The notes beneath the pieces are model-generated. The model saw only the letters and a list, made by a program, of their open reading frames with translations, did not search any database and had not been told where the DNA came from. A stretch of DNA of 44,347 bases, taken from contig JAHJGB010000077.1 in assembly GCA_018824725.1 (NCBI GenBank), positions 1 through 44,347 of the forward strand, given 5' to 3'. Below are positions 1 through 44,347 of the stretch, one piece after another. Positions within the stretch are counted from its first letter, which is position 1. The number at the start of each line of letters is the position of its first letter. Position numbers and translations under genes: made by a program. The DNA is from Candidatus Omnitrophota bacterium (lineage in GTDB: Bacteria > Omnitrophota > Gorgyraeia > Gorgyraeales > Gorgyraeaceae).

Positions 1-246
1 CTTACGGCTCATTTTTTATACCGAAGGTAGTCTTGACGGTATAAAAACTTCGCCGTAATTCCTTGCGGACTTTTGCCGAAATTTTTCTAATGCGCCTCAG
101 GCCCCAGCTAGCTCAGCGGCAGGGCGAGAATCAGCTGCGGAGCGAAGGTTGCCTCACTGGGGCAACCGAGCGCCCGTCGGTAAAGCCTAAGGATGGCGCA
201 AGTCCCGAGCGAAGCGAGGGGCGTCTTTTCGTAGGCCTGCCAGGGG
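1..246. repeat. GC-rich MITE-like intergenic element, copy 1 (left end cut by window edge)
   Basis: Bases 1-109 match 10475-10583 with 4 transition mismatches by eye. Bases 221-246 (gcgtcttttcgtaggcctgccagggg) match the end module seen at 10596-10628 and, reverse-complemented, at 3541-3565. Perfect 10-bp hairpin at 14-23/37-46. Confidence 0.75.
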
Positions 247-260
247 TTGACAAACATAAT

Positions 261-2159
261 ATGATAGACCTCAAAAAGCACCTTAATTCTTCTCAGTTTT
301 TAGCTGCCACGACCATAGACGGCCCTGTGCTTGTTATTGCAGGCGCAGGATCAGGCAAGACAAGGGTCATAGAATACAGAGTCCTGAATCTTGTTCAAAA
401 CGGGGCGGAGCCGGCTTCCATACTGCTTTTGACATTTACCAGAAATGCATCCAGGGTTATGCTTTCGCGAGCCGCTGCCCACAATCCCAGGTGCTCAGCA
501 GTAGAAGGCGGGACGTTTCATTCGTTTGCGTATAAGGTGTTAAAACATCATGGAAAAGCCCTGGGTTTTACCAATTCATTTTCTATCCTTGATGAGGCTG
601 ATGCTATAGACGCTGTAGGCAAATGCTCAGGCAATATTAATATTTCCGAGCGGGACAGGAAATTCCTTAGAAAAAATACAATAAGAAGCATAATAAGCAT
701 GTCTATAAACAAGCATAGTTCTGTGGAAGATATCATTGAAAAAGAATATCCGCACCTGGCAGAATACAGCGAATATATAAAAAATGTAAAGTCGAAATAC
801 GTTAAATATAAAACAGAAAAAAACTATCTGGATTACGATGATATGCTGGTTTATCTCAAAAAGCTGCTGGAGGATGACGCTATCAGGAAAGCCGTTGCGT
901 CAAAATATAAATATATAATGGTTGATGAATACCAGGATACAAACAGGCTTCAAGGCGATATCAGCTATTTATTGGCCAAGGCCCACAAAAATATCATGGT
1001 TGTGGGAGATGACGCCCAGAGCATATACGGCTTCAGGGGCGCCACTCATAAAAATATAATGGATTTTCCTGTGATGTTTCCGGGGTGTGTGATAATCAAG
1101 CTGGAAGAGAATTACAGGAGCACGCAGCCTATCCTGGACGCGGCCAATTCTGTGCTTTCTGAGATGGCCAGTAAATATGACAAAAGGCTTGTATCCGGCC
1201 TGAGTCACAGGGGGGCAAGGCCCCAGATGTGGTTTTTTGGAGACGCGTATGAAGAGGCGGAATGGATTGCAGATAAAATGATAGAGCTGAAACATAGCGG
1301 TATACCGCTTGACAGGCAATGTGTATTGTTCCGCTCAAGTTATATCTCAATAGCTCTGCAGGCAGAGTTAAACAAAAAAGGTATATCTTATAATCTAATG
1401 GGCGGCATGAGATTTTACGAAAGCGCTCACGTAAAAGATGTTGTAGCGCATTTGAAAATCATGGCAAATCCCAAAGACGAGTTATCCTGGCACAGGGCAT
1501 TGGAACTGATAGAAGGCATAGGGCCTAAGACAAGCGAAAAGATTTTGAAGGATATCAGCGCGGGCGATCTTTCAAAATATGAAAAGGGTTTTAAGTATTC
1601 TCATGGCATCCAGAGGTTTAAATTATTGATAGAAAGCCTTTCAGATGCAAAGGCCGGGGTAGGGGAAAAGTTTGAGGCAGCTTTTGACTATTACAGCCCT
1701 TTGATGAAAACAAAGTTTGATGATTGGAATACCAGGGTGAATGACTTGGAGACATTGAAAAAGATAGCCCATAGATACGATTCTCTCCAAGACTTATTGA
1801 GCGATTTTGCGATAGAGCTTCCTGATTCTCACACAGGCCACCAGCAGGCAGAGCATAAAAAACAGCCTACGCTTTCCACTATCCATTCCGCAAAAGGCAT
1901 GGAGTGGGAAGCGGTATTTTTGATAGGGCTTATTGACGGGGTGTTTCCCGTGAGTTTTTCCTTGGGCGATGATGAAAGCATAGAAGAAGAGCGCAGGTTA
2001 TTTTATGTGGGGCTCACAAGGGCGAAGAGCCATTTATTTATTACATTCCATCATGAAAATAACCGCGGCCCAATGAATCAGTTTAATAAAATCTCAAGAT
2101 TTATTGATAATTCCAGCATCATGTCCAGGCTGGAGCAGAGAGTTATAAAAGATATTTAG
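261..2159 (+). CDS. UvrD/PcrA/Rep-type SF1 ATP-dependent DNA helicase
   Basis: ORF 63-2159 trimmed to ATG 261 (MIDLKK...) because 63-246 is repeat DNA. Helicase motifs visible: AGAGSGKT, DEYQDTN, VGDDAQSIYGFRGA, ENYRST, TIHSAKGMEWEAVF, YVGLTRAK. Confidence 0.9.
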   Translation: MIDLKKHLNSSQFLAATTIDGPVLVIAGAGSGKTRVIEYRVLNLVQNGAEPASILLLTFTRNASRVMLSRAAAHNPRCSAVEGGTFHSFAYKVLKHHGKALGFTNSFSILDEADAIDAVGKCSGNINISERDRKFLRKNTIRSIISMSINKHSSVEDIIEKEYPHLAEYSEYIKNVKSKYVKYKTEKNYLDYDDMLVYLKKLLEDDAIRKAVASKYKYIMVDEYQDTNRLQGDISYLLAKAHKNIMVVGDDAQSIYGFRGATHKNIMDFPVMFPGCVIIKLEENYRSTQPILDAANSVLSEMASKYDKRLVSGLSHRGARPQMWFFGDAYEEAEWIADKMIELKHSGIPLDRQCVLFRSSYISIALQAELNKKGISYNLMGGMRFYESAHVKDVVAHLKIMANPKDELSWHRALELIEGIGPKTSEKILKDISAGDLSKYEKGFKYSHGIQRFKLLIESLSDAKAGVGEKFEAAFDYYSPLMKTKFDDWNTRVNDLETLKKIAHRYDSLQDLLSDFAIELPDSHTGHQQAEHKKQPTLSTIHSAKGMEWEAVFLIGLIDGVFPVSFSLGDDESIEEERRLFYVGLTRAKSHLFITFHHENNRGPMNQFNKISRFIDNSSIMSRLEQRVIKDI

Positions 2160-2163
2160 TGAA

Positions 2164-2196
2164 GGGAGTCCGACTCCCTATGGGAGTCGGACTCCC
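2164..2196 (+). terminator. 15-bp stem hairpin just after the helicase stop (gggagtccgactccc-tat-gggagtcggactccc)
   Basis: The two 15-mers are exact reverse complements separated by tat. There is no T-run after the stem, so terminator function is uncertain. A further related unit (actccc aac gggagt cgggcttccat) extends to 2230. Confidence 0.4.
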
Positions 2197-2244
2197 ATAG
2201 ATAGACTCCCAACGGGAGTCGGGCTTCCATAGATAAAGGTTCAT

Positions 2245-3477
2245 ATGGTTTTCCGAGCGTTAAGGTACAAGAATTTCAGAATTTTTTTCTTCGGCCAGGG
2301 TGTCTCTCTTATAGGCACCTGGATGCAGCATGTTGCAATGAGCTGGCTTGTGTACAGGATGACAGGTTCCGCGTTTATGCTGGGCGTGGTGGGATTTGCC
2401 AGCCAGTTCCCGACTTTTATTTTATCGCCTTTCACGGGAGTGCTTGCAGACAGGCATAACAGGCACAAGATACTTGTTTTAACACAGGCACTTGCGTTAT
2501 TGCAGGCCCTGATTTTGGCAATTCTCACAATGACAGGAAATATTCAAGTCTGGCATATAGTAGTTATGGGTATATTTTTAGGGTGTATAAATAGCCTTGA
2601 CATACCGGTACGGCAGTCTTTTATATTGCAGATGATAGAAGAAAAAGAAAATCTTGGGAATGCCATAGCATTGAATTCAATGATGTTTAATATGGCAAGG
2701 CTAGTAGGGCCTTCGATAGCAGGGGTGCTGATAGCTATTGCGGGGGAAGGTGTGTGTTTTCTTGTTAATGCCGTAAGTTATGTGGCTGTTATAGCTTCTC
2801 TGGTTGCAATGGATGAAGGGATAAAAATCAGAAAAGACAAAAGAGAAGATTATAATATATTCAAGGATTTAAAAGAAGGTTTTAATTATGCTTTCGGGTT
2901 TCAGCCTATCAGGGCGATTCTATTGTTATTGGGCATCATAAGTCTGATGGGCATGTCTTATGCTGTACTGATGCCTGTTTTCGCAAAGGATGTGCTGGGA
3001 GGCGGGCCCCATACGCTGGGTTTTCTTATGGCAGCTGTGGGATTGGGCGCATTGGCAGGCACGGTATATCTGGCGTCAGGGAAAAAGGCAATTGTGTTTG
3101 GAAATACATTGCCTGTTTCAGCAGGCATATTCGGGATAGGCATAACAGCGTTTTCTTTTTCGCATAATATGTGGGTTTCTCTTTTCTTGTTATTTATAGC
3201 AGGGTTTGGTATTATGGTCCAGATGGCTGCCAGCAACACAATATTACAAACCATTGTCGATGATGATAAGCGCGGCAGGGTAATGAGTTTTTATACAATG
3301 TCATTCATGGGCATGGCTCCCCTGGGAAGCCTTCTGGCAGGCGGCATGGCAACAAGATTTGGCGCAGGTAATACGCTGGTAATCAGCGGGATATGCTGCA
3401 TAATAGCAGCTGTGATATTCTTTTTTAAAATCCCATTTTTAAGAAATATAGCAAGGAGGCCGGAACAGATTTATTGA
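2245..3477 (+). CDS. MFS transporter (MFS_3 / EntS-like exporter type)
   Basis: 410 aa with about 12 hydrophobic spans. The N-terminus FRALRYKNFRIFFFGQGVSLIGTWMQ...GVLADRHNRHKIL is typical of this MFS subfamily. Confidence 0.8.
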   Translation: MVFRALRYKNFRIFFFGQGVSLIGTWMQHVAMSWLVYRMTGSAFMLGVVGFASQFPTFILSPFTGVLADRHNRHKILVLTQALALLQALILAILTMTGNIQVWHIVVMGIFLGCINSLDIPVRQSFILQMIEEKENLGNAIALNSMMFNMARLVGPSIAGVLIAIAGEGVCFLVNAVSYVAVIASLVAMDEGIKIRKDKREDYNIFKDLKEGFNYAFGFQPIRAILLLLGIISLMGMSYAVLMPVFAKDVLGGGPHTLGFLMAAVGLGALAGTVYLASGKKAIVFGNTLPVSAGIFGIGITAFSFSHNMWVSLFLLFIAGFGIMVQMAASNTILQTIVDDDKRGRVMSFYTMSFMGMAPLGSLLAGGMATRFGAGNTLVISGICCIIAAVIFFFKIPFLRNIARRPEQIY

Positions 3478-3504
3478 AGATATTCTGGAAGTTTGACATC
3501 AAGG

Positions 3505-3693
3505 CCTCGGCGATTCGAGCGGGCACGGTGTTCCGCCAGCTCTGGCAGGCTTTCGAAAAGACGCTCGGACGCCCCAGCATGGCGTCCTTCGCTCATTGCT
3601 TTTTCTCGCTCGTCACGATGCCTATTCGGCATCGTGACACCATGCCCGCTCAAAAAAGCGATGCTTTTCTCAAACCTGCCAGAGCTGGCGGAA
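3505..3693. repeat. GC-rich MITE-like element, copy 2 (short form) with perfect 19-bp terminal inverted repeats
   Basis: ttccgccagctctggcagg (3531-3549) is the exact reverse complement of cctgccagagctggcggaa (3675-3693). 3505-3531 matches 10395-10421 at 26/27. There is an internal perfect hairpin gtcacgatgcc-tattc-ggcatcgtgac (3612-3638). The ORFs predicted here (3474-3854, 3493-3849, 3471-3770) are translations of the repeat. Confidence 0.75.
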
Positions 3694-3750
3694 CGAGCCA
3701 GATCCTTCGCTTCACTCAGGATCGTCCTGATCCTGAGGAGAATATACAAT

Positions 3751-3791
3751 GGAAGCCCGACTCCCATCATAATGATGGGAGTCGGGCTTCC
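3751..3791. repeat. 41-nt perfect palindrome (ggaagcccgactcccatcat a atgatgggagtcgggcttcc)
   Basis: The 20-nt arms are exact reverse complements. It shares the gggagtcgggcttccat unit with 2214-2230. Confidence 0.8.
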
Positions 3792-3861
3792 ATCAATCTG
3801 TTTATCCTTTATAATACGGCTATTTTATGCTATAATCTTTGTTCAATAATCTAGTTACGAT

Positions 3862-3937
3862 GGGGCAGTAGCGAAGTTGGTATCGCGCCGCAATGGCATT
3901 GCGGAGATCACGAGTTCAAATCTCGTCTGCTCCACCA
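3862..3937 (+). tRNA. tRNA-Ala (anticodon GGC), CCA encoded
   Basis: A manual cloverleaf fold gives exactly 76 nt. Acceptor stem is ggggcag/ctgctcc with the G3:U70 alanine identity pair. D arm is gcga-agttggta-tcgc. Anticodon arm is ccgca-atGGCat-tgcgg. T arm is acgag-ttcaaat-ctcgt. Discriminator is A followed by CCA. Confidence 0.92.
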
Positions 3938-3957
3938 AATCCGCCTAAGGCGGATTT
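3938..3957 (+). terminator. Hairpin after the tRNA (aatccgcc-taa-ggcggatt followed by t)
   Basis: 8-9 bp stem directly after the tRNA 3' end, with a short T tail. A second hairpin gtccgcc/ggcggac lies at 3966-3989. Confidence 0.4.
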
Positions 3958-4020
3958 GATCCTGAGTCCGCCAAAGTTCTGCGGCGGACGAAGGACCTGA
4001 ATAACTTTACAAAAGTTAAA

Positions 4021-6483
4021 ATGACGCAAGAATTTTATCCATTTAAGGATATCGAGGCAAAATGGCGTAAAAGATGGGAGGAGATGGGCCTGTTTAAGAT
4101 GCAACAGGATTCTCCCAAAAAGAAGTATTACTGCCTCATGATGTTTCCTTATCCTTCAGCAGCGCTTCATGTGGGCCATGGCAGGAATTATATAATAGGC
4201 GATTCAGTTGTCCGGTATAAGATAATGCGCGGGTATAATGTTTTGTCGCCCATGGGATTTGACGCATTCGGCCTGCCCGCAGAAAACGCCGCAATAAAAA
4301 ACGGAATCCATCCTGAAATTTCAACCCTTAATAATATAAAGACGATGAGAAGGCAGTTTGACTCGTGGGGCGCAGGTTATGACTGGGACAGGGAAGTGGT
4401 GTCGTGCCTTCCTGAATATTATAAATGGACCCAGTGGATATTTTTACAGCTCTATAAAAAAGGCCTTGCGTATAAGAAAAAGGCGTCTGTGAACTGGTGC
4501 CCTTCGTGCCAGACAGTGCTTGCCAATGAGCAAGTGATAGACGGAGAATGCGAGAGGTGCTCTTCGCAGGTTACATTGCGGGATCTGGAGCAGTGGTTTT
4601 TTAAGATTACAGAATATAGCCAGCGGCTCCTGGATGACCTGCAGCTATTAGAAAACTGGCCTGAACGGGTAAAACTGATGCAGAAGAATTGGATCGGCAG
4701 AAGCCAGGGCGTGGAAATAGATTTTAAGGTTAAGGATTCGGATATCATCCTCAGGTGTTTTACCACCAGGGTAGACACTATCTACGGCGTAACTTATATG
4801 GTGATCAGCAATGAACATCCTGCTATCCCTGAACTGATAAAAGACGCGCCCGATAAAAAAGAAATAGAAAAATTTGTGGAAGAAACAAGGAAAGAGAATG
4901 CCGCTGACAGAATAGGGGCTGATATTGAGAAAAGAGGGGTATTTACAGGAAAATTTGTTATTAATCCTGTTAACAATAAGGCTGTGCCTCTATGGATAGG
5001 GAATTATGTAGTGATAGAATACGGCACAGGCGCTGTAATGGCAGTGCCTGCTCATGACCAGAGGGATTTTGAGTTTGCGAAAAAATACGGCCTTGGCATA
5101 GAGGTCGTGATTGATAATCCAAAAGATCCGCTGGATGCCGAAAAGATGAAAGAGGCATATATTGAAGAAGGTGTAATGGTGAATTCCGGAAAGTTTAACG
5201 GCATCCCGAGCCTTGAGACAATCGAAAAAATAGCTGATTTTATGGAGGAGGAAAAAATCGGCAAAAGAGAAGTGCATTATAAATTGAGAGATTGGCTTAT
5301 ATCAAGACAGAGATATTGGGGCGCGCCCATACCCATGATTTACTGCGATAAATGCGGGATACAGCCTGTTGATGAAAAAGACCTGCCTGTAATATTGCCA
5401 AAGAATATTAAATTCAAACCGCACGGGGAATCCCCGCTTAAAAACGCGCCCGAATTTGTAAAAGTAAAATGCCCTAAATGCGGCGGAGGTGCCAGGCGCG
5501 AGATAGATACAATGGATACGTTTGTGGATTCCAGCTGGTATTTTCTGAGATATCTTTCTCCGAAAGAAGATAAAAAGCCTTTTAATAAAGAGCTTGTAAA
5601 TAAATGGCTCCCTGTTGACCAGTATATAGGAGGGGTGGAACACGCGATACTGCATTTATTATATTCAAGGTTTATAGTCAAGGTTTTATACGACATGGGG
5701 TATATCGGTTTTAAAGAGCCGTTTGCCAAACTTTTTACCCAGGGCATGATCACCAAGAACGGCATAAAGATGTCAAAATCAAGAGAAAATGTCGTAAGTT
5801 CGGACGGCCTGATAGAAAAATACGGGGCAGATACAGTAAGGCTTTATACGCTTTTTATAAGCCCGCCTGAAAAAGACGCGGAATGGAGCGATAGAGGAGT
5901 GGAAGGGGCGTGGAGATTTTTAAATCGCGTATGGAGGCTGATGGAAGATAGCCATCAGCCATCAGCCATCAGCCGTCAGCTTGATGAAAAAGGCTCTGAC
6001 TTAAAAAGAAAAACCCATGCCACGATTAAAAAGGTTACAGAAGACATGGAAGGAACTTTTCATTTTAATACAGCAATTAGTGCTATAATGGAACTTGTTA
6101 ATGAAACCTATGATTATATTGGCCTGAAACCTGAAGCCTGTGGCCCGGAACTAAGAGAAGCTATTCAAACAGTTGTAATTTTATTGGCGCCGTTTGTCCC
6201 GCATGTTGCTGAAGAAATGTGGCAGAAACTCGGCAATAAAGAAAGCGTGTTTAATGCCGAGTGGCCTATGTATGATAAAAACGCATTGAGCCAGAATACA
6301 ATCGAATTTCCTATCCAGATAAACGGGAAGCTGAGGTCAAAGATAGAGGCGCCTTCCGCGGCAGGCGAGGATGAAATTAAAAAGTTAGTTTTAAAAGACC
6401 AGATAGTTATTAAATGGCTGGAAGGCAGAACGCCTAAAAGGATTATAATTGTAAAAGGCAAGCTGGTAAATCTGGTAGTGTAA
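4021..6483 (+). CDS. leuS: Leucyl-tRNA synthetase
   Basis: 820 aa. It has the class I HIGH motif (HVGHGRNY) and KMSKS motif (GIKMSKS), Zn-knuckle Cys pairs (CPSC..CERC, CDKC..CPKC), a CP1 editing insertion and overall LeuRS colinearity. Confidence 0.95.
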
Positions 6484-6490
6484 TAGGGCT

Positions 6491-7678
6491 ATGTTTAAAA
6501 AAATAATTTTATTTATTAGCTTTATATTTTTATTCTTCACGCAACAAATTTTTGCCGATATAGTTTATTTAAAAAACGGCAACAGGCTCAGGGGTATTAT
6601 TACAAAAGAAACCGATAAATCTGTGGAGTTAAAAATAAATCCCGGGGCTAAGGTTACATTTTCCAAAGATGATGTAAAAAGCATAGATAAGGAAACCGAA
6701 GGGCAGCATGCAAAACTGGAAGAGGAGTGGGGCATTGGAAAGAACAAATCAGAGGTTAAAGAGATAGCAAAAGATGCCTTTGAAGAAGAACAGTTAGAAA
6801 AAGGACTTGTTAAATATAAGGACAAATGGGTGACTCCCGAAGAGAAAGAAAGGCTTCAGGTCGCAGGCCTTGCCAGAGATGCGGATAAAGGAGCGGATGA
6901 AAAAAAATTTGTGTTAAAGGGCGATAAGGATACGGCAAGGTCAAATAGTGCTAAAAAATTATTGTCCAAGGGGAACTGGTTTTTACGCGAAAGCGAACAT
7001 TTTTCAATATTTTACAGGGATCTTAGCCAGGCTAAGATAGTGGGAGACAAGGCAGAATATTATTTCGAAAAGATTGTTTATGACCTGGGATACGAGAAAG
7101 ATCTGAAGTGGGATAAAAAGTGCCAGGTGTTTATAGTTGAGAGCACTGATAAGTGGAAGGATTTCTTGAAAGGCGTAGGATTCAATTCTGATTTGATAGG
7201 AGGCTTCGTCCCTAATTACGGAGAAAAAGAGATGTTTTTATGCGCCATATCAGATGGATACCTGGCCTTAACATTCCCTCATGAATTGACCCACCTTATT
7301 TTTAAAGATATTGCAGGCAAAAATACCATACCGCTATGGCTGAACGAGGGCCTGGCAAATTATGAAGCAAACCTAACCAGCATTTCAAACGAACTTCTTA
7401 CAAAAAGCATAAAACGGGGCACGCACATACTCTTGGGGGATCTTCTGCGCATAACCGTTTATCCTGAAGGGAAGGAAACGAGGGAGCTTTTTTATGCGCA
7501 GTCGGAAAAATTAGTGGAGTTTTTGATAGCGCAATATGGCAGGGAAAAATTCAGAAAATTCTGCGATCTTATACTTAAGGATAAAGCCTTTAAAGACGTT
7601 ATTTCTGTTGTTTACGCTAAGGACTTCAAAGATATAGAGGATTTTAATATAAAGCTGGTGGAGTATATTATAAAGTAA
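6491..7678 (+). CDS. Secreted protein with C-terminal Peptidase_MA-like zinc metallopeptidase domain
   Basis: N-terminal signal-like hydrophobic segment. HELTH (HExxH) is followed by WLNEGLANYE, the usual third-ligand region of Peptidase_MA_2-type domains. Confidence 0.6.
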   Translation: MFKKIILFISFIFLFFTQQIFADIVYLKNGNRLRGIITKETDKSVELKINPGAKVTFSKDDVKSIDKETEGQHAKLEEEWGIGKNKSEVKEIAKDAFEEEQLEKGLVKYKDKWVTPEEKERLQVAGLARDADKGADEKKFVLKGDKDTARSNSAKKLLSKGNWFLRESEHFSIFYRDLSQAKIVGDKAEYYFEKIVYDLGYEKDLKWDKKCQVFIVESTDKWKDFLKGVGFNSDLIGGFVPNYGEKEMFLCAISDGYLALTFPHELTHLIFKDIAGKNTIPLWLNEGLANYEANLTSISNELLTKSIKRGTHILLGDLLRITVYPEGKETRELFYAQSEKLVEFLIAQYGREKFRKFCDLILKDKAFKDVISVVYAKDFKDIEDFNIKLVEYIIK

Positions 7679-7702
7679 GGCAATAAAGCCGCGCAATTTT
7701 TT

Positions 7703-8158
7703 ATGAATAGAATAAGATACTTTGTAGCAGTTTTTGGGGCTGCGATATTTTTGATTTCAGTTAATTTTTGCCAGGCCGGTGACAGCAAAGAAGATATCGT
7801 TGCTTATATAAAAGAGGTATCTCCCATTATTACAAATGTGGACATTACAATAAGAGGGATAGGGTTTAACACCCTGCCTATGCAAGAAGGCGTTAAGCGC
7901 CTCAATATATCCATAGGCCAGTTGTCTTTCATGGAATGCCCTCCCAGCATGTCAAAACAGTATAAGGCTATTTTATTGGCGTTTAAAAAAATAAGGGCAG
8001 GGCTTTTATTATTTTCTTTAGAGAAAAAAGATATAGCCGTGGGTTTGATTAAAAATGGGACCAGGTTATTAAAATACGCGGCAAAGGATATATTGGCCAT
8101 AGCGGAAAGAGAAGGCATCAGGAAACCAGCGGATAGATCAGTAAAAAAAGGAGAGTGA
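7703..8158 (+). CDS. Hypothetical secreted protein
   Basis: 151-aa ORF with an N-terminal signal-like segment (FVAVFGAAIFLISVNFCQA). No recognisable domain. Confidence 0.5.
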   Translation: MNRIRYFVAVFGAAIFLISVNFCQAGDSKEDIVAYIKEVSPIITNVDITIRGIGFNTLPMQEGVKRLNISIGQLSFMECPPSMSKQYKAILLAFKKIRAGLLLFSLEKKDIAVGLIKNGTRLLKYAAKDILAIAEREGIRKPADRSVKKGE

Positions 8159-8835
8159 TGCGGATGAGGAGATTTTTTAAAGAGGCTGTTTTTTTACTCA
8201 TTTTTTTAAATTTAACATATTCCGCCGTCTATTCTTTAGATGACAAGGAAAGGCTTGGCATTCAGTCTGCGCAAACTCAACAACAGCAGCAGATTTATCA
8301 AAATCAACAGCCTCAAAGGCCGATACTTCCGCCTGTTGTGCCTTTATCGCAACTGGGGATATCTCCTACGCCTTCTCCTCAAATTACAGCGCCTCTTATT
8401 CCGCCTACAGCTATTACCCCGCCTTCATTTCCTCCCAACTATCAGCCTGCTACTATACAGACTAATTATCAGAGTTCCCCGGCTCAGGCAATATTGCCAA
8501 ACACAAATGTCCCGACAGAATTGCCTCAGATACCAATTATCGGTAATTCCATCGGGAAGGTTATAAGCAGAGGCTCAGAAAAGGACGGCCTTCCGTGGAT
8601 AGAAGTAAAGGACGAAATTTTTAACGAAACCTTGAAAATAAAAATCAATCCTAAAACTACGCCTGTGATAAAGAAATCGACTGTCATGAGTTTCCCAGAC
8701 ATAAATATAGGCGATACTGTAAATGTCATTTTCAACCAGCAGGATGAAAATATAATAGCAAATTTTATCAGCATATTAACAGAGGAAGATTTGAAGGCAA
8801 TGGAAGAAAGCTTACCCGCTCCTTCCGAAGAATGA
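8158..8835 (+). CDS. Hypothetical secreted Pro/Gln-rich protein
   Basis: ORF 8155-8835. ATG at 8158 follows aaaggagag and overlaps the previous stop. It has a signal-like N-terminus, a Q/P-rich low-complexity linker and a small C-terminal beta-rich-looking domain. Confidence 0.5.
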   Translation: MRMRRFFKEAVFLLIFLNLTYSAVYSLDDKERLGIQSAQTQQQQQIYQNQQPQRPILPPVVPLSQLGISPTPSPQITAPLIPPTAITPPSFPPNYQPATIQTNYQSSPAQAILPNTNVPTELPQIPIIGNSIGKVISRGSEKDGLPWIEVKDEIFNETLKIKINPKTTPVIKKSTVMSFPDINIGDTVNVIFNQQDENIIANFISILTEEDLKAMEESLPAPSEE

Positions 8836-10358
8836 CGAAGAGGCCGCTTCTCATAGTATCCGTCTTCTTTATTTTAGGCATACTTTCAGCGGCATCTTTG
8901 TCAAATTTATTAAATCTTACCCAGGCGTTTACATCCACCCTGATTTTTATTTTAGCCACTGTCATATCTTTAAAATTTATAAAAATCTCAAGAATATTTT
9001 TATTTTTGTCTATAATTTCCCTGGGCGCGCTTTTATATCTGAACTCTAATATATTTCCAAATGCTCATATAAAGTATTTTTTGGGGGAAAACAGGATCAG
9101 CTCAGAGATAATCGGAATTATAAAAAGCCCGGCAGAAACAAGAAGGGTTTATTTTGGCAAGGTTGGTTCGAGGTATTTATTTCAAATAGAGAGCATAGAC
9201 GGTTTAAAGATAACCGGCCTGGTATTGATCAATATAAAGACGGAAAAGGATTATCAGTACGGGGATAGGCTGCTTGTAAAAGGCACAATAAAGAAACCAC
9301 CTGCAGATGTTATTGCGAGGGCACTTCGCTTCGCTCAGCGTAAACTCCGCACCGAAGCAATCTCTGAGATTGCTTCATCGTCCGCCAAAAAGCATGGCGG
9401 ACTCCTCGCAATGACAAAGAGAAAAGATTTCAATTATCGTGAATACCTGGAGCGCCAGAATATATTCGCCATTATAAGCGCATCAGAAAAGAATATAACA
9501 TTATTATCTCATAACTATAATTCAAATCCTGTTATCCGTTATGCGTATCTAATCCGCGATAAAATTAAAAATCAATTTTTAGAAAAGATGCCGCTTGAAA
9601 GCGGGGCTTTTTTAAGGGCAATACTATTGGGAGATCGTTCCGAGCTTCCAAAGAAATTGAATGAGTCATTTAGAAATTCAGGAACCATGCATATACTTGC
9701 GATAAGCGGGTTACATGTGGCATTGATAGCAGCTGCGTTTTTATATTTTTTTAAGCTGATAAGGCTCAAAAGAAAAATTTCCTATGCGCTTACCATGTTA
9801 TTCCTGGTATTTCTGATGTTATTGACAGGCTCTAGCGCGTCTGTTGTAAGGGCGACTGTCATGTGCATTGTTTTTCTTACAGGCATATTATTGGGCAGGC
9901 AGGTGGACGGGTATAATTCGCTGGGAGCAGCGGCGCTTTTTATATTAATAGTAAACCCGAAAGATATTTTTAATATAGGCTTTCAGCTTTCATTTATAGC
10001 GGTTCTGTCAATGATATATCTTACGCCTAAATTTATGCTGTTTGTGAAAAAGGAGTGGAATTTTTATCTGAGAAAATATCTATTGGAACCTTTTAGCGTT
10101 TCGGTTTCCGCTACGCTTGGCACATTCCCGTTTATTTTATACTATTTCAGGATGGCTACGCCTATCGCAATTATTTCAAATATATTTATAGTGCCGCTGA
10201 TGTTTGTTTTAATGATAGGCGGCATGTGTTTTATTGTTTTTGGGTGGATACCTTTTATGGGGGGTTTTATTTCTTATTTCAATAATGCGCTCGCGAATAT
10301 AATATTCTTCTTAGCTGAGTTTTTCGCAGGGGTTAAATTCGGGCATTTTAGCATATAA
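8832..10358 (+). CDS. comEC: ComEC/Rec2-family DNA internalisation channel protein (no C-terminal metallo-beta-lactamase domain)
   Basis: Signature LLGDRSELPKKLNESFRNSGTMHILAISGLHVALIA plus a polytopic C-terminal half. The start ATGA overlaps the upstream stop. Confidence 0.85.
   Translation: MTKRPLLIVSVFFILGILSAASLSNLLNLTQAFTSTLIFILATVISLKFIKISRIFLFLSIISLGALLYLNSNIFPNAHIKYFLGENRISSEIIGIIKSPAETRRVYFGKVGSRYLFQIESIDGLKITGLVLINIKTEKDYQYGDRLLVKGTIKKPPADVIARALRFAQRKLRTEAISEIASSSAKKHGGLLAMTKRKDFNYREYLERQNIFAIISASEKNITLLSHNYNSNPVIRYAYLIRDKIKNQFLEKMPLESGAFLRAILLGDRSELPKKLNESFRNSGTMHILAISGLHVALIAAAFLYFFKLIRLKRKISYALTMLFLVFLMLLTGSSASVVRATVMCIVFLTGILLGRQVDGYNSLGAAALFILIVNPKDIFNIGFQLSFIAVLSMIYLTPKFMLFVKKEWNFYLRKYLLEPFSVSVSATLGTFPFILYYFRMATPIAIISNIFIVPLMFVLMIGGMCFIVFGWIPFMGGFISYFNNALANIIFFLAEFFAGVKFGHFSI
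9312..9412. repeat. 101-bp nested-palindrome element lying in frame inside comEC
   Basis: Outer inverted repeat is attgcgagg (9312-9320) / cctcgcaat (9404-9412). Inner hairpins are gaagcaatc-tctga-gattgcttc (9354-9376) and tccgcc-aaaaagcat-ggcgga (9381-9401). It is GC-rich relative to the flanking comEC sequence. Confidence 0.7.
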
Positions 10359-10365
10359 ATATAAT

Positions 10366-10628
10366 CTGCCAGCTCTGACGAGGTTTGAGAAAAACCTCGC
10401 CGATTCGAGCGGGCACGGTGTCGTGCGCCAGCTGGGGCCGTTCGGCGCTGAAATAATTTCGCCGTCCGCTACGGCTTACAGCTCATTTTTTATACCGAAG
10501 GTAGTCTTGACAGTATAAAAACTTCGCCGTAATTCCTTGCGGACTCTTGCCGAAATTTTTCTAATGCGCCTCAGACCCCAGCTGCCGCAGGACGAGCGTT
10601 TTTTCGAAAGCCTCACCAGAACTGGTAG
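10366..10628. repeat. GC-rich MITE-like element, copy 3 (long form)
   Basis: Degenerate terminal inverted repeats are ctgccagctctg (10366-10377) and cagaactggtag (10617-10628). 10395-10421 matches 3505-3531. 10475-10583 matches 1-109. 10596-10618 matches the reverse complement of 3541-3565. Confidence 0.75.
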
Positions 10629-10681
10629 ATAAAATATACTAAGGTTGACCGTTTTTGAGCAAGGTGTTAAAATAGGTTATT

Positions 10682-11719
10682 ATGAAAATTAATGGCAAAT
10701 TTCTTACACTGGGTATAGGCAGCCTGCCGTATATTGACGCAGCCGAAAGCGTGGAAATGGTTTTCAAGGGCTTTGACGTGCCTTTTTGGCCCCAGCTTCC
10801 CAAGAAAAGCTTCAAAGAAAATATGTATACCCAGTTCAGCCAGGGCCTGCCCGGACTGATTGTGGACGAGAAAAAAAGGACTATTCATATCGATAATTCC
10901 GGGGATTTGAGCGAAGAGATAGCCGGTATATATGAGGCATATATTTCAGGAAACTTCGATCAATTCGGTATTACCCAGGGACATGCAGAAGGGTTTTATG
11001 CGTTTATCAAGGCGGCAAGGAAATATAAACCGGCTTATGCCAAAGGGCATGTTACGGGGCCTGTGAGTTTTGGCCTCGGCGTGACCGATGAAAAAGGCAG
11101 GCCTATTATTTATGATGACGGGATTAGAGAAGCGTTTGTTAAATTGTTGGAGATGAAGGCCCTATGGCAGATTGATAAATTAAAGGGAGTGGCCGGAAAT
11201 ATCATAATATTTATAGACGAGCCTTATCTTGCGAGTTTTGGCTCAAGTTTTGTGAATATAAAAAGAGAAGACGTGATATCAATGCTGGATTCTATCATAG
11301 GCGGGATACATTCAAAAGGCGCAATGGCGGGGATACATTGCTGCGGCAATACAGACTGGTCAGTCATTACAGGGACAAAGGCGGATATTATAAATTTTGA
11401 CGCGTATCTGTATGCGGACAACCTTGCGCTTTATTCTAAAGACATAGAGGGATTTTTAAAAAGAGGGGGATATCTGGCGTGGGGCATTGCGCCCACCTCT
11501 GATGCCATATTGAAAGAAACAGGCGTCAGCCTTTTTAAAAAATTTAGTTCGCAGATAGATAATTTGGAGAAAAAATTTATAGATAGAAATTTGATAATTT
11601 CGAATTCACTCCTTACCCCGAGCTGCGGAATGGGGACGCTGTCTGAAGAGTTGACAAAGGATATAATAGCCAAACTTTCCGAAACAGCTAAACTATCAAA
11701 AAGCCGCATTCAACAGTGA
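10682..11719 (+). CDS. Short MetE-like (Meth_synt_2 / URO-D superfamily) zinc methyltransferase
   Basis: 345 aa. IFIDEPYL resembles the MetE QIDEPA motif. GIHCCGNTDW and LLTPSCGMGT resemble the MetE His-x-Cys and Cys zinc-ligand motifs. Confidence 0.5.
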   Translation: MKINGKFLTLGIGSLPYIDAAESVEMVFKGFDVPFWPQLPKKSFKENMYTQFSQGLPGLIVDEKKRTIHIDNSGDLSEEIAGIYEAYISGNFDQFGITQGHAEGFYAFIKAARKYKPAYAKGHVTGPVSFGLGVTDEKGRPIIYDDGIREAFVKLLEMKALWQIDKLKGVAGNIIIFIDEPYLASFGSSFVNIKREDVISMLDSIIGGIHSKGAMAGIHCCGNTDWSVITGTKADIINFDAYLYADNLALYSKDIEGFLKRGGYLAWGIAPTSDAILKETGVSLFKKFSSQIDNLEKKFIDRNLIISNSLLTPSCGMGTLSEELTKDIIAKLSETAKLSKSRIQQ

Positions 11720-11797
11720 CGCGCAATCTTTACAAGCGATTAGGCCAATAGCAGAGAATCTTGCGAATGTAATAATGAAAGAGTGTTTTCAGCAAAT

Positions 11798-13216
11798 ATG
11801 AAGATATTTCTCGTTAATCCTCCTCTTACGAGACAGGAAGCAGCTGGAAAGATGAAGGTAATTGTTAACCTTCTCCCTCCGTTAGGGATTGGGTATATCG
11901 CCGCGCTTCTGGAAAGAGAAGGTTTTGTTGTAAAGATAGTTGATTGCCCTCCGTTAAGCCTGACCCACGATGATTTGTGCAAGGATCTGGCGATAGAAAA
12001 GCCCGACATCATCGGTTTTACGGCTACCACCATTTCTATTGATAGCGCCATAAAAGCCGCCCGGAATGCCAGGGCTGTCCTGCCGCATTCCTTGATTATG
12101 ATAGGTGGGCCGCATGTTACGGCTTTACCTGAAGAGACAATGCGTAACGGCCCCTTTGATGTGGTAGTTTTAGGAGAAGGGGAGTATTCATTTTTAGAAA
12201 TTGCGCAACGGGTTAGAAACGCATCAAGTGATTTTTCTGGCATTAGCGGATTAATGTATAGAAAAAATGGCGAGTTAATTTCTACCGGCAGGAGGGCTTA
12301 CATAGATAATTTAGATTCTTTGCCTTTTCCCGCATTTCATTTATTTCCACCCCTATCCATATACCATCCAATGCCGGGGAATGTCAGGAAAATGCCCTAT
12401 GCTCAGATTATGACCTCTAGAGGCTGTCCTTATCAATGCACATTTTGTGACCGAAAAGTTTTTGGCCAGTTATTTCGCGCGCGTTCTCCAAAAAATGTAG
12501 TAGATGAAATAGAAATGTTGATGAAGCGGTTCGGGGTAAAAGAAGTAAAGTTTAACGATGATACCTTTAATGTGGATCCGAAGCGGGTTATAGATATTTG
12601 TGAAGAGATATTGAAGAGAAATATGAAAATCCCTTGGACGTGCCGTGTCCATGTAAAAAACCTTTCTTTCGATCTCTTAAAGATAATGAAACGAGCTGGC
12701 TGTTGGCAGATTGGATTCGGTATCGAAAACGCAGATACTGCCATATTGAAAAGAATCAAGAAATATATAACGCTGGAGGAATGCAAAGACGCTGTGCTGC
12801 GCGCAAAAGCATGCGGTATGAACGTTAAGGTATCATTTATGTTTGGCCTCCCGGGAGAAACAGAGAAGACTATCCAAAAAACAATTGATTTTGCCAAGAC
12901 GCTTCCCGCAGATATCGTTAACTTTCATATTTTTATACCTTTTCCCGGTACAGAACTTTTTAACAAAATTAGCAGTGAAGGCCTGCTTTTGCATGAAAAC
13001 TACCAGCATTATTGCCAATTAAATTTGCCAAAATATATGCACTTACCTTTTGTATCAAAGGGGTTGGGAGAAAATCAGATTCGCAAGTCTTCTTCACGGG
13101 CGCACAGATCTTTTTATCTTAGGCCGAGTTACATCTTAAGCCAGCTGTGTAAGATCAGGAACTTCTCTGACGTATATAGGTACTGGCAGGGTTTTTTAGC
13201 GATAGTCAGTTTATAA
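11798..13216 (+). CDS. B12-binding-domain-type radical SAM protein (COG1032-like), paralogue 1
   Basis: ORF 11783-13216, with ATG 11798 (MKIFLVNPP) preferred. It has PPLGIGYIAALLE and VLGEGEYSF motifs, the TSRGCPYQCTFC cluster motif and a C-terminal FYLRPSYI. Confidence 0.85.
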   Translation: MKIFLVNPPLTRQEAAGKMKVIVNLLPPLGIGYIAALLEREGFVVKIVDCPPLSLTHDDLCKDLAIEKPDIIGFTATTISIDSAIKAARNARAVLPHSLIMIGGPHVTALPEETMRNGPFDVVVLGEGEYSFLEIAQRVRNASSDFSGISGLMYRKNGELISTGRRAYIDNLDSLPFPAFHLFPPLSIYHPMPGNVRKMPYAQIMTSRGCPYQCTFCDRKVFGQLFRARSPKNVVDEIEMLMKRFGVKEVKFNDDTFNVDPKRVIDICEEILKRNMKIPWTCRVHVKNLSFDLLKIMKRAGCWQIGFGIENADTAILKRIKKYITLEECKDAVLRAKACGMNVKVSFMFGLPGETEKTIQKTIDFAKTLPADIVNFHIFIPFPGTELFNKISSEGLLLHENYQHYCQLNLPKYMHLPFVSKGLGENQIRKSSSRAHRSFYLRPSYILSQLCKIRNFSDVYRYWQGFLAIVSL

Positions 13217-13256
13217 TGGCAGCTTATTTACAGAGTGTATTCACGAAAGGATTTGT

Positions 13257-14492
13257 ATGAGAGTGATAGCACGAAGAAATATTGCTCATTATAGAGGGGA
13301 ATTGAAAGACATTCTAAGCTTAATTCTTCAACGGAGAATCAAGGAGGGGCCCTATATCAAACAATTTGAAGAGCAGTTTAGTAAATATATTGGAACCAAG
13401 TATGCTATTGCGGTAGCATCGGGTAGATTGGGTTTGTTTCTGGTACTCGATGCGTTATCGCTGAATAAGAATGATGAAGTTATGCTCCCTGCCTACACAG
13501 ATGAAAGCGTCTCGGAAGTGATTCAAAGCTTAGGCTTGGCGCCAATTTTTATAGATATTGAGAGAGATACCCACAATATCGATGCTAACTTCATTGAAGG
13601 GAAAATCAACTCCAGGACCAAAGTGATCCTGGCTACCCATATTTTCGGCCGGCCTTGTAATTTGGCAAAAATAACGGAAATAGCAAAGAAGCACAGCCTG
13701 GTTGTTATTGAAGACTGTGCCCATGCGATCGGAGCAGAATATAATGGACGGCGGGTCGGTTCATTCGGCCGAGCCGCCTATTTCAGCTTTGGGATAACCA
13801 AGCCTTTTAATACGTTCGGCGGAGGCATGATCACAACCAATGACCAGGTGTTGTATGCCCAGATTAAAAAAAAATCAGCACATTTTGATTATCCGGCTCC
13901 TGCCGCAATTTTGAAGAAGGTTCTTATTTCTTACGGTTTATTTTTGTTGACTTCACCTCCATTTTTCTTAATGATCGTTTTCCCTTGGCTCTTATTCTTG
14001 TCTTTTTTTGATAAGGATCTGATAAATATTTACAACAAGACTGTGAAACCGGCAGTCAAATCCGGGGTATCCGGGGTAAAATATACGAACATGCAGGCAT
14101 TGATGGGGATCAGGCAACTAAGCAATATCGATACGGAAAATGAAAGCCGCAGGCGCAATGCCGGCTTGCTGATGAGCCTTATCGAAGGCAAGATAGATAC
14201 GCTTAAAGACAGAGAGACTCTTCGGCCGACGTATTATTTTTTTGTGGTATTAACTCAGGACACGTCAGGCCTGGCGAAGAAGTTATTGCGTAAAGGCATA
14301 GATACGGGTAAGCATATCATGCGCGATTGTTCGGCGATCGACGGCAAGGAGAGTGACTGTGTATCTGCCTCTGAAGCGGTCAGGGTAAGCTTGCAGATCC
14401 CGAATTATCCGCGGCTAAAGCAAGAGGATATGAGGTATATAGCCGGGATTTTAACCCGGGAATGTAAGAAGACCGGTACCGGAACCAGATGA
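13257..14492 (+). CDS. DegT/DnrJ/EryC1/StrS-family PLP-dependent sugar aminotransferase or dehydratase
   Basis: FEEQFSKYIGTKYAIAVASGRLGL, EDCAHAIGAEY and FSFGITKPFNTFGGGM (PLP lysine) are colinear with the family. aaagga lies before the ATG. Confidence 0.8.
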   Translation: MRVIARRNIAHYRGELKDILSLILQRRIKEGPYIKQFEEQFSKYIGTKYAIAVASGRLGLFLVLDALSLNKNDEVMLPAYTDESVSEVIQSLGLAPIFIDIERDTHNIDANFIEGKINSRTKVILATHIFGRPCNLAKITEIAKKHSLVVIEDCAHAIGAEYNGRRVGSFGRAAYFSFGITKPFNTFGGGMITTNDQVLYAQIKKKSAHFDYPAPAAILKKVLISYGLFLLTSPPFFLMIVFPWLLFLSFFDKDLINIYNKTVKPAVKSGVSGVKYTNMQALMGIRQLSNIDTENESRRRNAGLLMSLIEGKIDTLKDRETLRPTYYFFVVLTQDTSGLAKKLLRKGIDTGKHIMRDCSAIDGKESDCVSASEAVRVSLQIPNYPRLKQEDMRYIAGILTRECKKTGTGTR

Positions 14493-14744
14493 GTAAAAAC
14501 AAATATTTAATTTTATTTCTTCTCTTGGCGGCCTTTTTGCTGGTTGGATAAGACTCAAGAAGTCAGGCTAGCGCAAATAGCCGCAGCATGTTGAGAGCGG
14601 TACGCTTGTTTAAAATTGCAGTTAGGCAGATTAACGGGGTTTTCGTGGTTTAATCGGTACAGGTCTCCAGAATATCATTGTTTCTCCTTTTGCAATAATA
14701 CTGAATGTCTTTATTATAAAGAGCTATTATTAACAGGTCAAGTC

Positions 14745-14891
14745 TTATTTTTGCTGGACGAGTTTACGCATGCTTAATTGTTCAAGCTTGCCTGATAGTT
14801 CTTGGTTGTTGCTATGACCGTTGAGATTTTGAACGAGTTCCATAATTTCCTTGTTTATCTTCTCTGTCGGTGGTATCCTTTTCTTTAGCAT
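14745..14891 (-). CDS. Small 48-aa ORF with strong RBS, the only convincing minus-strand ORF in the window
   Basis: The reverse strand reads GGAGGCCATC ATG, then MLKKRIPPTEKINKEIMELVQNLNGHSNNQELSGKLEQLSMRKLVQQK and a stop. It is below the ORF-track cutoff and I recognise no domain. Confidence 0.3.
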   Translation of the reverse strand: MLKKRIPPTEKINKEIMELVQNLNGHSNNQELSGKLEQLSMRKLVQQK

Positions 14892-15004
14892 GATGGCCTC
14901 CTTGGGTTATGAGGAAAGGGTTCCTCTTGGGTTAATAATTTTACCCAAAAGGTACCTCATGCCGCTTTATTTTTCCAGCAATTTTAGCGCATTGCCTTAC
15001 TAAC

Positions 15005-15250
15005 ATGTCAATAAGAAAAGCAAAGATCATTCCGAAGGCAAAATTAATTAATCAGAGCAAAAGATCAATTGCCAGGACCTCTCGCGGGGATATCATACTT
15101 GACAAAGAAACTTCGACAATACTGCCTATTGGCGATAAGACAAAATGTGTCGGTGATTTAGCAAAGCTGCTTAAAAAAGAAGTGAATTATGTAGTAAAGA
15201 AAGTAATGAAATTAGAAGCATTGGGCATTGTTTATTTAAAGTTGCCATGA
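15005..15250 (+). CDS. Small hypothetical protein, possibly winged-helix DNA-binding
   Basis: 81-aa ORF. The C-terminal VGDLAKLLKKEVNYVVKKVMKLEALGIV looks like an HTH recognition region. No clear RBS. Confidence 0.3.
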   Translation: MSIRKAKIIPKAKLINQSKRSIARTSRGDIILDKETSTILPIGDKTKCVGDLAKLLKKEVNYVVKKVMKLEALGIVYLKLP

Positions 15251-15262
15251 GAAGATCCGATA

Positions 15263-16129
15263 TTGCAAGATCTGTATGGCAAACGAACCCCTATTGCCGG
15301 GATCTGCAAAAGGCAGCCCGGCCTATGGAACATCGTAGCGTATGAAAAGGAGTGGGATATTTATCCGGATAGTTTTGATTTTTTAAACCGCGATTCGGAT
15401 CTCTTTAAACTGAAGAGTTTTGAAAAAGAAATCTATTTTGGTTTGATGCGGCCATTTTTAAATACACTGCCTAAAGAAAGCGTTATTTTGGATGCCGGAT
15501 GCGGAATCGGAAGATTTTCTGTTGAGTTGGTAAGGAGGGGCTTTAAGGTAAATTTGGTGGATTCATCTGAAAAGGCCCTTAAAAAGGCATTAGAGTATTT
15601 AGGAAGAGAAAAAGGGGCAGAATTCGATGTCCATTGGGGCAACGTGGCTAATCTGCCAATGTTTTCTAACGCGAGCTTTGATGCCATTTTGGCAATAGAG
15701 TTGATATGTTATTGCAATAGCCCCAAAGAAGTAGTAAAGGAACTGGTGAGGGTGACAAAGAAAAACGGCCTGATCATAATTTCTGTTGAAGGAAAATACG
15801 GGGGAATGCTTTCTGATCCCAACGTTCGTTTTGATAAGTTATCCGCAATTGTTCAGGATGGTTTATTATATAAGAAAAATCACTTATATGTACATTATTA
15901 TACTCCAGCGTCGTTAAAACGATTATTAGAGGAGTGTGGAATTGACGTTATAGGCGTATTTGGCTCCCATTATGTTACCGATGGTATTTTTCAGGGGCTA
16001 ATAGATGTTGATAAACTGGACAATAAGAATTATAAAACGAGGGTCCTCAAAATCGAGAAATTATGCCAAAATGATCCCGTGCTTAAGAATTTAGCGAGGG
16101 CATGGGTGGCAGTCGGGAGAAAAAGGTAA
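15263..16129 (+). CDS. Class I SAM-dependent methyltransferase
   Basis: Motif I VILDAGCGIGRFS, an acidic post-I residue (VNLVDSS) and a later FDAILAIELI motif. The start is TTG at 15263, so the true start is uncertain. Confidence 0.8.
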   Translation: MQDLYGKRTPIAGICKRQPGLWNIVAYEKEWDIYPDSFDFLNRDSDLFKLKSFEKEIYFGLMRPFLNTLPKESVILDAGCGIGRFSVELVRRGFKVNLVDSSEKALKKALEYLGREKGAEFDVHWGNVANLPMFSNASFDAILAIELICYCNSPKEVVKELVRVTKKNGLIIISVEGKYGGMLSDPNVRFDKLSAIVQDGLLYKKNHLYVHYYTPASLKRLLEECGIDVIGVFGSHYVTDGIFQGLIDVDKLDNKNYKTRVLKIEKLCQNDPVLKNLARAWVAVGRKR

Positions 16130-16135
16130 GTACAT

Positions 16136-17665
16136 ATGAAAGTCTTTCTCATTAGGGGTCCTCGCTATTATTGGCCGTTTATAAATGAGTACGATAATTT
16201 TCTTATGCCTCAGTCTCTTGCTTGTCTGGCGGCAGTATTAAAAAGAGCCGGCATAGAGGTGAGGGTAATTGACTGCGCCCCTGTCAAGATGGGGTGGAAT
16301 AGTTTAAGGAGTTTGCTTAAAAAAGAAAATCCGGATGTCGTAGGGATTGGGGATAGTGAGTCCCTCTATTCTCATGAGGCAATGAGGGTTTTAAAGACAG
16401 CCAAAGAAGTTAACCCTAAGGTAATTACAATAGCAGGGGGGGCTCATTTTTCCAATCTTATTCAAGAGAGCTTGTCGAGTTCCCCCATTGATTTTATCGT
16501 GAAAGGAGAAGGGGAATATACTCTTTTGGAGCTGATAAAAGAACTGGAAAAACCAAAGCCTGATTTTATGAAAGTCAGAGGCATTGCTTTTAAGCAGGAT
16601 AATAAAATAATTGAAACGCCTCCGCGGCCATTGATTGAGGATTTGGATAAACTCCCCATTCCCGCATACGAACTTATGCCGATGCGCGAATATGGAAAAT
16701 CGAGATTCCTTTTCTCACCCGGGGGGGCTACTATCCATCATAGCCGGGGTTGCATTGATAGGTGTAAGTTCTGCGTCTGGTGGGTGCAGATGGCTGAGCG
16801 CAAGCTAGAGAATGGGGAAGTCAAACCGCATCCGAAATGGAGGACCAAAAGTGTCGGGCGGACCATCGAGGAAATACGCCTGCTGTACCATAAATATAAC
16901 AAGAGGTTCTTGGTCTTTGTGGATGACTCCTGGAATATCAGTCAGAGTTGGAATGAAGAATTTGCCGAAGCGTTGATCAAAGAGAACATTAAAATCGGCT
17001 GGTTCGCCTTTATGAGGGCGGATTTTATGCTTCGCGACGAAAAAGCCGGGATATTGAAAAAATTGGTCGATTCCGGGATGTCACATATATGCATCGGAGC
17101 GGAGAGGGAGAGCAACGAAGAGTTGCGAAGCATCGGTAAAAACTGCTATTCGCGGGATATGGTCAAGGAATGCCTGCTCATCCTGAAGAATAAATATCCG
17201 CAAGTTTTTAGGCAGGTTACTTTTATAGTCGGCATAAGAGGTGAAACCCGGGAATCGCTATTAAGACAGGTTAACTATGCCCAGGAGATATGCGCGGATT
17301 ATCCGGCATTCCATCCCATGACTCCCGTGCCGGGGACTGAGGCGTGGCGGGAAGCAAAGGAAAAAGGATGGTTAGAAATCAAGGATTTCAGTTATTATGA
17401 TTGGACTACTCCGGTCATGTCTTCTGGCACAAATCTTTCCAGGGAGGAAATCGAAGATCTGGTCTATTTGGCCAGCAGAAAATTCATTTCCTTCCCCTGG
17501 ATCATCAAAGGGTTATGCAGCCCCTTCAGGATTAAGAGAAATATGTATATTTGGTGGCTATTGGTAGCCGTGAAAATATTTATCGATTCATTCGGGAGAT
17601 TTGTCCTCCCGCTTAACGTAAAGGAATATACGAAGTTAGTAAAGCCAAAATGGTACGATAGCTGA
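16136..17665 (+). CDS. B12-binding-domain-type radical SAM protein, paralogue 2 (divergent)
   Basis: VKGEGEYTLLELI, VRGIAFK and HHSRGCIDRCKFC motifs, with a longer and more divergent C-terminus. Confidence 0.85.
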   Translation: MKVFLIRGPRYYWPFINEYDNFLMPQSLACLAAVLKRAGIEVRVIDCAPVKMGWNSLRSLLKKENPDVVGIGDSESLYSHEAMRVLKTAKEVNPKVITIAGGAHFSNLIQESLSSSPIDFIVKGEGEYTLLELIKELEKPKPDFMKVRGIAFKQDNKIIETPPRPLIEDLDKLPIPAYELMPMREYGKSRFLFSPGGATIHHSRGCIDRCKFCVWWVQMAERKLENGEVKPHPKWRTKSVGRTIEEIRLLYHKYNKRFLVFVDDSWNISQSWNEEFAEALIKENIKIGWFAFMRADFMLRDEKAGILKKLVDSGMSHICIGAERESNEELRSIGKNCYSRDMVKECLLILKNKYPQVFRQVTFIVGIRGETRESLLRQVNYAQEICADYPAFHPMTPVPGTEAWREAKEKGWLEIKDFSYYDWTTPVMSSGTNLSREEIEDLVYLASRKFISFPWIIKGLCSPFRIKRNMYIWWLLVAVKIFIDSFGRFVLPLNVKEYTKLVKPKWYDS

Positions 17666-17920
17666 TTATTACCATTGGTATTTTGCCAAAGATAAGATTT
17701 CGATATATATATTGATAATAGGAAGCTAGATGGTTTCATCGAGTTTTTCAAAAAAAATGATTGCATTTCTGCATGCGCAAGCTGTGATTATTACGAAAGA
17801 TAGGCTCATGAGGTTATATCTTCCGATCAGAACCAGATAAATGAATATATCGCTACCATCTCCACAATTTCTAAAAAACTTATTTCTGGCAAAATTTATA
17901 AATGATCTTCGAATAAACGC

Positions 17921-19348
17921 ATGAGAGTATTACTTATAAATCCCCAATTTGAATTTAAGAAATTCGGCAGTTTCACCAGGTTTATGGAACCCATGCCCAG
18001 CATAGGGTTGGCTTACATCGCGTCGGTCTTGGTGAAGAACGGCATAGAGATAGAAATAATCGATGATTTTGTCTTGCGGCTAGGGGCCAAGGGTATTCTT
18101 AGCGTAATAAAAAAGAAAAAGTTCGATATTGTAGGGATATCCTGCTTGACGCCTTCAGCGCCAATAACTTTTTCTATCGCAGCGGCTATCAAAAGCTACG
18201 ACAGTAAAATCTTGATAGTCTTAGGGAATATCCATGCCGTCGTATTTGCCGGGGATATATTAAAGAAGGAAGCCGTGGATGTAATTGTCCACGGTGAGGG
18301 TGAATATACGATGTTAGAGTTGGCTAAGGCGGTAGCCAGCGGCGCAGATCTTGCGCAGGTAAAAGGAATTTCATTTAAGCAGGACGGGAAGATAGTGCAT
18401 ACGCCCCCCAGAGAGCTCATAGAAAATTTGGATGAGCTACCCTATCCGCAATGGCAATTGTTCCCGTTCACAAAATATGCGTTTCTGCCATTTATGGATG
18501 TCAAGAAGCCCGGATTAAGCATTTTGGGTTCCCGGGGTTGCCCCTATCGGTGCAGGTTTTGTTCTCTGCCCAATACGGGGACTAAATACAGAGAAAGAGA
18601 TCCAAAAAAGATCGCGGATGAAATTGAATATGTAATACATAACTTTCCGGTTAAACAGATCTCATTTGTCGACCCCATCTTTCCTTTGTCAAAGAAAGTC
18701 GGGCTGGAATTTAGCGAAGAGATGGTCAGGCGGAAGCTGCATAATAAAATTGTATGGACATGCGAGACACGGATTGACAGGATGGACAGAGAGCTCTTAA
18801 AGGCGATGCGGCAGGCCGGCTGCAGAAGGATAATGTATGGTTTGGAATCCGGAGTTCAGGCGTTATTGGATAACATTGGAAAAGGTTTCTCCGTAGATTA
18901 TGTAAAAAGGATTATCAAGCTTACCCAGCAAGAAGATATATCAGTAGCAGGCGTTTTTATGATAGGATTGCCGGGAGAAACGAGAGCTATGACGCAGCAA
19001 ACCATCGATTTCGCCAAGCAGATAGATTTGGATTTTGCAAAATTTGCCATTACCGTCCCCTTCCCGGGAAGCCAGCTTTATGAGGACTTGACCAGGACGG
19101 GAGAATTGAAAAGGCAGGATTGGGAAAACTTCACCACTTTTAATACTAACCCAAAAGAATTGGTATATGTCCCGGGAAACATGAAACCGGAAGAGCTGAT
19201 TGAAATGCAGCGGAAGGGACACAGGGATTTCTATTTACGGCCGGAAATCATCTTCCGGCAGCTATTCAAGATACGGACAATCAGCATAAAAGATTTGTTT
19301 TCCGGGTTTTTTAGCTTATTTTCGCATGGGCTTCATAAAAATAATTAA
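17921..19348 (+). CDS. B12-binding-domain-type radical SAM protein, paralogue 3
   Basis: PSIGLAYIASVL, VHGEGEYTMLEL, GSRGCPYRCRFC, GLPGET and FYLRPEII motifs. Confidence 0.85.
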   Translation: MRVLLINPQFEFKKFGSFTRFMEPMPSIGLAYIASVLVKNGIEIEIIDDFVLRLGAKGILSVIKKKKFDIVGISCLTPSAPITFSIAAAIKSYDSKILIVLGNIHAVVFAGDILKKEAVDVIVHGEGEYTMLELAKAVASGADLAQVKGISFKQDGKIVHTPPRELIENLDELPYPQWQLFPFTKYAFLPFMDVKKPGLSILGSRGCPYRCRFCSLPNTGTKYRERDPKKIADEIEYVIHNFPVKQISFVDPIFPLSKKVGLEFSEEMVRRKLHNKIVWTCETRIDRMDRELLKAMRQAGCRRIMYGLESGVQALLDNIGKGFSVDYVKRIIKLTQQEDISVAGVFMIGLPGETRAMTQQTIDFAKQIDLDFAKFAITVPFPGSQLYEDLTRTGELKRQDWENFTTFNTNPKELVYVPGNMKPEELIEMQRKGHRDFYLRPEIIFRQLFKIRTISIKDLFSGFFSLFSHGLHKNN

Positions 19349-21023
19349 ATCTATGCTATCCATGCACGACTATCTAGTTTTAACAAAAATATCGAGATAT
19401 TACAATTCCCCATTAATATTAATGTTAATTACTGCCATTTTTTTTCTTAATGCGATAGCTTTATATTGTATAAATAGAAAACTGCAAGCAAAAGAAATAA
19501 ATAAAATTATGATTAGTTACTCTATAGCTAAGCCACCTGCGCATAGGTCTTTTTTAATGATAATACTGGTAATTCTTGCTTTTTTTTGGTTGACTTTGAA
19601 TCTACAAAGAAATGATATCGATTCGATGGAAGCACATAGTATATTGATCGCCAGAAGTTTTATTGCCCAAAATTTTTTAAATAGAGTCGAGCTTATGTTA
19701 ATAACTGCTCATCAACCACTCTATCCCTTTCTATTGAATTTTTTGATGCCATTTCAAAATATAACATACAACTATACTATCTTACGGCTCTTTTCTGTAT
19801 CCCTTGGATTGATTACTGGATATTTGCTATATTTGTTTTCACTAAAAATATTTCAAAGGCCATATTTATCGCATGCGATATTTATTTTTTTATGTATTCA
19901 TAGTTTATTTTATTTTTATTCTAGGCGCATTGAACCATATGCATTTTTTTGTTTTTTAGCTGTACTAAGCTATTATTATTTTTGGCAGAATTTCATTGTT
20001 AAAACTAATAGCAGCTTATCGAAATATATTTTGGTGAACATTATTTCACTACTCACTCATTATTTAGCGCTATGTGTTATTTTCTCTCAATTTTTAACAA
20101 TCCTTATACTTATATATAAGCGTGAAATAACTTCAATGCAGATTAAATTATCATTTATTAAGTCACTAATTATTTTTAACTTTATAGGTATAGTGGCAAG
20201 CCCGATAATTTATCTAACCCTTTTCAATAATACATTTGTATTTACCGATAATTGGATTAATAGTTTCTACTTAGAAAGTGAATATTTGGGGACAATCCTG
20301 AATAGTTCCGCAAAAATAATCTTTGGCTTACCTTTACATGGAATACCTCTTTTCTTTTCCATTCTTATACCGATAATTGCCTTAATTAGAATTTATCGAG
20401 CAAATCGTCCGTTTGCGTTATTGTTACTATGTTTATTTATCACTGCCTTTTTTTACCAGCTGTTTTTTCTTCTAGGTATGTTTAATGCTACTGGAAGACT
20501 TTATTTTAATATCAGGCATTTTGTATGGCTCGTTCCATTTATAGTAATGATGTATTGTTATGGCCTATACCTCTTAATAATAGAAAAAAAGTTATACACA
20601 AAAGTTATCGGGTGTTTTTTATCAATTTTTATAGTCATCTGTAATTTGTTTTCATTACCCGAGGTAAGTTTTGGATATACAGCGCCTGCATATAAAAAAT
20701 CAGTTGATTACATAGCTCAAGAAATACGAGATAATGATCTTGTGGGAATGCCGGTAGATTGGTTCAAATATTCTTTTGAGTTTAACGGTGTCTCGTTTTA
20801 TAGCAAATACGCAAGGGTGTGTCAAATAAAATTAAGTGATATTAATGCACTAAGATCAACTTTTCGCAGAATCTTCATTATAATTCCGCATGAAGATTAT
20901 TATGGTTTTCCGCAAGCAAGTATAACGGCGTTAAATAATTATGTAGTTTCTCTAAAACAGAAGCTATCCTTACTAAAGCATTGGCATGACAATAAGATAG
21001 ATGTTTATCTTTTTGCATTGTAA
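19326..21023 (+). CDS. Polytopic membrane protein, tentatively GT-C/ArnT-PMT-like glycosyltransferase (no C-terminal repeat domain)
   Basis: 565 aa with more than 10 hydrophobic spans. It has a first-loop acidic segment DIDSMEAHSILIARSF. The gene is very AT-rich with I/F/L/Y/N-rich composition. The start is uncertain (19326, 19353 or 19362). Confidence 0.45.
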   Translation: MGFIKIIKSMLSMHDYLVLTKISRYYNSPLILMLITAIFFLNAIALYCINRKLQAKEINKIMISYSIAKPPAHRSFLMIILVILAFFWLTLNLQRNDIDSMEAHSILIARSFIAQNFLNRVELMLITAHQPLYPFLLNFLMPFQNITYNYTILRLFSVSLGLITGYLLYLFSLKIFQRPYLSHAIFIFLCIHSLFYFYSRRIEPYAFFCFLAVLSYYYFWQNFIVKTNSSLSKYILVNIISLLTHYLALCVIFSQFLTILILIYKREITSMQIKLSFIKSLIIFNFIGIVASPIIYLTLFNNTFVFTDNWINSFYLESEYLGTILNSSAKIIFGLPLHGIPLFFSILIPIIALIRIYRANRPFALLLLCLFITAFFYQLFFLLGMFNATGRLYFNIRHFVWLVPFIVMMYCYGLYLLIIEKKLYTKVIGCFLSIFIVICNLFSLPEVSFGYTAPAYKKSVDYIAQEIRDNDLVGMPVDWFKYSFEFNGVSFYSKYARVCQIKLSDINALRSTFRRIFIIIPHEDYYGFPQASITALNNYVVSLKQKLSLLKHWHDNKIDVYLFAL

Positions 21024-21058
21024 ATTATATTCAAGCATAATTTCTAAATAATAATTGT

Positions 21059-22493
21059 ATGTCCAAAAAAATTCTATTGGTGAATCCAAATTTTTCATAC
21101 TGTCCCGGACTGTTTTCATCGTTCGTAAATTACAAACAGCCCCCCCCTAGGCCTGGGATACATAGCTTCGTATATCAGGGCGCGCTGCGCAGCTGAAGTT
21201 AAAATATATGACGCTGCCTTTTTGGATGCGGATGCGGACCGGACTTTAGAATATGCGAAGATGTTTAATCCAGATATTATAGGAATAAGCGTAACAACAT
21301 TGACAGCTGGATATGCCAGGAAGCTTGCGGCAAAAAGTAAAAATACGCTTAAGAATACCCTTGTAGTATTAGGAGGGCCTCATATAACTGCATTGCCATA
21401 TGAGAATTTAGATGTTGCTGACATCTGTGTAATTGGCGAGGGCGAACAGACCTTTGCCGAGTTAGTAGATAATTTCCCAGATGAATTGTCATTCGAAAAA
21501 ATTCCCGGAGTCGCTTTTAAAAAAAATGGAAAGACAGTGAAAACGAATGAAAAAAAGCTTATTCCAAACTTAGATAAACTGCCGTTTCCTGCCATGGACA
21601 TGTATTCTCAGTATAGGTATATTCATATCTATCCATATCGTTTAAAAAATACCCATTACAGGACTATTATCACTTCCCGGGGCTGCAGTTATAATTGTAG
21701 CTTTTGCATGAGTGAACTCATCTGGAAAAGAGAAGTAAGGTTCAGGAGTTTGGATAATGTTTTCCAGGAAATTGGAGAGTTAGTTGGTAAATATAAAACA
21801 TCCCTTTTATTTATACATGACGACAATTTCACAGTAAATGCTGCCAGAGTTTATGAGTTTTGCAGAACTAAAAGAAAATACTTTCCCGAGCTAAAATGGA
21901 TTTGTCATGCCCGAGCAGATTGTTTATCTTCGGAATTGCTGGCAGAAATGAAATCGGCAGGATGTGTCGAGATCCAGATTGGAGTGGAAAGCGGCGATGA
22001 TACCATTTTATCCAAATGCAATAAAGCAGTTACCACATCGACTATTATTACCGCTTTTAAGATGCTTAGGAAAAGCGGCATTAACCAATGGGCCACATTT
22101 ATCATTGGAAACGAAGGAGATGATAAAGAAAGTATATTAAAAACAATTAATTTATCTAAAATTATAAACCCCACCTACGCTACTTTTTTATTTCTTTTGC
22201 CCCTGCCGGGAACAAAATGTTTTAATCGACTATCCGAAAAAGGATTCATAACAACGTACGATTGGTCTAAATACACATGGCACGGTGAACCAGTGTTCGA
22301 GACAGAAAGCCTGTCTAGAAAAATGCTCTTGTGGATACGAAAAAAAGCGTTTCTTGAATTTTATCTACGCCCCTCTGCGCTAATTAGATGCTTATTCGAT
22401 ATCGTAAAAAGCAGACAATGGAATATGTTGTTCCGCGGATTTATGACTATTTTTAAATTTGGTTTTGGATTTATACAGAATAAACGAGCATAA
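21059..22493 (+). pseudogene. B12-binding-domain-type radical SAM paralogue 4, interrupted by a frameshift in a C8 tract
   Basis: ATG 21059 gives MSKKILLVNPNFSYCPGLFSSFVNYKQPPP. After C8 (21140-21147) the family motif PPLGLGYIASYI continues in the frame of ORF 21222-22493, and a C7 tract would fuse the two. TSRGCSYNCSFC is present downstream. Confidence 0.75.
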
Positions 22494-22495
22494 AA

Positions 22496-23908
22496 ATGAA
22501 GTTAAAAATACTGCTTATATCCTCCCCCCAAATAGAATCTATATCCGCTACATATCCGCTTGGATTATGTTATATAGCGGCTGTTTTAAAAGAGCGTAAC
22601 TACGATGTAGAGATATTTGATTATTCCAAGCGGCCTTATTCTGCAAAATTATTTCTGCAGGAGGTAAAAAAGAGCAATCCCGACTTCATAGGTTTTACAG
22701 TTTACAGCTGTTTTTATAATGCGATAAAAGAGATGATACGTATATTACGCAATGAGTTTGACATGGCAAAGATAATAATTGGAGGGCCTCACGTTTCAGC
22801 TCTGCCTGCATACAGCCTGGAAGATATGCATGCTGACTTTGCTGTAGTTGGTGAAGCTGAGTTGGTTATGCCCGAGATAATCAGAAGAGCTGGAGAGCGC
22901 TGCGCATCTTTTGACGATATTAAAGGATTGGCATATTGGAGTGGCAATAGCCTGAAGTTTAACCCGGGCTGTAATTTGGTTCTTGATTTGGACAGGCTTC
23001 CTTTTCCGGACCGAGGTATTTTGCCTATAAATAGTTATAATGAAACCATCGGACACATCTTCATCGCAAAAACACCGGTGGCGCCTATTTTGACTTCACG
23101 GGGATGCCCTCACCATTGTATTTTTTGCTCTACGCACGTTATTCACGGTAGAGTTTTTCGAAGGCGCTCGGCCAGCAATGTGGTAGATGAGATTGAATAT
23201 TTAATAAGAAAATACAATGTAAAAGAAATTAACTTTTACGATGATACATTTTCTGAGTCACCCGAGCATGCTATTGATATCTGTAAAGAAATGACGATAA
23301 GAAAATTAAATATTTCTTGGAGGACGGCAGTTGGATTGAGGCTTTCTACCATTAATGAAGAGCTGCTCGGGTATTTTAAGGCATCCGGTTGTTATCAGCT
23401 GAGTTTTGGGATAGAATCATTTAGCGAACGCCTGTTAAGCCAGATAAGAAAGCCGATTTCAAAGTTTCAAATTAAAGAAAAGATAGAATTAATCCGTAGA
23501 TGCGGCATAGAAACTCTCGGATTTTTTATTTTGGGCCTGCCCACAGATACCGAACAGTCGATTTGGGAGACCATTAATTTCGCCCGCAATTCGGGATTGG
23601 ATTTTATTATATTCACTCCGTTGATTCCTTTCCCGGGTTCTGCGATTTTTGAAGATATATATAATAGCAAAAATAAACAATTGATTAATTGGGATCATTT
23701 TAATTTTAATTATGGTTTTAAATTTGAGCTTTCCAAAATCCCAGCTGCTAAGTTAAGAAAAATTTACATCTTTTCTTATCTTTACTGCCACTTTGCACCG
23801 AAGCGAATTATAAAAATAATGATGAATATTTTGTTTCTGCGGAAAATAAATTTTTTAAAGATTATCAAATCGTTTTATTACATTATTATAAAAAACCTCT
23901 GCAATTAA
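22496..23908 (+). CDS. B12-binding-domain-type radical SAM protein, paralogue 5
   Basis: YPLGLCYIAAVLKE, VVGEAE, TSRGCPHHCIFC and GLPTDT motifs. Confidence 0.85.
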   Translation: MKLKILLISSPQIESISATYPLGLCYIAAVLKERNYDVEIFDYSKRPYSAKLFLQEVKKSNPDFIGFTVYSCFYNAIKEMIRILRNEFDMAKIIIGGPHVSALPAYSLEDMHADFAVVGEAELVMPEIIRRAGERCASFDDIKGLAYWSGNSLKFNPGCNLVLDLDRLPFPDRGILPINSYNETIGHIFIAKTPVAPILTSRGCPHHCIFCSTHVIHGRVFRRRSASNVVDEIEYLIRKYNVKEINFYDDTFSESPEHAIDICKEMTIRKLNISWRTAVGLRLSTINEELLGYFKASGCYQLSFGIESFSERLLSQIRKPISKFQIKEKIELIRRCGIETLGFFILGLPTDTEQSIWETINFARNSGLDFIIFTPLIPFPGSAIFEDIYNSKNKQLINWDHFNFNYGFKFELSKIPAAKLRKIYIFSYLYCHFAPKRIIKIMMNILFLRKINFLKIIKSFYYIIIKNLCN

Positions 23909-23944
23909 TACTTTTCTTTTACAAAAATTAGTGCTAGTAAAAAG

Positions 23945-24559
23945 ATGACTTTCTTATTTCTTCATTATTTTCTACAGTTTTTTACTCGTCGGGTAGCAAA
24001 GCATAAAGATTTGATTCTGCATTTTATTCTGCCAAAAACAAGAAAGGGAATAGGGTGCATGCGGATTTTAGACTTTGGTTGCGGAGAAGGGATTCTTTCA
24101 GATACATTCCGGTGCAATAGAAATATACGTTATGTTGGCTTGGATCACGATTTTAGTCGTATAGATTTTGCTAAGAAAATTAACAGAGGCGCTTATTTTA
24201 TTACATGCAACGAAAGATTAAGTTTTAAAAACAAAGTTTTCGATTTTATTATACTTAATAATGTCCTTCATCATATGCCGAGAGAGAAGATAGCTGTTTT
24301 GATATCAGAGATAAAAAGGACATTGGATGAAAATGGCAAAATCATAATAATTGAGTTAACGCCTAGTAGCCAGCAACGCGGTTTTTTATTCAGGCTTGTT
24401 ACATACCTTGAAGAGAAGATTAACAAAATAATTTATTGCGATGATGTTTTCTTTGAAATATTTTTTAATTCAGAATTTATTAAAATATATTCTAAAAAAA
24501 TTGGATTTAACTTTATTTTTAGTGCATTTTCTAAACCAGTTGAAGCTCCTCGCCTGTGA
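23945..24559 (+). CDS. Class I SAM-dependent methyltransferase
   Basis: ILDFGCGEGILS (motif I), VGLDHD and FDFIILNNVLHHM motifs. Start uncertain. Confidence 0.7.
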   Translation: MTFLFLHYFLQFFTRRVAKHKDLILHFILPKTRKGIGCMRILDFGCGEGILSDTFRCNRNIRYVGLDHDFSRIDFAKKINRGAYFITCNERLSFKNKVFDFIILNNVLHHMPREKIAVLISEIKRTLDENGKIIIIELTPSSQQRGFLFRLVTYLEEKINKIIYCDDVFFEIFFNSEFIKIYSKKIGFNFIFSAFSKPVEAPRL

Positions 24560-24756
24560 AGACGGGGGAATCTATTTCTCCAAAAAGGCCACAATAGTGA
24601 CCGCAGATTATCTTGTAGACAAAACAGGCCACAGGGGCATACAATGTCTCAAGAGAGAGATTTATTGAGCATAAAGATGAATTCGAGTTGATTTCTGATA
24701 TGGAGTTATACGACGGTTGCTTTGTCCGGGGAAGCAATCCTCAAAAATAATTATAA

Positions 24757-24916
24757 ATGAAGATACTTTTTTATTCAAGATTTTGGTATCAATGAATCCC
24801 TAGCCCTAACTGAACTTTCTGCTTTTTTGAAATCAGAAGGGCATATCTGCGATGTGTTAATCGAAAACAATGAAAGAAATTTATCGGAGTCCGTCAAGAT
24901 ATCCTCTGTCGGATAG
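24757..24916 (+). pseudogene. N-terminal fragment of a further B12-binding-type radical SAM gene (frameshifted and truncated)
   Basis: MKILFYSRFWYQ-stop, then in another frame NESLALTELSAFLKSEGHICDVLIENNERNLSESVKI. Together these resemble the family N-terminus (MKILF..RFG.IN.SLGL.YLSA.LK..GH..D.L). The reading ends at the IS remnant. Confidence 0.35.
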
Positions 24917-24955
24917 GGGTATATATTTTAAGTATAAGTATTTAAGAAAGTTTAG

Positions 24956-25476
24956 CTTAAAACGATTTGCCTCAAGCGCAATAGATCACCGGCATATGAT
25001 GTATATTTAGCCCATCGGGCACAACAAAGAGCCGTACAAGGCAAACATATCTCAGTACAGCGAGAACGTATACGCGATAAACGCATACAACGCTATATCA
25101 TAAAAAAACTCAAACTACGTTGGTCACCGGAATTAATCTCTAATACAGTGCCGGGTATTATTCCAGGCGCATCCATCAGCCCTGAGGCGGTTTATCAGTT
25201 TATCACGGATCAGAGAACGTCCAGCATGTGGATATCAATAAAGTGCTGGGTACGCAACCGTACTTCTGTAGCCCCTTTCATAGCTGGGAAAAAAGGCCTG
25301 TTGAAAATGTCATAAGGCTTGTGCGTATCTTCTTGTCTAAGAGTACGGACTTTGCTATAATTACCAAAGAATGGTTGCAACAGGTCGAAAATCTTATTAA
25401 CGAACGTCCTCACAAGTGTTTGGGTTATAAAACCCCTGATAAGGACTTTGCCTCAAGTGTTGCGCTTTACTGTTGA
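24956..25476 (+). mobile_element. IS30-family transposase remnant (internally deleted and frameshifted)
   Basis: The 5' part reads ...RNRSPAYDVYLAHRAQQRA...RYIIKKLKLRWSPELISN...SPEAVYQFI, which is IS30 N-terminal-like. The 3' part (ORF 25228-25476) reads FCSPFHSWEKRPVENVIRLVR...LINERPHKCLGYKTPDKDF, the IS30 C-terminal signature. Most of the DDE core between them is missing. Confidence 0.7.
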
Positions 25477-27550
25477 ATGCGGGCAGGTAATTTTGTTAAA
25501 AAAATTGTTTATTAGCGTTATAGTAATTTCAAATAATTCTGAGAGGACGTTGCTTTGCGCGGTCGATAATGTTTTAATGGCTGATTACGAAGATAATTTC
25601 GAGATTATTATAGTTGATGATGCGAGCCGGATAAAAGTTGAAAATTATATCACTGCAAATCAGAGAATTAAAATTATACGAAATAACATGAACAAGGGGC
25701 CGGCTTATAGCAGAAACGCTGGAGCGGAAATTGCCAAGGGGGATGTGTTATTCTTCATTGATTCAGATATATATGTCCGGAAGGATTCCCTTTCATTGAT
25801 CAATAGCGGCTTTGAACAAGGCGAGGTAAGCGCGCTTATCGGCCACTATGACGCCGCTTGTCTTTACCGGGATTTTTTTTCCAACTATTACAATTTACGG
25901 CTGATTAAAGCAAGCCGCGACCTCGGGGCGGACTATTGCCATGCTGCGGTGTACGCCATCCGCAAAGACGTCTTCGGAAAGCTAAGCGGGTTCGATACGA
26001 ACTATGCAAGGGCGTCTGTTGAGGACTTGGAGTTCGGCCGGAGGGTTTTTTCTTCCGGTTACAAGGCAAACGTGCTTGATACACTTACTGTAGTCCATGA
26101 CAAAAAACTTACCTTCGCAACCCTTCTCAAGAATGATTTCATCAGATCCGCGGACAGAATGGAGTTTGTTTTAAATTTGGCAGCGATACAGAATATTGTC
26201 AGGAACCGAAGATTTGATCACCACAATATAGAACAATTGCTTGCCATTTTCATTATCCCTTTTTTCTGGGCGAGCATTGTATTGAGCCTGGTCAGCACCT
26301 ACTTTTTCCTTCTCGTCTTACTTTTCCTGCCTATTTTTATATTCCTGAATCAGGGGTATCTCCTTTTTCTTTTTGAACAAAAGGGTTTCTGGTTTTATCT
26401 GAAAAGCATAGGATTTTATATTATTGACCTCAATGTCATCTTCACCGGCTTACTAGCTGGTTTGTTCGCCAATCTGGTGTTGAGGGTTCGGAGCCGGTGT
26501 TCGGGATTCGGGTATCTTCCGTACATAAAATATTTCTTCGTAAAGAATTTCCCGATGGAAATCACTTTTTTTGTTACGAACCGGTGCAACGCTGCGTGCG
26601 GGTATTGTTTTTATTATCGTGAGCTTAATGTTCCGAAACGCGAGCTGTCTTTACCTGAGATTGAAAGGATGTTTTCTGCTTTCGGCCCTTTGCTCAGGGT
26701 GCTTATGTCAGGAGGAGAGCCTTTTCTCAGGGAAGATCTACCCGATATTGTCAAGGCCATATGTGCGCATTCAAGGCCCAGGCATATCACTATCCCCACA
26801 AACGGCATTATGACTGATAAAATCATTGCTGCGGTAGAAGAAATGTTTGCCTATAGCGGCGATACCGTTATAAACATCACTCTCTCCCTTGCCGAATTGT
26901 ATGATAAAAGGGATCGACTCACAGGAGTCGAGGGGTCTTTTAACGATACTCTAAACACTTATTATAAGCTCAAGAAGCTAAAAGACCGATTCCCTCATCT
27001 TGTGGTAGGCGTCAATATTACAGTAACTTCATCAAACGCAGAACACGTAGAGCAGATATATGATTTTGCCAGAGATGAACTTCAGGCTGATACCCTGGCT
27101 TTTAGTTTAGTGAGGGATTCGCCGATGCCCGGCGAAGAAAGATTAATCGACATCGAAATATATAAAAGGTTGGTAGGGAAGACAAAAAAAGAAGAGAGCC
27201 GCCTCCGGTTCCCTTTTTGGAGATTGTTTGTCAGGAGAAGGGGCCAGGTATATGATTATGTCATAAAATCATACACAGAGCAGAGGTATCTTTTGCCATG
27301 TTATGCGGGGAAGATACGCGTAGTGATAACTCCCGAAGGGGATGTCTTTCCGTGCGAAACATTCATGCTTACAGGCCGGGAAGACTACCGCTTGGGGAAC
27401 TTGAGAGATTGTAATTACGATATAAAGCAAATCTTCAGGAATAAAAAACGAAATGAGGTATGCACGTATATCAAAGAAAGCAAGTGTCACTGCAGGCATG
27501 AGTGCGATCTTATTGCCAATATATCTTTCAATCCTCGTTTTTTGATGTAG
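25448..27550 (+). CDS. Tripartite fusion of a GT2 glycosyltransferase, a TM block and a radical SAM/SPASM-type domain
   Basis: The N-terminus ISVIVISNNSERTL...FEIIIVDDASR...FFIDSDI is GT2. About 4 hydrophobic spans lie at roughly 26230-26480. The C-terminus has FFVTNRCNAACGYCF (CxxxCxxC) and a Cys-rich tail LLPCYAGKIRVVITPEGDVFPCE...CTYIKESKCHCRHEC. The start is TTG at 25448 or TTG at 25493. Confidence 0.75.
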   Translation: MPQVLRFTVECGQVILLKKLFISVIVISNNSERTLLCAVDNVLMADYEDNFEIIIVDDASRIKVENYITANQRIKIIRNNMNKGPAYSRNAGAEIAKGDVLFFIDSDIYVRKDSLSLINSGFEQGEVSALIGHYDAACLYRDFFSNYYNLRLIKASRDLGADYCHAAVYAIRKDVFGKLSGFDTNYARASVEDLEFGRRVFSSGYKANVLDTLTVVHDKKLTFATLLKNDFIRSADRMEFVLNLAAIQNIVRNRRFDHHNIEQLLAIFIIPFFWASIVLSLVSTYFFLLVLLFLPIFIFLNQGYLLFLFEQKGFWFYLKSIGFYIIDLNVIFTGLLAGLFANLVLRVRSRCSGFGYLPYIKYFFVKNFPMEITFFVTNRCNAACGYCFYYRELNVPKRELSLPEIERMFSAFGPLLRVLMSGGEPFLREDLPDIVKAICAHSRPRHITIPTNGIMTDKIIAAVEEMFAYSGDTVINITLSLAELYDKRDRLTGVEGSFNDTLNTYYKLKKLKDRFPHLVVGVNITVTSSNAEHVEQIYDFARDELQADTLAFSLVRDSPMPGEERLIDIEIYKRLVGKTKKEESRLRFPFWRLFVRRRGQVYDYVIKSYTEQRYLLPCYAGKIRVVITPEGDVFPCETFMLTGREDYRLGNLRDCNYDIKQIFRNKKRNEVCTYIKESKCHCRHECDLIANISFNPRFLM

Positions 27551-27569
27551 AGGTGCGGGATAAGAATCT

Positions 27570-29036
27570 ATGATTAATATGGGTGGATGCGCAGAATCAA
27601 ATCCGGAAATCATTAAAGACCTGATTAAGCGAGTTGCGTTTATTTATCTTTCATTAGCTCCTAGCGCAGTTGGAAGGAGAGCGATAAAAGAAAAGTTCAT
27701 CCTTAGGCGCAGGTTAGGACTTGAATATCTATGTGCGACGCTTAAAAATAAAAATATTGAAACCAAGATATACGATCAAGTATTGTTGGATTTTAGCTTA
27801 GAAAAATTAGTTAGTTTCTTAAAAAGGGACAAAATCGATTTAGTTGGTTTTTATATAATTTCAAAAAATCTTAACATCGTCAAATGCTATATTAAAGAAA
27901 TTAAAAAAAAGGTCAATATTCCAGTTATCTCTGGCGGACCCGGATGCAATCATTATAATGAACTTATTGATGCCGGATGTGAGATTGTATGCTTAGGCGA
28001 AGGAGATGAAACAATCGTTGAAATAGTAGATTATTATGAAGGGAGAGAGAGTTTAAGAGAGATAAAAGGTATTGCTTATTTCGATACAGAAACTAAAAAA
28101 ATTTTGACGACACTCGCAAGGCCTCTAATAAGTAATTTAGATAATTTACCTTTTCCTCATAGAGATCCAAAGATGATTCAAAAATATTGCGATTATTTTG
28201 CTTATCCACTCAAGAGGCCTTATATAACTATTATAACTTCGAGAGGTTGCCCGCATAATTGTTCTTTTTGTACCTCACATTCCTTTTGGAAAAGAAAATA
28301 TCGTCAACGCTCTGTAGAGAATGTGATTCAAGAGATTAAACAAGCAGTTCATGAATTAAATATTAAATCTATATATTTTGTTGATGATATTTTTGCTTTA
28401 GATTTTAATTGGCTGACAGAATTCTGCCAGGCAGTTAAGAAAGAAAAATTCAATTTTACCTGGATGTGCAACTTGCATCCAATGACTTTTAGAAAAACAA
28501 GAGAAAAAGCCTTTTCGCTCATGAAAGAATCAGGTTGTAGTATCATTTCTTTTGGAGCACAATCGGCTGATGCGGAGATATTGAAAAGAGTTAATAGAGA
28601 TCCTGGTGAGCCGGGAGAACTGAGAAAGGCAATCTGTCAGGCTAACTCTACGGGGATAACTACCGCTGTTACTTATATTTTCGGTTTACCAGGCGAAACA
28701 GTCAAGACCTTGCAAAAAAATATCGATTTTTGTCTTGAGGCGAAACCCCACATTGTGGATTTCCACCTTTTAGAGATTATACCTTTTTCTGATTTGAGCA
28801 TCCACTATAGCCAAGGAAGGGTCTGTGAATTAGGCGAGGATCAACTCGCCTATTATAATATGAAATATATGATGAGTTATTATTTGAGGCCCAAAATAGC
28901 CTTCCAATTGTTACGCGATATTTTAAATAAGAATCCGGCCAGAATCTTGACTTTTAGCCGTTTGGGGTTCCATTTCTTGAAAATTCTTTTGGCTTCTCCC
29001 GGATCCTTATTATCGGGACAATCTAAACAACGATGA
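27570..29036 (+). CDS. B12-binding-domain-type radical SAM protein, paralogue 6
   Basis: CLGEGDETIVEIV, IKGIAYF, TSRGCPHNCSFC, GLPGET and YYLRPKI motifs. Confidence 0.85.
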   Translation: MINMGGCAESNPEIIKDLIKRVAFIYLSLAPSAVGRRAIKEKFILRRRLGLEYLCATLKNKNIETKIYDQVLLDFSLEKLVSFLKRDKIDLVGFYIISKNLNIVKCYIKEIKKKVNIPVISGGPGCNHYNELIDAGCEIVCLGEGDETIVEIVDYYEGRESLREIKGIAYFDTETKKILTTLARPLISNLDNLPFPHRDPKMIQKYCDYFAYPLKRPYITIITSRGCPHNCSFCTSHSFWKRKYRQRSVENVIQEIKQAVHELNIKSIYFVDDIFALDFNWLTEFCQAVKKEKFNFTWMCNLHPMTFRKTREKAFSLMKESGCSIISFGAQSADAEILKRVNRDPGEPGELRKAICQANSTGITTAVTYIFGLPGETVKTLQKNIDFCLEAKPHIVDFHLLEIIPFSDLSIHYSQGRVCELGEDQLAYYNMKYMMSYYLRPKIAFQLLRDILNKNPARILTFSRLGFHFLKILLASPGSLLSGQSKQR

Positions 29037-31339
29037 ACCGTCTCTTCGATTCTATACGGATTAAATATCTACCGCTGTTGACCCTGGTATCATTTTACGT
29101 AGCCATAATGCTGCTTATCATATTTGCCGGTGGCGATAACTTTAAGCTGGTTGATGAGCTGATTGCTGGGACTATAGCCAAGATGTTGATTGATGGCATA
29201 GGTCTGGGGACTATTTTTCATTGCCTTTGGAATAGTCATGGGGGCCTGATCGTTGGCAGCATTATAACCGTTCCCTTTTTTCTTTTATTCGGGCAAAGCC
29301 TGATTGTGCTCAGATCAGTAGCAATATTTTTTTCTTCGGGCACGCTGATTCTTTTGTATCTATTCCTCTATAAGTTTTTCAATAGAAGAGCTGCGGTCTT
29401 GGCGAGCCTGCTCTTCATACTGGCTCCTCCCAATTATAGTAAGATGTCATTTACTCTTGTCGGTGGATATGCCGACACAAATTTATTTTCGATCCTGGCA
29501 TTTTTTATATTCTACAAGATTTTTTGGGGAGGAGGCGAAAGCCGGCGGTCTGCATATGCCCTTTTCGGACTTGTGTGCGGTTTCTCCCTTTTTTACGATT
29601 ACGGCTTTCTATTGACCTTATCGTGCTGTTTGCTATTTTGGTTTGTTTTTGATAAGGGTATCCTGGCAAGAAAAAGTTTTTATATATTCCTGGCATTTTT
29701 CCTTGTTGGTTTTAGCCCCGGGTTTTATTATAACGCAACCCATAATTGGAATTCCATTTTTGTCCTGCGCAAAGAACATTCCCTATTGTCCTTGTTTACA
29801 AAAAATAGTCTTTTTGATTCGTTAAACCAACTCAAGAATCTCATTGTTTTTGATATCCCGCATTATTTCGGTTTCAACGGCTTCTTTTCCATAAACAAAG
29901 ATGTTATTTCATATTTATATTATTCTATACCTGTTGTTTCTTTTATCGGGCTTTTCTGGTTGCAGAGGAGATCGATCGCAAGATTTTTATCTGGATTAAT
30001 CCCCTTGCGGCGTTTTAACATCCTGCCCGCAGCGATCCAACCTGAGACCCCCCTTATGATATATCTGATGATATTCGGGCTTGCCTTTGCATTCTGTGGT
30101 ATTGCGCAGTTCGCTGAAGATGATAGTATAGGCTTTCCCGAGAGATTGGTGGCATATATCATGCCGCATATTTTCATAGTCGTTTCCATCTTTTTGACTA
30201 AGATGATTCGGCATAGGCATGGCGCATGGATATCAAAAATGCTCGTTTCTGTGTTGATTGCCATCGGTTTGGTAGGTACCTTAGGCATGATCTCTGCACA
30301 GGATTATGCCATAAGCGCTCTGCCTGAGGGATATACGTACTTTATCTCAGGGAGATTATTCAGTAACTATAACGATGACATTAGAAAACCTTTAGATGTG
30401 ATCAAAACAATCGATGCAAAACATCGACCCTTATTTTACGACGGCTACAAGTGGGGATTTTCAAAAATCGGAAAAGATTTCTCGTTCGGAGGCTACGCGC
30501 AGAAAACGATAGCGGGAAGTATCGATAAGGAATACTGGCCTCTTGCCTATGAATATTTAGGCAGGGTGATGGGCCGCGGGCCCTGGCGGTATACCAAGGG
30601 CAGCGATGAGGAGTTTAAGGCCTGTGTGCAGGAAGAATTCCACCCCTATTTTTACCGGGGCCTGGGCAGGGCTTGCGTCGATAAGGAGTTTAGCGTACGT
30701 AGGTACATCCATATCCTGGGGATAATCGACAAACGATATTGGCGCTCTTTCCATGAAGGTATGGGTGTAGAAATGGATATCATGCTCATCGAGCACACGA
30801 AAGGATTTACCCGGTTTATCTCCGCCATAGACCCAGAGGCCAGGCAGGATATCTACCGAGGGTTCGCATATGGCAGGGGATACCCCGAAATTAGTTACCG
30901 CAAATTTCAGCCTGGTTTCGGCAAGATACTCCCCTCAAACAAAGAATGGGGAAAGCGCATAAGCACTGTCGAGGAAGAATTCAGGCCCTATTGTTACCAG
31001 AGATTGGGTATTGAGGTTGGTTGGAGGCTCATCTACGGCATCAGAGAAAACCTGCGCTTTTTACAGGAAGTCGATGAGAAATACAAGCCATATGTGTATA
31101 GGGGATTAGGCATAGGTATCGGGTGGAGGTTTGGGCATAACATAAACAGCTGTATAGTGTTAATAAAAAAAACAGAGCAACGGTGCTGGCCCTGGATATA
31201 TGAAGGCTTAGGAACAGGGATAGCTAAGAGATACGGTTGCCGGATGGATGAGCAAACTCGAGATAAAGAAGCTGATAAGATCCCTCCGGGATTCAGGCGC
31301 CAGTTCCACAATGGTTTAAAGGAGGTCCCCGGAATATGA
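29033..31339 (+). CDS. GT-C-like polytopic membrane protein with a C-terminal 34-residue repeat array (paralogue A)
   Basis: 768 aa. The start ATGA overlaps the upstream stop. First-loop motif is VDELIAGTIAKMLI, with about 11-13 TM spans. About 9 repeats of type [IV]D.E[YF].P..Y.GLG...GWRF lie at 30410-31320. Confidence 0.7.
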   Translation: MNRLFDSIRIKYLPLLTLVSFYVAIMLLIIFAGGDNFKLVDELIAGTIAKMLIDGIGLGTIFHCLWNSHGGLIVGSIITVPFFLLFGQSLIVLRSVAIFFSSGTLILLYLFLYKFFNRRAAVLASLLFILAPPNYSKMSFTLVGGYADTNLFSILAFFIFYKIFWGGGESRRSAYALFGLVCGFSLFYDYGFLLTLSCCLLFWFVFDKGILARKSFYIFLAFFLVGFSPGFYYNATHNWNSIFVLRKEHSLLSLFTKNSLFDSLNQLKNLIVFDIPHYFGFNGFFSINKDVISYLYYSIPVVSFIGLFWLQRRSIARFLSGLIPLRRFNILPAAIQPETPLMIYLMIFGLAFAFCGIAQFAEDDSIGFPERLVAYIMPHIFIVVSIFLTKMIRHRHGAWISKMLVSVLIAIGLVGTLGMISAQDYAISALPEGYTYFISGRLFSNYNDDIRKPLDVIKTIDAKHRPLFYDGYKWGFSKIGKDFSFGGYAQKTIAGSIDKEYWPLAYEYLGRVMGRGPWRYTKGSDEEFKACVQEEFHPYFYRGLGRACVDKEFSVRRYIHILGIIDKRYWRSFHEGMGVEMDIMLIEHTKGFTRFISAIDPEARQDIYRGFAYGRGYPEISYRKFQPGFGKILPSNKEWGKRISTVEEEFRPYCYQRLGIEVGWRLIYGIRENLRFLQEVDEKYKPYVYRGLGIGIGWRFGHNINSCIVLIKKTEQRCWPWIYEGLGTGIAKRYGCRMDEQTRDKEADKIPPGFRRQFHNGLKEVPGI

Positions 31340-32355
31340 GACTCTCCGGAAAAATAACCGCAATAAACGCATTACTCAAGGCCAGGGTATTCAACAAAAA
31401 GACTCCGCTTTTAGTAACCTGGGAGATAACGAGGCGGTGTAATGTCAGATGTAAATACTGCAGCATATGGGATGACGCGCCAGAAGAGTTAGATACCACT
31501 CAGATTTTTTCAATAATCCGGGAACTGAGCCTTCTGGGAACGCAAGTGATTCATTTCACCGGGGGCGAGCCTTTGTTGAGAAGCGACTTTGGCCAAATAT
31601 TGGAGTATTGTTATAAAAAAGGCATACTAACTTCGCTGAATTCAAACGGCACCCTTGTCTCTTCGCGCATAGATGAGCTTATGACCTTACAGGTATTGGG
31701 GGTAAGTATTGACGGTCCCGAAGAGGTGCACGATAAAGTCCGCGGGGCTGGTTCGTATAAAAAAGCTATGGAAGCGCTTGCCATTGCCCGGGATAGGGGC
31801 ATACAGATCAGGCTACTGACTGTTCTTTCAAAGTATAATTTAGATGCCGTTGATTTTCTTTTGGATAGGGCGATGGAGCTTGACGCGTCCGTCGTTTTTC
31901 AGCCTGCTACGGAACTTTTGTTAGGCGGGGAGGGCCGGAACCTGACAGCGCCGGAGGTCGAAAGATACCATCGTGTAATCGAGCAGATTATCGTTAAAAA
32001 AAGAGGGAGGCAGGCGCGGTATATAGCAAATTCAGTGTCGGCTCTAAAATTTTTATATGATTGGCCGGATATGAAAATGATCCGTTGTTTGGCGTCGCTT
32101 ATTTCATGCCGGATTGAAAGCGACGGCCGCGTGTGTATATGTTTTCGGAACCAGGTTCGGGGGGCGACGATAGGCGATGGCCGCCAGAGCGTTAAAGACG
32201 CTTTTATGAAGATTCCCTTGGTTTACTGTAATAAATGTTGCTGCGCCTCCGCCGTCGAATTAAACTGCCTGCTTTCTTTGAAATTTGACGCCATTTTTAA
32301 TACATGGCGGTATTTGCTGTATCGCTGGCTTTTTCGGGACGGAGAAGGGCAATGA
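31336..32355 (+). CDS. Radical SAM protein with C-terminal Cys-rich (SPASM/twitch-like) extension
   Basis: WEITRRCNVRCKYCS motif, then FTGGEPLL. The C-terminal Cys cluster reads CLASLISCRIESDGRVCICF...CNKCCC. The start overlaps the upstream stop (ATGA). Confidence 0.8.
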   Translation: MRLSGKITAINALLKARVFNKKTPLLVTWEITRRCNVRCKYCSIWDDAPEELDTTQIFSIIRELSLLGTQVIHFTGGEPLLRSDFGQILEYCYKKGILTSLNSNGTLVSSRIDELMTLQVLGVSIDGPEEVHDKVRGAGSYKKAMEALAIARDRGIQIRLLTVLSKYNLDAVDFLLDRAMELDASVVFQPATELLLGGEGRNLTAPEVERYHRVIEQIIVKKRGRQARYIANSVSALKFLYDWPDMKMIRCLASLISCRIESDGRVCICFRNQVRGATIGDGRQSVKDAFMKIPLVYCNKCCCASAVELNCLLSLKFDAIFNTWRYLLYRWLFRDGEGQ

Positions 32356-32358
32356 GAT

Positions 32359-34239
32359 ATGATTAAGAATAAATACTTCATTTTAATGGTTTTGTCTATA
32401 GTATTTGTTTGCGTGCGATTGCCTGCCATCATTACTTCAACGGATAAGATATTTGATTTTAATGAGTTGTATATCGGCACCATTGCTAAGGAATTGATTG
32501 AGAGCCCCTCGCTGCCGCTCTTTGATTATCAGTTAACGCATATAAAGGGAGGAACGTTGCTTGCGGGGATTTTTGTCATCCCTTTCTTTTGGCTATTTGG
32601 CCAGTCATATTTTGTTTTGAAGCTTGCTGCGCTCCTTGTTTCATTAATAATCCTTGCGGTGACCTACCTTTTTCTTTGGAGATTCTTCAATAAAAAGATT
32701 GCTATAATCACCGGAGCGCTTATGGCAATATCGGCGCCGATATACACTATATTCTCATTAATGCTTTATGGGAAAGAGTATGAGTCTATTCTTTTTACTA
32801 TGATAGCGTTATTTCTTTTCTATAGGATATTTTTTCAAGAAGCGTCGGCTCGCGAGGCCTCTCATAAAGAACTCTACTTTGCACTTTTTGGTTTGGTCAG
32901 CGGGTTAGGCATGTACTTTGATTATATTTTCGCGGCAACCCTGATTTACTGCCTGGGATTCTGGTTTATTTTTGATAAGGCTTTTTTTGCGCGAAGAGGC
33001 TTCCGGTTCTTTCTCATATTCTTTTTCGTGGGTTTAAGCCCCTGGATTTATTATAATCTCACGCACAATTTTGCTGCTATCTGTATTGATGACAATTATC
33101 ACGGCATACCCCTGAGACACCTATTTCTTTTAAACTCTTTACCTGAAGTAGCGTGTAAGCTGAAGGATCTTTTGTTATATTATCTGCCCAATTCTTTTTA
33201 TTTTATGGATTTTAAATCTATTCCCGGTGACGCTATATCGTATACCTACTATGCTATTTTTCTTCTTTCTTTTTGTATTCTTTTTTGGTTGAATAGAAAG
33301 ATCATATGGAAATTACTCTACGGGCTCATTCCATTAAGAAGAATGCGCCTTGCGCCAAGCTCAATTTATCGCGAGGCTTTCATATTGCTATACCCTATTA
33401 TTTTCTCATTCCTCTTTGCCTTTTCGTATTATACGCTTAGCAAGAAGGATGAATATAATTTTTTCGGTTTCAACGAATATAGGTTTCTGATTATGTTGTA
33501 CCCCTTTGTTTTTATTATCCTTGCCATTTTCTTAAGTAGATTATGGGATTGGAGTAAGAGGGGCAGAAGAATCGCTGCCTACCTCTCTGTGTGCATATCG
33601 CTCTTTCTTGTGGCGAGCGGGTTAAGCGCCGATTATAACCTTATAACTTTTCGCAACTTTCGCAATCGTTGTGTCCATGCGGGATATAATTATTTCTTCT
33701 TGGGTATGGCCTTCGGAGAAAAATATGGTAATTTTATTCCGGCAGCTGTGAGTCATGCGGAAAATATTCGCCAACCGTATAGAACCTCTGTCTTTCGTGG
33801 CATCGGATTTAATATCGGCTGGCGGTTCTTCCGCGGAAAAGAATATAGAGATATCGATATCTGCATGGCCCAGATAAACAAGGTCGATCCCGCATATCGT
33901 CCTTTTGCCCTCGAGGGCTTCGGGGCATTTTTGGAGATGCAATTAAAGGGCATCACCCGCGCTGCCTCTTATGTAAACAATATGGATAAGCAATATAGGC
34001 CGGATCTATACCGGGGGATAGGTTGGTTTATGGGGTTTAGGTTTAAGGATAGATTCTTTATGGCCACTGAGCCCATATACAAGATAGATGAAGAATACAG
34101 GCCTGACTATTGCAGGGGATTGGGAGAAATAGCCGGGGTAATATTTGGGCAAAATGAGAGCTGCTACACTGAGTTACTGAGAAACGCTGATCCGAAGTAT
34201 CGCCCGTATGTTTTAGAAGGTTTAACAAACAAACTGTGA
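32359..34239 (+). CDS. GT-C-like polytopic membrane protein with a C-terminal 34-residue repeat array (paralogue B)
   Basis: 626 aa. First-loop motif is FNELYIGTIAKELI. The TM core is colinear with 29033 and 40291 (FDKAFFARRGF...YYNLTHNF, IPLRRMRLAP). About 5 repeats lie at 33765-34236. Confidence 0.7.
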   Translation: MIKNKYFILMVLSIVFVCVRLPAIITSTDKIFDFNELYIGTIAKELIESPSLPLFDYQLTHIKGGTLLAGIFVIPFFWLFGQSYFVLKLAALLVSLIILAVTYLFLWRFFNKKIAIITGALMAISAPIYTIFSLMLYGKEYESILFTMIALFLFYRIFFQEASAREASHKELYFALFGLVSGLGMYFDYIFAATLIYCLGFWFIFDKAFFARRGFRFFLIFFFVGLSPWIYYNLTHNFAAICIDDNYHGIPLRHLFLLNSLPEVACKLKDLLLYYLPNSFYFMDFKSIPGDAISYTYYAIFLLSFCILFWLNRKIIWKLLYGLIPLRRMRLAPSSIYREAFILLYPIIFSFLFAFSYYTLSKKDEYNFFGFNEYRFLIMLYPFVFIILAIFLSRLWDWSKRGRRIAAYLSVCISLFLVASGLSADYNLITFRNFRNRCVHAGYNYFFLGMAFGEKYGNFIPAAVSHAENIRQPYRTSVFRGIGFNIGWRFFRGKEYRDIDICMAQINKVDPAYRPFALEGFGAFLEMQLKGITRAASYVNNMDKQYRPDLYRGIGWFMGFRFKDRFFMATEPIYKIDEEYRPDYCRGLGEIAGVIFGQNESCYTELLRNADPKYRPYVLEGLTNKL

Positions 34240-36575
34240 TTAAGGTTATGTCCACGCTGAGGTTTAAAGAAAAATTCGCTTTGATAATTTTTGGTCTCGT
34301 TATCTGTGTGGTTTTACTTGAGTTAGGATTGCGATTTGGGGGATGGGTATTTTTATCTTTCCAAGAACACAGAAATAAAGTTGTCTCTAAGGAGAAAGGT
34401 GCGTATCGCATCCTCTGCTTAGGTGAGTCTACTACCGCCTGGACTATAGAACTAGACGAAGGAGAAACCTCGTATCCCAGCCAGCTTCAAGAAATCCTCA
34501 ATCAAAGCGATTTAGAAAAAAAATTCATTGTAATCAATGCAGGAGTTTCTGGAATTACCACTACGGGGATTGTAAGACAATTATCAGATAATTTAAGTAA
34601 ATATAGCCCGGATATAGTAATTACGATGATGGGGATAAATGACTCAAATATTCTTCCTTATGAGAACGCATCTCTTCCTCGAATATTGTCTTTTTTGAAG
34701 GAATATAGAGTCTATAAACTTGTAAGCCTTCTGTGGTTGCATAGTGTCAATAAATTTAATGAACTACGAGAGGAAGATTGCTTTTCAATAGGCACGGCGC
34801 TGTCAACAAGGTTTAAGAAAGAAGAAGCGAGGCTAAAGCAGGCTATCGAGATGAACCCCAGCGATAATAAGGTTTATCTTGAATTAGGCAGTTATTATCT
34901 GGATTCAGCAAGATTCCGGGAAACAGAAAAAATGTTTAAAAAAGCTATCATGGCTGACGCCGGAGATGATACGGCCTATTTTGAATTAGGAAAGTGTTAT
35001 GCAGAGACAGCAAGATTTAAGGAAGCAGAAGAACTATTCCAAAAGGCCCTTGCAATAAACCCTCAAAACCATGAGGCCTATCTCGAATTAACCCTGTATT
35101 ATATAAGTGAGGGGCGACTTCAAGATATAGAAGAGATGATTAAAAAGGTTATCGAAAGAGCTCCCGGAGATGGCAATGCTTATGCTCTATTAGGCTGGTA
35201 TTATATGCATATAGGAAGAAACCAAAAGGCAGAGGATATACTTAAGAGAGCTATTGAACTAAATCCAGAAAATTACCATGCACTCCTTGCCCTGAAGTCG
35301 CATTACTTAGATACAGGAAGATTCCGGGAAGCAGAAGAAACACAGGATAGATTGGACGCCATAAAGCCGAAAACCTATGAGACATATGTTAAATTGGGCT
35401 ATTGTTATCTCCAAACAGGAAGATCTCAGAAGGGAGAAGAGCTGCTTCTAAGAGCTATTGCAATAGACCCTCAAAACTATAAGCTCTATCACTATTTAGG
35501 GTACTGCTGTTACAATCCCCTAAGAAGATATCGAGAGGCAGAGAATATATTGAAAAGAGCTATCGCAATAAACCCCGAAAGTAGTGAAGCGTATTTAGGA
35601 TTGGGCCAGTTTTATATCAACCAAGGAAAATATCCAGAAGCTAGAAAGCTTATTAAAAAGGCCCTTAAGGCGAGTCCAAAAAGTTACAAAGCATACGTGG
35701 CATTTGAGTCGTATGATGTGAGTCCGAGGAGCCTTAAAACATACACTACATTTGGAGCGTATTATTACAAAGCAGGAAGATTCCGGGAAGCAGAAAGAAT
35801 ATTTCACAAGATTCTCGAAATAAACCCAAGAAATTACGAAATATACCTTCAGCTTAGCAGATGTTACAGGGCTGCAGGCGAATTGCGCAAGGCAGAAGAG
35901 GTGTTTACAAAGGCAATAGAAATAAATCCGAGAGAGTCAAGGGCATATTTTAGATTAGGGTGTTTGTATCAGATGGAGGCAAGATATGAAGAGGCGGAAC
36001 AGACATGGATAAAGGGTTTAAAAATAAATCCAGAAAATTATGACATATGTTCTAAATTAGCTCAACTTTATACAAAGGAGAAAAGATTTCAAGACGCGGA
36101 AAAAATCTTTCAAAGAATTTTTGAGATAAATCCACAAAATCGCGCAATATATCTTGAACTCGGAGATTATTTCAAGCCTATTACAAAATCTCAAGAGGCA
36201 GAAGAAGCGCTTAAAGAAGAATCACCATTGGCTATAAGAAGATATATACAGCGCACAAATAGATTAGCTGCCTATAAAAAAGCCACAATTGATAACTACC
36301 AAAAACTTAGGGAAATCTTGCGAGAAAGGGGGATAAAGCTGATAGTAGTACAGTATCCCTGTCGCAGTATAAAGCCATTAAAGAATATTTTTGAGAATAA
36401 AGAAGGTATCATTTTCGTAGATAATGAAAATACGTTTAGAGAGGCATTAAAGCAGGGTAATTATAACGAATATTTTAATGACCGTTTTGCCGGTGACTTC
36501 GGCCATTGCACTCGCAGAGGCAATCGATTATTGGCCGAAACAATAGCAAATGCCATAATTCAGGCTGGGTATTAG
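34236..36575 (+). CDS. Membrane-anchored SGNH/GDSL hydrolase interrupted by a long TPR array
   Basis: N-terminal TM span. SGNH block I is LCLGESTT (Ser65), block II is NAGVSG, block III is MGINDS. About 12 canonical TPRs follow (roughly 34820-36190), then block V is GDFGH (D754..H757). The start is GTG 34236 or ATG 34248. Confidence 0.7.
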   Translation: MIKVMSTLRFKEKFALIIFGLVICVVLLELGLRFGGWVFLSFQEHRNKVVSKEKGAYRILCLGESTTAWTIELDEGETSYPSQLQEILNQSDLEKKFIVINAGVSGITTTGIVRQLSDNLSKYSPDIVITMMGINDSNILPYENASLPRILSFLKEYRVYKLVSLLWLHSVNKFNELREEDCFSIGTALSTRFKKEEARLKQAIEMNPSDNKVYLELGSYYLDSARFRETEKMFKKAIMADAGDDTAYFELGKCYAETARFKEAEELFQKALAINPQNHEAYLELTLYYISEGRLQDIEEMIKKVIERAPGDGNAYALLGWYYMHIGRNQKAEDILKRAIELNPENYHALLALKSHYLDTGRFREAEETQDRLDAIKPKTYETYVKLGYCYLQTGRSQKGEELLLRAIAIDPQNYKLYHYLGYCCYNPLRRYREAENILKRAIAINPESSEAYLGLGQFYINQGKYPEARKLIKKALKASPKSYKAYVAFESYDVSPRSLKTYTTFGAYYYKAGRFREAERIFHKILEINPRNYEIYLQLSRCYRAAGELRKAEEVFTKAIEINPRESRAYFRLGCLYQMEARYEEAEQTWIKGLKINPENYDICSKLAQLYTKEKRFQDAEKIFQRIFEINPQNRAIYLELGDYFKPITKSQEAEEALKEESPLAIRRYIQRTNRLAAYKKATIDNYQKLREILRERGIKLIVVQYPCRSIKPLKNIFENKEGIIFVDNENTFREALKQGNYNEYFNDRFAGDFGHCTRRGNRLLAETIANAIIQAGY

Positions 36576-36685
36576 GGGATGTGAAAAATTTGTTGATAAT
36601 ATATTGGCAGTGATTAGAATAACTACAGGCGGCTAAAGTGATTATATCAAGAGTGAAAAAGGAGTGAATACGAAGGAACAATAAT

Positions 36686-38080
36686 ATGAGATTAGCATTT
36701 GTATATCCTCCTCAGGAAGTATGCAGAATTTTTTACCCGGAGAAGATTCGTAGGCAGTATAACCGGGAAGGGGCGATATTGCCTCCTCTGGGCATTGCTT
36801 ATTTGGCGGCAATCCTGGAAAAAAAACACGTTGTCAAGATTATCGAAGCGAACGCCCTCCGCCTGAGCCTCGATGAAGTCATTGACCAGTTGAGGGATTT
36901 TAAGCCGGATGCGCTCCTGTTCAGTTTGATAACGACCGATTTCCGGCCTAATTTAGAGTGGATAAAGGCAATAAAAAAACAAATTGATGTCCCTGTTATA
37001 GTAGGAGGGCCGCAGCCGTCTATTTATCCAACCGAGACATTGACGTATGATGAGATTGATTTTTGCGTGGTGGGAGAAGGCTGGGAAACCTTGCCCGAGC
37101 TCTTGGATTGCGTAGCCGGCAAGGGCGATTATAAAAGCGTTAAAGGGATAGCGCTTAAAGAAAACGGAGAAATTGTGCTTACAGAGAAAAGGCAGGCAAA
37201 ACTGAATATTAATAACGTCCCTTTCCCTGCCCGGCATTTATTGCCGAATGAAAGCTATACTACGATTCTTTCAAAACGGCGGCCGATCACGGCTATCATG
37301 TCGAGCTCGGGATGTCCCTTTAACTGCCTGTATTGCGGGCATAGCTATGACGTTATCCTGCGGGATCCCGTGAGGGTGGTCGATGAAATGGAAGAGTGCG
37401 CGAAGAAATACGGCATAAAGGAAATTCTTTTTTACGATGAGACATTTTCACTGGATAAACACAGGGCGGCGATGATATGCGAGGAGCTCATCAAAAGGAA
37501 GCTCGATATCGCCTGTACAATAAGGACCCGGGCTGACTTAGTTGATGAATTGCTTGTAAAGCTATTTGCCAGGGCAGGCTGTATCAGGATTAGTTTCGGC
37601 ATTGAAAGCGCGGATCCTGAGGCGTTAAAATGGCTGAGAAGGAACTTGTCATTGCCGCAGATTGTCGATGCGGTCCGCTGGGCAAAGCGGGAAAAAATAG
37701 ACACCCTGGGGTTCTTTATGATTGGGTATCCGGGAGAAAGCGCGCAGGGGATCCAGAAAACAATCGCGCTGGCTAAACAGTTAGATCTCGATTACGTGCA
37801 AATTAACAAACTGGTTACGTTACCCGATACGCAGTTATATACGATGTTCAAAGAAAAGACCGGAAAAGACCTCTGGCGAGATTATGTGCTGGGAAAAGCG
37901 GATTTTGCGAGTTTCGCTCCCCTTAATTCAAAGTTGACCGTAGAGGAACTTGACATGTGGCTAAAAAAGGCTTATCGAAGCTTTTATTTCAGGCCACGCT
38001 ATATTCTTAACCGGCTTCGCAATGTAACGTCTTTTAAGGAATTTTGCGGTTTGGTCAATTCCGCTTTATCTTTACGGTGA
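36686..38080 (+). CDS. B12-binding-domain-type radical SAM protein, paralogue 7
   Basis: LPPLGIAYLAAILE, VVGEGWETLPEL, SSSGCPFNCLYC, GYPGES and FYFRPRYI motifs. Confidence 0.85.
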   Translation: MRLAFVYPPQEVCRIFYPEKIRRQYNREGAILPPLGIAYLAAILEKKHVVKIIEANALRLSLDEVIDQLRDFKPDALLFSLITTDFRPNLEWIKAIKKQIDVPVIVGGPQPSIYPTETLTYDEIDFCVVGEGWETLPELLDCVAGKGDYKSVKGIALKENGEIVLTEKRQAKLNINNVPFPARHLLPNESYTTILSKRRPITAIMSSSGCPFNCLYCGHSYDVILRDPVRVVDEMEECAKKYGIKEILFYDETFSLDKHRAAMICEELIKRKLDIACTIRTRADLVDELLVKLFARAGCIRISFGIESADPEALKWLRRNLSLPQIVDAVRWAKREKIDTLGFFMIGYPGESAQGIQKTIALAKQLDLDYVQINKLVTLPDTQLYTMFKEKTGKDLWRDYVLGKADFASFAPLNSKLTVEELDMWLKKAYRSFYFRPRYILNRLRNVTSFKEFCGLVNSALSLR

Positions 38081-38121
38081 TTTTCGAGGAAAGAACGAAA
38101 CTCTTAACGGTATAAAACGAT

Positions 38122-38877
38122 ATGGCTATTTCTCTTGTAATGCCGGTCTATAATGAAGAGGGTGTAATAGAAAAAGTAGTACGGGACTGTTACGCGGAAA
38201 TTATCGCTAAAATAGAAGGTTCCGAGTTTATTATTGTCAATGATGCCAGCACGGACTCTACTCCCGAGATCCTTGAAAGGCTCGCAAAAGAATTTCCCCA
38301 AATAAAACTTCTGCGCCTAGATAAGAACAATGGGCATGGGAACGCTCTTCGCGCGGGGTTCGCGAAAGTGAGAAACCCGGTTATTTTACATATGGACAGC
38401 GACGCTCAATTCCAGGCAGGGCAGTTCTGGAAATTGTATCAAAGACTGGCAGATAGCGATATAGTTTTGGGGCTGCGCGCTTCCAGGCACGACCCGTTGC
38501 ATCGCAAGGCCATTTCATTCATAGTGCGGCTCATAAATATGGCCCTGTTCGGCTTCTTAGTGAAAGATATCAATTCTCCGTTCAAATGCATCAAGACAGG
38601 AATTTTGCAGGATATTTTAAACGATATACCTCCGAACGCTTTTGCCATTTCAATCCTCATGGTGATCATGGCCAAACATAAGGGATATCGAGTCGCCGAA
38701 GTTCCCATAATTCATTTTCCCAGGACAACCGGCAGGAGTAAGCTTGCAAGCGCGCGTTATTTATTCAAAAAATGCCTTTTTTGTTTGCTTGATATTCTGC
38801 GGGTTAAATGGAATTTATTGACTAAAAACCGCAATAGCACGGTAGGGCGCAATGAAAATTATATTAATAATCCCTAA
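38122..38877 (+). CDS. GT2 glycosyltransferase, polyprenyl-phosphate sugar synthase type (Dpm1/ArnC/GtrB-like)
   Basis: ISLVMPVYNEEGVIEKVV...FIIVNDASTDSTPEIL...NNGHGNALRAGF...MDSDAQF. It is about 250 aa with a short hydrophobic C-terminal part, the typical layout of this subgroup. Confidence 0.7.
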   Translation: MAISLVMPVYNEEGVIEKVVRDCYAEIIAKIEGSEFIIVNDASTDSTPEILERLAKEFPQIKLLRLDKNNGHGNALRAGFAKVRNPVILHMDSDAQFQAGQFWKLYQRLADSDIVLGLRASRHDPLHRKAISFIVRLINMALFGFLVKDINSPFKCIKTGILQDILNDIPPNAFAISILMVIMAKHKGYRVAEVPIIHFPRTTGRSKLASARYLFKKCLFCLLDILRVKWNLLTKNRNSTVGRNENYINNP

Positions 38878-40249
38878 CTCGGGGAAAATACCCCCTTTAA
38901 TACCGCTTGGCACTCTCTATATCGCTTCTGCTTTAAAGAAGGCGGGGGACCATCAAATAAAGATCATCGATGCGAGGGTGGGAAGGTTAAATTACAAGGA
39001 AATTTCCGGCAGTATTAAAAGCTTTTCTCCGGAACTCGTAGGCATAACCGGATTATGTATTGAGGCCCCAGAGGTTCATAAGCTTGTTCGTCTAGTAAAA
39101 CAAATAGACGCACAATACAAAGTTGTAGTTGGAGGGGCTTATGCTACCTTCTGTCGAGAGTCTATTATCGAAGATCCCAACATAGACTTCGTAGTGATAG
39201 GAGAAGGAGAAAAGGCGATATGTAATCTCGTGGATGCCCTAGAGAATGGTAAGAATATTTCCGGCATCGACGGCATTGGTTTTAAGAATGGCAGTAAAAC
39301 AACCATTAACCTCCCTGTCGCGCTTACAGAGGATATAGATTCCATACCTCTGCCTGCGTGGGGCCTCATCGACATGGAAAAATATTTCCATGGCCCGCAT
39401 AAACATTCACAAAATCCAGCTTCTGTATTCAATAGGATAGCCCCGCTCTTTACTTCCCGCGGCTGTCCATTCGGATGCATTTTTTGCCACAACATTTTTG
39501 GTAAGAAAGTAAGAGCCAGGAGCGTCCGGAATGTTGTTGAAGAGATCGAAGTTTTGATTAAGGAATATGCCGTCGAGGAGATCGAAATTATCGATGACAT
39601 TTTTAATTTTGACCTGGCTCGAGCTAAACAAATATGCGATGAGATAATCAAGCGCGGGATTAAGATCCACCTTTCTTTTCCGAACGCCCTCAGGGCTGAT
39701 ATGATGGATGAGGAGCTTATTGTTAAATTAAAGAAGGCAGGGACATATTTGATTTATTACGCCATTGATTCCGCTTCGCCGGAAGTGCAAAAGCAGATTA
39801 ACAAAAACCTCGATTTGGAAAAATCAAAAGAAGTAATTAATATGACAATCCGGCATGGGATAGCTACGGGCGGTTATTTTATGCTAGGTTTCCCGGGAGA
39901 AACCAGAGAACAGATGCGCCAGACGATCAGGTTCGCGCTGAAATCAAAGTTACACTTCGCAAGTTTCTTCTACGTAGCCTCTTTTCCGCACACAGCATTA
40001 TCTAAAAGATTAGGCAGGGATACGATAGACCAGGAAAGTTTCAACCACTCCGATGTCCTTAAGCTTACCAGGAATTTTTCTTCGGTGCCGGACTCCGAAT
40101 TTAGAAAATTGGTGTCCAGGGCGTATGGGAAATTTTATTTTCGTCCTTATCAGATGTGGCGTATATGGAAAGTGCTGCCCAACAAAATTATGGTTTTAAG
40201 GAATCTATGTATGGTTTTAGGACGTTATATCAAGGATAGATTTCATTAA
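38852..40249 (+). CDS. B12-binding-domain-type radical SAM protein, paralogue 8
   Basis: PPLIPLGTLYIASALKK, VIGEGEKAICNLV, TSRGCPFGCIFC, GFPGET and FYFRPYQM motifs. It overlaps the GT2 3' end by 26 nt. Confidence 0.85.
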   Translation: MKIILIIPNSGKIPPLIPLGTLYIASALKKAGDHQIKIIDARVGRLNYKEISGSIKSFSPELVGITGLCIEAPEVHKLVRLVKQIDAQYKVVVGGAYATFCRESIIEDPNIDFVVIGEGEKAICNLVDALENGKNISGIDGIGFKNGSKTTINLPVALTEDIDSIPLPAWGLIDMEKYFHGPHKHSQNPASVFNRIAPLFTSRGCPFGCIFCHNIFGKKVRARSVRNVVEEIEVLIKEYAVEEIEIIDDIFNFDLARAKQICDEIIKRGIKIHLSFPNALRADMMDEELIVKLKKAGTYLIYYAIDSASPEVQKQINKNLDLEKSKEVINMTIRHGIATGGYFMLGFPGETREQMRQTIRFALKSKLHFASFFYVASFPHTALSKRLGRDTIDQESFNHSDVLKLTRNFSSVPDSEFRKLVSRAYGKFYFRPYQMWRIWKVLPNKIMVLRNLCMVLGRYIKDRFH

Positions 40250-40290
40250 TATCTATTAGCGGGGCATGAATTTCAGGCTTACGGTGATCC

Positions 40291-42642
40291 ATGACAGGGC
40301 ATAAACTTATCAGAAGCAGATATATTTGTTTGGTAGCTTTGACGCTAATATATTTATTGGTTCGATTAACGGTCTTATTCTGTTCCATAGATAAGGTACA
40401 TTTAGATGAAGAATTATATCGCGGTAATATTACTAAGGAATTGATTTCTGGGCCGGCTTTTCCATTTTTTGATTACCAAAGGAGTGAGTACGAAGGCGGT
40501 TCATTGCTAAACGGTATTTTGGCGTTGCCGTTTTTTTTGCTTTTTGGAGAGACGTTGATATCTCTCAAATTGGTAGGGTTATTGATAGGAACAAGCCTAT
40601 TCATTTTATGGTATTTATTTTTAGACAGGTTTTTCAGTAGAAGGGTAGCAATTTGGACAAGTTTACTGTTTATTCTAATGCCGCCTTTCTGGATTAAGAT
40701 CAGCATTTCTAGTTACGGCGGGCAAGACCAAATCGGCCTCTTTACCATGCTGGCGATATTGATTTTTTACCAGATATTTTTTGTAAGAAGTACAAAGGCC
40801 CTTTTTGGGTTCTTAGGAGTAGCCTGCGGTTTTGGCCTGTTCTTCCATTGCAGTTTTTTGCCGACATTATTAACTGTTATTTTATTCTGGTTTATTTTCG
40901 ATAAGAAATTCTTCCTCAGGAGCGAATTCTTTATTTTTACCATCGCTTTCTTAGTCGGTTTTGCTCCATGGATCTGGTATAATCTTACCCACAATTTTCA
41001 AGGATTGATCGTAAACGATGAACTTCTGTCTTACTGGTTTTCGCGCAATAACCCTCTTCATTTCTTTTTGAGGATCAAGGATTTTGTTACAATTGAAATC
41101 GCAAATGCTTTTAGTTTTGAAGATACTATTTTGAGATTCGAGCCTCGCGCGTTACTCGGCAATTGGTTTTTTTCCCGTATTTATTATTTTGTATTTGTGT
41201 TTTCCTTTTGCGCGCTATCGTGGCTCAACCGCCGGTCTTTGGTAAAACTCATACGAGGCATTATCCCTCTCCGAGGTTTCACGGTATCGCCTCAAGACAT
41301 ATCCAAAGAGGTATTCTTGCTTATGTTTTTTGTGATATTTGATCTCATCTTAAGCCTGTCCGGTATTAAACATAATGTAAATAATTATGAGAGTAGCGTG
41401 TGGCGTTACAGACAAGTCATGCCTGTCGGTCTTTTTGTTCCTGCGGTGATAGCCATATTCTTATACGGAAAGGGCATACAATTCAGGCGTTTTTTTATTC
41501 CCTATTTTAATTTCTGTATTATGGCGCTTTTGCTGGGATTGGGGCTGGTCTCCAGCTTTAATTTCATTTCTAAGGATTGCCTGCGCAAGGCCGCCTTATC
41601 TGGGATATACCGTGGTTACAACTATTATAATTTAGGGAGGGTGATTGCGTGGAGGTTTGACGGTTCTCCGCGATGGATCGACTCCATAAAAAGAATTAAA
41701 GACGGGGAGGCCAGGCGATATTGCTATTCCGGCATGGGCTGGGGATACGCTGAAGATAAATTTGATGCTGATTATCATTATTACCTAAGTACGGTAATAC
41801 ATAAGATCGAGAGGGATTACTGGCCGTATGCCTATGAGTGGATGGGGGAAGCATTAGAAAGGGAGCTCAAGTATGATAAATCAACAACCGCCGAATTAAA
41901 AAATTTGCTTGACCCTGAATTCATTCCTAATTTCTATACCGGTGTGGGCCGCCAGGCAGTCGCAGAGGTTTTCGGTGATCCGGAGCAGACGGTTTTGGAT
42001 TTCAGGAAAAGAATCGACAAGGAATACGAGCCTTTTTTTTATCATGGCATTGGAGTCGAGCTATTTGACGCCTTAGTTAATCAGCCGAAAAAATTCTTTA
42101 GTTTTATGAGCGCAATTGACAAAAGATTTGAACCTCAGATATATACAGGATTGGCCCAGGGAAAAGAATATTATCGGTTTCTGTATCGTGATTTTGGGTT
42201 CGGTATCGGGAAGAAGGTTGGTTATGATATCGGAAAGTGGAAATGGATTATGAGTAAGATAGGAAAAGAGTACAGGCCTTTCTGCTACGAGCGGCTGGGT
42301 ATCGAGGCAGGATGGAGGTTTATCCACGGCATAAAAAAATACAGTTCATTTTTAAGGGCGGCTGACCAGGAATATTGGCCGTATCTCTACAGGGGTTTAG
42401 GAACCGGTATTGGGTGGAGGTTTGCCTATAACATCGAGGGATGCGTAGCATTGATAAAATATGCTGATCAGGCATTTTGGCCCTATATATACGAAGGCCT
42501 GGGAGTAGGCGTGGCCAGGAGATATGCCTATCAGAAAGATGCATGGGCAAAAGGTGCCAGGTATATACCCGGGGATTACCGGCCTTATTTTGACGCAGGT
42601 ATAAAAAATGATTTTGACCGCAGGTATGGAGGACACGATTAG
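40291..42642 (+). CDS. GT-C-like polytopic membrane protein with a C-terminal 34-residue repeat array (paralogue C)
   Basis: 783 aa. First-loop motif is LDEELYRGNITKELI (40405-40446). The TM core is colinear with 29033 and 32359. About 10 repeats lie at 41607-42620, and the last three are spaced exactly 34 aa apart. Confidence 0.7.
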   Translation: MTGHKLIRSRYICLVALTLIYLLVRLTVLFCSIDKVHLDEELYRGNITKELISGPAFPFFDYQRSEYEGGSLLNGILALPFFLLFGETLISLKLVGLLIGTSLFILWYLFLDRFFSRRVAIWTSLLFILMPPFWIKISISSYGGQDQIGLFTMLAILIFYQIFFVRSTKALFGFLGVACGFGLFFHCSFLPTLLTVILFWFIFDKKFFLRSEFFIFTIAFLVGFAPWIWYNLTHNFQGLIVNDELLSYWFSRNNPLHFFLRIKDFVTIEIANAFSFEDTILRFEPRALLGNWFFSRIYYFVFVFSFCALSWLNRRSLVKLIRGIIPLRGFTVSPQDISKEVFLLMFFVIFDLILSLSGIKHNVNNYESSVWRYRQVMPVGLFVPAVIAIFLYGKGIQFRRFFIPYFNFCIMALLLGLGLVSSFNFISKDCLRKAALSGIYRGYNYYNLGRVIAWRFDGSPRWIDSIKRIKDGEARRYCYSGMGWGYAEDKFDADYHYYLSTVIHKIERDYWPYAYEWMGEALERELKYDKSTTAELKNLLDPEFIPNFYTGVGRQAVAEVFGDPEQTVLDFRKRIDKEYEPFFYHGIGVELFDALVNQPKKFFSFMSAIDKRFEPQIYTGLAQGKEYYRFLYRDFGFGIGKKVGYDIGKWKWIMSKIGKEYRPFCYERLGIEAGWRFIHGIKKYSSFLRAADQEYWPYLYRGLGTGIGWRFAYNIEGCVALIKYADQAFWPYIYEGLGVGVARRYAYQKDAWAKGARYIPGDYRPYFDAGIKNDFDRRYGGHD

Positions 42643-43752
42643 ATGCGGATAGCAGTTGTTGGCGCAGGATTATCGGGCTGTACAATCGCGCGGCTCCTTA
42701 AAGACAGGGGGCACGATATTACCATTTTTGAGAAAGAGAAAAGGATAGGCGGTCTTTGTGCGACCGCCACCCATAGAGGCCGGCCTTATCAATTATTTGG
42801 CCCTCATAATTTTCATACCCACAACGAGTCTGTTATTAAGTTTCTCTGCAGATTTAGCGCATTCAATAATTATGTCCATCGCGTGGGAACGTTTGTCGAT
42901 GGCAAGGTTTTACCATATCCGATTAGCTATAAGACGATAGACATACTAGAGGAAAGAGACTATATATTAAAAGAACTTGCGCATCTTCCTAAGAAGGTTA
43001 ATATGGCAAACTTCGAAAGCTGTGTTGTCTCGATGGTCGGAAAGACCTTATATAAAAAATTTATCGAAAACTATACTCTGAAGTTTTGGAGAATATCTCC
43101 GAAGAAGATGGGAGCAGAATGGGCGCCCGAGAAGATAGAGATCAGGCGCGATGACAGTTTGGGATATTTCGGGGACGAATGGCAGGGCCTGCCGACACAG
43201 GGCTATACGCATATGTTCGAAAAAATTATAGAGGGTATACCGATTCATTACGATGTAGAAATAAAGGATTATCGGGACCTGAGGCATGATTTGGTCATAT
43301 CTACCATTCCGATAGACGAGCTGTTCAGCTTTTGCTATGGCCGATTGGCTTATAGAGGGCTCGATTTTGTCATACATTTCAAAGAAACAGAATGGGAAGA
43401 CGTCAAATACGGCTGCATAAATTTTCCTGAAAGAGATGTTGCTTATACGAGAAAGAGCAATTACAGCTTGTGCTATTACAATGGCCCGCTGAGTTCCTAT
43501 ATTGTTGGCTATGAATTTCCCGGCAATGCAAGCAGGATGTATCCTATTTATACTTCTCAAAATAAAAAACTTTTCAATAAATATCTAACGCATTTGATAA
43601 TGGTAAAAAATCTTATAAGTGTTGGAAGATTGGGACTTTTTCGCTATTACGATATGGACAAAACAGTAGAATGGTGCCTCGATAATATCGATATGGTGGA
43701 AAATTACCCGTCTTTAACCCCCGCGGAGAGGATACAATGGCTGTCTCTGTGA
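42643..43752 (+). CDS. glf: UDP-galactopyranose mutase
   Basis: N-terminal FAD fold IAVVGAGLSGCTIARLL..ITIFEKEKRIGG. It is colinear with Glf through FGPHNFHT, YTLKFW, WQGLPTQGYT, LAYRGLDF, VAYTRKSNY, MYPIYTSQN and VGRLGLFRYYDMD. ggagga lies before the ATG. Confidence 0.85.
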   Translation: MRIAVVGAGLSGCTIARLLKDRGHDITIFEKEKRIGGLCATATHRGRPYQLFGPHNFHTHNESVIKFLCRFSAFNNYVHRVGTFVDGKVLPYPISYKTIDILEERDYILKELAHLPKKVNMANFESCVVSMVGKTLYKKFIENYTLKFWRISPKKMGAEWAPEKIEIRRDDSLGYFGDEWQGLPTQGYTHMFEKIIEGIPIHYDVEIKDYRDLRHDLVISTIPIDELFSFCYGRLAYRGLDFVIHFKETEWEDVKYGCINFPERDVAYTRKSNYSLCYYNGPLSSYIVGYEFPGNASRMYPIYTSQNKKLFNKYLTHLIMVKNLISVGRLGLFRYYDMDKTVEWCLDNIDMVENYPSLTPAERIQWLSL

Positions 43753-44347
43753 CCATTAAGGCCATACGGCACCATTTCAGAAATTCTGTTGCCGTTGCGC
43801 TCATTACAATATCGGCGATTTTGTTTTATTTGCCGCTTTTTAGAGATCTAAGTCATGGCATTCCCTGCGTGGATTGGTGCGGGATATATCCTTATATTGA
43901 CTTTTTTAGAATATCCATTATCAAATATCATCAGTTTCCCTTACGAATCCCTCATTTTTGCGGAGGTTACCCCTCTATAGGTTTTCCCTATGACATATCC
44001 TTAAGCCCCTTAATGCTGATTGTCCTGGCGTTTGGAGCCATAGAAGGGACTAAGATCACCATCTTTTTAATGGCTTTATGCGGCGCCTTAAGCGTATTTT
44101 ATTTAACCCGCTACCAGCTTCGCTATAATCTGGCGGGCTCCCTTTTTTCTACGCTGGCTTTTCTTTTCTGCAGCTGGGGGCCTTGTCAATACCTGGAATC
44201 AAACTATGAGAAGTTATACTTTTATTTCCTGCCTTTGCTGGTAGTTCTTCTTATAAAATCCACACAAAATAAAAAGTTTATATTTTTTGCATCTGTGGCC
44301 TTAGGTATCGTAGTCGTATCTGCCGGCAGCATTTTTATACCCATTGC
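43737..44347 (+). CDS. Polytopic membrane protein, 5' partial (runs off the window)
   Basis: ATG 43737 overlaps the glf stop. I translated an open frame by hand to the window end (MAVSVTIKAIRHHFRNSVAVALITISAILFYLP...) with several hydrophobic spans. It is not in the supplied ORF track, presumably because it has no stop. Confidence 0.6.
   Translation, partial: MAVSVTIKAIRHHFRNSVAVALITISAILFYLPLFRDLSHGIPCVDWCGIYPYIDFFRISIIKYHQFPLRIPHFCGGYPSIGFPYDISLSPLMLIVLAFGAIEGTKITIFLMALCGALSVFYLTRYQLRYNLAGSLFSTLAFLFCSWGPCQYLESNYEKLYFYFLPLLVVLLIKSTQNKKFIFFASVALGIVVVSAGSIFIPI

Follow-up and report, generated by a model that had tools for sequence, protein, structure and literature searches.

A conserved gene cluster of radical SAM enzymes and membrane glycosyltransferases in Omnitrophota-like bacteria

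What would a bacterium do with ten radical SAM (rSAM) domains encoded among genes for lipid-linked glycosylation? The question is raised by the window studied here, 44,347 nucleotides of contig JAHJGB010000077.1 from Candidatus Omnitrophota (GCA_018824725.1). From position 11798 to the window end all credible genes lie on the + strand, and those ORFs of the whole window that reach 100 aa and match a family are all in this orientation, as described in an earlier note that had treated these 32 kb as one locus. Many of them overlap (r3/M1 by 23 nt, GT2b/r8 by 26 nt, Glf/M5 by 16 nt, and r6/M2, M2/rS and M3/SGNH by 4 nt each; Table 1). Eight of the rSAM domains are associated with a B12-binding domain, one is fused to a GT2 and one belongs to a small Cys-rich protein. 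Pfam and NCBIfam scans agree with the earlier annotation of DegT, two class I methyltransferases, the GT2 at 38122, the SGNH+TPR protein and Glf. Likewise, the IS scar recognized at 24560-25447 is indeed of the IS30 family, NF033563 matching two pieces in different frames (C-terminal, 54 bits; N-terminal, 19 bits), and it sits between the variable left part and the right part of the locus. The rSAM fragment reported at 24757, on the other hand, is not confirmed: comparison with the paralogues and with family models gave no significant match.

Table 1. Features of the locus, with their positions in the window
Feature	Coordinates	Strand	Evidence
r1, B12-binding radical SAM protein	11798..13216	+	PF02310 82 bits, PF04055 90 bits
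DegT/DnrJ/EryC1-type PLP sugar aminotransferase	13257..14492	+	PF01041 248 bits, two stretches
MT1, class I SAM methyltransferase	15263..16129	+	PF08241, PF13649
r2, B12-binding radical SAM protein, conserved partner of r3	16136..17665	+	Pfam
r3, B12-binding radical SAM protein, most widely conserved paralogue	17921..19348	+	Pfam
M1, polytopic membrane protein, putative divergent GT-C	19326..21023	+	about 11 TM helices
r4, B12-binding radical SAM gene, frameshifted	21059..22493	+	Pfam
r5, B12-binding radical SAM protein	22496..23908	+	Pfam
MT2, class I SAM methyltransferase	23945..24559	+	PF13489, PF08241
Degraded IS30-family transposase remnant	24560..25447	.	NF033563
Fusion: GT2 (GT-A fold) + membrane helices + rSAM + SPASM	25448..27550	+	Pfam
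r6, B12-binding radical SAM protein	27570..29036	+	Pfam
M2, GT-C-like polytopic glycosyltransferase + C-terminal helical repeat domain	29033..31339	+	weak PMT_2
rS, small radical SAM protein, SPASM/twitch-like	31336..32355	+	PF04055 92 bits
M3, GT-C-like polytopic glycosyltransferase	32359..34239	+	weak PMT_2
SGNH/GDSL hydrolase or acyltransferase domain + long TPR array	34236..36575	+	PF13472, many TPR families
r7, B12-binding radical SAM protein of conserved core	36686..38080	+	Pfam
GT2b, small GT2	38122..38877	+	closest to polyprenyl-phosphate sugar synthases
r8, B12-binding radical SAM protein	38852..40249	+	Pfam
M4, GT-C-fold glycosyltransferase (predicted)	40291..42642	+	AF2 model, Foldseek
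Glf, UDP-galactopyranose mutase-like flavoenzyme	42643..43752	+	PF03275 131 bits
M5, further polytopic protein, N-terminal 203 aa, cut by window end	43737..44347	+	tblastn

The eight B12-binding copies all exceed the Pfam cut-offs for PF02310 and PF04055 (r1 as 11783/11798; r4, frameshifted, as 21222). In their alignment CxxxCxxC is invariant, PPLG..YIA is present, GEGE occurs as such or in near variants, and most copies have an (F/Y)(Y/L)RP motif at the C-terminus, which bears out the common COG1032-type architecture proposed for seven intact and one frameshifted copies. The r1 ORF begins with GTG at 11783, while ATG 11798 agrees with the paralogue N-termini. The +1 frameshift of r4 corresponds to one surplus C in a C8 tract (21140-21147), removal of which gives an intact 477-aa protein from 21059 with PPLGLGYIA. 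Pairwise identity among the paralogues is just 24-34% and their duplication is thus not recent.

On which substrates do these enzymes act? Against curated NCBIfam families all rSAM scores are far below cut-off, and no paralogue falls into a family of known function. Three of the genes, r1 (241 bits, the cut-off being 578), r4 and r6, have HpnJ as their first match; it ranks second for r3, and r5 best matches TIGR04072 (167 bits against 360). For r3, whose homologues reach 74% identity (the closest named ones being from Candidatus Omnitrophota), the best PDB sequence matches are AprD4 (E 3e-27) and QCMT 9CCB. Sugar-acting enzymes, HpnJ and AprD4, are among the best-scoring characterized relatives, and we count this in favor of sugar tailoring: HpnJ is the proposed catalyst of glucosamine ring contraction on the hopanoid glycolipid (bacteriohopanetetrol), and the AprD4 family is named as an aminoglycoside-pathway diol-dehydratase. 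However, BchE, a porphyrin enzyme, and P-methyltransferases score about as well against the B12-binding rSAM proteins as do sugar enzymes, so that the tie to sugar chemistry is weak. Moreover, AprD4 has the same fold yet binds no cobalamin, which counts against assuming cobalamin use by the paralogues.

The likeness of GT2b to ArnC, dolichol-P-mannose synthase, GtrB and PpgS spans the entire catalytic domain; its best PDB matches are ArnC (E 1e-17), DPMS and GtrB, and its best NCBIfam matches, all below cut-off, are ArnC, dolichyl-P hexose transferase and PpgS. The Dpm1/ArnC-type assignment is supported for this gene. M2, M3 and M4 are paralogues (32-37% identity; 37% for M2 and M4) with sub-threshold PMT_2 matches; no curated GT-C family model matches this family above cut-off, and the sequence profile of the M4 family retrieves no solved GT-C structure. 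In the AF2 model of M4 (pLDDT 85.7), whose C-terminal part, about 330 aa long, is a helical repeat domain, the membrane-protein matches found by Foldseek are all GT-C (Pmt4, ArnT, ALG9/12, AglB, PglB and STT3), each with probability 1.00, TM-scores up to 0.52 on the target and modest E-values (7e-3 to 0.2). E41, invariant in the family, is located between the first two predicted helices, and the closest named homologue, from Candidatus Omnitrophica, is annotated GT39. From M4, the one of them that was modelled, the large polytopic proteins are predicted to have the GT-C fold. Five such proteins had been proposed. Among these, M1 has no Pfam or NCBIfam match, and in BLAST it only weakly resembles PMT_2-bearing proteins encoded in L003 and L097. 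Among the other genes, DegT carries a hydrophobic insert near residues 215-252 and best matches the PseC, LegC and ArnB types, all below cut-off; Glf scores 210 bits with TIGR00031 (cut-off 304), and the SGNH-TPR protein has an N-terminal membrane anchor.

Orthologues of the right half (29033-end) are found, in shuffled order, in four independent metagenomic contigs, L096-L099, with 33-84% identity for M2, rS, M3, SGNH-TPR, r7, GT2b, r8, M4, Glf and M5. The closest is L096, a Candidatus Omnitrophica MAG (GCA_026387235.1), and a fifth, more distant contig, L100, has the same pattern. Common to all five are B12-binding rSAM genes, GT-C paralogues, SGNH-TPR and a GT2 of about 235-250 aa; a small rSAM (about 320-340 aa) is present in four, not in L100, and Glf in three (L096, L097, L099; 60-77% identity). 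Gene by gene, orthologues are found for M3 (82% in L096, 71% in L097), SGNH-TPR (81% and 70%, the architecture being present also in L098-L100), r7 (83% in L098, 67% in L099, 62% in L096) and M5 (by tblastn to polytopic genes, 83-84% in L096 and L097, 54-55% in L098 and L099), and likewise for GT2b (48-74%) and M2 (33-53%) across L096-L099. Among these loci, L098 alone has a candidate EamA protein and L100 alone a Wza-like one. Recurrent cassettes bring together small GT2, B12-binding or small rSAM and GT-C genes as direct neighbors, often with overlap. The GT2b-r8 pair is kept in L096, L097 and L098, where the r8 orthologue (56-67%) follows immediately downstream of that of GT2b; the immediate neighbor of most GT-C-like genes in these loci is an rSAM gene, and rSAM/GT-C pairs of the window overlap or are at most 41 nt apart. 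The earlier note had envisaged that the paralogues might be unlinked in relatives; the recurrence of the gene set in five contigs shows instead that the linkage of rSAM and glycosylation genes is neither an assembly chimera nor random accretion. The gene cluster is real and conserved in Omnitrophota-like bacteria.

Nevertheless, the 32 kb are not a single conserved unit, since conservation of the set is limited to 29033-end. The sole left-half module common to other loci is MT1-r2-r3: MT1 orthologues (38-39% identity) adjoin r2 in L011 and L018, r2 orthologues (51-73%) are beside or near an r3 orthologue in L007, L009, L011, L016, L018 and L028, and an r3 orthologue stands alone in L010. In L011 this module is without glycosylation genes. 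GC3 varies from 0.27 to 0.51 in the left half, a compositional mosaic; by gene, it is 0.27 in M1 and MT2, 0.31 in r6 and 0.51 in r2, r3, rS and r7, and M1 was, from its value, probably acquired. The locus could then be a hypervariable surface-glycan island whose modules were each acquired separately (r1-DegT; MT1-r2-r3; M1-r4-r5-MT2; the right-hand conserved core), with several products and some modules decaying. Besides the GC3 spread, this is consistent with the IS30 remnant and the frameshifted r4, with the lack of close orthologues in related loci (at most 42% identity) for left-half genes other than r2 and r3, with MT1-r2-r3 by itself in a Deltaproteobacteria MAG and with gene order differing between L096-L099 and the window; a preprint also describes LPS and capsule glycosyltransferases as cargo of Omnitrophota hypervariable loci. 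We consider this unlikely, as ten right-half genes are kept together in four contigs and all genes are close-set or overlapping in one direction. It would in any case be compatible, module by module, with the explanation that we prefer and disputes only a single product.

Another link between the two enzyme classes is provided by the fusion protein, the public gene call of which begins at 25493 (685 aa). In L096 and L097 it corresponds to two adjacent genes, GT2 and rSAM, so that it ties a membrane GT2 to an rSAM enzyme in Rosetta-stone fashion; at 39% identity or more, it has only 8 relatives among 5.8 billion proteins. Its SPASM domain, proposed earlier, is above the Pfam cut-off (PF13186, 25.1 bits against 21.5). 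The same proposal for rS finds an echo in its C-terminus with nine cysteines but not in the Pfam SPASM scan, which gave no match; rS orthologues (53-61% identity) adjoin GT-C genes in L096-L099. In Foldseek the AF2 model of the fusion (pLDDT 85) matches CteB/SuiB plus GT2s including PcManGT.

CteB and SuiB, structurally nearest to the rSAM half, are peptide maturases, and the substrate of the rSAM enzymes might be a surface protein or a ribosomal peptide, after the example of PoyB/C with their polytheonamide-type C-methylations, before glycosylation by the PMT/TMTC-like GT-C proteins. A GT-C domain with a helical repeat domain behind it may resemble the eukaryotic TMTC protein O-mannosyltransferases, and the RiPP rSAM families ApyD and rSAM_ocin_1 are among the NCBIfam matches. 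Their scores are nonetheless far below cut-off (ApyD at most 191 against 750), SPASM domains are not confined to peptide substrates, and RiPP recognition element, leader peptidase and ABC exporter were found neither in the window nor in the five related loci. As the earlier note had observed, no obvious precursor-like small ORF is found in the inspected gaps, the two largest. Peptide or protein maturation is thus very improbable.

Considering the assigned domains, the GT-C fold modelled for M4, the conserved gene set with its GT2/rSAM/GT-C adjacency and the GT2-rSAM fusion, we favor with moderate confidence a multi-cassette Gtr/Arn-like extracytoplasmic glycosylation system, with sugar donors tailored by rSAM enzymes. 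Gene adjacency and the one fusion suggest that sugars, rather than lipid or protein, are their targets. The glycoconjugate proposed in the earlier note is in line with gene content, GT-C fold and linkage in relatives, its extension to the whole 32 kb being the part that needs qualification. For substrates, step order, rSAM chemistry and acceptor, we infer the following scheme. Cytoplasmic enzymes would furnish the donors, UDP-galactofuranose by Glf and amino sugars by DegT. Small ArnC/DPM1-like GT2 enzymes, GT2b and the GT2 domain of the fusion, would put sugars on polyprenyl phosphate at the inner membrane face. The soluble B12-binding and small SPASM-type rSAM enzymes would modify the nucleotide-linked or, more likely, the lipid-linked sugar, possibly by C-methylation, deoxygenation, epimerization or ring rearrangement. 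After flipping, the GT-C paralogues M1-M5, each with its own predicted periplasmic helical repeat domain, would hand on these tailored sugars to an acceptor in the envelope, be it a glycan, a glycolipid or a protein, and the SGNH-TPR protein may attach or strip O-acyl groups.

These features echo three-component extracytoplasmic glycosylation systems, GtrB/GtrA/GtrC-type O-antigen modification and the Citrobacter youngae pentofuranose systems (PMC11127046). Like them, the window has a small GT2 most like polyprenyl-phosphate sugar synthases, and transferases of GT-C fold that carry an additional periplasmic domain. In some of the known systems an auxiliary enzyme, such as the ORF13 epimerase (PMC11127046), also alters the sugar on its lipid carrier ahead of transfer, and DprE1/E2 offers a further precedent between the synthase and GT-C steps. 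Unlike them, the window has five GT-C paralogues in place of one, and its auxiliary enzymes are rSAM proteins (eight B12-binding, two SPASM-like), of which we found no report in Gtr-type systems. It encodes no flippase (GtrA, SMR, MATE or Wzx), initiating phosphoglycosyl transferase, polymerase or exporter. The missing flippase, M1 without family, MT1-r2-r3 without glycosylation genes in L011 and our failure to find any case of an rSAM enzyme acting on a polyprenyl-phosphate sugar all count against the preferred explanation.

The Arn pathway (ArnB/ArnC/ArnD/ArnEF/ArnT) is paralleled by DegT with its ArnB-like match, the ArnC-like GT2 and the ArnT-like GT-C folds. ArnD, too, alters a lipid-linked donor between the synthase and GT-C steps. 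In this pathway and in that of mycobacterial decaprenyl-P-arabinose (DprE1/E2, Emb/Aft GT-C) the sugar is altered on polyprenyl phosphate, and we propose that here several GT-C enzymes would likewise draw on the lipid donor. In contrast to both, the window is without ArnA, ArnD, ArnE/F or DprE homologues, its candidate tailoring enzymes are rSAM proteins, and scores are far below equivalog cut-offs (ArnC, 65 against 529). AprD4, GenK/GenD1 and MoeK5 of antibiotic pathways methylate or deoxygenate sugar carbons. These B12-domain rSAM enzymes, listed in PMC12931638, have the same domain architecture as those of the window, which score 41-118 bits against the AprD4 cut-off of 500. A further difference is that they serve actinomycete secondary metabolism on soluble aminoglycoside or phosphoglycolipid substrates, in clusters that have just one or two of them and no GT-C partner.

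In the hopanoid pathway (HpnI, a GT2, HpnK and HpnJ), a GT2 and then a B12-domain rSAM enzyme would act on a lipid-anchored sugar, as proposed here. With HpnJ scores of 145-241 bits against 578, the window proteins are not its orthologues, and squalene-hopene cyclase, HpnH, HpnG and HpnK are absent from the window. Lipids are another possible target: the B12-binding rSAM enzymes could methylate, cyclize or cross-link hydrocarbon chains of membrane lipids or of the polyprenyl carrier, after the models of HpnP/HpnR, GrsA/B and Tes/Mss, with GT2 and GT-C enzymes merely adding head-group sugars. Lipid enzymes are indeed among the best NCBIfam matches (HpnJ, HpnR, TIGR04072 ‘lipid biosynthesis B12-binding/radical SAM’, and Tes for the fusion rSAM domain), L008 contains nine B12-binding rSAM genes with LPG_synthase_TM and U32 proteins and no glycosyltransferase, L003 has AMP-binding and acyltransferase genes, and ‘ladderane’ calls by antiSMASH have been reported for Omnitrophota MAGs (PMC9902471). 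Yet these scores too are far below cut-offs (TIGR04072 at most 167 against 360), the rSAM partners are ArnC-like GT2 and GT-C genes, not lipid synthesis genes, and the window and L096-L100 are without fatty-acid, isoprenoid, squalene-hopene cyclase or glycerol-ether genes. Among the window proteins scanned, each of another family or unassigned, there was no polyketide or NRPS gene either. We therefore hold a lipid-modifying pathway to be quite unlikely and retain the tailoring of sugar donors.

We found no published description of such loci, nor a product assigned to one, in agreement with the earlier view that no characterized pathway has this gene content. In the Omnitrophota-like bacteria that carry it, the cluster probably serves to add sugars with unusual modifications to the cell envelope.

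The main result of this analysis is the conservation of the right half of the cluster, from 29033 to the window end, across independent contigs. Orthologues of M2, rS, M3, the SGNH-TPR protein, r7, GT2b, r8, M4, Glf and M5 (see the table for the handles) occur with 33-84% identity and in shuffled order in four of them: L096, the best syntenic contig (NCBI JAPLMD010000026.1, MAG GCA_026387235.1), L097 from an ENA assembly, and L098 and L099 from JGI metagenomes. The linkage read from the window alone in the earlier note is therefore found in related genomes for this gene set. M5, cut by the window end, has 83-84% orthologues within the syntenic loci, and in L096 and L097 the cluster runs on beyond the point matching the window end.

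Features of the window and of related loci (positions refer to the sequence named in the second column; rSAM, radical SAM)
Feature	Sequence	Position	Strand	Description
Flanking genes	window	63-10358		UvrD-type helicase, MFS transporter, tRNA-Ala, LeuRS, MA peptidase, ComEC
Promoter-like site	window	10645-10673	+	best + strand site of the region
345-aa ORF	window	10682-11719		HCCGN motif
r1	window	11798 (start)	+	B12-binding rSAM (Pfam)
DegT	window	13257-14492		hydrophobic insert
81-aa ORF	window	15005-15250		lysine-rich
r2	window	16136 (start)	+	B12-binding rSAM (Pfam)
r3	window	17921 (start)	+	B12-binding rSAM (Pfam)
M1	window	19326-21023	+	polytopic
r4	window	21059 (start)	+	B12-binding rSAM (Pfam), frameshifted
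C8 run in r4	window	21140-21147		one extra C
r5	window	22496 (start)	+	B12-binding rSAM (Pfam)
MT2	window	23945-24559		class I methyltransferase
Fusion	window	25448-27550		GT2, membrane helices, rSAM/SPASM
r6	window	27570-29036	+	B12-binding rSAM (Pfam)
M2	window	29033 (start)	+	polytopic
rS	window	31336-32355		small rSAM
M3	window	32359 (start)	+	polytopic
r7	window	36686 (start)	+	B12-binding rSAM (Pfam)
GT2b	window	38122 (start)		small GT2
r8	window	38852 (start)	+	B12-binding rSAM (Pfam)
M4	window	40291 (start)	+	polytopic
M4 repeat domain	window	41590-42642		residues about 430-783
M5	window	43737 (start)	+	polytopic, cut by window end
Fusion relative	L003	9228-10670		outside B12-rSAM clusters
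Fusion relative	L005	14418-15851		outside B12-rSAM clusters
rSAM/SPASM gene with intein	L007	2016-3842		in related cluster
B12-binding rSAM array	L008	1-15813		nine consecutive genes, JGI contig
MiaB-like gene	L096	8835-10019		UPF0004 + Radical_SAM

A more distant locus, L100, was reached via an M4 relative 32% identical and displays the same pattern, with one B12-rSAM, two SGNH-TPR, one GT-C, two B12-rSAM, a 238-aa GT2 and four further polytopic genes. Most GT-C-like genes of these five loci are directly adjoined by an rSAM gene, and triads of a B12-rSAM, a small GT2 and a GT-C gene are recurrent in related loci; the order r7-GT2b-r8 is preserved in L098. In the window, none of the corresponding rSAM/GT-C/GT2 pairs is more than 41 nt apart, and some overlap. 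L096 carries in addition a MiaB-like gene upstream of and overlapping its M4 orthologue, and a third rSAM class has therefore been recruited next to a GT-C gene.

The polytopic proteins M2, M3 and M4 share 32-37% identity as paralogues and have sub-threshold PMT_2 matches only; PF13231 figures in the precomputed annotation of many M4-family members. Since a sequence profile of M2-M4 found no GT-C among PDB sequences, its sole match, ARIH2, being spurious, a fold comparison was needed. The AlphaFold model of M4 (28 homologues, mean pLDDT 85.7) gave in Foldseek membrane-protein matches that are solely GT-C: Pmt4, ArnT, ALG9, ALG12, AglB, PglB and STT3, with probability 1.00 each, a TM-score of at most 0.52 on the target and modest E-values of 7e-3 to 0.2. 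By its predicted fold M4 is a putative GT-C glycosyltransferase, and M2 and M3 would be so as its paralogues. An invariant glutamate is found between predicted helices 1 and 2 across the M4 family, which is small (772 representatives at E <=1e-10 among 1.84 billion); the closest named homologue of M4, 74% identical, comes from a Candidatus Omnitrophota/Omnitrophica MAG. The last ~330 residues of M4 constitute a C-terminal helical solenoid of about nine tandem repeats of ~35 aa each, with the motif D.EY(R/W)P..Y.G(L/I)G..(I)GWRF. This domain, for which helices are predicted throughout, resembles generic solenoids only (importins, PPR) and has no Pfam match, and the same type of predicted periplasmic repeat domain is displayed by the C-termini of M2 and M3. 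M1 and the g09 product have no family match up to E = 10, M1 showing weak similarity to PMT_2-bearing proteins in other loci.

GT2b finds its best matches, in PDB as in NCBIfam, among polyprenyl-phosphate sugar synthases: ArnC, dolichol-P-mannose synthase (DPMS), GtrB and PpgS. They cover residues 3-214, the whole catalytic domain, all below equivalog cut-offs, and GT2b is devoid of the C-terminal TM helices found in GtrB and ArnC. Two extra rSAM domains had been proposed and both were recovered, one in the fusion and the other in rS. For its rSAM half, the fusion shows resemblance to CteB and SuiB, both SPASM enzymes; rS has nine C-terminal cysteines and no Pfam SPASM match. L096 and L097 have, in place of the fusion, two adjoining genes (348 and 363 aa) with ~30% identity to its halves. 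The fusion cannot serve to mark the cluster, because the neighbourhoods of its relatives show no synteny with the window, one of them, P0003, being solitary on a 6.2-Mb contig. Relatives with 49-64% identity were found outside B12-rSAM clusters, in L003, L005 and the JGI locus of P0004. In three of four contexts of fusion relatives, a 470-480-aa amine-oxidase / phytoene-desaturase-like flavoprotein is encoded adjoining or near, which suggests a separate conserved two-gene module.

As anticipated, all eight genes r1-r8 encode a B12-binding domain followed by an rSAM core, above Pfam cut-offs (PF02310, 43.7-82 bits vs 32.1; PF04055, 43.5-94 bits vs 29.5). In their alignment, the three cysteines of CxxxCxxC are invariant, and the PPLG..YIA motif, GEGE or near variants and, in most, a C-terminal YLRP-type motif are observed. 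Pairwise identity is only 24-34%, and they are thus old paralogues rather than recent duplicates. On domains and motifs they are predicted class B (cobalamin-type) enzymes, with putative use of cobalamin. None falls in a curated family of known function, all remaining under every NCBIfam cut-off: the best scores, to HpnJ and BchE, were 145-241 bits vs cut-offs of 481-578, and none reached those (251-775) of HpnJ, BchE, HpnR, PhpK, BzaD, QCMT, AprD4, TsrM, KedN5, TIGR04072 'ladderane' or the RiPP C-methyltransferases. Among solved structures, r3 is nearest to the glutamine C-methyltransferase QCMT and to AprD4, named as an aminoglycoside-pathway diol-dehydratase; the latter, the closest, has the same fold and was reported without cobalamin binding. 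For r3, Candidatus Omnitrophota/Omnitrophica MAGs supply the nearest named homologues (71% and 68% identical), and best hits of this kind point to Omnitrophota as the source taxon.

In three-component glycosylation, a GT2 first links a sugar to polyprenyl phosphate; the sugar is then flipped across the membrane on its lipid and handed over on the periplasmic side by a GT-C enzyme. The gene anatomy of the window fits this extracytoplasmic logic. No flippase of the GtrA, SMR/EamA or MATE types is found among window ORFs, and L098 is the sole syntenic locus with an EamA gene. In some known systems the sugar is first changed on its lipid carrier by an auxiliary enzyme, ArnD being one of these. DprE1/E2 and the ORF13 epimerase are auxiliary cytoplasmic enzymes acting likewise before transfer (PMC11127046). 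We infer a Gtr/Arn-like lipid-linked glycosylation locus with rSAM auxiliaries, conserved in an uncultured lineage. The rSAM enzymes would occupy the auxiliary position, changing the lipid-linked sugar before flipping, and the GT2/rSAM/GT-C cassette would have been multiplied within the locus. Their substrate would be a lipid-linked or membrane-proximal sugar, judging by the fusion of GT2, TM and rSAM parts, by how tightly GT2b/r8/M4 and r6/M2/rS/M3 are packed, and by the precedent of HpnI-HpnJ, in which a GT2 comes first and a B12-domain rSAM then acts on the sugar of a glycolipid. Tentatively, and as a possibility that we do not yet consider probable, cobalamin- and SPASM-type rSAMs could be an unrecognised fourth component of polyprenyl-phosphate/GT-C systems, one that would act before export on unactivated carbons of lipid-linked sugars, by C-methylation, deoxygenation or ring contraction. 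Through modular GT2-rSAM-GT-C cassettes, Omnitrophota-like envelopes would then acquire sugars new to any glycan.

Modification of lipid tails by the rSAMs, to which the HpnJ resemblance could point, seems to us unlikely; fatty-acid, isoprenoid, PKS and NRPS genes were not found in the window. A hopanoid hpn cluster was rejected, squalene-hopene cyclase, HpnH, HpnG, HpnI, HpnJ and HpnK being absent from the window and HpnJ and HpnH scores falling below cut-off, as was the ladderane-type lipid family, no rSAM paralogue reaching the TIGR04072 cut-off. In one survey (PMC9902471), antiSMASH assigned 'ladderane' clusters to phyla without ladderane lipids, Omnitrophota among them, and we speculate that 'ladderane-like' genome-mining calls in such phyla may include B12-rSAM arrays like this one. 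Maturation of a peptide or protein, a role known for SPASM enzymes such as those resembling the fusion, is in our view highly improbable. In agreement with the earlier note, the gaps inspected showed no recognisable RiPP precursor and no conserved small ORF, although a cryptic precursor may exist, and RiPP rSAM families score low (rSAM_ocin_1, <=128 vs a cut-off of 282; ApyD, <=191 vs 750). A classical O-antigen/capsule locus (Wzx/Wzy or ABC) was rejected too, the window having no initiating phosphoglycosyl transferase, Wzx/Wzy/Wzz or ABC exporter; a Poly_export (Wza-like) gene adjoins the related cluster in L100.

The left half, before 29033, partly bears out a reading of the locus as independent modules put together in a mosaic. 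There, only r2 (51-73%) and r3 (46-68%) have close orthologues elsewhere, usually side by side and with an adjoining orthologue of the methyltransferase MT1 in two loci; one locus of this MT1-r2-r3 type, in a Deltaproteobacteria MAG, has no glycosylation genes nearby, and L010 carries an r3 orthologue alone. No close counterparts of r1, r4, r5, M1, MT2 or DegT were found in related loci. GC3 is 0.27 for M1 and MT2 and 0.31 for r6 vs 0.45-0.52 for most other genes, which suggests that these three were acquired separately and more recently. From orthologue pattern, GC3 and an IS30 remnant, the left half looks like the mosaic build typical of surface-glycan loci. Of 42 metagenome loci that carry r3 or r1 relatives and span at least 9 kb, 20 have at least two B12-rSAMs, 17 a GT2 homologue and 11 an rS-like rSAM, as raw counts uncorrected for background; the r3 search of genome contigs gave only seven loci. 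Three of the nine rSAMs in the L008 array are 52-56% identical to r3, U32-family and LPG_synthase_TM proteins being present and glycosyltransferases absent in the 17 kb seen. The intein of L007 (PF14890) is from precomputed annotation.

The co-directional layout described earlier extends to the whole window, in which ORFs of at least 100 aa with a protein-family match are all on the + strand, the cluster being preceded by ordinary bacterial genes. Family searches bore out DegT, the class I methyltransferases MT1 and MT2, GT2b, SGNH-TPR and Glf, and the suspected IS scar is the IS30 remnant, spread over two frames; a B12-domain fragment proposed near 24757 had no significant similarity by tblastn and Pfam and was not confirmed. 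The 345-aa ORF, 323 nt after ComEC and 63 nt before r1, with the promoter-like site upstream, has no Pfam/NCBIfam match up to E = 10, and none of the related loci carries a homologue; the operon may begin with this ORF. The 81-aa ORF, 12 nt upstream of MT1 and behind a 512-nt gap, received no family assignment at E = 10 and faintly resembles HVO_A0114 (E 0.034); it may encode a small regulator that binds DNA, or be no gene at all. In DegT, the strongly hydrophobic insert LISYGLFLLTSPPFFLMIVFPWLLFLSFF (residues about 215-252) divides the Pfam match in two; a hairpin associated with the membrane, if it forms one, would not be expected in a family of soluble enzymes. The Rfam scan of the window gave one tRNA only and no cobalamin or SAM riboswitch, promoter and terminator scans gave uninformative counts near shuffled expectation, and an exact-sequence look-up of r7 returned no record.

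The r4 frame is broken near its 5′ end by one extra C in the sole G or C run of at least 8 within the 44-kb window (0.04 expected for C), and deletion of one C restores an intact 477-aa protein. Either an error in sequencing the homopolymer or a slipped-strand switch for phase variation, as occurs in surface-glycan genes of other bacteria, could explain the extra C.

According to one account (PMC10066038), Omnitrophota have no isolates and their envelope chemistry is a blank. Literature searches gave no description of B12-rSAM-rich GT-C glycosylation loci. The triads of small GT2, B12-rSAM and GT-C are conserved, compact and testable enzyme sets suited to biochemistry, and could reveal new radical sugar chemistry and a new route to surface-glycan diversity. 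If the rSAMs do act on lipid-linked sugars, the substrate range of class B radical SAM enzymes would be widened and three-component glycosylation systems would be extended as well.

Follow-up and report, generated by a model that had tools for sequence, protein, structure and literature searches.

Three genes for polytopic membrane proteins in a genome of Candidatus Omnitrophota bacterium (GCA_018824725.1) are each directly preceded by a gene for a radical SAM (rSAM) enzyme, which raises the question of whether each such pair is a functional unit. The genes lie between positions 27,570 and 42,642 of JAHJGB010000077.1:1-44347, and this whole stretch of 44,347 nt is referred to below as the window. 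A sequence-only reading had described the arrangement as a two-gene module present three times, in which each membrane protein, taken to be a GT-C glycosyltransferase, works with its own rSAM partner, the tightness of the gene junctions suggesting translational coupling.

The six open reading frames were found exactly where that reading had placed them. They belong to a plus-strand cluster of 20 genes (11783 to 43752), 10 of which encode rSAM enzymes; genes are named here by their first nucleotide. The upstream half of the cluster (11783..24559), which is syntenic with the related locus L042, contains by Pfam five B12-binding rSAM genes (11783, 16136, 17921, 21222 and 22496), a DegT aminotransferase (13257) and two SAM methyltransferases (15263 and 23945), together with a polytopic membrane protein of 565 aa (19326). 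It is followed by a 700-aa fusion of a GT2 domain, TM segments and an rSAM-SPASM part (25448..27550; Pfam Glycos_transf_2, Radical_SAM and SPASM). Then come a B12-binding rSAM gene (27570..29036, 488 aa), GT-C paralogue A (29033..31339, 768 aa), a small rSAM gene with a Cys-rich C-terminus (31336..32355, 339 aa, putatively SPASM/twitch-like), GT-C paralogue B (32359..34239, 626 aa) and a membrane-anchored protein with a GDSL/SGNH domain and TPRs (34236..36575; Pfam Lipase_GDSL_2 and many TPR families). The remainder consists of another B12-binding rSAM gene (36686..38080, 464 aa), a small GT2 gene (38122..38877, 251 aa; Pfam Glycos_transf_2), a further B12-binding rSAM gene (38852..40249, 465 aa), GT-C paralogue C (40291..42642, 783 aa) and a UDP-galactopyranose mutase gene (GLF, 42643..43752; Pfam GLF E = 5.6e-38). 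The 5′ part of a gene for a conserved 613-663-aa membrane protein (43737..44345, plus strand; phmmer E = 8e-107 to L035_17011-18957) is incomplete, so the cluster extends past the window end.

Direct reading of the junctions confirmed ATGA stop/start overlaps at 27570/29033 and 29033/31336, a spacer of 3 nt between 31336 and 32359 and one of 41 nt between 38852 and 40291. Such junctions do not mark out rSAM/GT-C pairs, however, because short or overlapping junctions are frequent along the whole operon, including those between B and the TPR-GDSL gene (-4, a GTGA overlap), between C and GLF (0) and between the small GT2 gene and 38852 (-26).

The membrane proteins A, B and C are colinear and share 37-38% identity (37% between A and C), in agreement with their description as clear paralogues with colinear TM cores, which span residues ~1-430 in A and 1-423 in C. 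They fall into three separate orthogroups, each found again in related Omnitrophota loci, and all three occur together in L001, L035 and the P0008 locus. For A, identity to the A-types is 51-53% in L002 and L037 but drops to 42% in L001; B and the B-type of L001 share 82%, and C has orthologues in nine loci at 42-74% identity. The four motifs reported for the three proteins are all real. IPLR(R/G)(F/M).(I/L/V).P was exact, whereas the other three had been written slightly wrong: the first-loop motif in C is EELY.G, not (D/N)E, the second reads F.FDK....R..F and the third [YW]YN.THN[FW]. In alignments of 47 and 58 sequences, glutamates E41 and E50 (C numbering) are conserved at 90% or more. Because the residue before the first-loop Glu varies among D, N and E (NE in B, EE in C), the strict DE dipeptide invoked as the GT-C hallmark is not conserved; the Glu itself, E41 in C, is, and this conserved acidic residue is a candidate for the GT-C catalytic residue.

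The Pfam PMT_2 scores of A, B and C were 18.5, 23.1 and 20.1 bits, against a gathering cut-off of 26.1, and the three proteins had no sequence match in the PDB. PMT_2 was matched at E ≤ 0.01 by 17 of 45 distant carriers of the same C-terminal tail (best E = 8.6e-12), several homologues carry a precomputed PF13231 match, and NCBI names for homologues are 'GT39 family' or 'ArnT family'. AF2 modelled full-length C with a pLDDT of 86.5 and its core alone with a pLDDT of 87.7 and a pTM of 0.90. In Foldseek searches, the core matched ArnT, AglB, Pmt4, ALG12, STT3, PglB and Emb with a probability of 1.00 and TMq of 0.44-0.57, with values of 0.54 for ArnT 5f15 (E = 2.9e-4) and 0.57 for Pmt4. MFS and other transporters reached TM values of 0.13-0.15 only, and no O-antigen ligase was among the 50 matches listed for the core. 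The GT-C-like fold that had been proposed for the TM core was thereby upheld, and by the predicted structure A, B and C are ArnT/PMT-like GT-C glycosyltransferases.

All three proteins end in a tail of repeats, and a single repeat HMM found the same 34-residue unit in each, in line with the earlier description of homologous C-terminal repeats. A has ~7-8 copies (residues ~495 to 735, nt ~30515-31240), B ~4.5 in a short tail (residues 467-622) and C 8-9 (residues 473-752, nt ~41707-42546). Foldseek matches to PPR proteins, karyopherin and CAND1 identify the tail as an alpha-solenoid. It is rare: of 1.84 billion representatives, 59 clusters carry it, almost invariably at the C-terminal end of proteins of 550-800 aa. 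No Pfam family corresponds to the repeat. Assignment of the tail as TPR was rejected: no Pfam TPR family matched at E ≤ 10, hhalign gave a probability of 0.1 against the cluster's own TPR protein, and the common features are only the 34-residue period and the alpha-solenoid fold. A remote relationship with DUF1702 is possible from profile scores (13.7 bits for the B tail against a cut-off of 25, E = 0.03; 3 of 45 distant tail carriers, best E = 1.8e-4). Positive-inside counts around the last three TM helices place loops 313-338 (5 K/R) and 393-401 (3 K/R) in the cytoplasm and therefore the tail outside. By the model and these charges, with a helix count from the N-terminus that is ambiguous (11 or 13 TM helices), the tail probably lies in the periplasm, where Fe-S enzymes of the cytoplasm could not reach it. 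The speculation that an rSAM enzyme modifies the repeat tail is accordingly unlikely.

The rSAM enzymes themselves differ in class. Pfam recognised B12-binding (PF02310) and radical SAM (PF04055) domains in 27570, 36686 and 38852, as had been said of the first and last of these, and a Radical_SAM domain only in 31336. The latter, labelled SPASM-type in the earlier reading, is indeed a radical SAM protein, but the SPASM family PF13186 was not matched at E ≤ 0.01; an auxiliary-cluster domain is plausible, judging from the Cys-rich C-terminus and best PDB matches to SkfB and PqqE. Among the PDB matches of 38852 was AprD4 (E = 2e-13). None of the B12-rSAMs could be equated with a characterised member such as BchE, HpnJ, PhpK or the GenK-like enzymes, as the best NCBIfam scores were 132-201 bits against cut-offs of 360-750. 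Every window rSAM likewise scored far below every NCBIfam equivalog cut-off, so any statement about their chemistry is a guess.

If each GT-C had a dedicated, translationally coupled rSAM acting on its donor, its acceptor or its tail, the window would contain three parallel two-gene modules. In support of this view, an rSAM gene stands directly before all three GT-C genes, or all four if the 19326 membrane protein is counted, and two of the junctions are ATGA overlaps. The partner classes nevertheless differ (B12 versus the 31336 type), and the two B12 partners, 27570 and 38852, are the least similar of all B12-rSAM pairs in the window (120 bits, 26% identity). Since half of the 20 cluster genes encode rSAMs, permutation of the gene order gave p = 0.105 for three of three GT-C genes being preceded by an rSAM, and p = 0.043 with four genes. 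A repeated module, or an arrangement beyond chance, was not confirmed in the window.

We compared neighbour orthology across approximately 10 loci, which share common ancestry, so that the adjacencies counted in them are not independent of one another. None of the three pairs found in the window recurred with orthologous members. Orthologues of 27570 (66% and 55% identity) lie in L042, in a nine-rSAM block syntenic with the first half of the window, and do not adjoin a GT-C of the tail family; 27570 was rejected on this ground as a conserved partner of A. The 31336 orthologues (51-62%) stand directly after A-type genes in L001, L018 and L035 and directly before C-type genes in L004, L035, L036 and L039 but never before a B-type gene, and B-type genes have an upstream rSAM in four of nine loci, never of this type, so 31336 is not a conserved partner of B. 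As for 38852 and C, the conserved partner of 38852 is the small GT2: its orthologues (50-67%) directly follow a small GT2 gene in L001, L004, L006, L035, L037, L039 and the P0008 locus, and the order GT2 then 38852-type B12-rSAM was found in eight of eight loci, often with an overlap of 4-26 nt. Orthologues of 36686 (56-82%) directly follow C-type genes in L001, L002, L004 and L037.

Two regularities do favour a closer bond. An rSAM gene immediately precedes the C-type gene in 10 of 10 loci, and one immediately follows the A-type gene in eight of eight, although A-type genes are preceded by one in only two of eight. The class before C-type genes is small in seven loci, MiaB-like in two and B12 in this window only, and it switches even between 74%-identical C orthologues (MiaB-like in L001, B12 in the window). 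The constant presence of an rSAM upstream of C-type genes leaves room for a closer rSAM/GT-C relation, at least of the 31336 type with A and C. With the orthologues of 27570, 31336 and 38852 placed elsewhere in related loci and the tail probably periplasmic, however, we regard dedicated partners as very improbable, and the synteny comparison already largely refutes them. The best reading is that the window adjacencies reflect how dense the cluster is in rSAM genes, together with local rearrangement. Better-supported candidates for functional pairs are the 31336-type rSAM between A-type and C-type genes, and GT2 with rSAM, which are linked by the conserved overlap and by the fusion protein. The fusion architecture of 25448..27550 occurs in at least 13 protein clusters, with a distant split version, GT2(348) then rSAM(363) then PMT_2, in L035 and the P0008 locus. 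In every long locus of Omnitrophota type, the GT-C tail family occurs within an rSAM-rich cluster, indicating that the link between rSAM and GT-C is real at the level of the pathway.

Which pathway this is can be approached from the other neighbours. The small GT2 at 38122-38877 matches the polyprenyl-phosphate sugar synthases ArnC (E = 1.2e-17), DPMS (4e-15) and GtrB (1.6e-7) in the PDB and is kept in related loci together with GT-C genes. GLF lies within two genes downstream of the C-type gene in nine of 10 loci, the TPR-GDSL gene lies within two genes of the B-type gene in eight of 10, and Poly_export genes are present in L038 and L040. We consider it fairly probable that the region forms the 3′ half of an extensive, conserved island, typical of Omnitrophota, for the biosynthesis of a cell-envelope glycan or glycoconjugate, not a set of three two-gene modules. 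The small ArnC/DPMS-like GT2s would load sugars onto polyprenyl phosphate at the cytoplasmic face. Among these sugars may be Galf, from the neighbouring UDP-Galp mutase, and an amino sugar, from the DegT protein. Still in the cytoplasm, and while bound to a nucleotide or to the lipid, the sugars could be altered by the rSAMs; conceivable reactions are C-methylation, oxidation or epimerisation, and deoxygenation. Once the donors have been flipped, the GT-C paralogues would each transfer their own one to an envelope acceptor in the periplasm, where the solenoid tail may bind the acceptor, and the TPR-SGNH protein might further modify the product. No flippase of the GtrA, ArnE/F-EamA or MATE type was recognised among the Pfam-scanned window ORFs, in which the membrane proteins 19326 and 43737 have no family assignment, and no small membrane ORF is obvious in the gaps between 14.5-15.3 kb and 24.6-25.4 kb. 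The related locus L004 has an EamA gene.

The same genes could instead serve a secreted protein or peptide, which the B12 C-methyltransferases and SPASM/twitch enzymes would modify as in RiPP maturation and the GT-Cs would O-glycosylate in the periplasm as PMT/TMTC enzymes do, the tails binding the protein acceptor. Both best PDB matches of 31336, SkfB and PqqE, are peptide-modifying enzymes, the B12-rSAMs weakly match NCBIfam models of RiPP C-methyltransferases, and the closest architectural analogue, TMTC1-4 (PMT-clan core with a C-terminal TPR solenoid), glycosylates proteins (PMC7801869). Short ORFs of 52 and 64 aa also precede B-like genes in L038 and L040, but neither the window nor the set of loci showed a conserved gene for a precursor peptide. 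Moreover, the cluster is rich in sugar-nucleotide and glycan genes (GLF, DegT, several GT2s and SGNH, with Poly_export in the two loci just named) and its rSAMs are fused to or overlap GT2 genes, which makes this explanation unlikely. Somewhat less likely still is that the rSAMs remodel a membrane lipid or polyprenyl carrier, as do HpnJ, HpnR, Tes and ladderane-type B12-rSAMs, and that the GT-Cs glycosylate this lipid. The top weak NCBIfam matches do include HpnJ, HpnR, Tes and 'lipid biosynthesis B12-binding/radical SAM', but with scores far below the cut-offs (for HpnJ, 145-238 bits versus 578), and Pfam found no isoprenoid, squalene or fatty-acid genes in the cluster.

Several known systems come close to the proposed glycan island. 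Like the ArnT/PMT enzymes (Pfam PMT_2; CAZy GT83 and GT39), the window proteins combine a GT-C core (TMq 0.54-0.57 to ArnT and Pmt4), a conserved first-loop acidic residue and a soluble C-terminal domain after the last TM helix, and the ArnC-like GT2 and ArnB-like DegT aminotransferase of the cluster add to the likeness with Arn. Unlike them, they fall below the PMT_2 threshold, have no PDB sequence match and do not conserve the DE dipeptide, and their 34-residue alpha-solenoid, which has no Pfam family, resembles neither the ArnT periplasmic domain nor the PMT MIR domain. Precedents for the proposed scheme are systems of GT2, flippase and GT-C in which the lipid-linked donor is modified by auxiliary enzymes and acceptor binding falls to a C-terminal domain of the GT-C (PMC11127046). 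The window shares with GtrABC, ArnC-ArnEF-ArnT and the GT136 system (Kelly et al. 2024, PMC11127046) a GT2 polyprenyl-phosphate sugar synthase, here matching ArnC, and a GT-C transferase. A furanose-forming enzyme beside the GT-C, here GLF, is a further common feature. In the window, by contrast, no flippase was recognised, and clusters of the present kind include three to four GT-C paralogues and as many as ten rSAM genes. To our knowledge, rSAM enzymes are part of no described system of this type. TMTC1-4 are eukaryotic PMT-clan O-mannosyltransferases with C-terminal TPR repeats (PMC7801869), and they likewise join a GT-C/PMT-like TM core to a solenoid of 34-residue period on the lumenal or extracytoplasmic side. 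The window proteins differ from them in being bacterial and in the lack of detectable TPR similarity in the tail by hhalign and Pfam. Sugar-tailoring rSAMs include the C-methyltransferases GenK and GenD1, the diol dehydratase AprD4, BtrN and DesII, whose substrates are soluble intermediates of antibiotic pathways, either aminoglycosides or nucleotide sugars. The window rSAMs can be likened to these in general type, as B12-binding or twitch/SPASM-type enzymes encoded in a carbohydrate pathway, but here rSAM genes overlap or are fused to those of membrane GT2s, and the setting is an envelope glycan cluster.

ORF mapping reproduced the coordinates that the sequence-only reading had assigned to three pairs of a radical SAM (rSAM) gene and a membrane-protein gene, all on the plus strand: 27570-29036 with 29033-31339 (membrane protein A, 768 aa), 31336-32355 with 32359-34239 (B, 626 aa) and 38852-40249 with 40291-42642 (C, 783 aa). 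The junctions, read directly, were also as described: 29033 and 31336 each start within an ATGA overlap, and 32359 and 40291 are set off from the preceding gene by 3 nt and 41 nt, respectively. Both 27570 and 38852 contained Pfam B12-binding and Radical_SAM domains, in agreement with their description as B12-type rSAMs. The label of SPASM-type rSAM given to 31336 held for the rSAM part only, because Radical_SAM was its sole Pfam domain and SPASM gave no match at E ≤ 1e-2. Proteins A, B and C were colinear and 37–38% identical, indicating that they are indeed paralogues, and an HMM built from their C-terminal tails picked up a 34-residue repeat unit in all three. The motifs quoted for the family were present, with small corrections needed in three of the four; in C, the first-loop motif is EELY.G where (D/N)E had been given, and the FDK motif had its spacing off by one. 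The public gene call of C (P0001; C spans 40291-42642, plus strand) is 712 aa long, its start lying 71 codons past the ATG at 40291. Because homologues align from about residue 5, the correct form is the longer one, in which TM1 and the conserved first-loop motif are included.

By Pfam, the relationship of A, B and C to GT-C enzymes was borderline (PMT_2, 18.5–23.1 bits against a cut-off of 26.1 bits), and nothing in NCBIfam matched them. A family profile found no meaningful match among PDB sequences, and the fold assignment therefore rests on Foldseek. When an AF2 model of C built with 47 homologues (pLDDT 86.5, pTM 0.87) was searched at full length, all probability-1.00 matches were GT-C enzymes (Pmt4, ArnT, ALG12, ALG9, AglB, PglB, STT3 and EmbC), at E values of only ~1e-2. 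Because the solenoid tail diluted this match, the core was re-modelled alone (residues 1-440 of C, pLDDT 87.7). The core-only model matched ArnT (E 2.9e-4, TMq 0.54–0.55), Pmt4 (TMq 0.57) and AglB (E 3.8e-4), with transporters at TM 0.13–0.15 and no O-antigen ligase among the 50 matches listed. A first-loop glutamate, E41, and also E50 showed conservation of at least 90% in the family. The predicted core thus resembles solved GT-C structures, as the sequence-only reading had proposed, and the identification of A, B and C as GT-C-fold proteins stands. On the model of C, the loops at residues 313-338 and 393-401 carry 5 and 3 K/R, respectively. A cytoplasmic location of these loops, as their K/R content suggests, would leave the tail on the outer side of the membrane, the arrangement known from ArnT, PglB and Emb; counted from the N-terminus, the number of helices is ambiguous.

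The tail itself comprises approximately 7–8 copies of the 34-residue unit in A, 4.5 in B and 8–9 in C, with a consensus of roughly "ID.EYRPy.YrGLG..iGWRF". In Foldseek, the tail of the C model matched alpha-solenoids such as karyopherins, PPR proteins and CAND1. It belonged to no Pfam family, and when tested as a TPR it showed no detectable similarity; a weak DUF1702 signal was seen in the B tail (E 0.03) and in 3 of 45 distant tail carriers (best E 1.8e-4). An HMMER search of 1.84 billion representative proteins found the tail in only 59 clusters at E ≤ 1e-3, in nearly all of them at the C-terminus of 550–800-aa proteins, and 17 of the 45 distant carriers scanned matched PMT_2 while one matched an Alg9-like GT22. 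These results indicate that the tail is a rare accessory domain specific to GT-C enzymes.

The pairs lie in a plus-strand cluster of 20 genes that begins at 11783 and extends past the 3′ end of the window. Half of these genes encode rSAMs (by Pfam, eight B12-type, one small rSAM and one GT2-rSAM-SPASM fusion), and where one superfamily makes up so much of an operon, chance alone is expected to produce repeated adjacency. When gene order was shuffled, all three GT-C genes were preceded by an rSAM gene with p = 0.105; adding the unrelated membrane protein at 19326 as a fourth gene gave p = 0.043. Short junctions also occurred elsewhere in the operon (−4 between B and the membrane-anchored TPR-GDSL protein at 34236-36575, 0 between C and the UDP-galactopyranose mutase GLF at 42643-43752, and −26 between the small GT2 at 38122 and 38852), so they are not specific to rSAM/GT-C pairs. 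Furthermore, 31336 belongs to another rSAM class than 27570 and 38852, and the latter two were only 26% identical (120 bits, the lowest among all B12-rSAM pairs in the window), compared with 37–38% among the GT-C proteins. The partners are not homologous as units, and the pairs therefore did not come about through duplication of a two-gene unit. With pairs that also lacked orthologous conservation, the proposal of a module present in three copies was not supported. Real pairs can be told apart only by orthology-aware synteny.

Homologues of A, B and C came almost entirely from Omnitrophota-type MAGs and are named "GT39 family" or "ArnT family" by NCBI. Scans of GTDB genomes and of metagenomes yielded only 12 and 17 loci, respectively, many of which were short; the basis of the synteny statistics is thus ~10 long loci with shared ancestry, which were assembled and their ORFs called and classified. 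A neighbour-joining tree resolved three orthogroups (A-, B- and C-type), all of them present in each of L001, L035 and the P0008 locus, so the triplication is older than the split between these genomes and has persisted since. C-type genes had an rSAM upstream in 10 of 10 loci, with a class that varied (small rSAM in seven, MiaB-like in L001 and L018, B12-type only in the window), and GLF within two genes downstream in 9 of 10. A-type genes had an rSAM downstream in all eight loci and upstream in only two, the upstream gene being otherwise a GT2, TPR-GDSL, FrhB or unknown gene. An upstream rSAM, never of the 31336 type, was found for B-type genes in 4 of 9 loci, and a TPR-GDSL gene lay within two genes of them in 8 of 10. 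Across the related loci examined, the island recurs with three to four GT-C enzymes and five to ten rSAM enzymes per cluster. An Altiarchaeota homologue, for which the same context was expected, had no B12-rSAMs nearby, so the rSAM association is specific to Omnitrophota-type clusters. The GT-C family has also expanded independently in other lineages: L040 (10001-21923) encodes at least five GT-C paralogues that belong or are related to the tail family, including a run of four (15489, 17229, 18967 and 20661). Short ORFs of 52 and 64 aa directly upstream of, and overlapping, B-like GT-C genes (L038 9846-10004 and L040 9820-10014) could be mis-called starts or small peptides.

Orthologues of the three supposed partners were placed differently in these loci, contrary to the earlier suggestion that each GT-C paralogue works with its own rSAM. 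In every locus with DNA, those of 31336 (51–62% identity) were found somewhere between the A-type and the C-type gene; they immediately followed A in L001, L018 and L035 and immediately preceded C in L004, L035, L036 and L039. Those of 38852 (50–67% identity) directly followed a small GT2 in 8 of 8 loci. Orthologues of 36686, an rSAM that had not been counted as a partner, were found directly downstream of C-type genes in L001, L002, L004 and L037 (56–82% identity). No orthologue of 27570 was present within GT-C loci; two (66% and 55%) occurred in L042 (ena:ERZ27247960:k141_2661543), not adjoining a tail-family GT-C. In L042, 9 of 15 genes encode rSAMs, two PMT_2-type proteins have no tail, and synteny with the first half of the window extends to orthologues of 15263 (64%), 16136 (77%) and 17921 (62%). 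The rSAM/methyltransferase block of L042 seems to be a separable module.

The coupling of GT2 and rSAM is the more interesting lead. The GT2 at 38122 is ArnC/DPMS/GtrB-like (ArnC E 1.2e-17, DPMS 4e-15), and it overlaps 38852; in the other loci, too, the GT2 and the 38852-type gene often overlap, by 4–26 nt. In addition, a single 700-aa plus-strand ORF at 25448-27550 fuses a GT2, several TM segments and a radical SAM-SPASM region. At least 13 protein clusters, spread over several phyla and with MAGs labelled Elusimicrobiota and Nanoarchaeota among their sources, had this fused architecture (PF00535 + PF04055, 600–709 aa), and a distant split version, GT2(348) then rSAM(363) then PMT_2(534–542), was present in L035 and the P0008 locus.

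The gene order of the window differs from the commonest order elsewhere, B - TPR-SGNH (the TPR-GDSL protein) - A - small rSAM - C - GLF - GT2 - B12 (P0008 locus and L035), in that a block of B - TPR-SGNH - B12 - GT2 - B12 lies between the small rSAM and C. The closest relatives of B and C were in L001 (82% and 74% identity), whereas A was 51–53% identical to the A-types of L002 and L037 and 42% identical to that of L001. A short ORF at 25228-25476 (plus strand, in the gap 24560-25447), ending '...ERPHKCLGYKTPDKDF', presumably resembles the C-terminus of an IS30-family transposase. If it is an IS remnant, its position just upstream of the GT2-rSAM fusion suggests that the cluster was rearranged there. 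The discordant affinity of A and this putative remnant fit a history of local rearrangement, and replacement or transfer within the phylum may have given the 25.4–31.3 kb segment a separate history.

Among the other members, Pfam identified GLF and DegT enzymes. The polytopic membrane protein at 19326-21023 (565 aa, plus strand), which overlaps the preceding B12-rSAM 17921 by 23 nt, was rejected as a fourth family member (hhalign probability 0.2, no Pfam or NCBIfam match and no repeat copies); its sole weak similarity was to a PMT_2 protein of L035 (E 7.6e-5). The B12-rSAM at 21222-22493 (plus strand) has a TTG start, a B12-binding match from profile position 37 and a 198-nt gap upstream, and its N-terminus may be truncated or its start mis-assigned. 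At 43737-44345 (plus strand), a conserved 613–663-aa membrane protein begins (E 8e-107 to L035_17011-18957), whose homologues come after B12-rSAMs in related loci; it runs off the window end, so the cluster continues further.

The product of the island is probably an unusual envelope glycan with heavy tailoring. By analogy with the Arn, Gtr and GT136 systems, GT2 enzymes would produce polyprenyl-phosphate sugars, cytoplasmic rSAMs would tailor sugar-nucleotide or lipid-linked intermediates, the three GT-C paralogues would pass different donors on to an acceptor in the envelope that the solenoid tail recognises, and the membrane-anchored SGNH-TPR protein would modify the product. In a more specific form, to which we give a rather low chance, the rSAMs act at the membrane on polyprenyl-phosphate sugars from the fused or overlapping GT2s, and the three specialised GT-C paralogues, each with a new periplasmic solenoid, install the resulting radical-tailored (e.g. 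C-methylated) donors on the Omnitrophota envelope. A dedicated rSAM partner for each GT-C paralogue retains a little weight, given that some rSAM always adjoins A-type and C-type genes, but the synteny and paralogy data contradict it. A protein- or peptide-centred system, RiPP-like or PMT-like, is possible: 31336 resembles SkfB and PqqE, and the GT-C core with its tail resembles TMTC. However, no conserved precursor gene was found, and such a system would leave the sugar genes and the GT2-rSAM fusions unexplained. Lipid remodelling draws only on weak, sub-threshold NCBIfam matches, and for the rSAMs every equivalog score in that database was far under its cut-off.

Next to nothing is known about the surface chemistry of Omnitrophota, which are uncultivated and often ultra-small bacteria. 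The recurrent overlap and fusion of GT2 and rSAM provide a concrete hypothesis of radical chemistry on lipid-linked sugars, for which we know of no characterised precedent and found none in the literature. If rSAMs do tailor GT2-made lipid-linked sugars, this would be an undescribed rSAM-dependent branch of extracytoplasmic glycosylation. We found no published description of the tail domain, the conserved three-paralogue set or the rSAM density with its GT2-rSAM fusions, nor did we find an account of the cluster in the literature on Omnitrophota rSAM/GT, on rSAM with undecaprenyl phosphate and GT-C, or on DUF1702. The fold and the general logic of GT2 plus GT-C extracytoplasmic glycosylation are already known. 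In architecture, the nearest analogues of the tailed enzymes are TMTC1-4, with a PMT-clan core and a C-terminal TPR (PMC7801869), and the GT136 enzyme, with a C-terminal acceptor-binding CBM, part of a three-component system with auxiliary enzymes that modify the lipid-linked donor (PMC11127046).

What the first reader, a model, noticed from the sequence alone, without database searches (positions are those of the whole stretch)
41607..42642. Unassigned 34-residue tandem repeat (consensus [IVA]D.E[YF][RW]P[YF].Y.G[LI]G.G.GWRF) at the C-termini of three GT-C-like proteins
Seen in sequence: 40291 carries about 10 units. Examples are IGKEYRPFCYERLGIEAGWRFIHGIKKYSSFLRA, ADQEYWPYLYRGLGTGIGWRFAYNIEGCVALIKY and ADQAFWPYIYEGLGVGVARRYAYQKDAWAKGARY, each exactly 34 aa. 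29033 carries about 9 units (30410-31320), for example VDEKYKPYVYRGLGIGIGWRFGHNINSCIVLIKK. 32359 carries about 5 units (33765-34236). Equivalent repeats are more similar between paralogues than neighbouring repeats are within one protein, so the array predates the gene duplications. The 34-aa period equals that of TPRs, but the Y.GLG...GWRF core with invariant aromatics and glycines is not the canonical TPR or SEL1 consensus. The neighbouring gene 34236 carries textbook TPRs for direct comparison. Established knowledge: GT-C enzymes fused to C-terminal TPR arrays (eukaryotic TMTCs, bacterial PMT_2-TPR proteins) use the array for acceptor recognition. Inference: this is a divergent helical-solenoid acceptor-binding domain, possibly a new repeat family.
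Basis: partly seen in the sequence, partly recalled or inferred. Interest (0 to 1): 0.75.

Follow-up and report, generated by a model that had tools for sequence, protein, structure and literature searches.

The report
DUF1702-like helical repeat on glycosyltransferases
The 34-residue repeat at the ends of three membrane glycosyltransferases is real and is not a TPR, but it is a distant relative of the uncharacterised Pfam family DUF1702 rather than a new repeat family, and it probably forms an outward-facing helical domain that holds the enzyme's substrate.

Summary
Three paralogous ORFs (40291-42642, 29033-31339, 32359-34239) each have an N-terminal 11-helix GT-C (PMT/ArnT-like) membrane domain. 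Each ends in an array of about 10, 9-10 and 5-6 units of a 34-residue repeat. The family-wide core is Y-R-P-Y-x-Y-E-G-L-G-x-x-I-G-x-R-F, and lag-34 autocorrelation gives z = 12.7, 6.5 and 5.1.

AlphaFold2 predicts an all-alpha hairpin solenoid. No Pfam TPR, SEL1 or HEAT model matches, and hhalign against the neighbouring TPR protein gives 0.2% probability.

"New repeat family" is not supported. A profile of the tails finds bona fide DUF1702 (PF08012) proteins at E of 1e-7 to 1e-9 in 1.84 billion sequences. hhalign of tails against DUF1702 gives 98% probability, E 1.4e-13, over 210 collinear columns. A DUF1702 HMM scores the tails at 40-54 bits, against at most 7 bits for shuffles.

DUF1702 has no known function or solved structure. 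Pfam's own model misses these tails, and I found no annotation or paper describing the fusion to GT-C enzymes.

Topology and exported relatives place the domain outside the cytoplasmic membrane. Conserved neighbours (an ArnC-like GT2, UDP-galactopyranose mutase, many B12 radical-SAM genes) fit lipid-linked-sugar glycosylation of an unknown envelope acceptor. Acceptor binding is inferred, not shown.

The parts
40291..42642 (+). Paralogue A, 783 aa: GT-C membrane domain plus repeat tail
   Evidence: ORF. Orthologues of 776-802 aa cover 96-100% of it. Full-length AlphaFold2 model has pLDDT 86.5 and pTM 0.87.
40291..41580 (+). A residues 1-430: 11-TM GT-C (PMT/ArnT-like) domain, with a D39-E40-E41 motif in the first outward loop
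   Evidence: PMT_2 E 7.9e-4, below the gathering cutoff. Foldseek matches Pmt4 9i5k and ArnT 5ezm/5f15 at probability 1.00, TMt 0.43-0.50. Helix list.
41596..42639 (+). A repeat array, residues 436-783: 10 units. Boundaries are U1 41596-41694, U2 41695-41805, U3 41806-41907, U4 41908-42012, U5 42013-42114, U6 42115-42258 (14-aa insertion), U7 42259-42360, U8 42361-42462, U9 42463-42564, U10 42565-42639 (partial).
   Evidence: AlphaFold2 hairpin helices. hhalign to DUF1702.
29033..31339 (+). Paralogue B, 768 aa
   Evidence: N-terminal HMM 447.6 bits and tail HMM 280.6 bits.
30311..31333 (+). B repeat array, residues 427-767: weak U1 plus 9 units
   Evidence: DUF1702 HMM scores 40.0 bits against a shuffle maximum of 4.7.
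32359..34239 (+). Paralogue C, 626 aa, short-tail type
   Evidence: The closest database protein in the full-length alignment, P0175, is 72% identical.
33664..34236 (+). C repeat array, residues 436-626: 5-6 units
   Evidence: Weak direct Pfam DUF1702 hit, E 0.029. DUF1702 HMM scores 41.2 bits against a shuffle maximum of 7.2.
38122..38877 (+). Small GT2, ArnC/Dol-P-hexose-transferase-like: the likely maker of the lipid-linked sugar donor (context)
   Evidence: Glycos_transf_2 E 3.8e-27. Best NCBIfam hit is undecaprenyl-phosphate Ara4FN transferase, E 3.9e-18 and below cutoff; Dol-P-hexose transferase and PpgS also match.
42643..43752 (+). UDP-galactopyranose mutase homologue directly downstream of A; its start codon abuts A's stop codon (context)
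   Evidence: GLF E 5.6e-38. TIGR00031 E 6e-62, below cutoff.
34236..36575 (+). GDSL/SGNH plus canonical TPR protein. It is conserved in the related cluster L002, and L001 has a TPR gene cut by the contig end (context, and the negative control for TPR)

Best explanation
Each of the three genes encodes an 11-helix GT-C glycosyltransferase of the PMT/ArnT type. Its C-terminal 190-350 residues are a solenoid of 34-residue helix-turn-helix units. In each unit, the long first helix carries Y-x-P-x-x-Y-x-G-x-G-x-x-x-G, with glycines on both faces for tight helix packing, and the second helix is short. The solenoid belongs to the superfamily of the uncharacterised Pfam family DUF1702 (annotated 'enediyne biosynthesis protein'), of which it is a divergent, longer, fused form. 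It sits on the outer (periplasmic) side of the membrane, next to the enzyme's outward-facing catalytic loop. The proposed mechanism is as follows. The adjacent ArnC-like GT2 loads a sugar onto polyprenyl phosphate; that sugar is possibly galactofuranose, given the adjacent mutase. The three GT-C paralogues then transfer lipid-linked sugar to an extracytoplasmic acceptor, and the solenoid binds or positions that acceptor. The different tail lengths of the paralogues would give different acceptor or step specificity. What is shown: the repeat, the predicted fold class, homology to DUF1702, the GT-C fold, and the conserved gene context. What is inferred: the outward topology, the identity of the donor, and the acceptor-binding role.
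For: Repeat: and 69 (729 units in 208 proteins; Y5 77%, Y10 81%, G12 76%, G14 92%). Fold: the tail model has pLDDT 76.6 and pTM 0.79 and is all-alpha. The full-length model has pLDDT 86.5 and pTM 0.87. DUF1702 homology: the tail profile found 221 representative clusters at E<=1e-3. Five of 74 scanned hits match PF08012, the best at 1.9e-32. P0104, P0128 and P0132 pass Pfam's cutoff at 86-113 bits and were hit by the tail profile at 2.4e-9, 7.2e-8 and 1.2e-7. hhalign gives 98.05% probability, E 1.4e-13, over 210 columns. A DUF1702 HMM scores the tails 54.4, 40.0 and 41.2 bits, against a shuffle maximum of 5-7. GT-C fold. Outward location: DSSP of the model gives 11 TM helices. The loops at residues 1-10, 114-117, 166-170, 204-210, 313-338 and 393-401 are the K/R-rich ones (sequence, helices), which puts the N-terminus inside and the tail outside. 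Among 22 relatives with a single N-terminal hydrophobic segment, 17 have a positively charged N-flank typical of a signal anchor, and two have lipobox-like segments. Selection: the tail is as conserved as the catalytic domain or more so (for example 71% against 52% versus P0161), and 102 tail positions are at least 80% conserved in 23 long-type sequences. Context: small GT2, B12 radical-SAM genes, a TPR-GDSL gene and several GT-C paralogues recur in L001, L002 and L004. The GT2 is ArnC-like.
Against: No binding or activity data exist. Pfam's own DUF1702 model does not reach its cutoff on any of the three tails; the best is 13.7 bits for C. Only the repeat core of DUF1702 (positions 66-279 of 344) aligns, not its N- and C-terminal parts. 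Foldseek gives no PDB match at E<0.001, either for the tail or for the full-length model including its GT-C domain, so the fold class rests on predicted models. Topology rests on the positive-inside rule and helix counting. The conserved tail positions shared by long- and short-type sequences are almost all core Tyr/Gly, which fits a scaffold but says nothing specific about a ligand.
Confidence: 0.6

Rival explanations
1. The tail is a divergent TPR or SEL1 array, like the luminal TPRs of TMTC enzymes or bacterial PMT_2-TPR proteins.
For: It has the same 34-residue period and a helix-turn-helix prediction. Designed PPR and other alpha-solenoids top the Foldseek list.
Against: No TPR, SEL1 or HEAT Pfam model hits any tail even at E<=10. 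hhalign against the canonical TPR protein in the same window gives 0.23% probability. The conserved Y/P/Y/G/G/G core differs from the TPR consensus. Foldseek matches have TM 0.2-0.25 and E>=0.01.
Confidence: 0.07
2. It is a new repeat family unrelated to any described domain.
For: No Pfam or NCBIfam model reaches threshold. No PDB sequence or fold match was found. Database entries carry no domain annotation on the tail.
Against: Reciprocal profile hits to bona fide DUF1702 proteins, and hhalign at 98% probability with E 1.4e-13. DUF1702 sequences visibly carry the same Y..Y.G.G units at about 34-residue spacing.
Confidence: 0.08
3. The solenoid does not bind the acceptor. Instead it handles a long linear lipid (the polyprenyl carrier), or it is a protein-protein scaffold that joins the three paralogues and the TPR-GDSL protein into one periplasmic assembly.
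For: Standalone DUF1702 occurs next to an UnbV_ASPIC/FG-GAP protein and FAS/PKS-type genes (L005) and in enediyne clusters (PMC7692728). The substrates there are long linear polyenes, not glycans. Three paralogues and a TPR protein are co-conserved. The high pTM of 0.87 suggests the tail is docked rigidly on the membrane domain.
Against: No direct evidence supports either variant. GT-C enzymes bind the polyprenyl carrier within the membrane domain (known from the ArnT and PglB structures, from my own knowledge). The different tail lengths of the paralogues fit acceptor specificity better than a shared lipid-handling role.
Confidence: 0.25

Closest known systems
[quoted passage not shown]
   Same: It has the same repeat unit (Y..Y.G.G... 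at about 34 residues) in collinear order over about six units. hhalign gives 98% probability and E 1.4e-13, and HMM hits are reciprocal. Several members have an N-terminal signal anchor, consistent with a location outside the cytoplasm.
   Different: DUF1702 proteins are standalone and 320-350 aa long, with about six units plus specific N- and C-terminal segments that do not align. The window tails have up to 10 units, are fused to a GT-C enzyme, and fall below Pfam's cutoff. The contexts also differ: polyketide/polyene clusters against glycan clusters. The function of DUF1702 is itself unknown. The equation with UnbL rests on adjacency to UnbV and on my memory; it was not tested.
TMTC1-4 and bacterial PMT_2-TPR proteins (GT-C enzymes with C-terminal TPR arrays)
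   Same: The architecture is the same: a PMT/ArnT-like GT-C membrane domain followed by a C-terminal helical-repeat domain with a 34-residue period on the non-cytoplasmic side. This is the working analogy for acceptor recognition (established knowledge).
   Different: The repeat here is not a TPR by any sequence test.
ArnT/ArnC and PMT (GT83/GT39) lipid-linked monosaccharide transfer systems
   Same: The GT-C fold matches Pmt4 and ArnT. An acidic motif sits in the first outward loop, and an ArnC-like GT2 is encoded nearby. NCBI names relatives 'glycosyltransferase family 39 protein' or 'ArnT family glycosyltransferase'.
   Different: PMT_2 scores are below the gathering cutoff. There is no MIR domain, the C-terminal domain is unrelated to that of ArnT, and the donor and acceptor are unknown.
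Proteasome Rpn1/Rpn2 PC-repeat toroid
   Same: It gives the best TM-scores for the tail model (TMq 0.36-0.39), and its helical hairpin repeats of similar length are glycine-rich.
   Different: Foldseek E-values are 0.07-0.25, so the match is not significant, and there is no sequence relationship. The resemblance is of fold class only.

Membership tests
DUF1702 (PF08012) | Scores at or above Pfam's gathering cutoff (25 bits) with the PF08012 model | tested here: not met
   Tails scanned at E<=10: the C tail scores 13.7 bits (E 0.029), and A and B give no hit.
DUF1702 (PF08012) | Significant profile-profile and reciprocal profile-sequence homology to proteins that pass the Pfam cutoff | tested here: met
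   hhalign 98.05%, E 1.4e-13, 210 columns. The tail profile hits P0104, P0128 and P0132 at 1e-7 to 1e-9 in 1.84e9 proteins. The DUF1702 HMM scores the tails 40-54 bits, against at most 7.2 for shuffles.
DUF1702 (PF08012) | Standalone protein of about 320-350 aa covering the whole 319-position model, including its terminal segments | tested here: not met
   Only DUF1702 positions 66-279 align. Here the domain is the C-terminal part of 626-783-aa GT-C proteins.
TPR / SEL1 / HEAT-PBS lyase repeats | Match to any Pfam model of these repeat families | tested here: not met
   No such hit at E<=10 for the three tails, whereas the neighbouring protein scores up to 7e-64. hhalign of the tails against that protein gives 0.23% probability.
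GT-C glycosyltransferases (PMT/ArnT-like, GT39/GT83) | Multi-spanning GT-C fold | tested here: met
   Foldseek on the full-length model matches Pmt4, ArnT, ALG9/12, PglB, AglB and EmbC at probability 1.00, TMt up to 0.50, but with E-values of only about 0.01-0.1. The model has pLDDT 86.5.
GT-C glycosyltransferases (PMT/ArnT-like, GT39/GT83) | PMT_2 (PF13231) at or above the gathering cutoff of 26.1 bits | tested here: not met
   Scores are 20.1, 18.5 and 23.1 bits. Twenty-five of 74 relatives match PMT_2 at E<=0.01, the best at 6.1e-14.
GT-C glycosyltransferases (PMT/ArnT-like, GT39/GT83) | Conserved acidic catalytic motif in the first extracytoplasmic loop | tested here: inconclusive
   The motif is D39-E40-E41 in A, D-E in B and N-E in C. 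E41 is nearly invariant in 47 sequences. Its position relative to the active site was not checked in 3D.
GT-C glycosyltransferases (PMT/ArnT-like, GT39/GT83) | Uses a polyprenyl-phosphate-linked sugar donor | not testable with these tools
   There is only contextual support, from the ArnC-like GT2 at 38122-38877.

The most novel reading that the evidence does not exclude
DUF1702/UnbL, whose role in enediyne-core biosynthesis is unknown as far as I recall, may be a 34-residue hairpin-repeat solenoid that works at the outer face of the cytoplasmic membrane. Its most common setting among the hits found here would be as the C-terminal substrate-handling domain of a clade of GT-C glycosyltransferases from Omnitrophota, Patescibacteria and Altiarchaeota, inside conserved clusters rich in B12 radical-SAM genes that build an undescribed envelope glycoconjugate. 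If so, the fusion gives a functional handle on both the DUF and the cluster.
Probability: 0.25. Interest if true: 0.6.

Novelty: new variant of a known kind. Interest (0 to 1): 0.42.

Why it matters
The result assigns a previously unannotated region of about 350 residues to an existing but uncharacterised superfamily. Proteins with this region fall into about 220 clusters at 50% identity, mostly from uncultured Omnitrophota and CPR-type lineages. It shows that DUF1702 is built from a 34-residue repeat. It adds a second kind of helical-repeat C-terminal domain to GT-C enzymes, beside the TPRs of TMTC-type proteins. The link also runs the other way. The outward-facing, membrane-proximal setting of the fused form suggests where and how the enediyne-associated DUF1702 protein might act. 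Practically, Pfam PF08012 could be rebuilt as a repeat or extended model to annotate these tails.

Tried and rejected
- Direct Pfam and NCBIfam scans of the full proteins and of the tails alone gave nothing at threshold.
- PDB sequence searches with the tail, the tail profile and a DUF1702 profile gave no relative.
- Foldseek of the tail model against the PDB gave only generic solenoids at E>=0.01, so no fold assignment was taken from it.
- The word-indexed homologue search with the tail found only 3 proteins. One of them (P0001, 354 aa) looked like a standalone domain, but it is a truncated gene call of a 777-aa ORF (L001 6919-9252).
- Literature searches were unproductive. 'DUF1702' returned 2 incidental papers. 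'PF08012' returned only Plasmodium papers, apparently matches to gene identifiers. Searches for UnbL, SgcE3 and diiodotetrayne gave nothing on function. One search was rejected for term length.
- A Kyte-Doolittle TM count was unreliable, giving 8-10 helices. I replaced it with helix boundaries from the AlphaFold2 model.
- NCBIfam gave no family for DUF1702 members.
- A look-up of the genomic context of P0104 found no record.
- A possible inter-repeat disulfide (Cys at position 9 of unit i with Cys at position 28 of unit i+1, odds ratio 3.5) was noted.
Full report
**Observation**

The window carries three + strand ORFs: A 40291-42642 (783 aa), B 29033-31339 (768 aa) and C 32359-34239 (626 aa).

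An HMM seeded with seven clear units finds matches at about 34-residue spacing in the C-terminal 190-350 residues of each protein. Alignment of the paralogues delimits 10 units in A. These are residues 436-468, 469-505, 506-539, 540-574, 575-608, 609-656 (with a 14-residue insertion), 657-690, 691-724, 725-758 and a partial 759-783. B has 9 units plus a weak first one, and C has 5-6.

BLOSUM62 autocorrelation peaks at lag 34 in all three tails, with z = 12.7, 6.5 and 5.1 against shuffles. The N-terminal domains show no such peak.

Units at equivalent positions in A and B share 14.6 of 34 identities on average. Non-equivalent pairs share 7.3, and pairs within one protein share 8.0 and 7.4. No other ORF in the window has the repeat.

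**What the repeat is**

Pfam and NCBIfam give nothing at threshold for the tails, and no TPR, SEL1 or HEAT model hits even at E<=10. The only trace is PF08012 (DUF1702) at E 0.029 on the C tail.

hhalign of the tail alignment against the canonical TPR protein encoded at 34236-36575 gives 0.23% probability. So the 34-residue period is shared with TPRs but the sequence family is not.

AlphaFold2 on the tail (6 sequences) gives pLDDT 76.6 and pTM 0.79 with an all-alpha pattern. In most units a helix of 14-19 residues carrying the Y.P..Y.G.G...G motif is followed by a shorter helix of about 10 residues. The full-length model (47 sequences) has pLDDT 86.5 and pTM 0.87 and shows the same pattern.

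The glycines at unit positions 12, 14, 16 and 18 fall on two faces of the long helix. This suggests tight packing against both neighbouring units; that is inference from helical geometry.

Foldseek against the PDB finds no match below E 0.001. The list holds generic solenoids, and the best TM-scores (0.36-0.39) are to the Rpn1/Rpn2 PC-repeat toroids.

**Relatives**

A word-indexed search with the A tail found only three proteins. One, P0001 from a Candidatus Omnitrophota assembly, is a truncated gene call of a 777-aa ORF. Its contig (L001) holds three full-length paralogues in a cluster syntenic with the window.

An exhaustive HMMER scan of 1.84 billion representatives with the tail profile found 221 clusters at E<=1e-3, 78 at E<=1e-10 and 16 at E<=1e-30.

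Of the 148 hits retrieved from that scan, 88 have an N-terminal domain homologous to the window's GT-C domain. Twenty-nine have one to five N-terminal hydrophobic segments, mostly a single one. The rest are mostly fragments.

Iterating a unit HMM over 208 proteins collected 729 units. The consensus is I-D-x-E-Y(77%)-R-P-Y-x-Y(81%)-E-G(76%)-L-G(92%)-x-x-I-G/A-x-R-F/Y.

**Link to DUF1702**

- Five of 74 scanned hits match PF08012, the best at 1.9e-32.
- P0104, P0128 and P0132 pass Pfam's cutoff with 86-113 bits. The tail profile had found them at 2.4e-9, 7.2e-8 and 1.2e-7.
- NCBI names members of the 90%-identity clusters of P0104 and P0132 'DUF1702 family protein'.
- Their sequences show the same Y..Y.G.G units at about 34-residue spacing.
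- hhalign of the tails against four DUF1702 proteins gives 98.05% probability and E 1.4e-13 over 210 collinear columns. This covers roughly tail units 4-10 against DUF1702 positions 66-279.
- A DUF1702 HMM scores the window tails at 54.4, 40.0 and 41.2 bits. Five hundred shuffles of each tail reach at most 5-7 bits, so composition does not explain the match.

The repeat is therefore a divergent, extended and fused form of the DUF1702 repeat core. It is not a new family. It does fail Pfam's own threshold, and it lacks DUF1702's terminal segments.

DUF1702 has no solved structure by sequence search and no known function. It is annotated 'enediyne biosynthesis protein' (PMC7692728). One member lies next to an UnbV_ASPIC/FG-GAP protein and FAS/PKS-type genes (L005). 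Together with the 'unbLVU' cassette (PMC2997539), this suggests it is UnbL. That identification is inference.

**The enzyme and its topology**

The N-terminal 430 residues match PMT_2 weakly. In the full-length model they match Pmt4, ArnT, ALG9/12, PglB, AglB and EmbC at Foldseek probability 1.00, though with E-values of only 0.009-0.13. Database names for relatives are 'glycosyltransferase family 39 protein' and 'ArnT family glycosyltransferase'. They come from Omnitrophica, Patescibacteria-group and Altiarchaeota bins.

The model's helices give 11 membrane spans. The K/R-rich loops are residues 1-10, 114-117, 166-170, 204-210, 313-338 and 393-401. This puts the N-terminus inside, the D39-E40-E41 loop outside and the tail outside (sequence and helices; inference by the positive-inside rule).

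Among relatives without a GT-C domain, 17 of 22 have a positively charged N-flank before one hydrophobic segment. Two have lipobox-like sequences. Both features indicate export.

**Selection and context**

Among orthologues the tail is as conserved as the membrane domain, or more so. Against P0161 the tail is 71% identical and the membrane domain 52%. In 23 long-type sequences, 102 tail positions are at least 80% conserved.

The window cluster contains eight B12-binding radical-SAM genes, further radical-SAM genes, methyltransferases, a DegT aminotransferase, a GT2-radical-SAM-SPASM fusion and a GDSL-TPR protein. It also contains a 251-aa GT2 whose best NCBIfam match is ArnC (3.9e-18, below cutoff) and a UDP-galactopyranose mutase homologue.

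B12 radical-SAM genes, a small GT2 and more than one PMT_2-type GT-C gene recur in loci L001, L002 and L004. The TPR-GDSL gene recurs in L002, and a TPR gene cut by the contig end lies at the start of L001.

**Mechanism**

The best-supported reading is this. The GT2 makes a polyprenyl-phosphate sugar. The three GT-C paralogues transfer it to an extracytoplasmic acceptor. The DUF1702-like solenoid, docked on the outer face, binds or positions that acceptor, by analogy with the TPR arrays of TMTC-type GT-C enzymes. The binding role, the donor and the acceptor are all inferred.

A rival reading is that the solenoid handles a long linear lipid or acts as a protein scaffold. The polyene/polyketide context of standalone DUF1702 suggests this, and it cannot be excluded.

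**Verdict**

The claim of a new repeat family is replaced by remote membership of the DUF1702 superfamily. This is a new variant of a known kind, of moderate interest.

Noticed in passing
window 11783-40249: The cluster is unusually dense in radical-SAM genes. Eight are B12-binding radical-SAM ORFs (11783, 16136, 17921, 21222, 22496, 27570, 36686, 38852), and there is a further radical-SAM ORF at 31336. Best NCBIfam matches for 36686 are BchE, HpnJ and 'lipid biosynthesis B12/rSAM', all far below cutoff. The same pairing with GT-C and GT2 genes recurs in L001, L002 and L004. Their substrate is unknown.
   Followed up: partly
window 25448-27550: A single 700-aa ORF fuses an N-terminal GT2 domain, a hydrophobic middle region and a C-terminal radical-SAM/SPASM domain. 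This looked to me an unusual architecture.
   Followed up: no
window 34236-36575: A 779-aa protein has a GDSL/SGNH hydrolase signature at the N-terminus and a long canonical TPR array. A 549-aa counterpart with the same domains is conserved in L002. It is a possible glycan O-acyl esterase or transferase partner.
   Followed up: partly
window 40291-42642 (and L001 6919-9252): Public gene calls truncate these proteins. The window's own protein is on record as 712 aa (P0152, start near residue 72). P0001 is called as 354 aa inside a 777-aa ORF. Orthologue coverage supports the long ORFs.
   Followed up: yes
window 29033-29036, 31336-31339, 34236-34239, 42640-42645: Start and stop codons of consecutive genes overlap by 4 bases at 29033, 31336 and 34236, and abut without a gap at 42642/42643. 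This suggests one translationally coupled operon.
   Followed up: no
A residues C665 and C718 (window 42283-42285, 42442-42444): These cysteines are conserved in all 23 long-type sequences. They sit at unit position 9 (U7) and position 28 (U8). Family-wide, Cys9 of one unit co-occurs with Cys28 of the next (odds ratio 3.5, p 1.3e-4, not corrected for phylogeny). A disulfide is possible and would fit an extracytoplasmic location.
   Followed up: partly
L005 5315-9035: A bona fide DUF1702 gene sits directly after an 880-aa FG-GAP/UnbV_ASPIC/TPR gene and a set of ketosynthase, FabA/ApeI-like and KR genes. This looks like an aryl-polyene-like or polyyne-like cluster rather than a classical enediyne PKS.
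   Followed up: no
window 19326-21023, 10682-11719, 7703-8835: ORFs of 565, 345, 151 and 226 aa have no Pfam match. The 565-aa ORF also has no NCBIfam match and lies among the B12 radical-SAM genes.
   Followed up: no
L003 5229-17127: In the archaeal (Altiarchaeota-named) locus, the repeat-bearing GT-C lies among two DUF2298 proteins, a PTPS_related protein and another PMT/PMT_2 protein, all large membrane proteins. There are no B12 radical-SAM genes, so the radical-SAM association is not universal.
   Followed up: no
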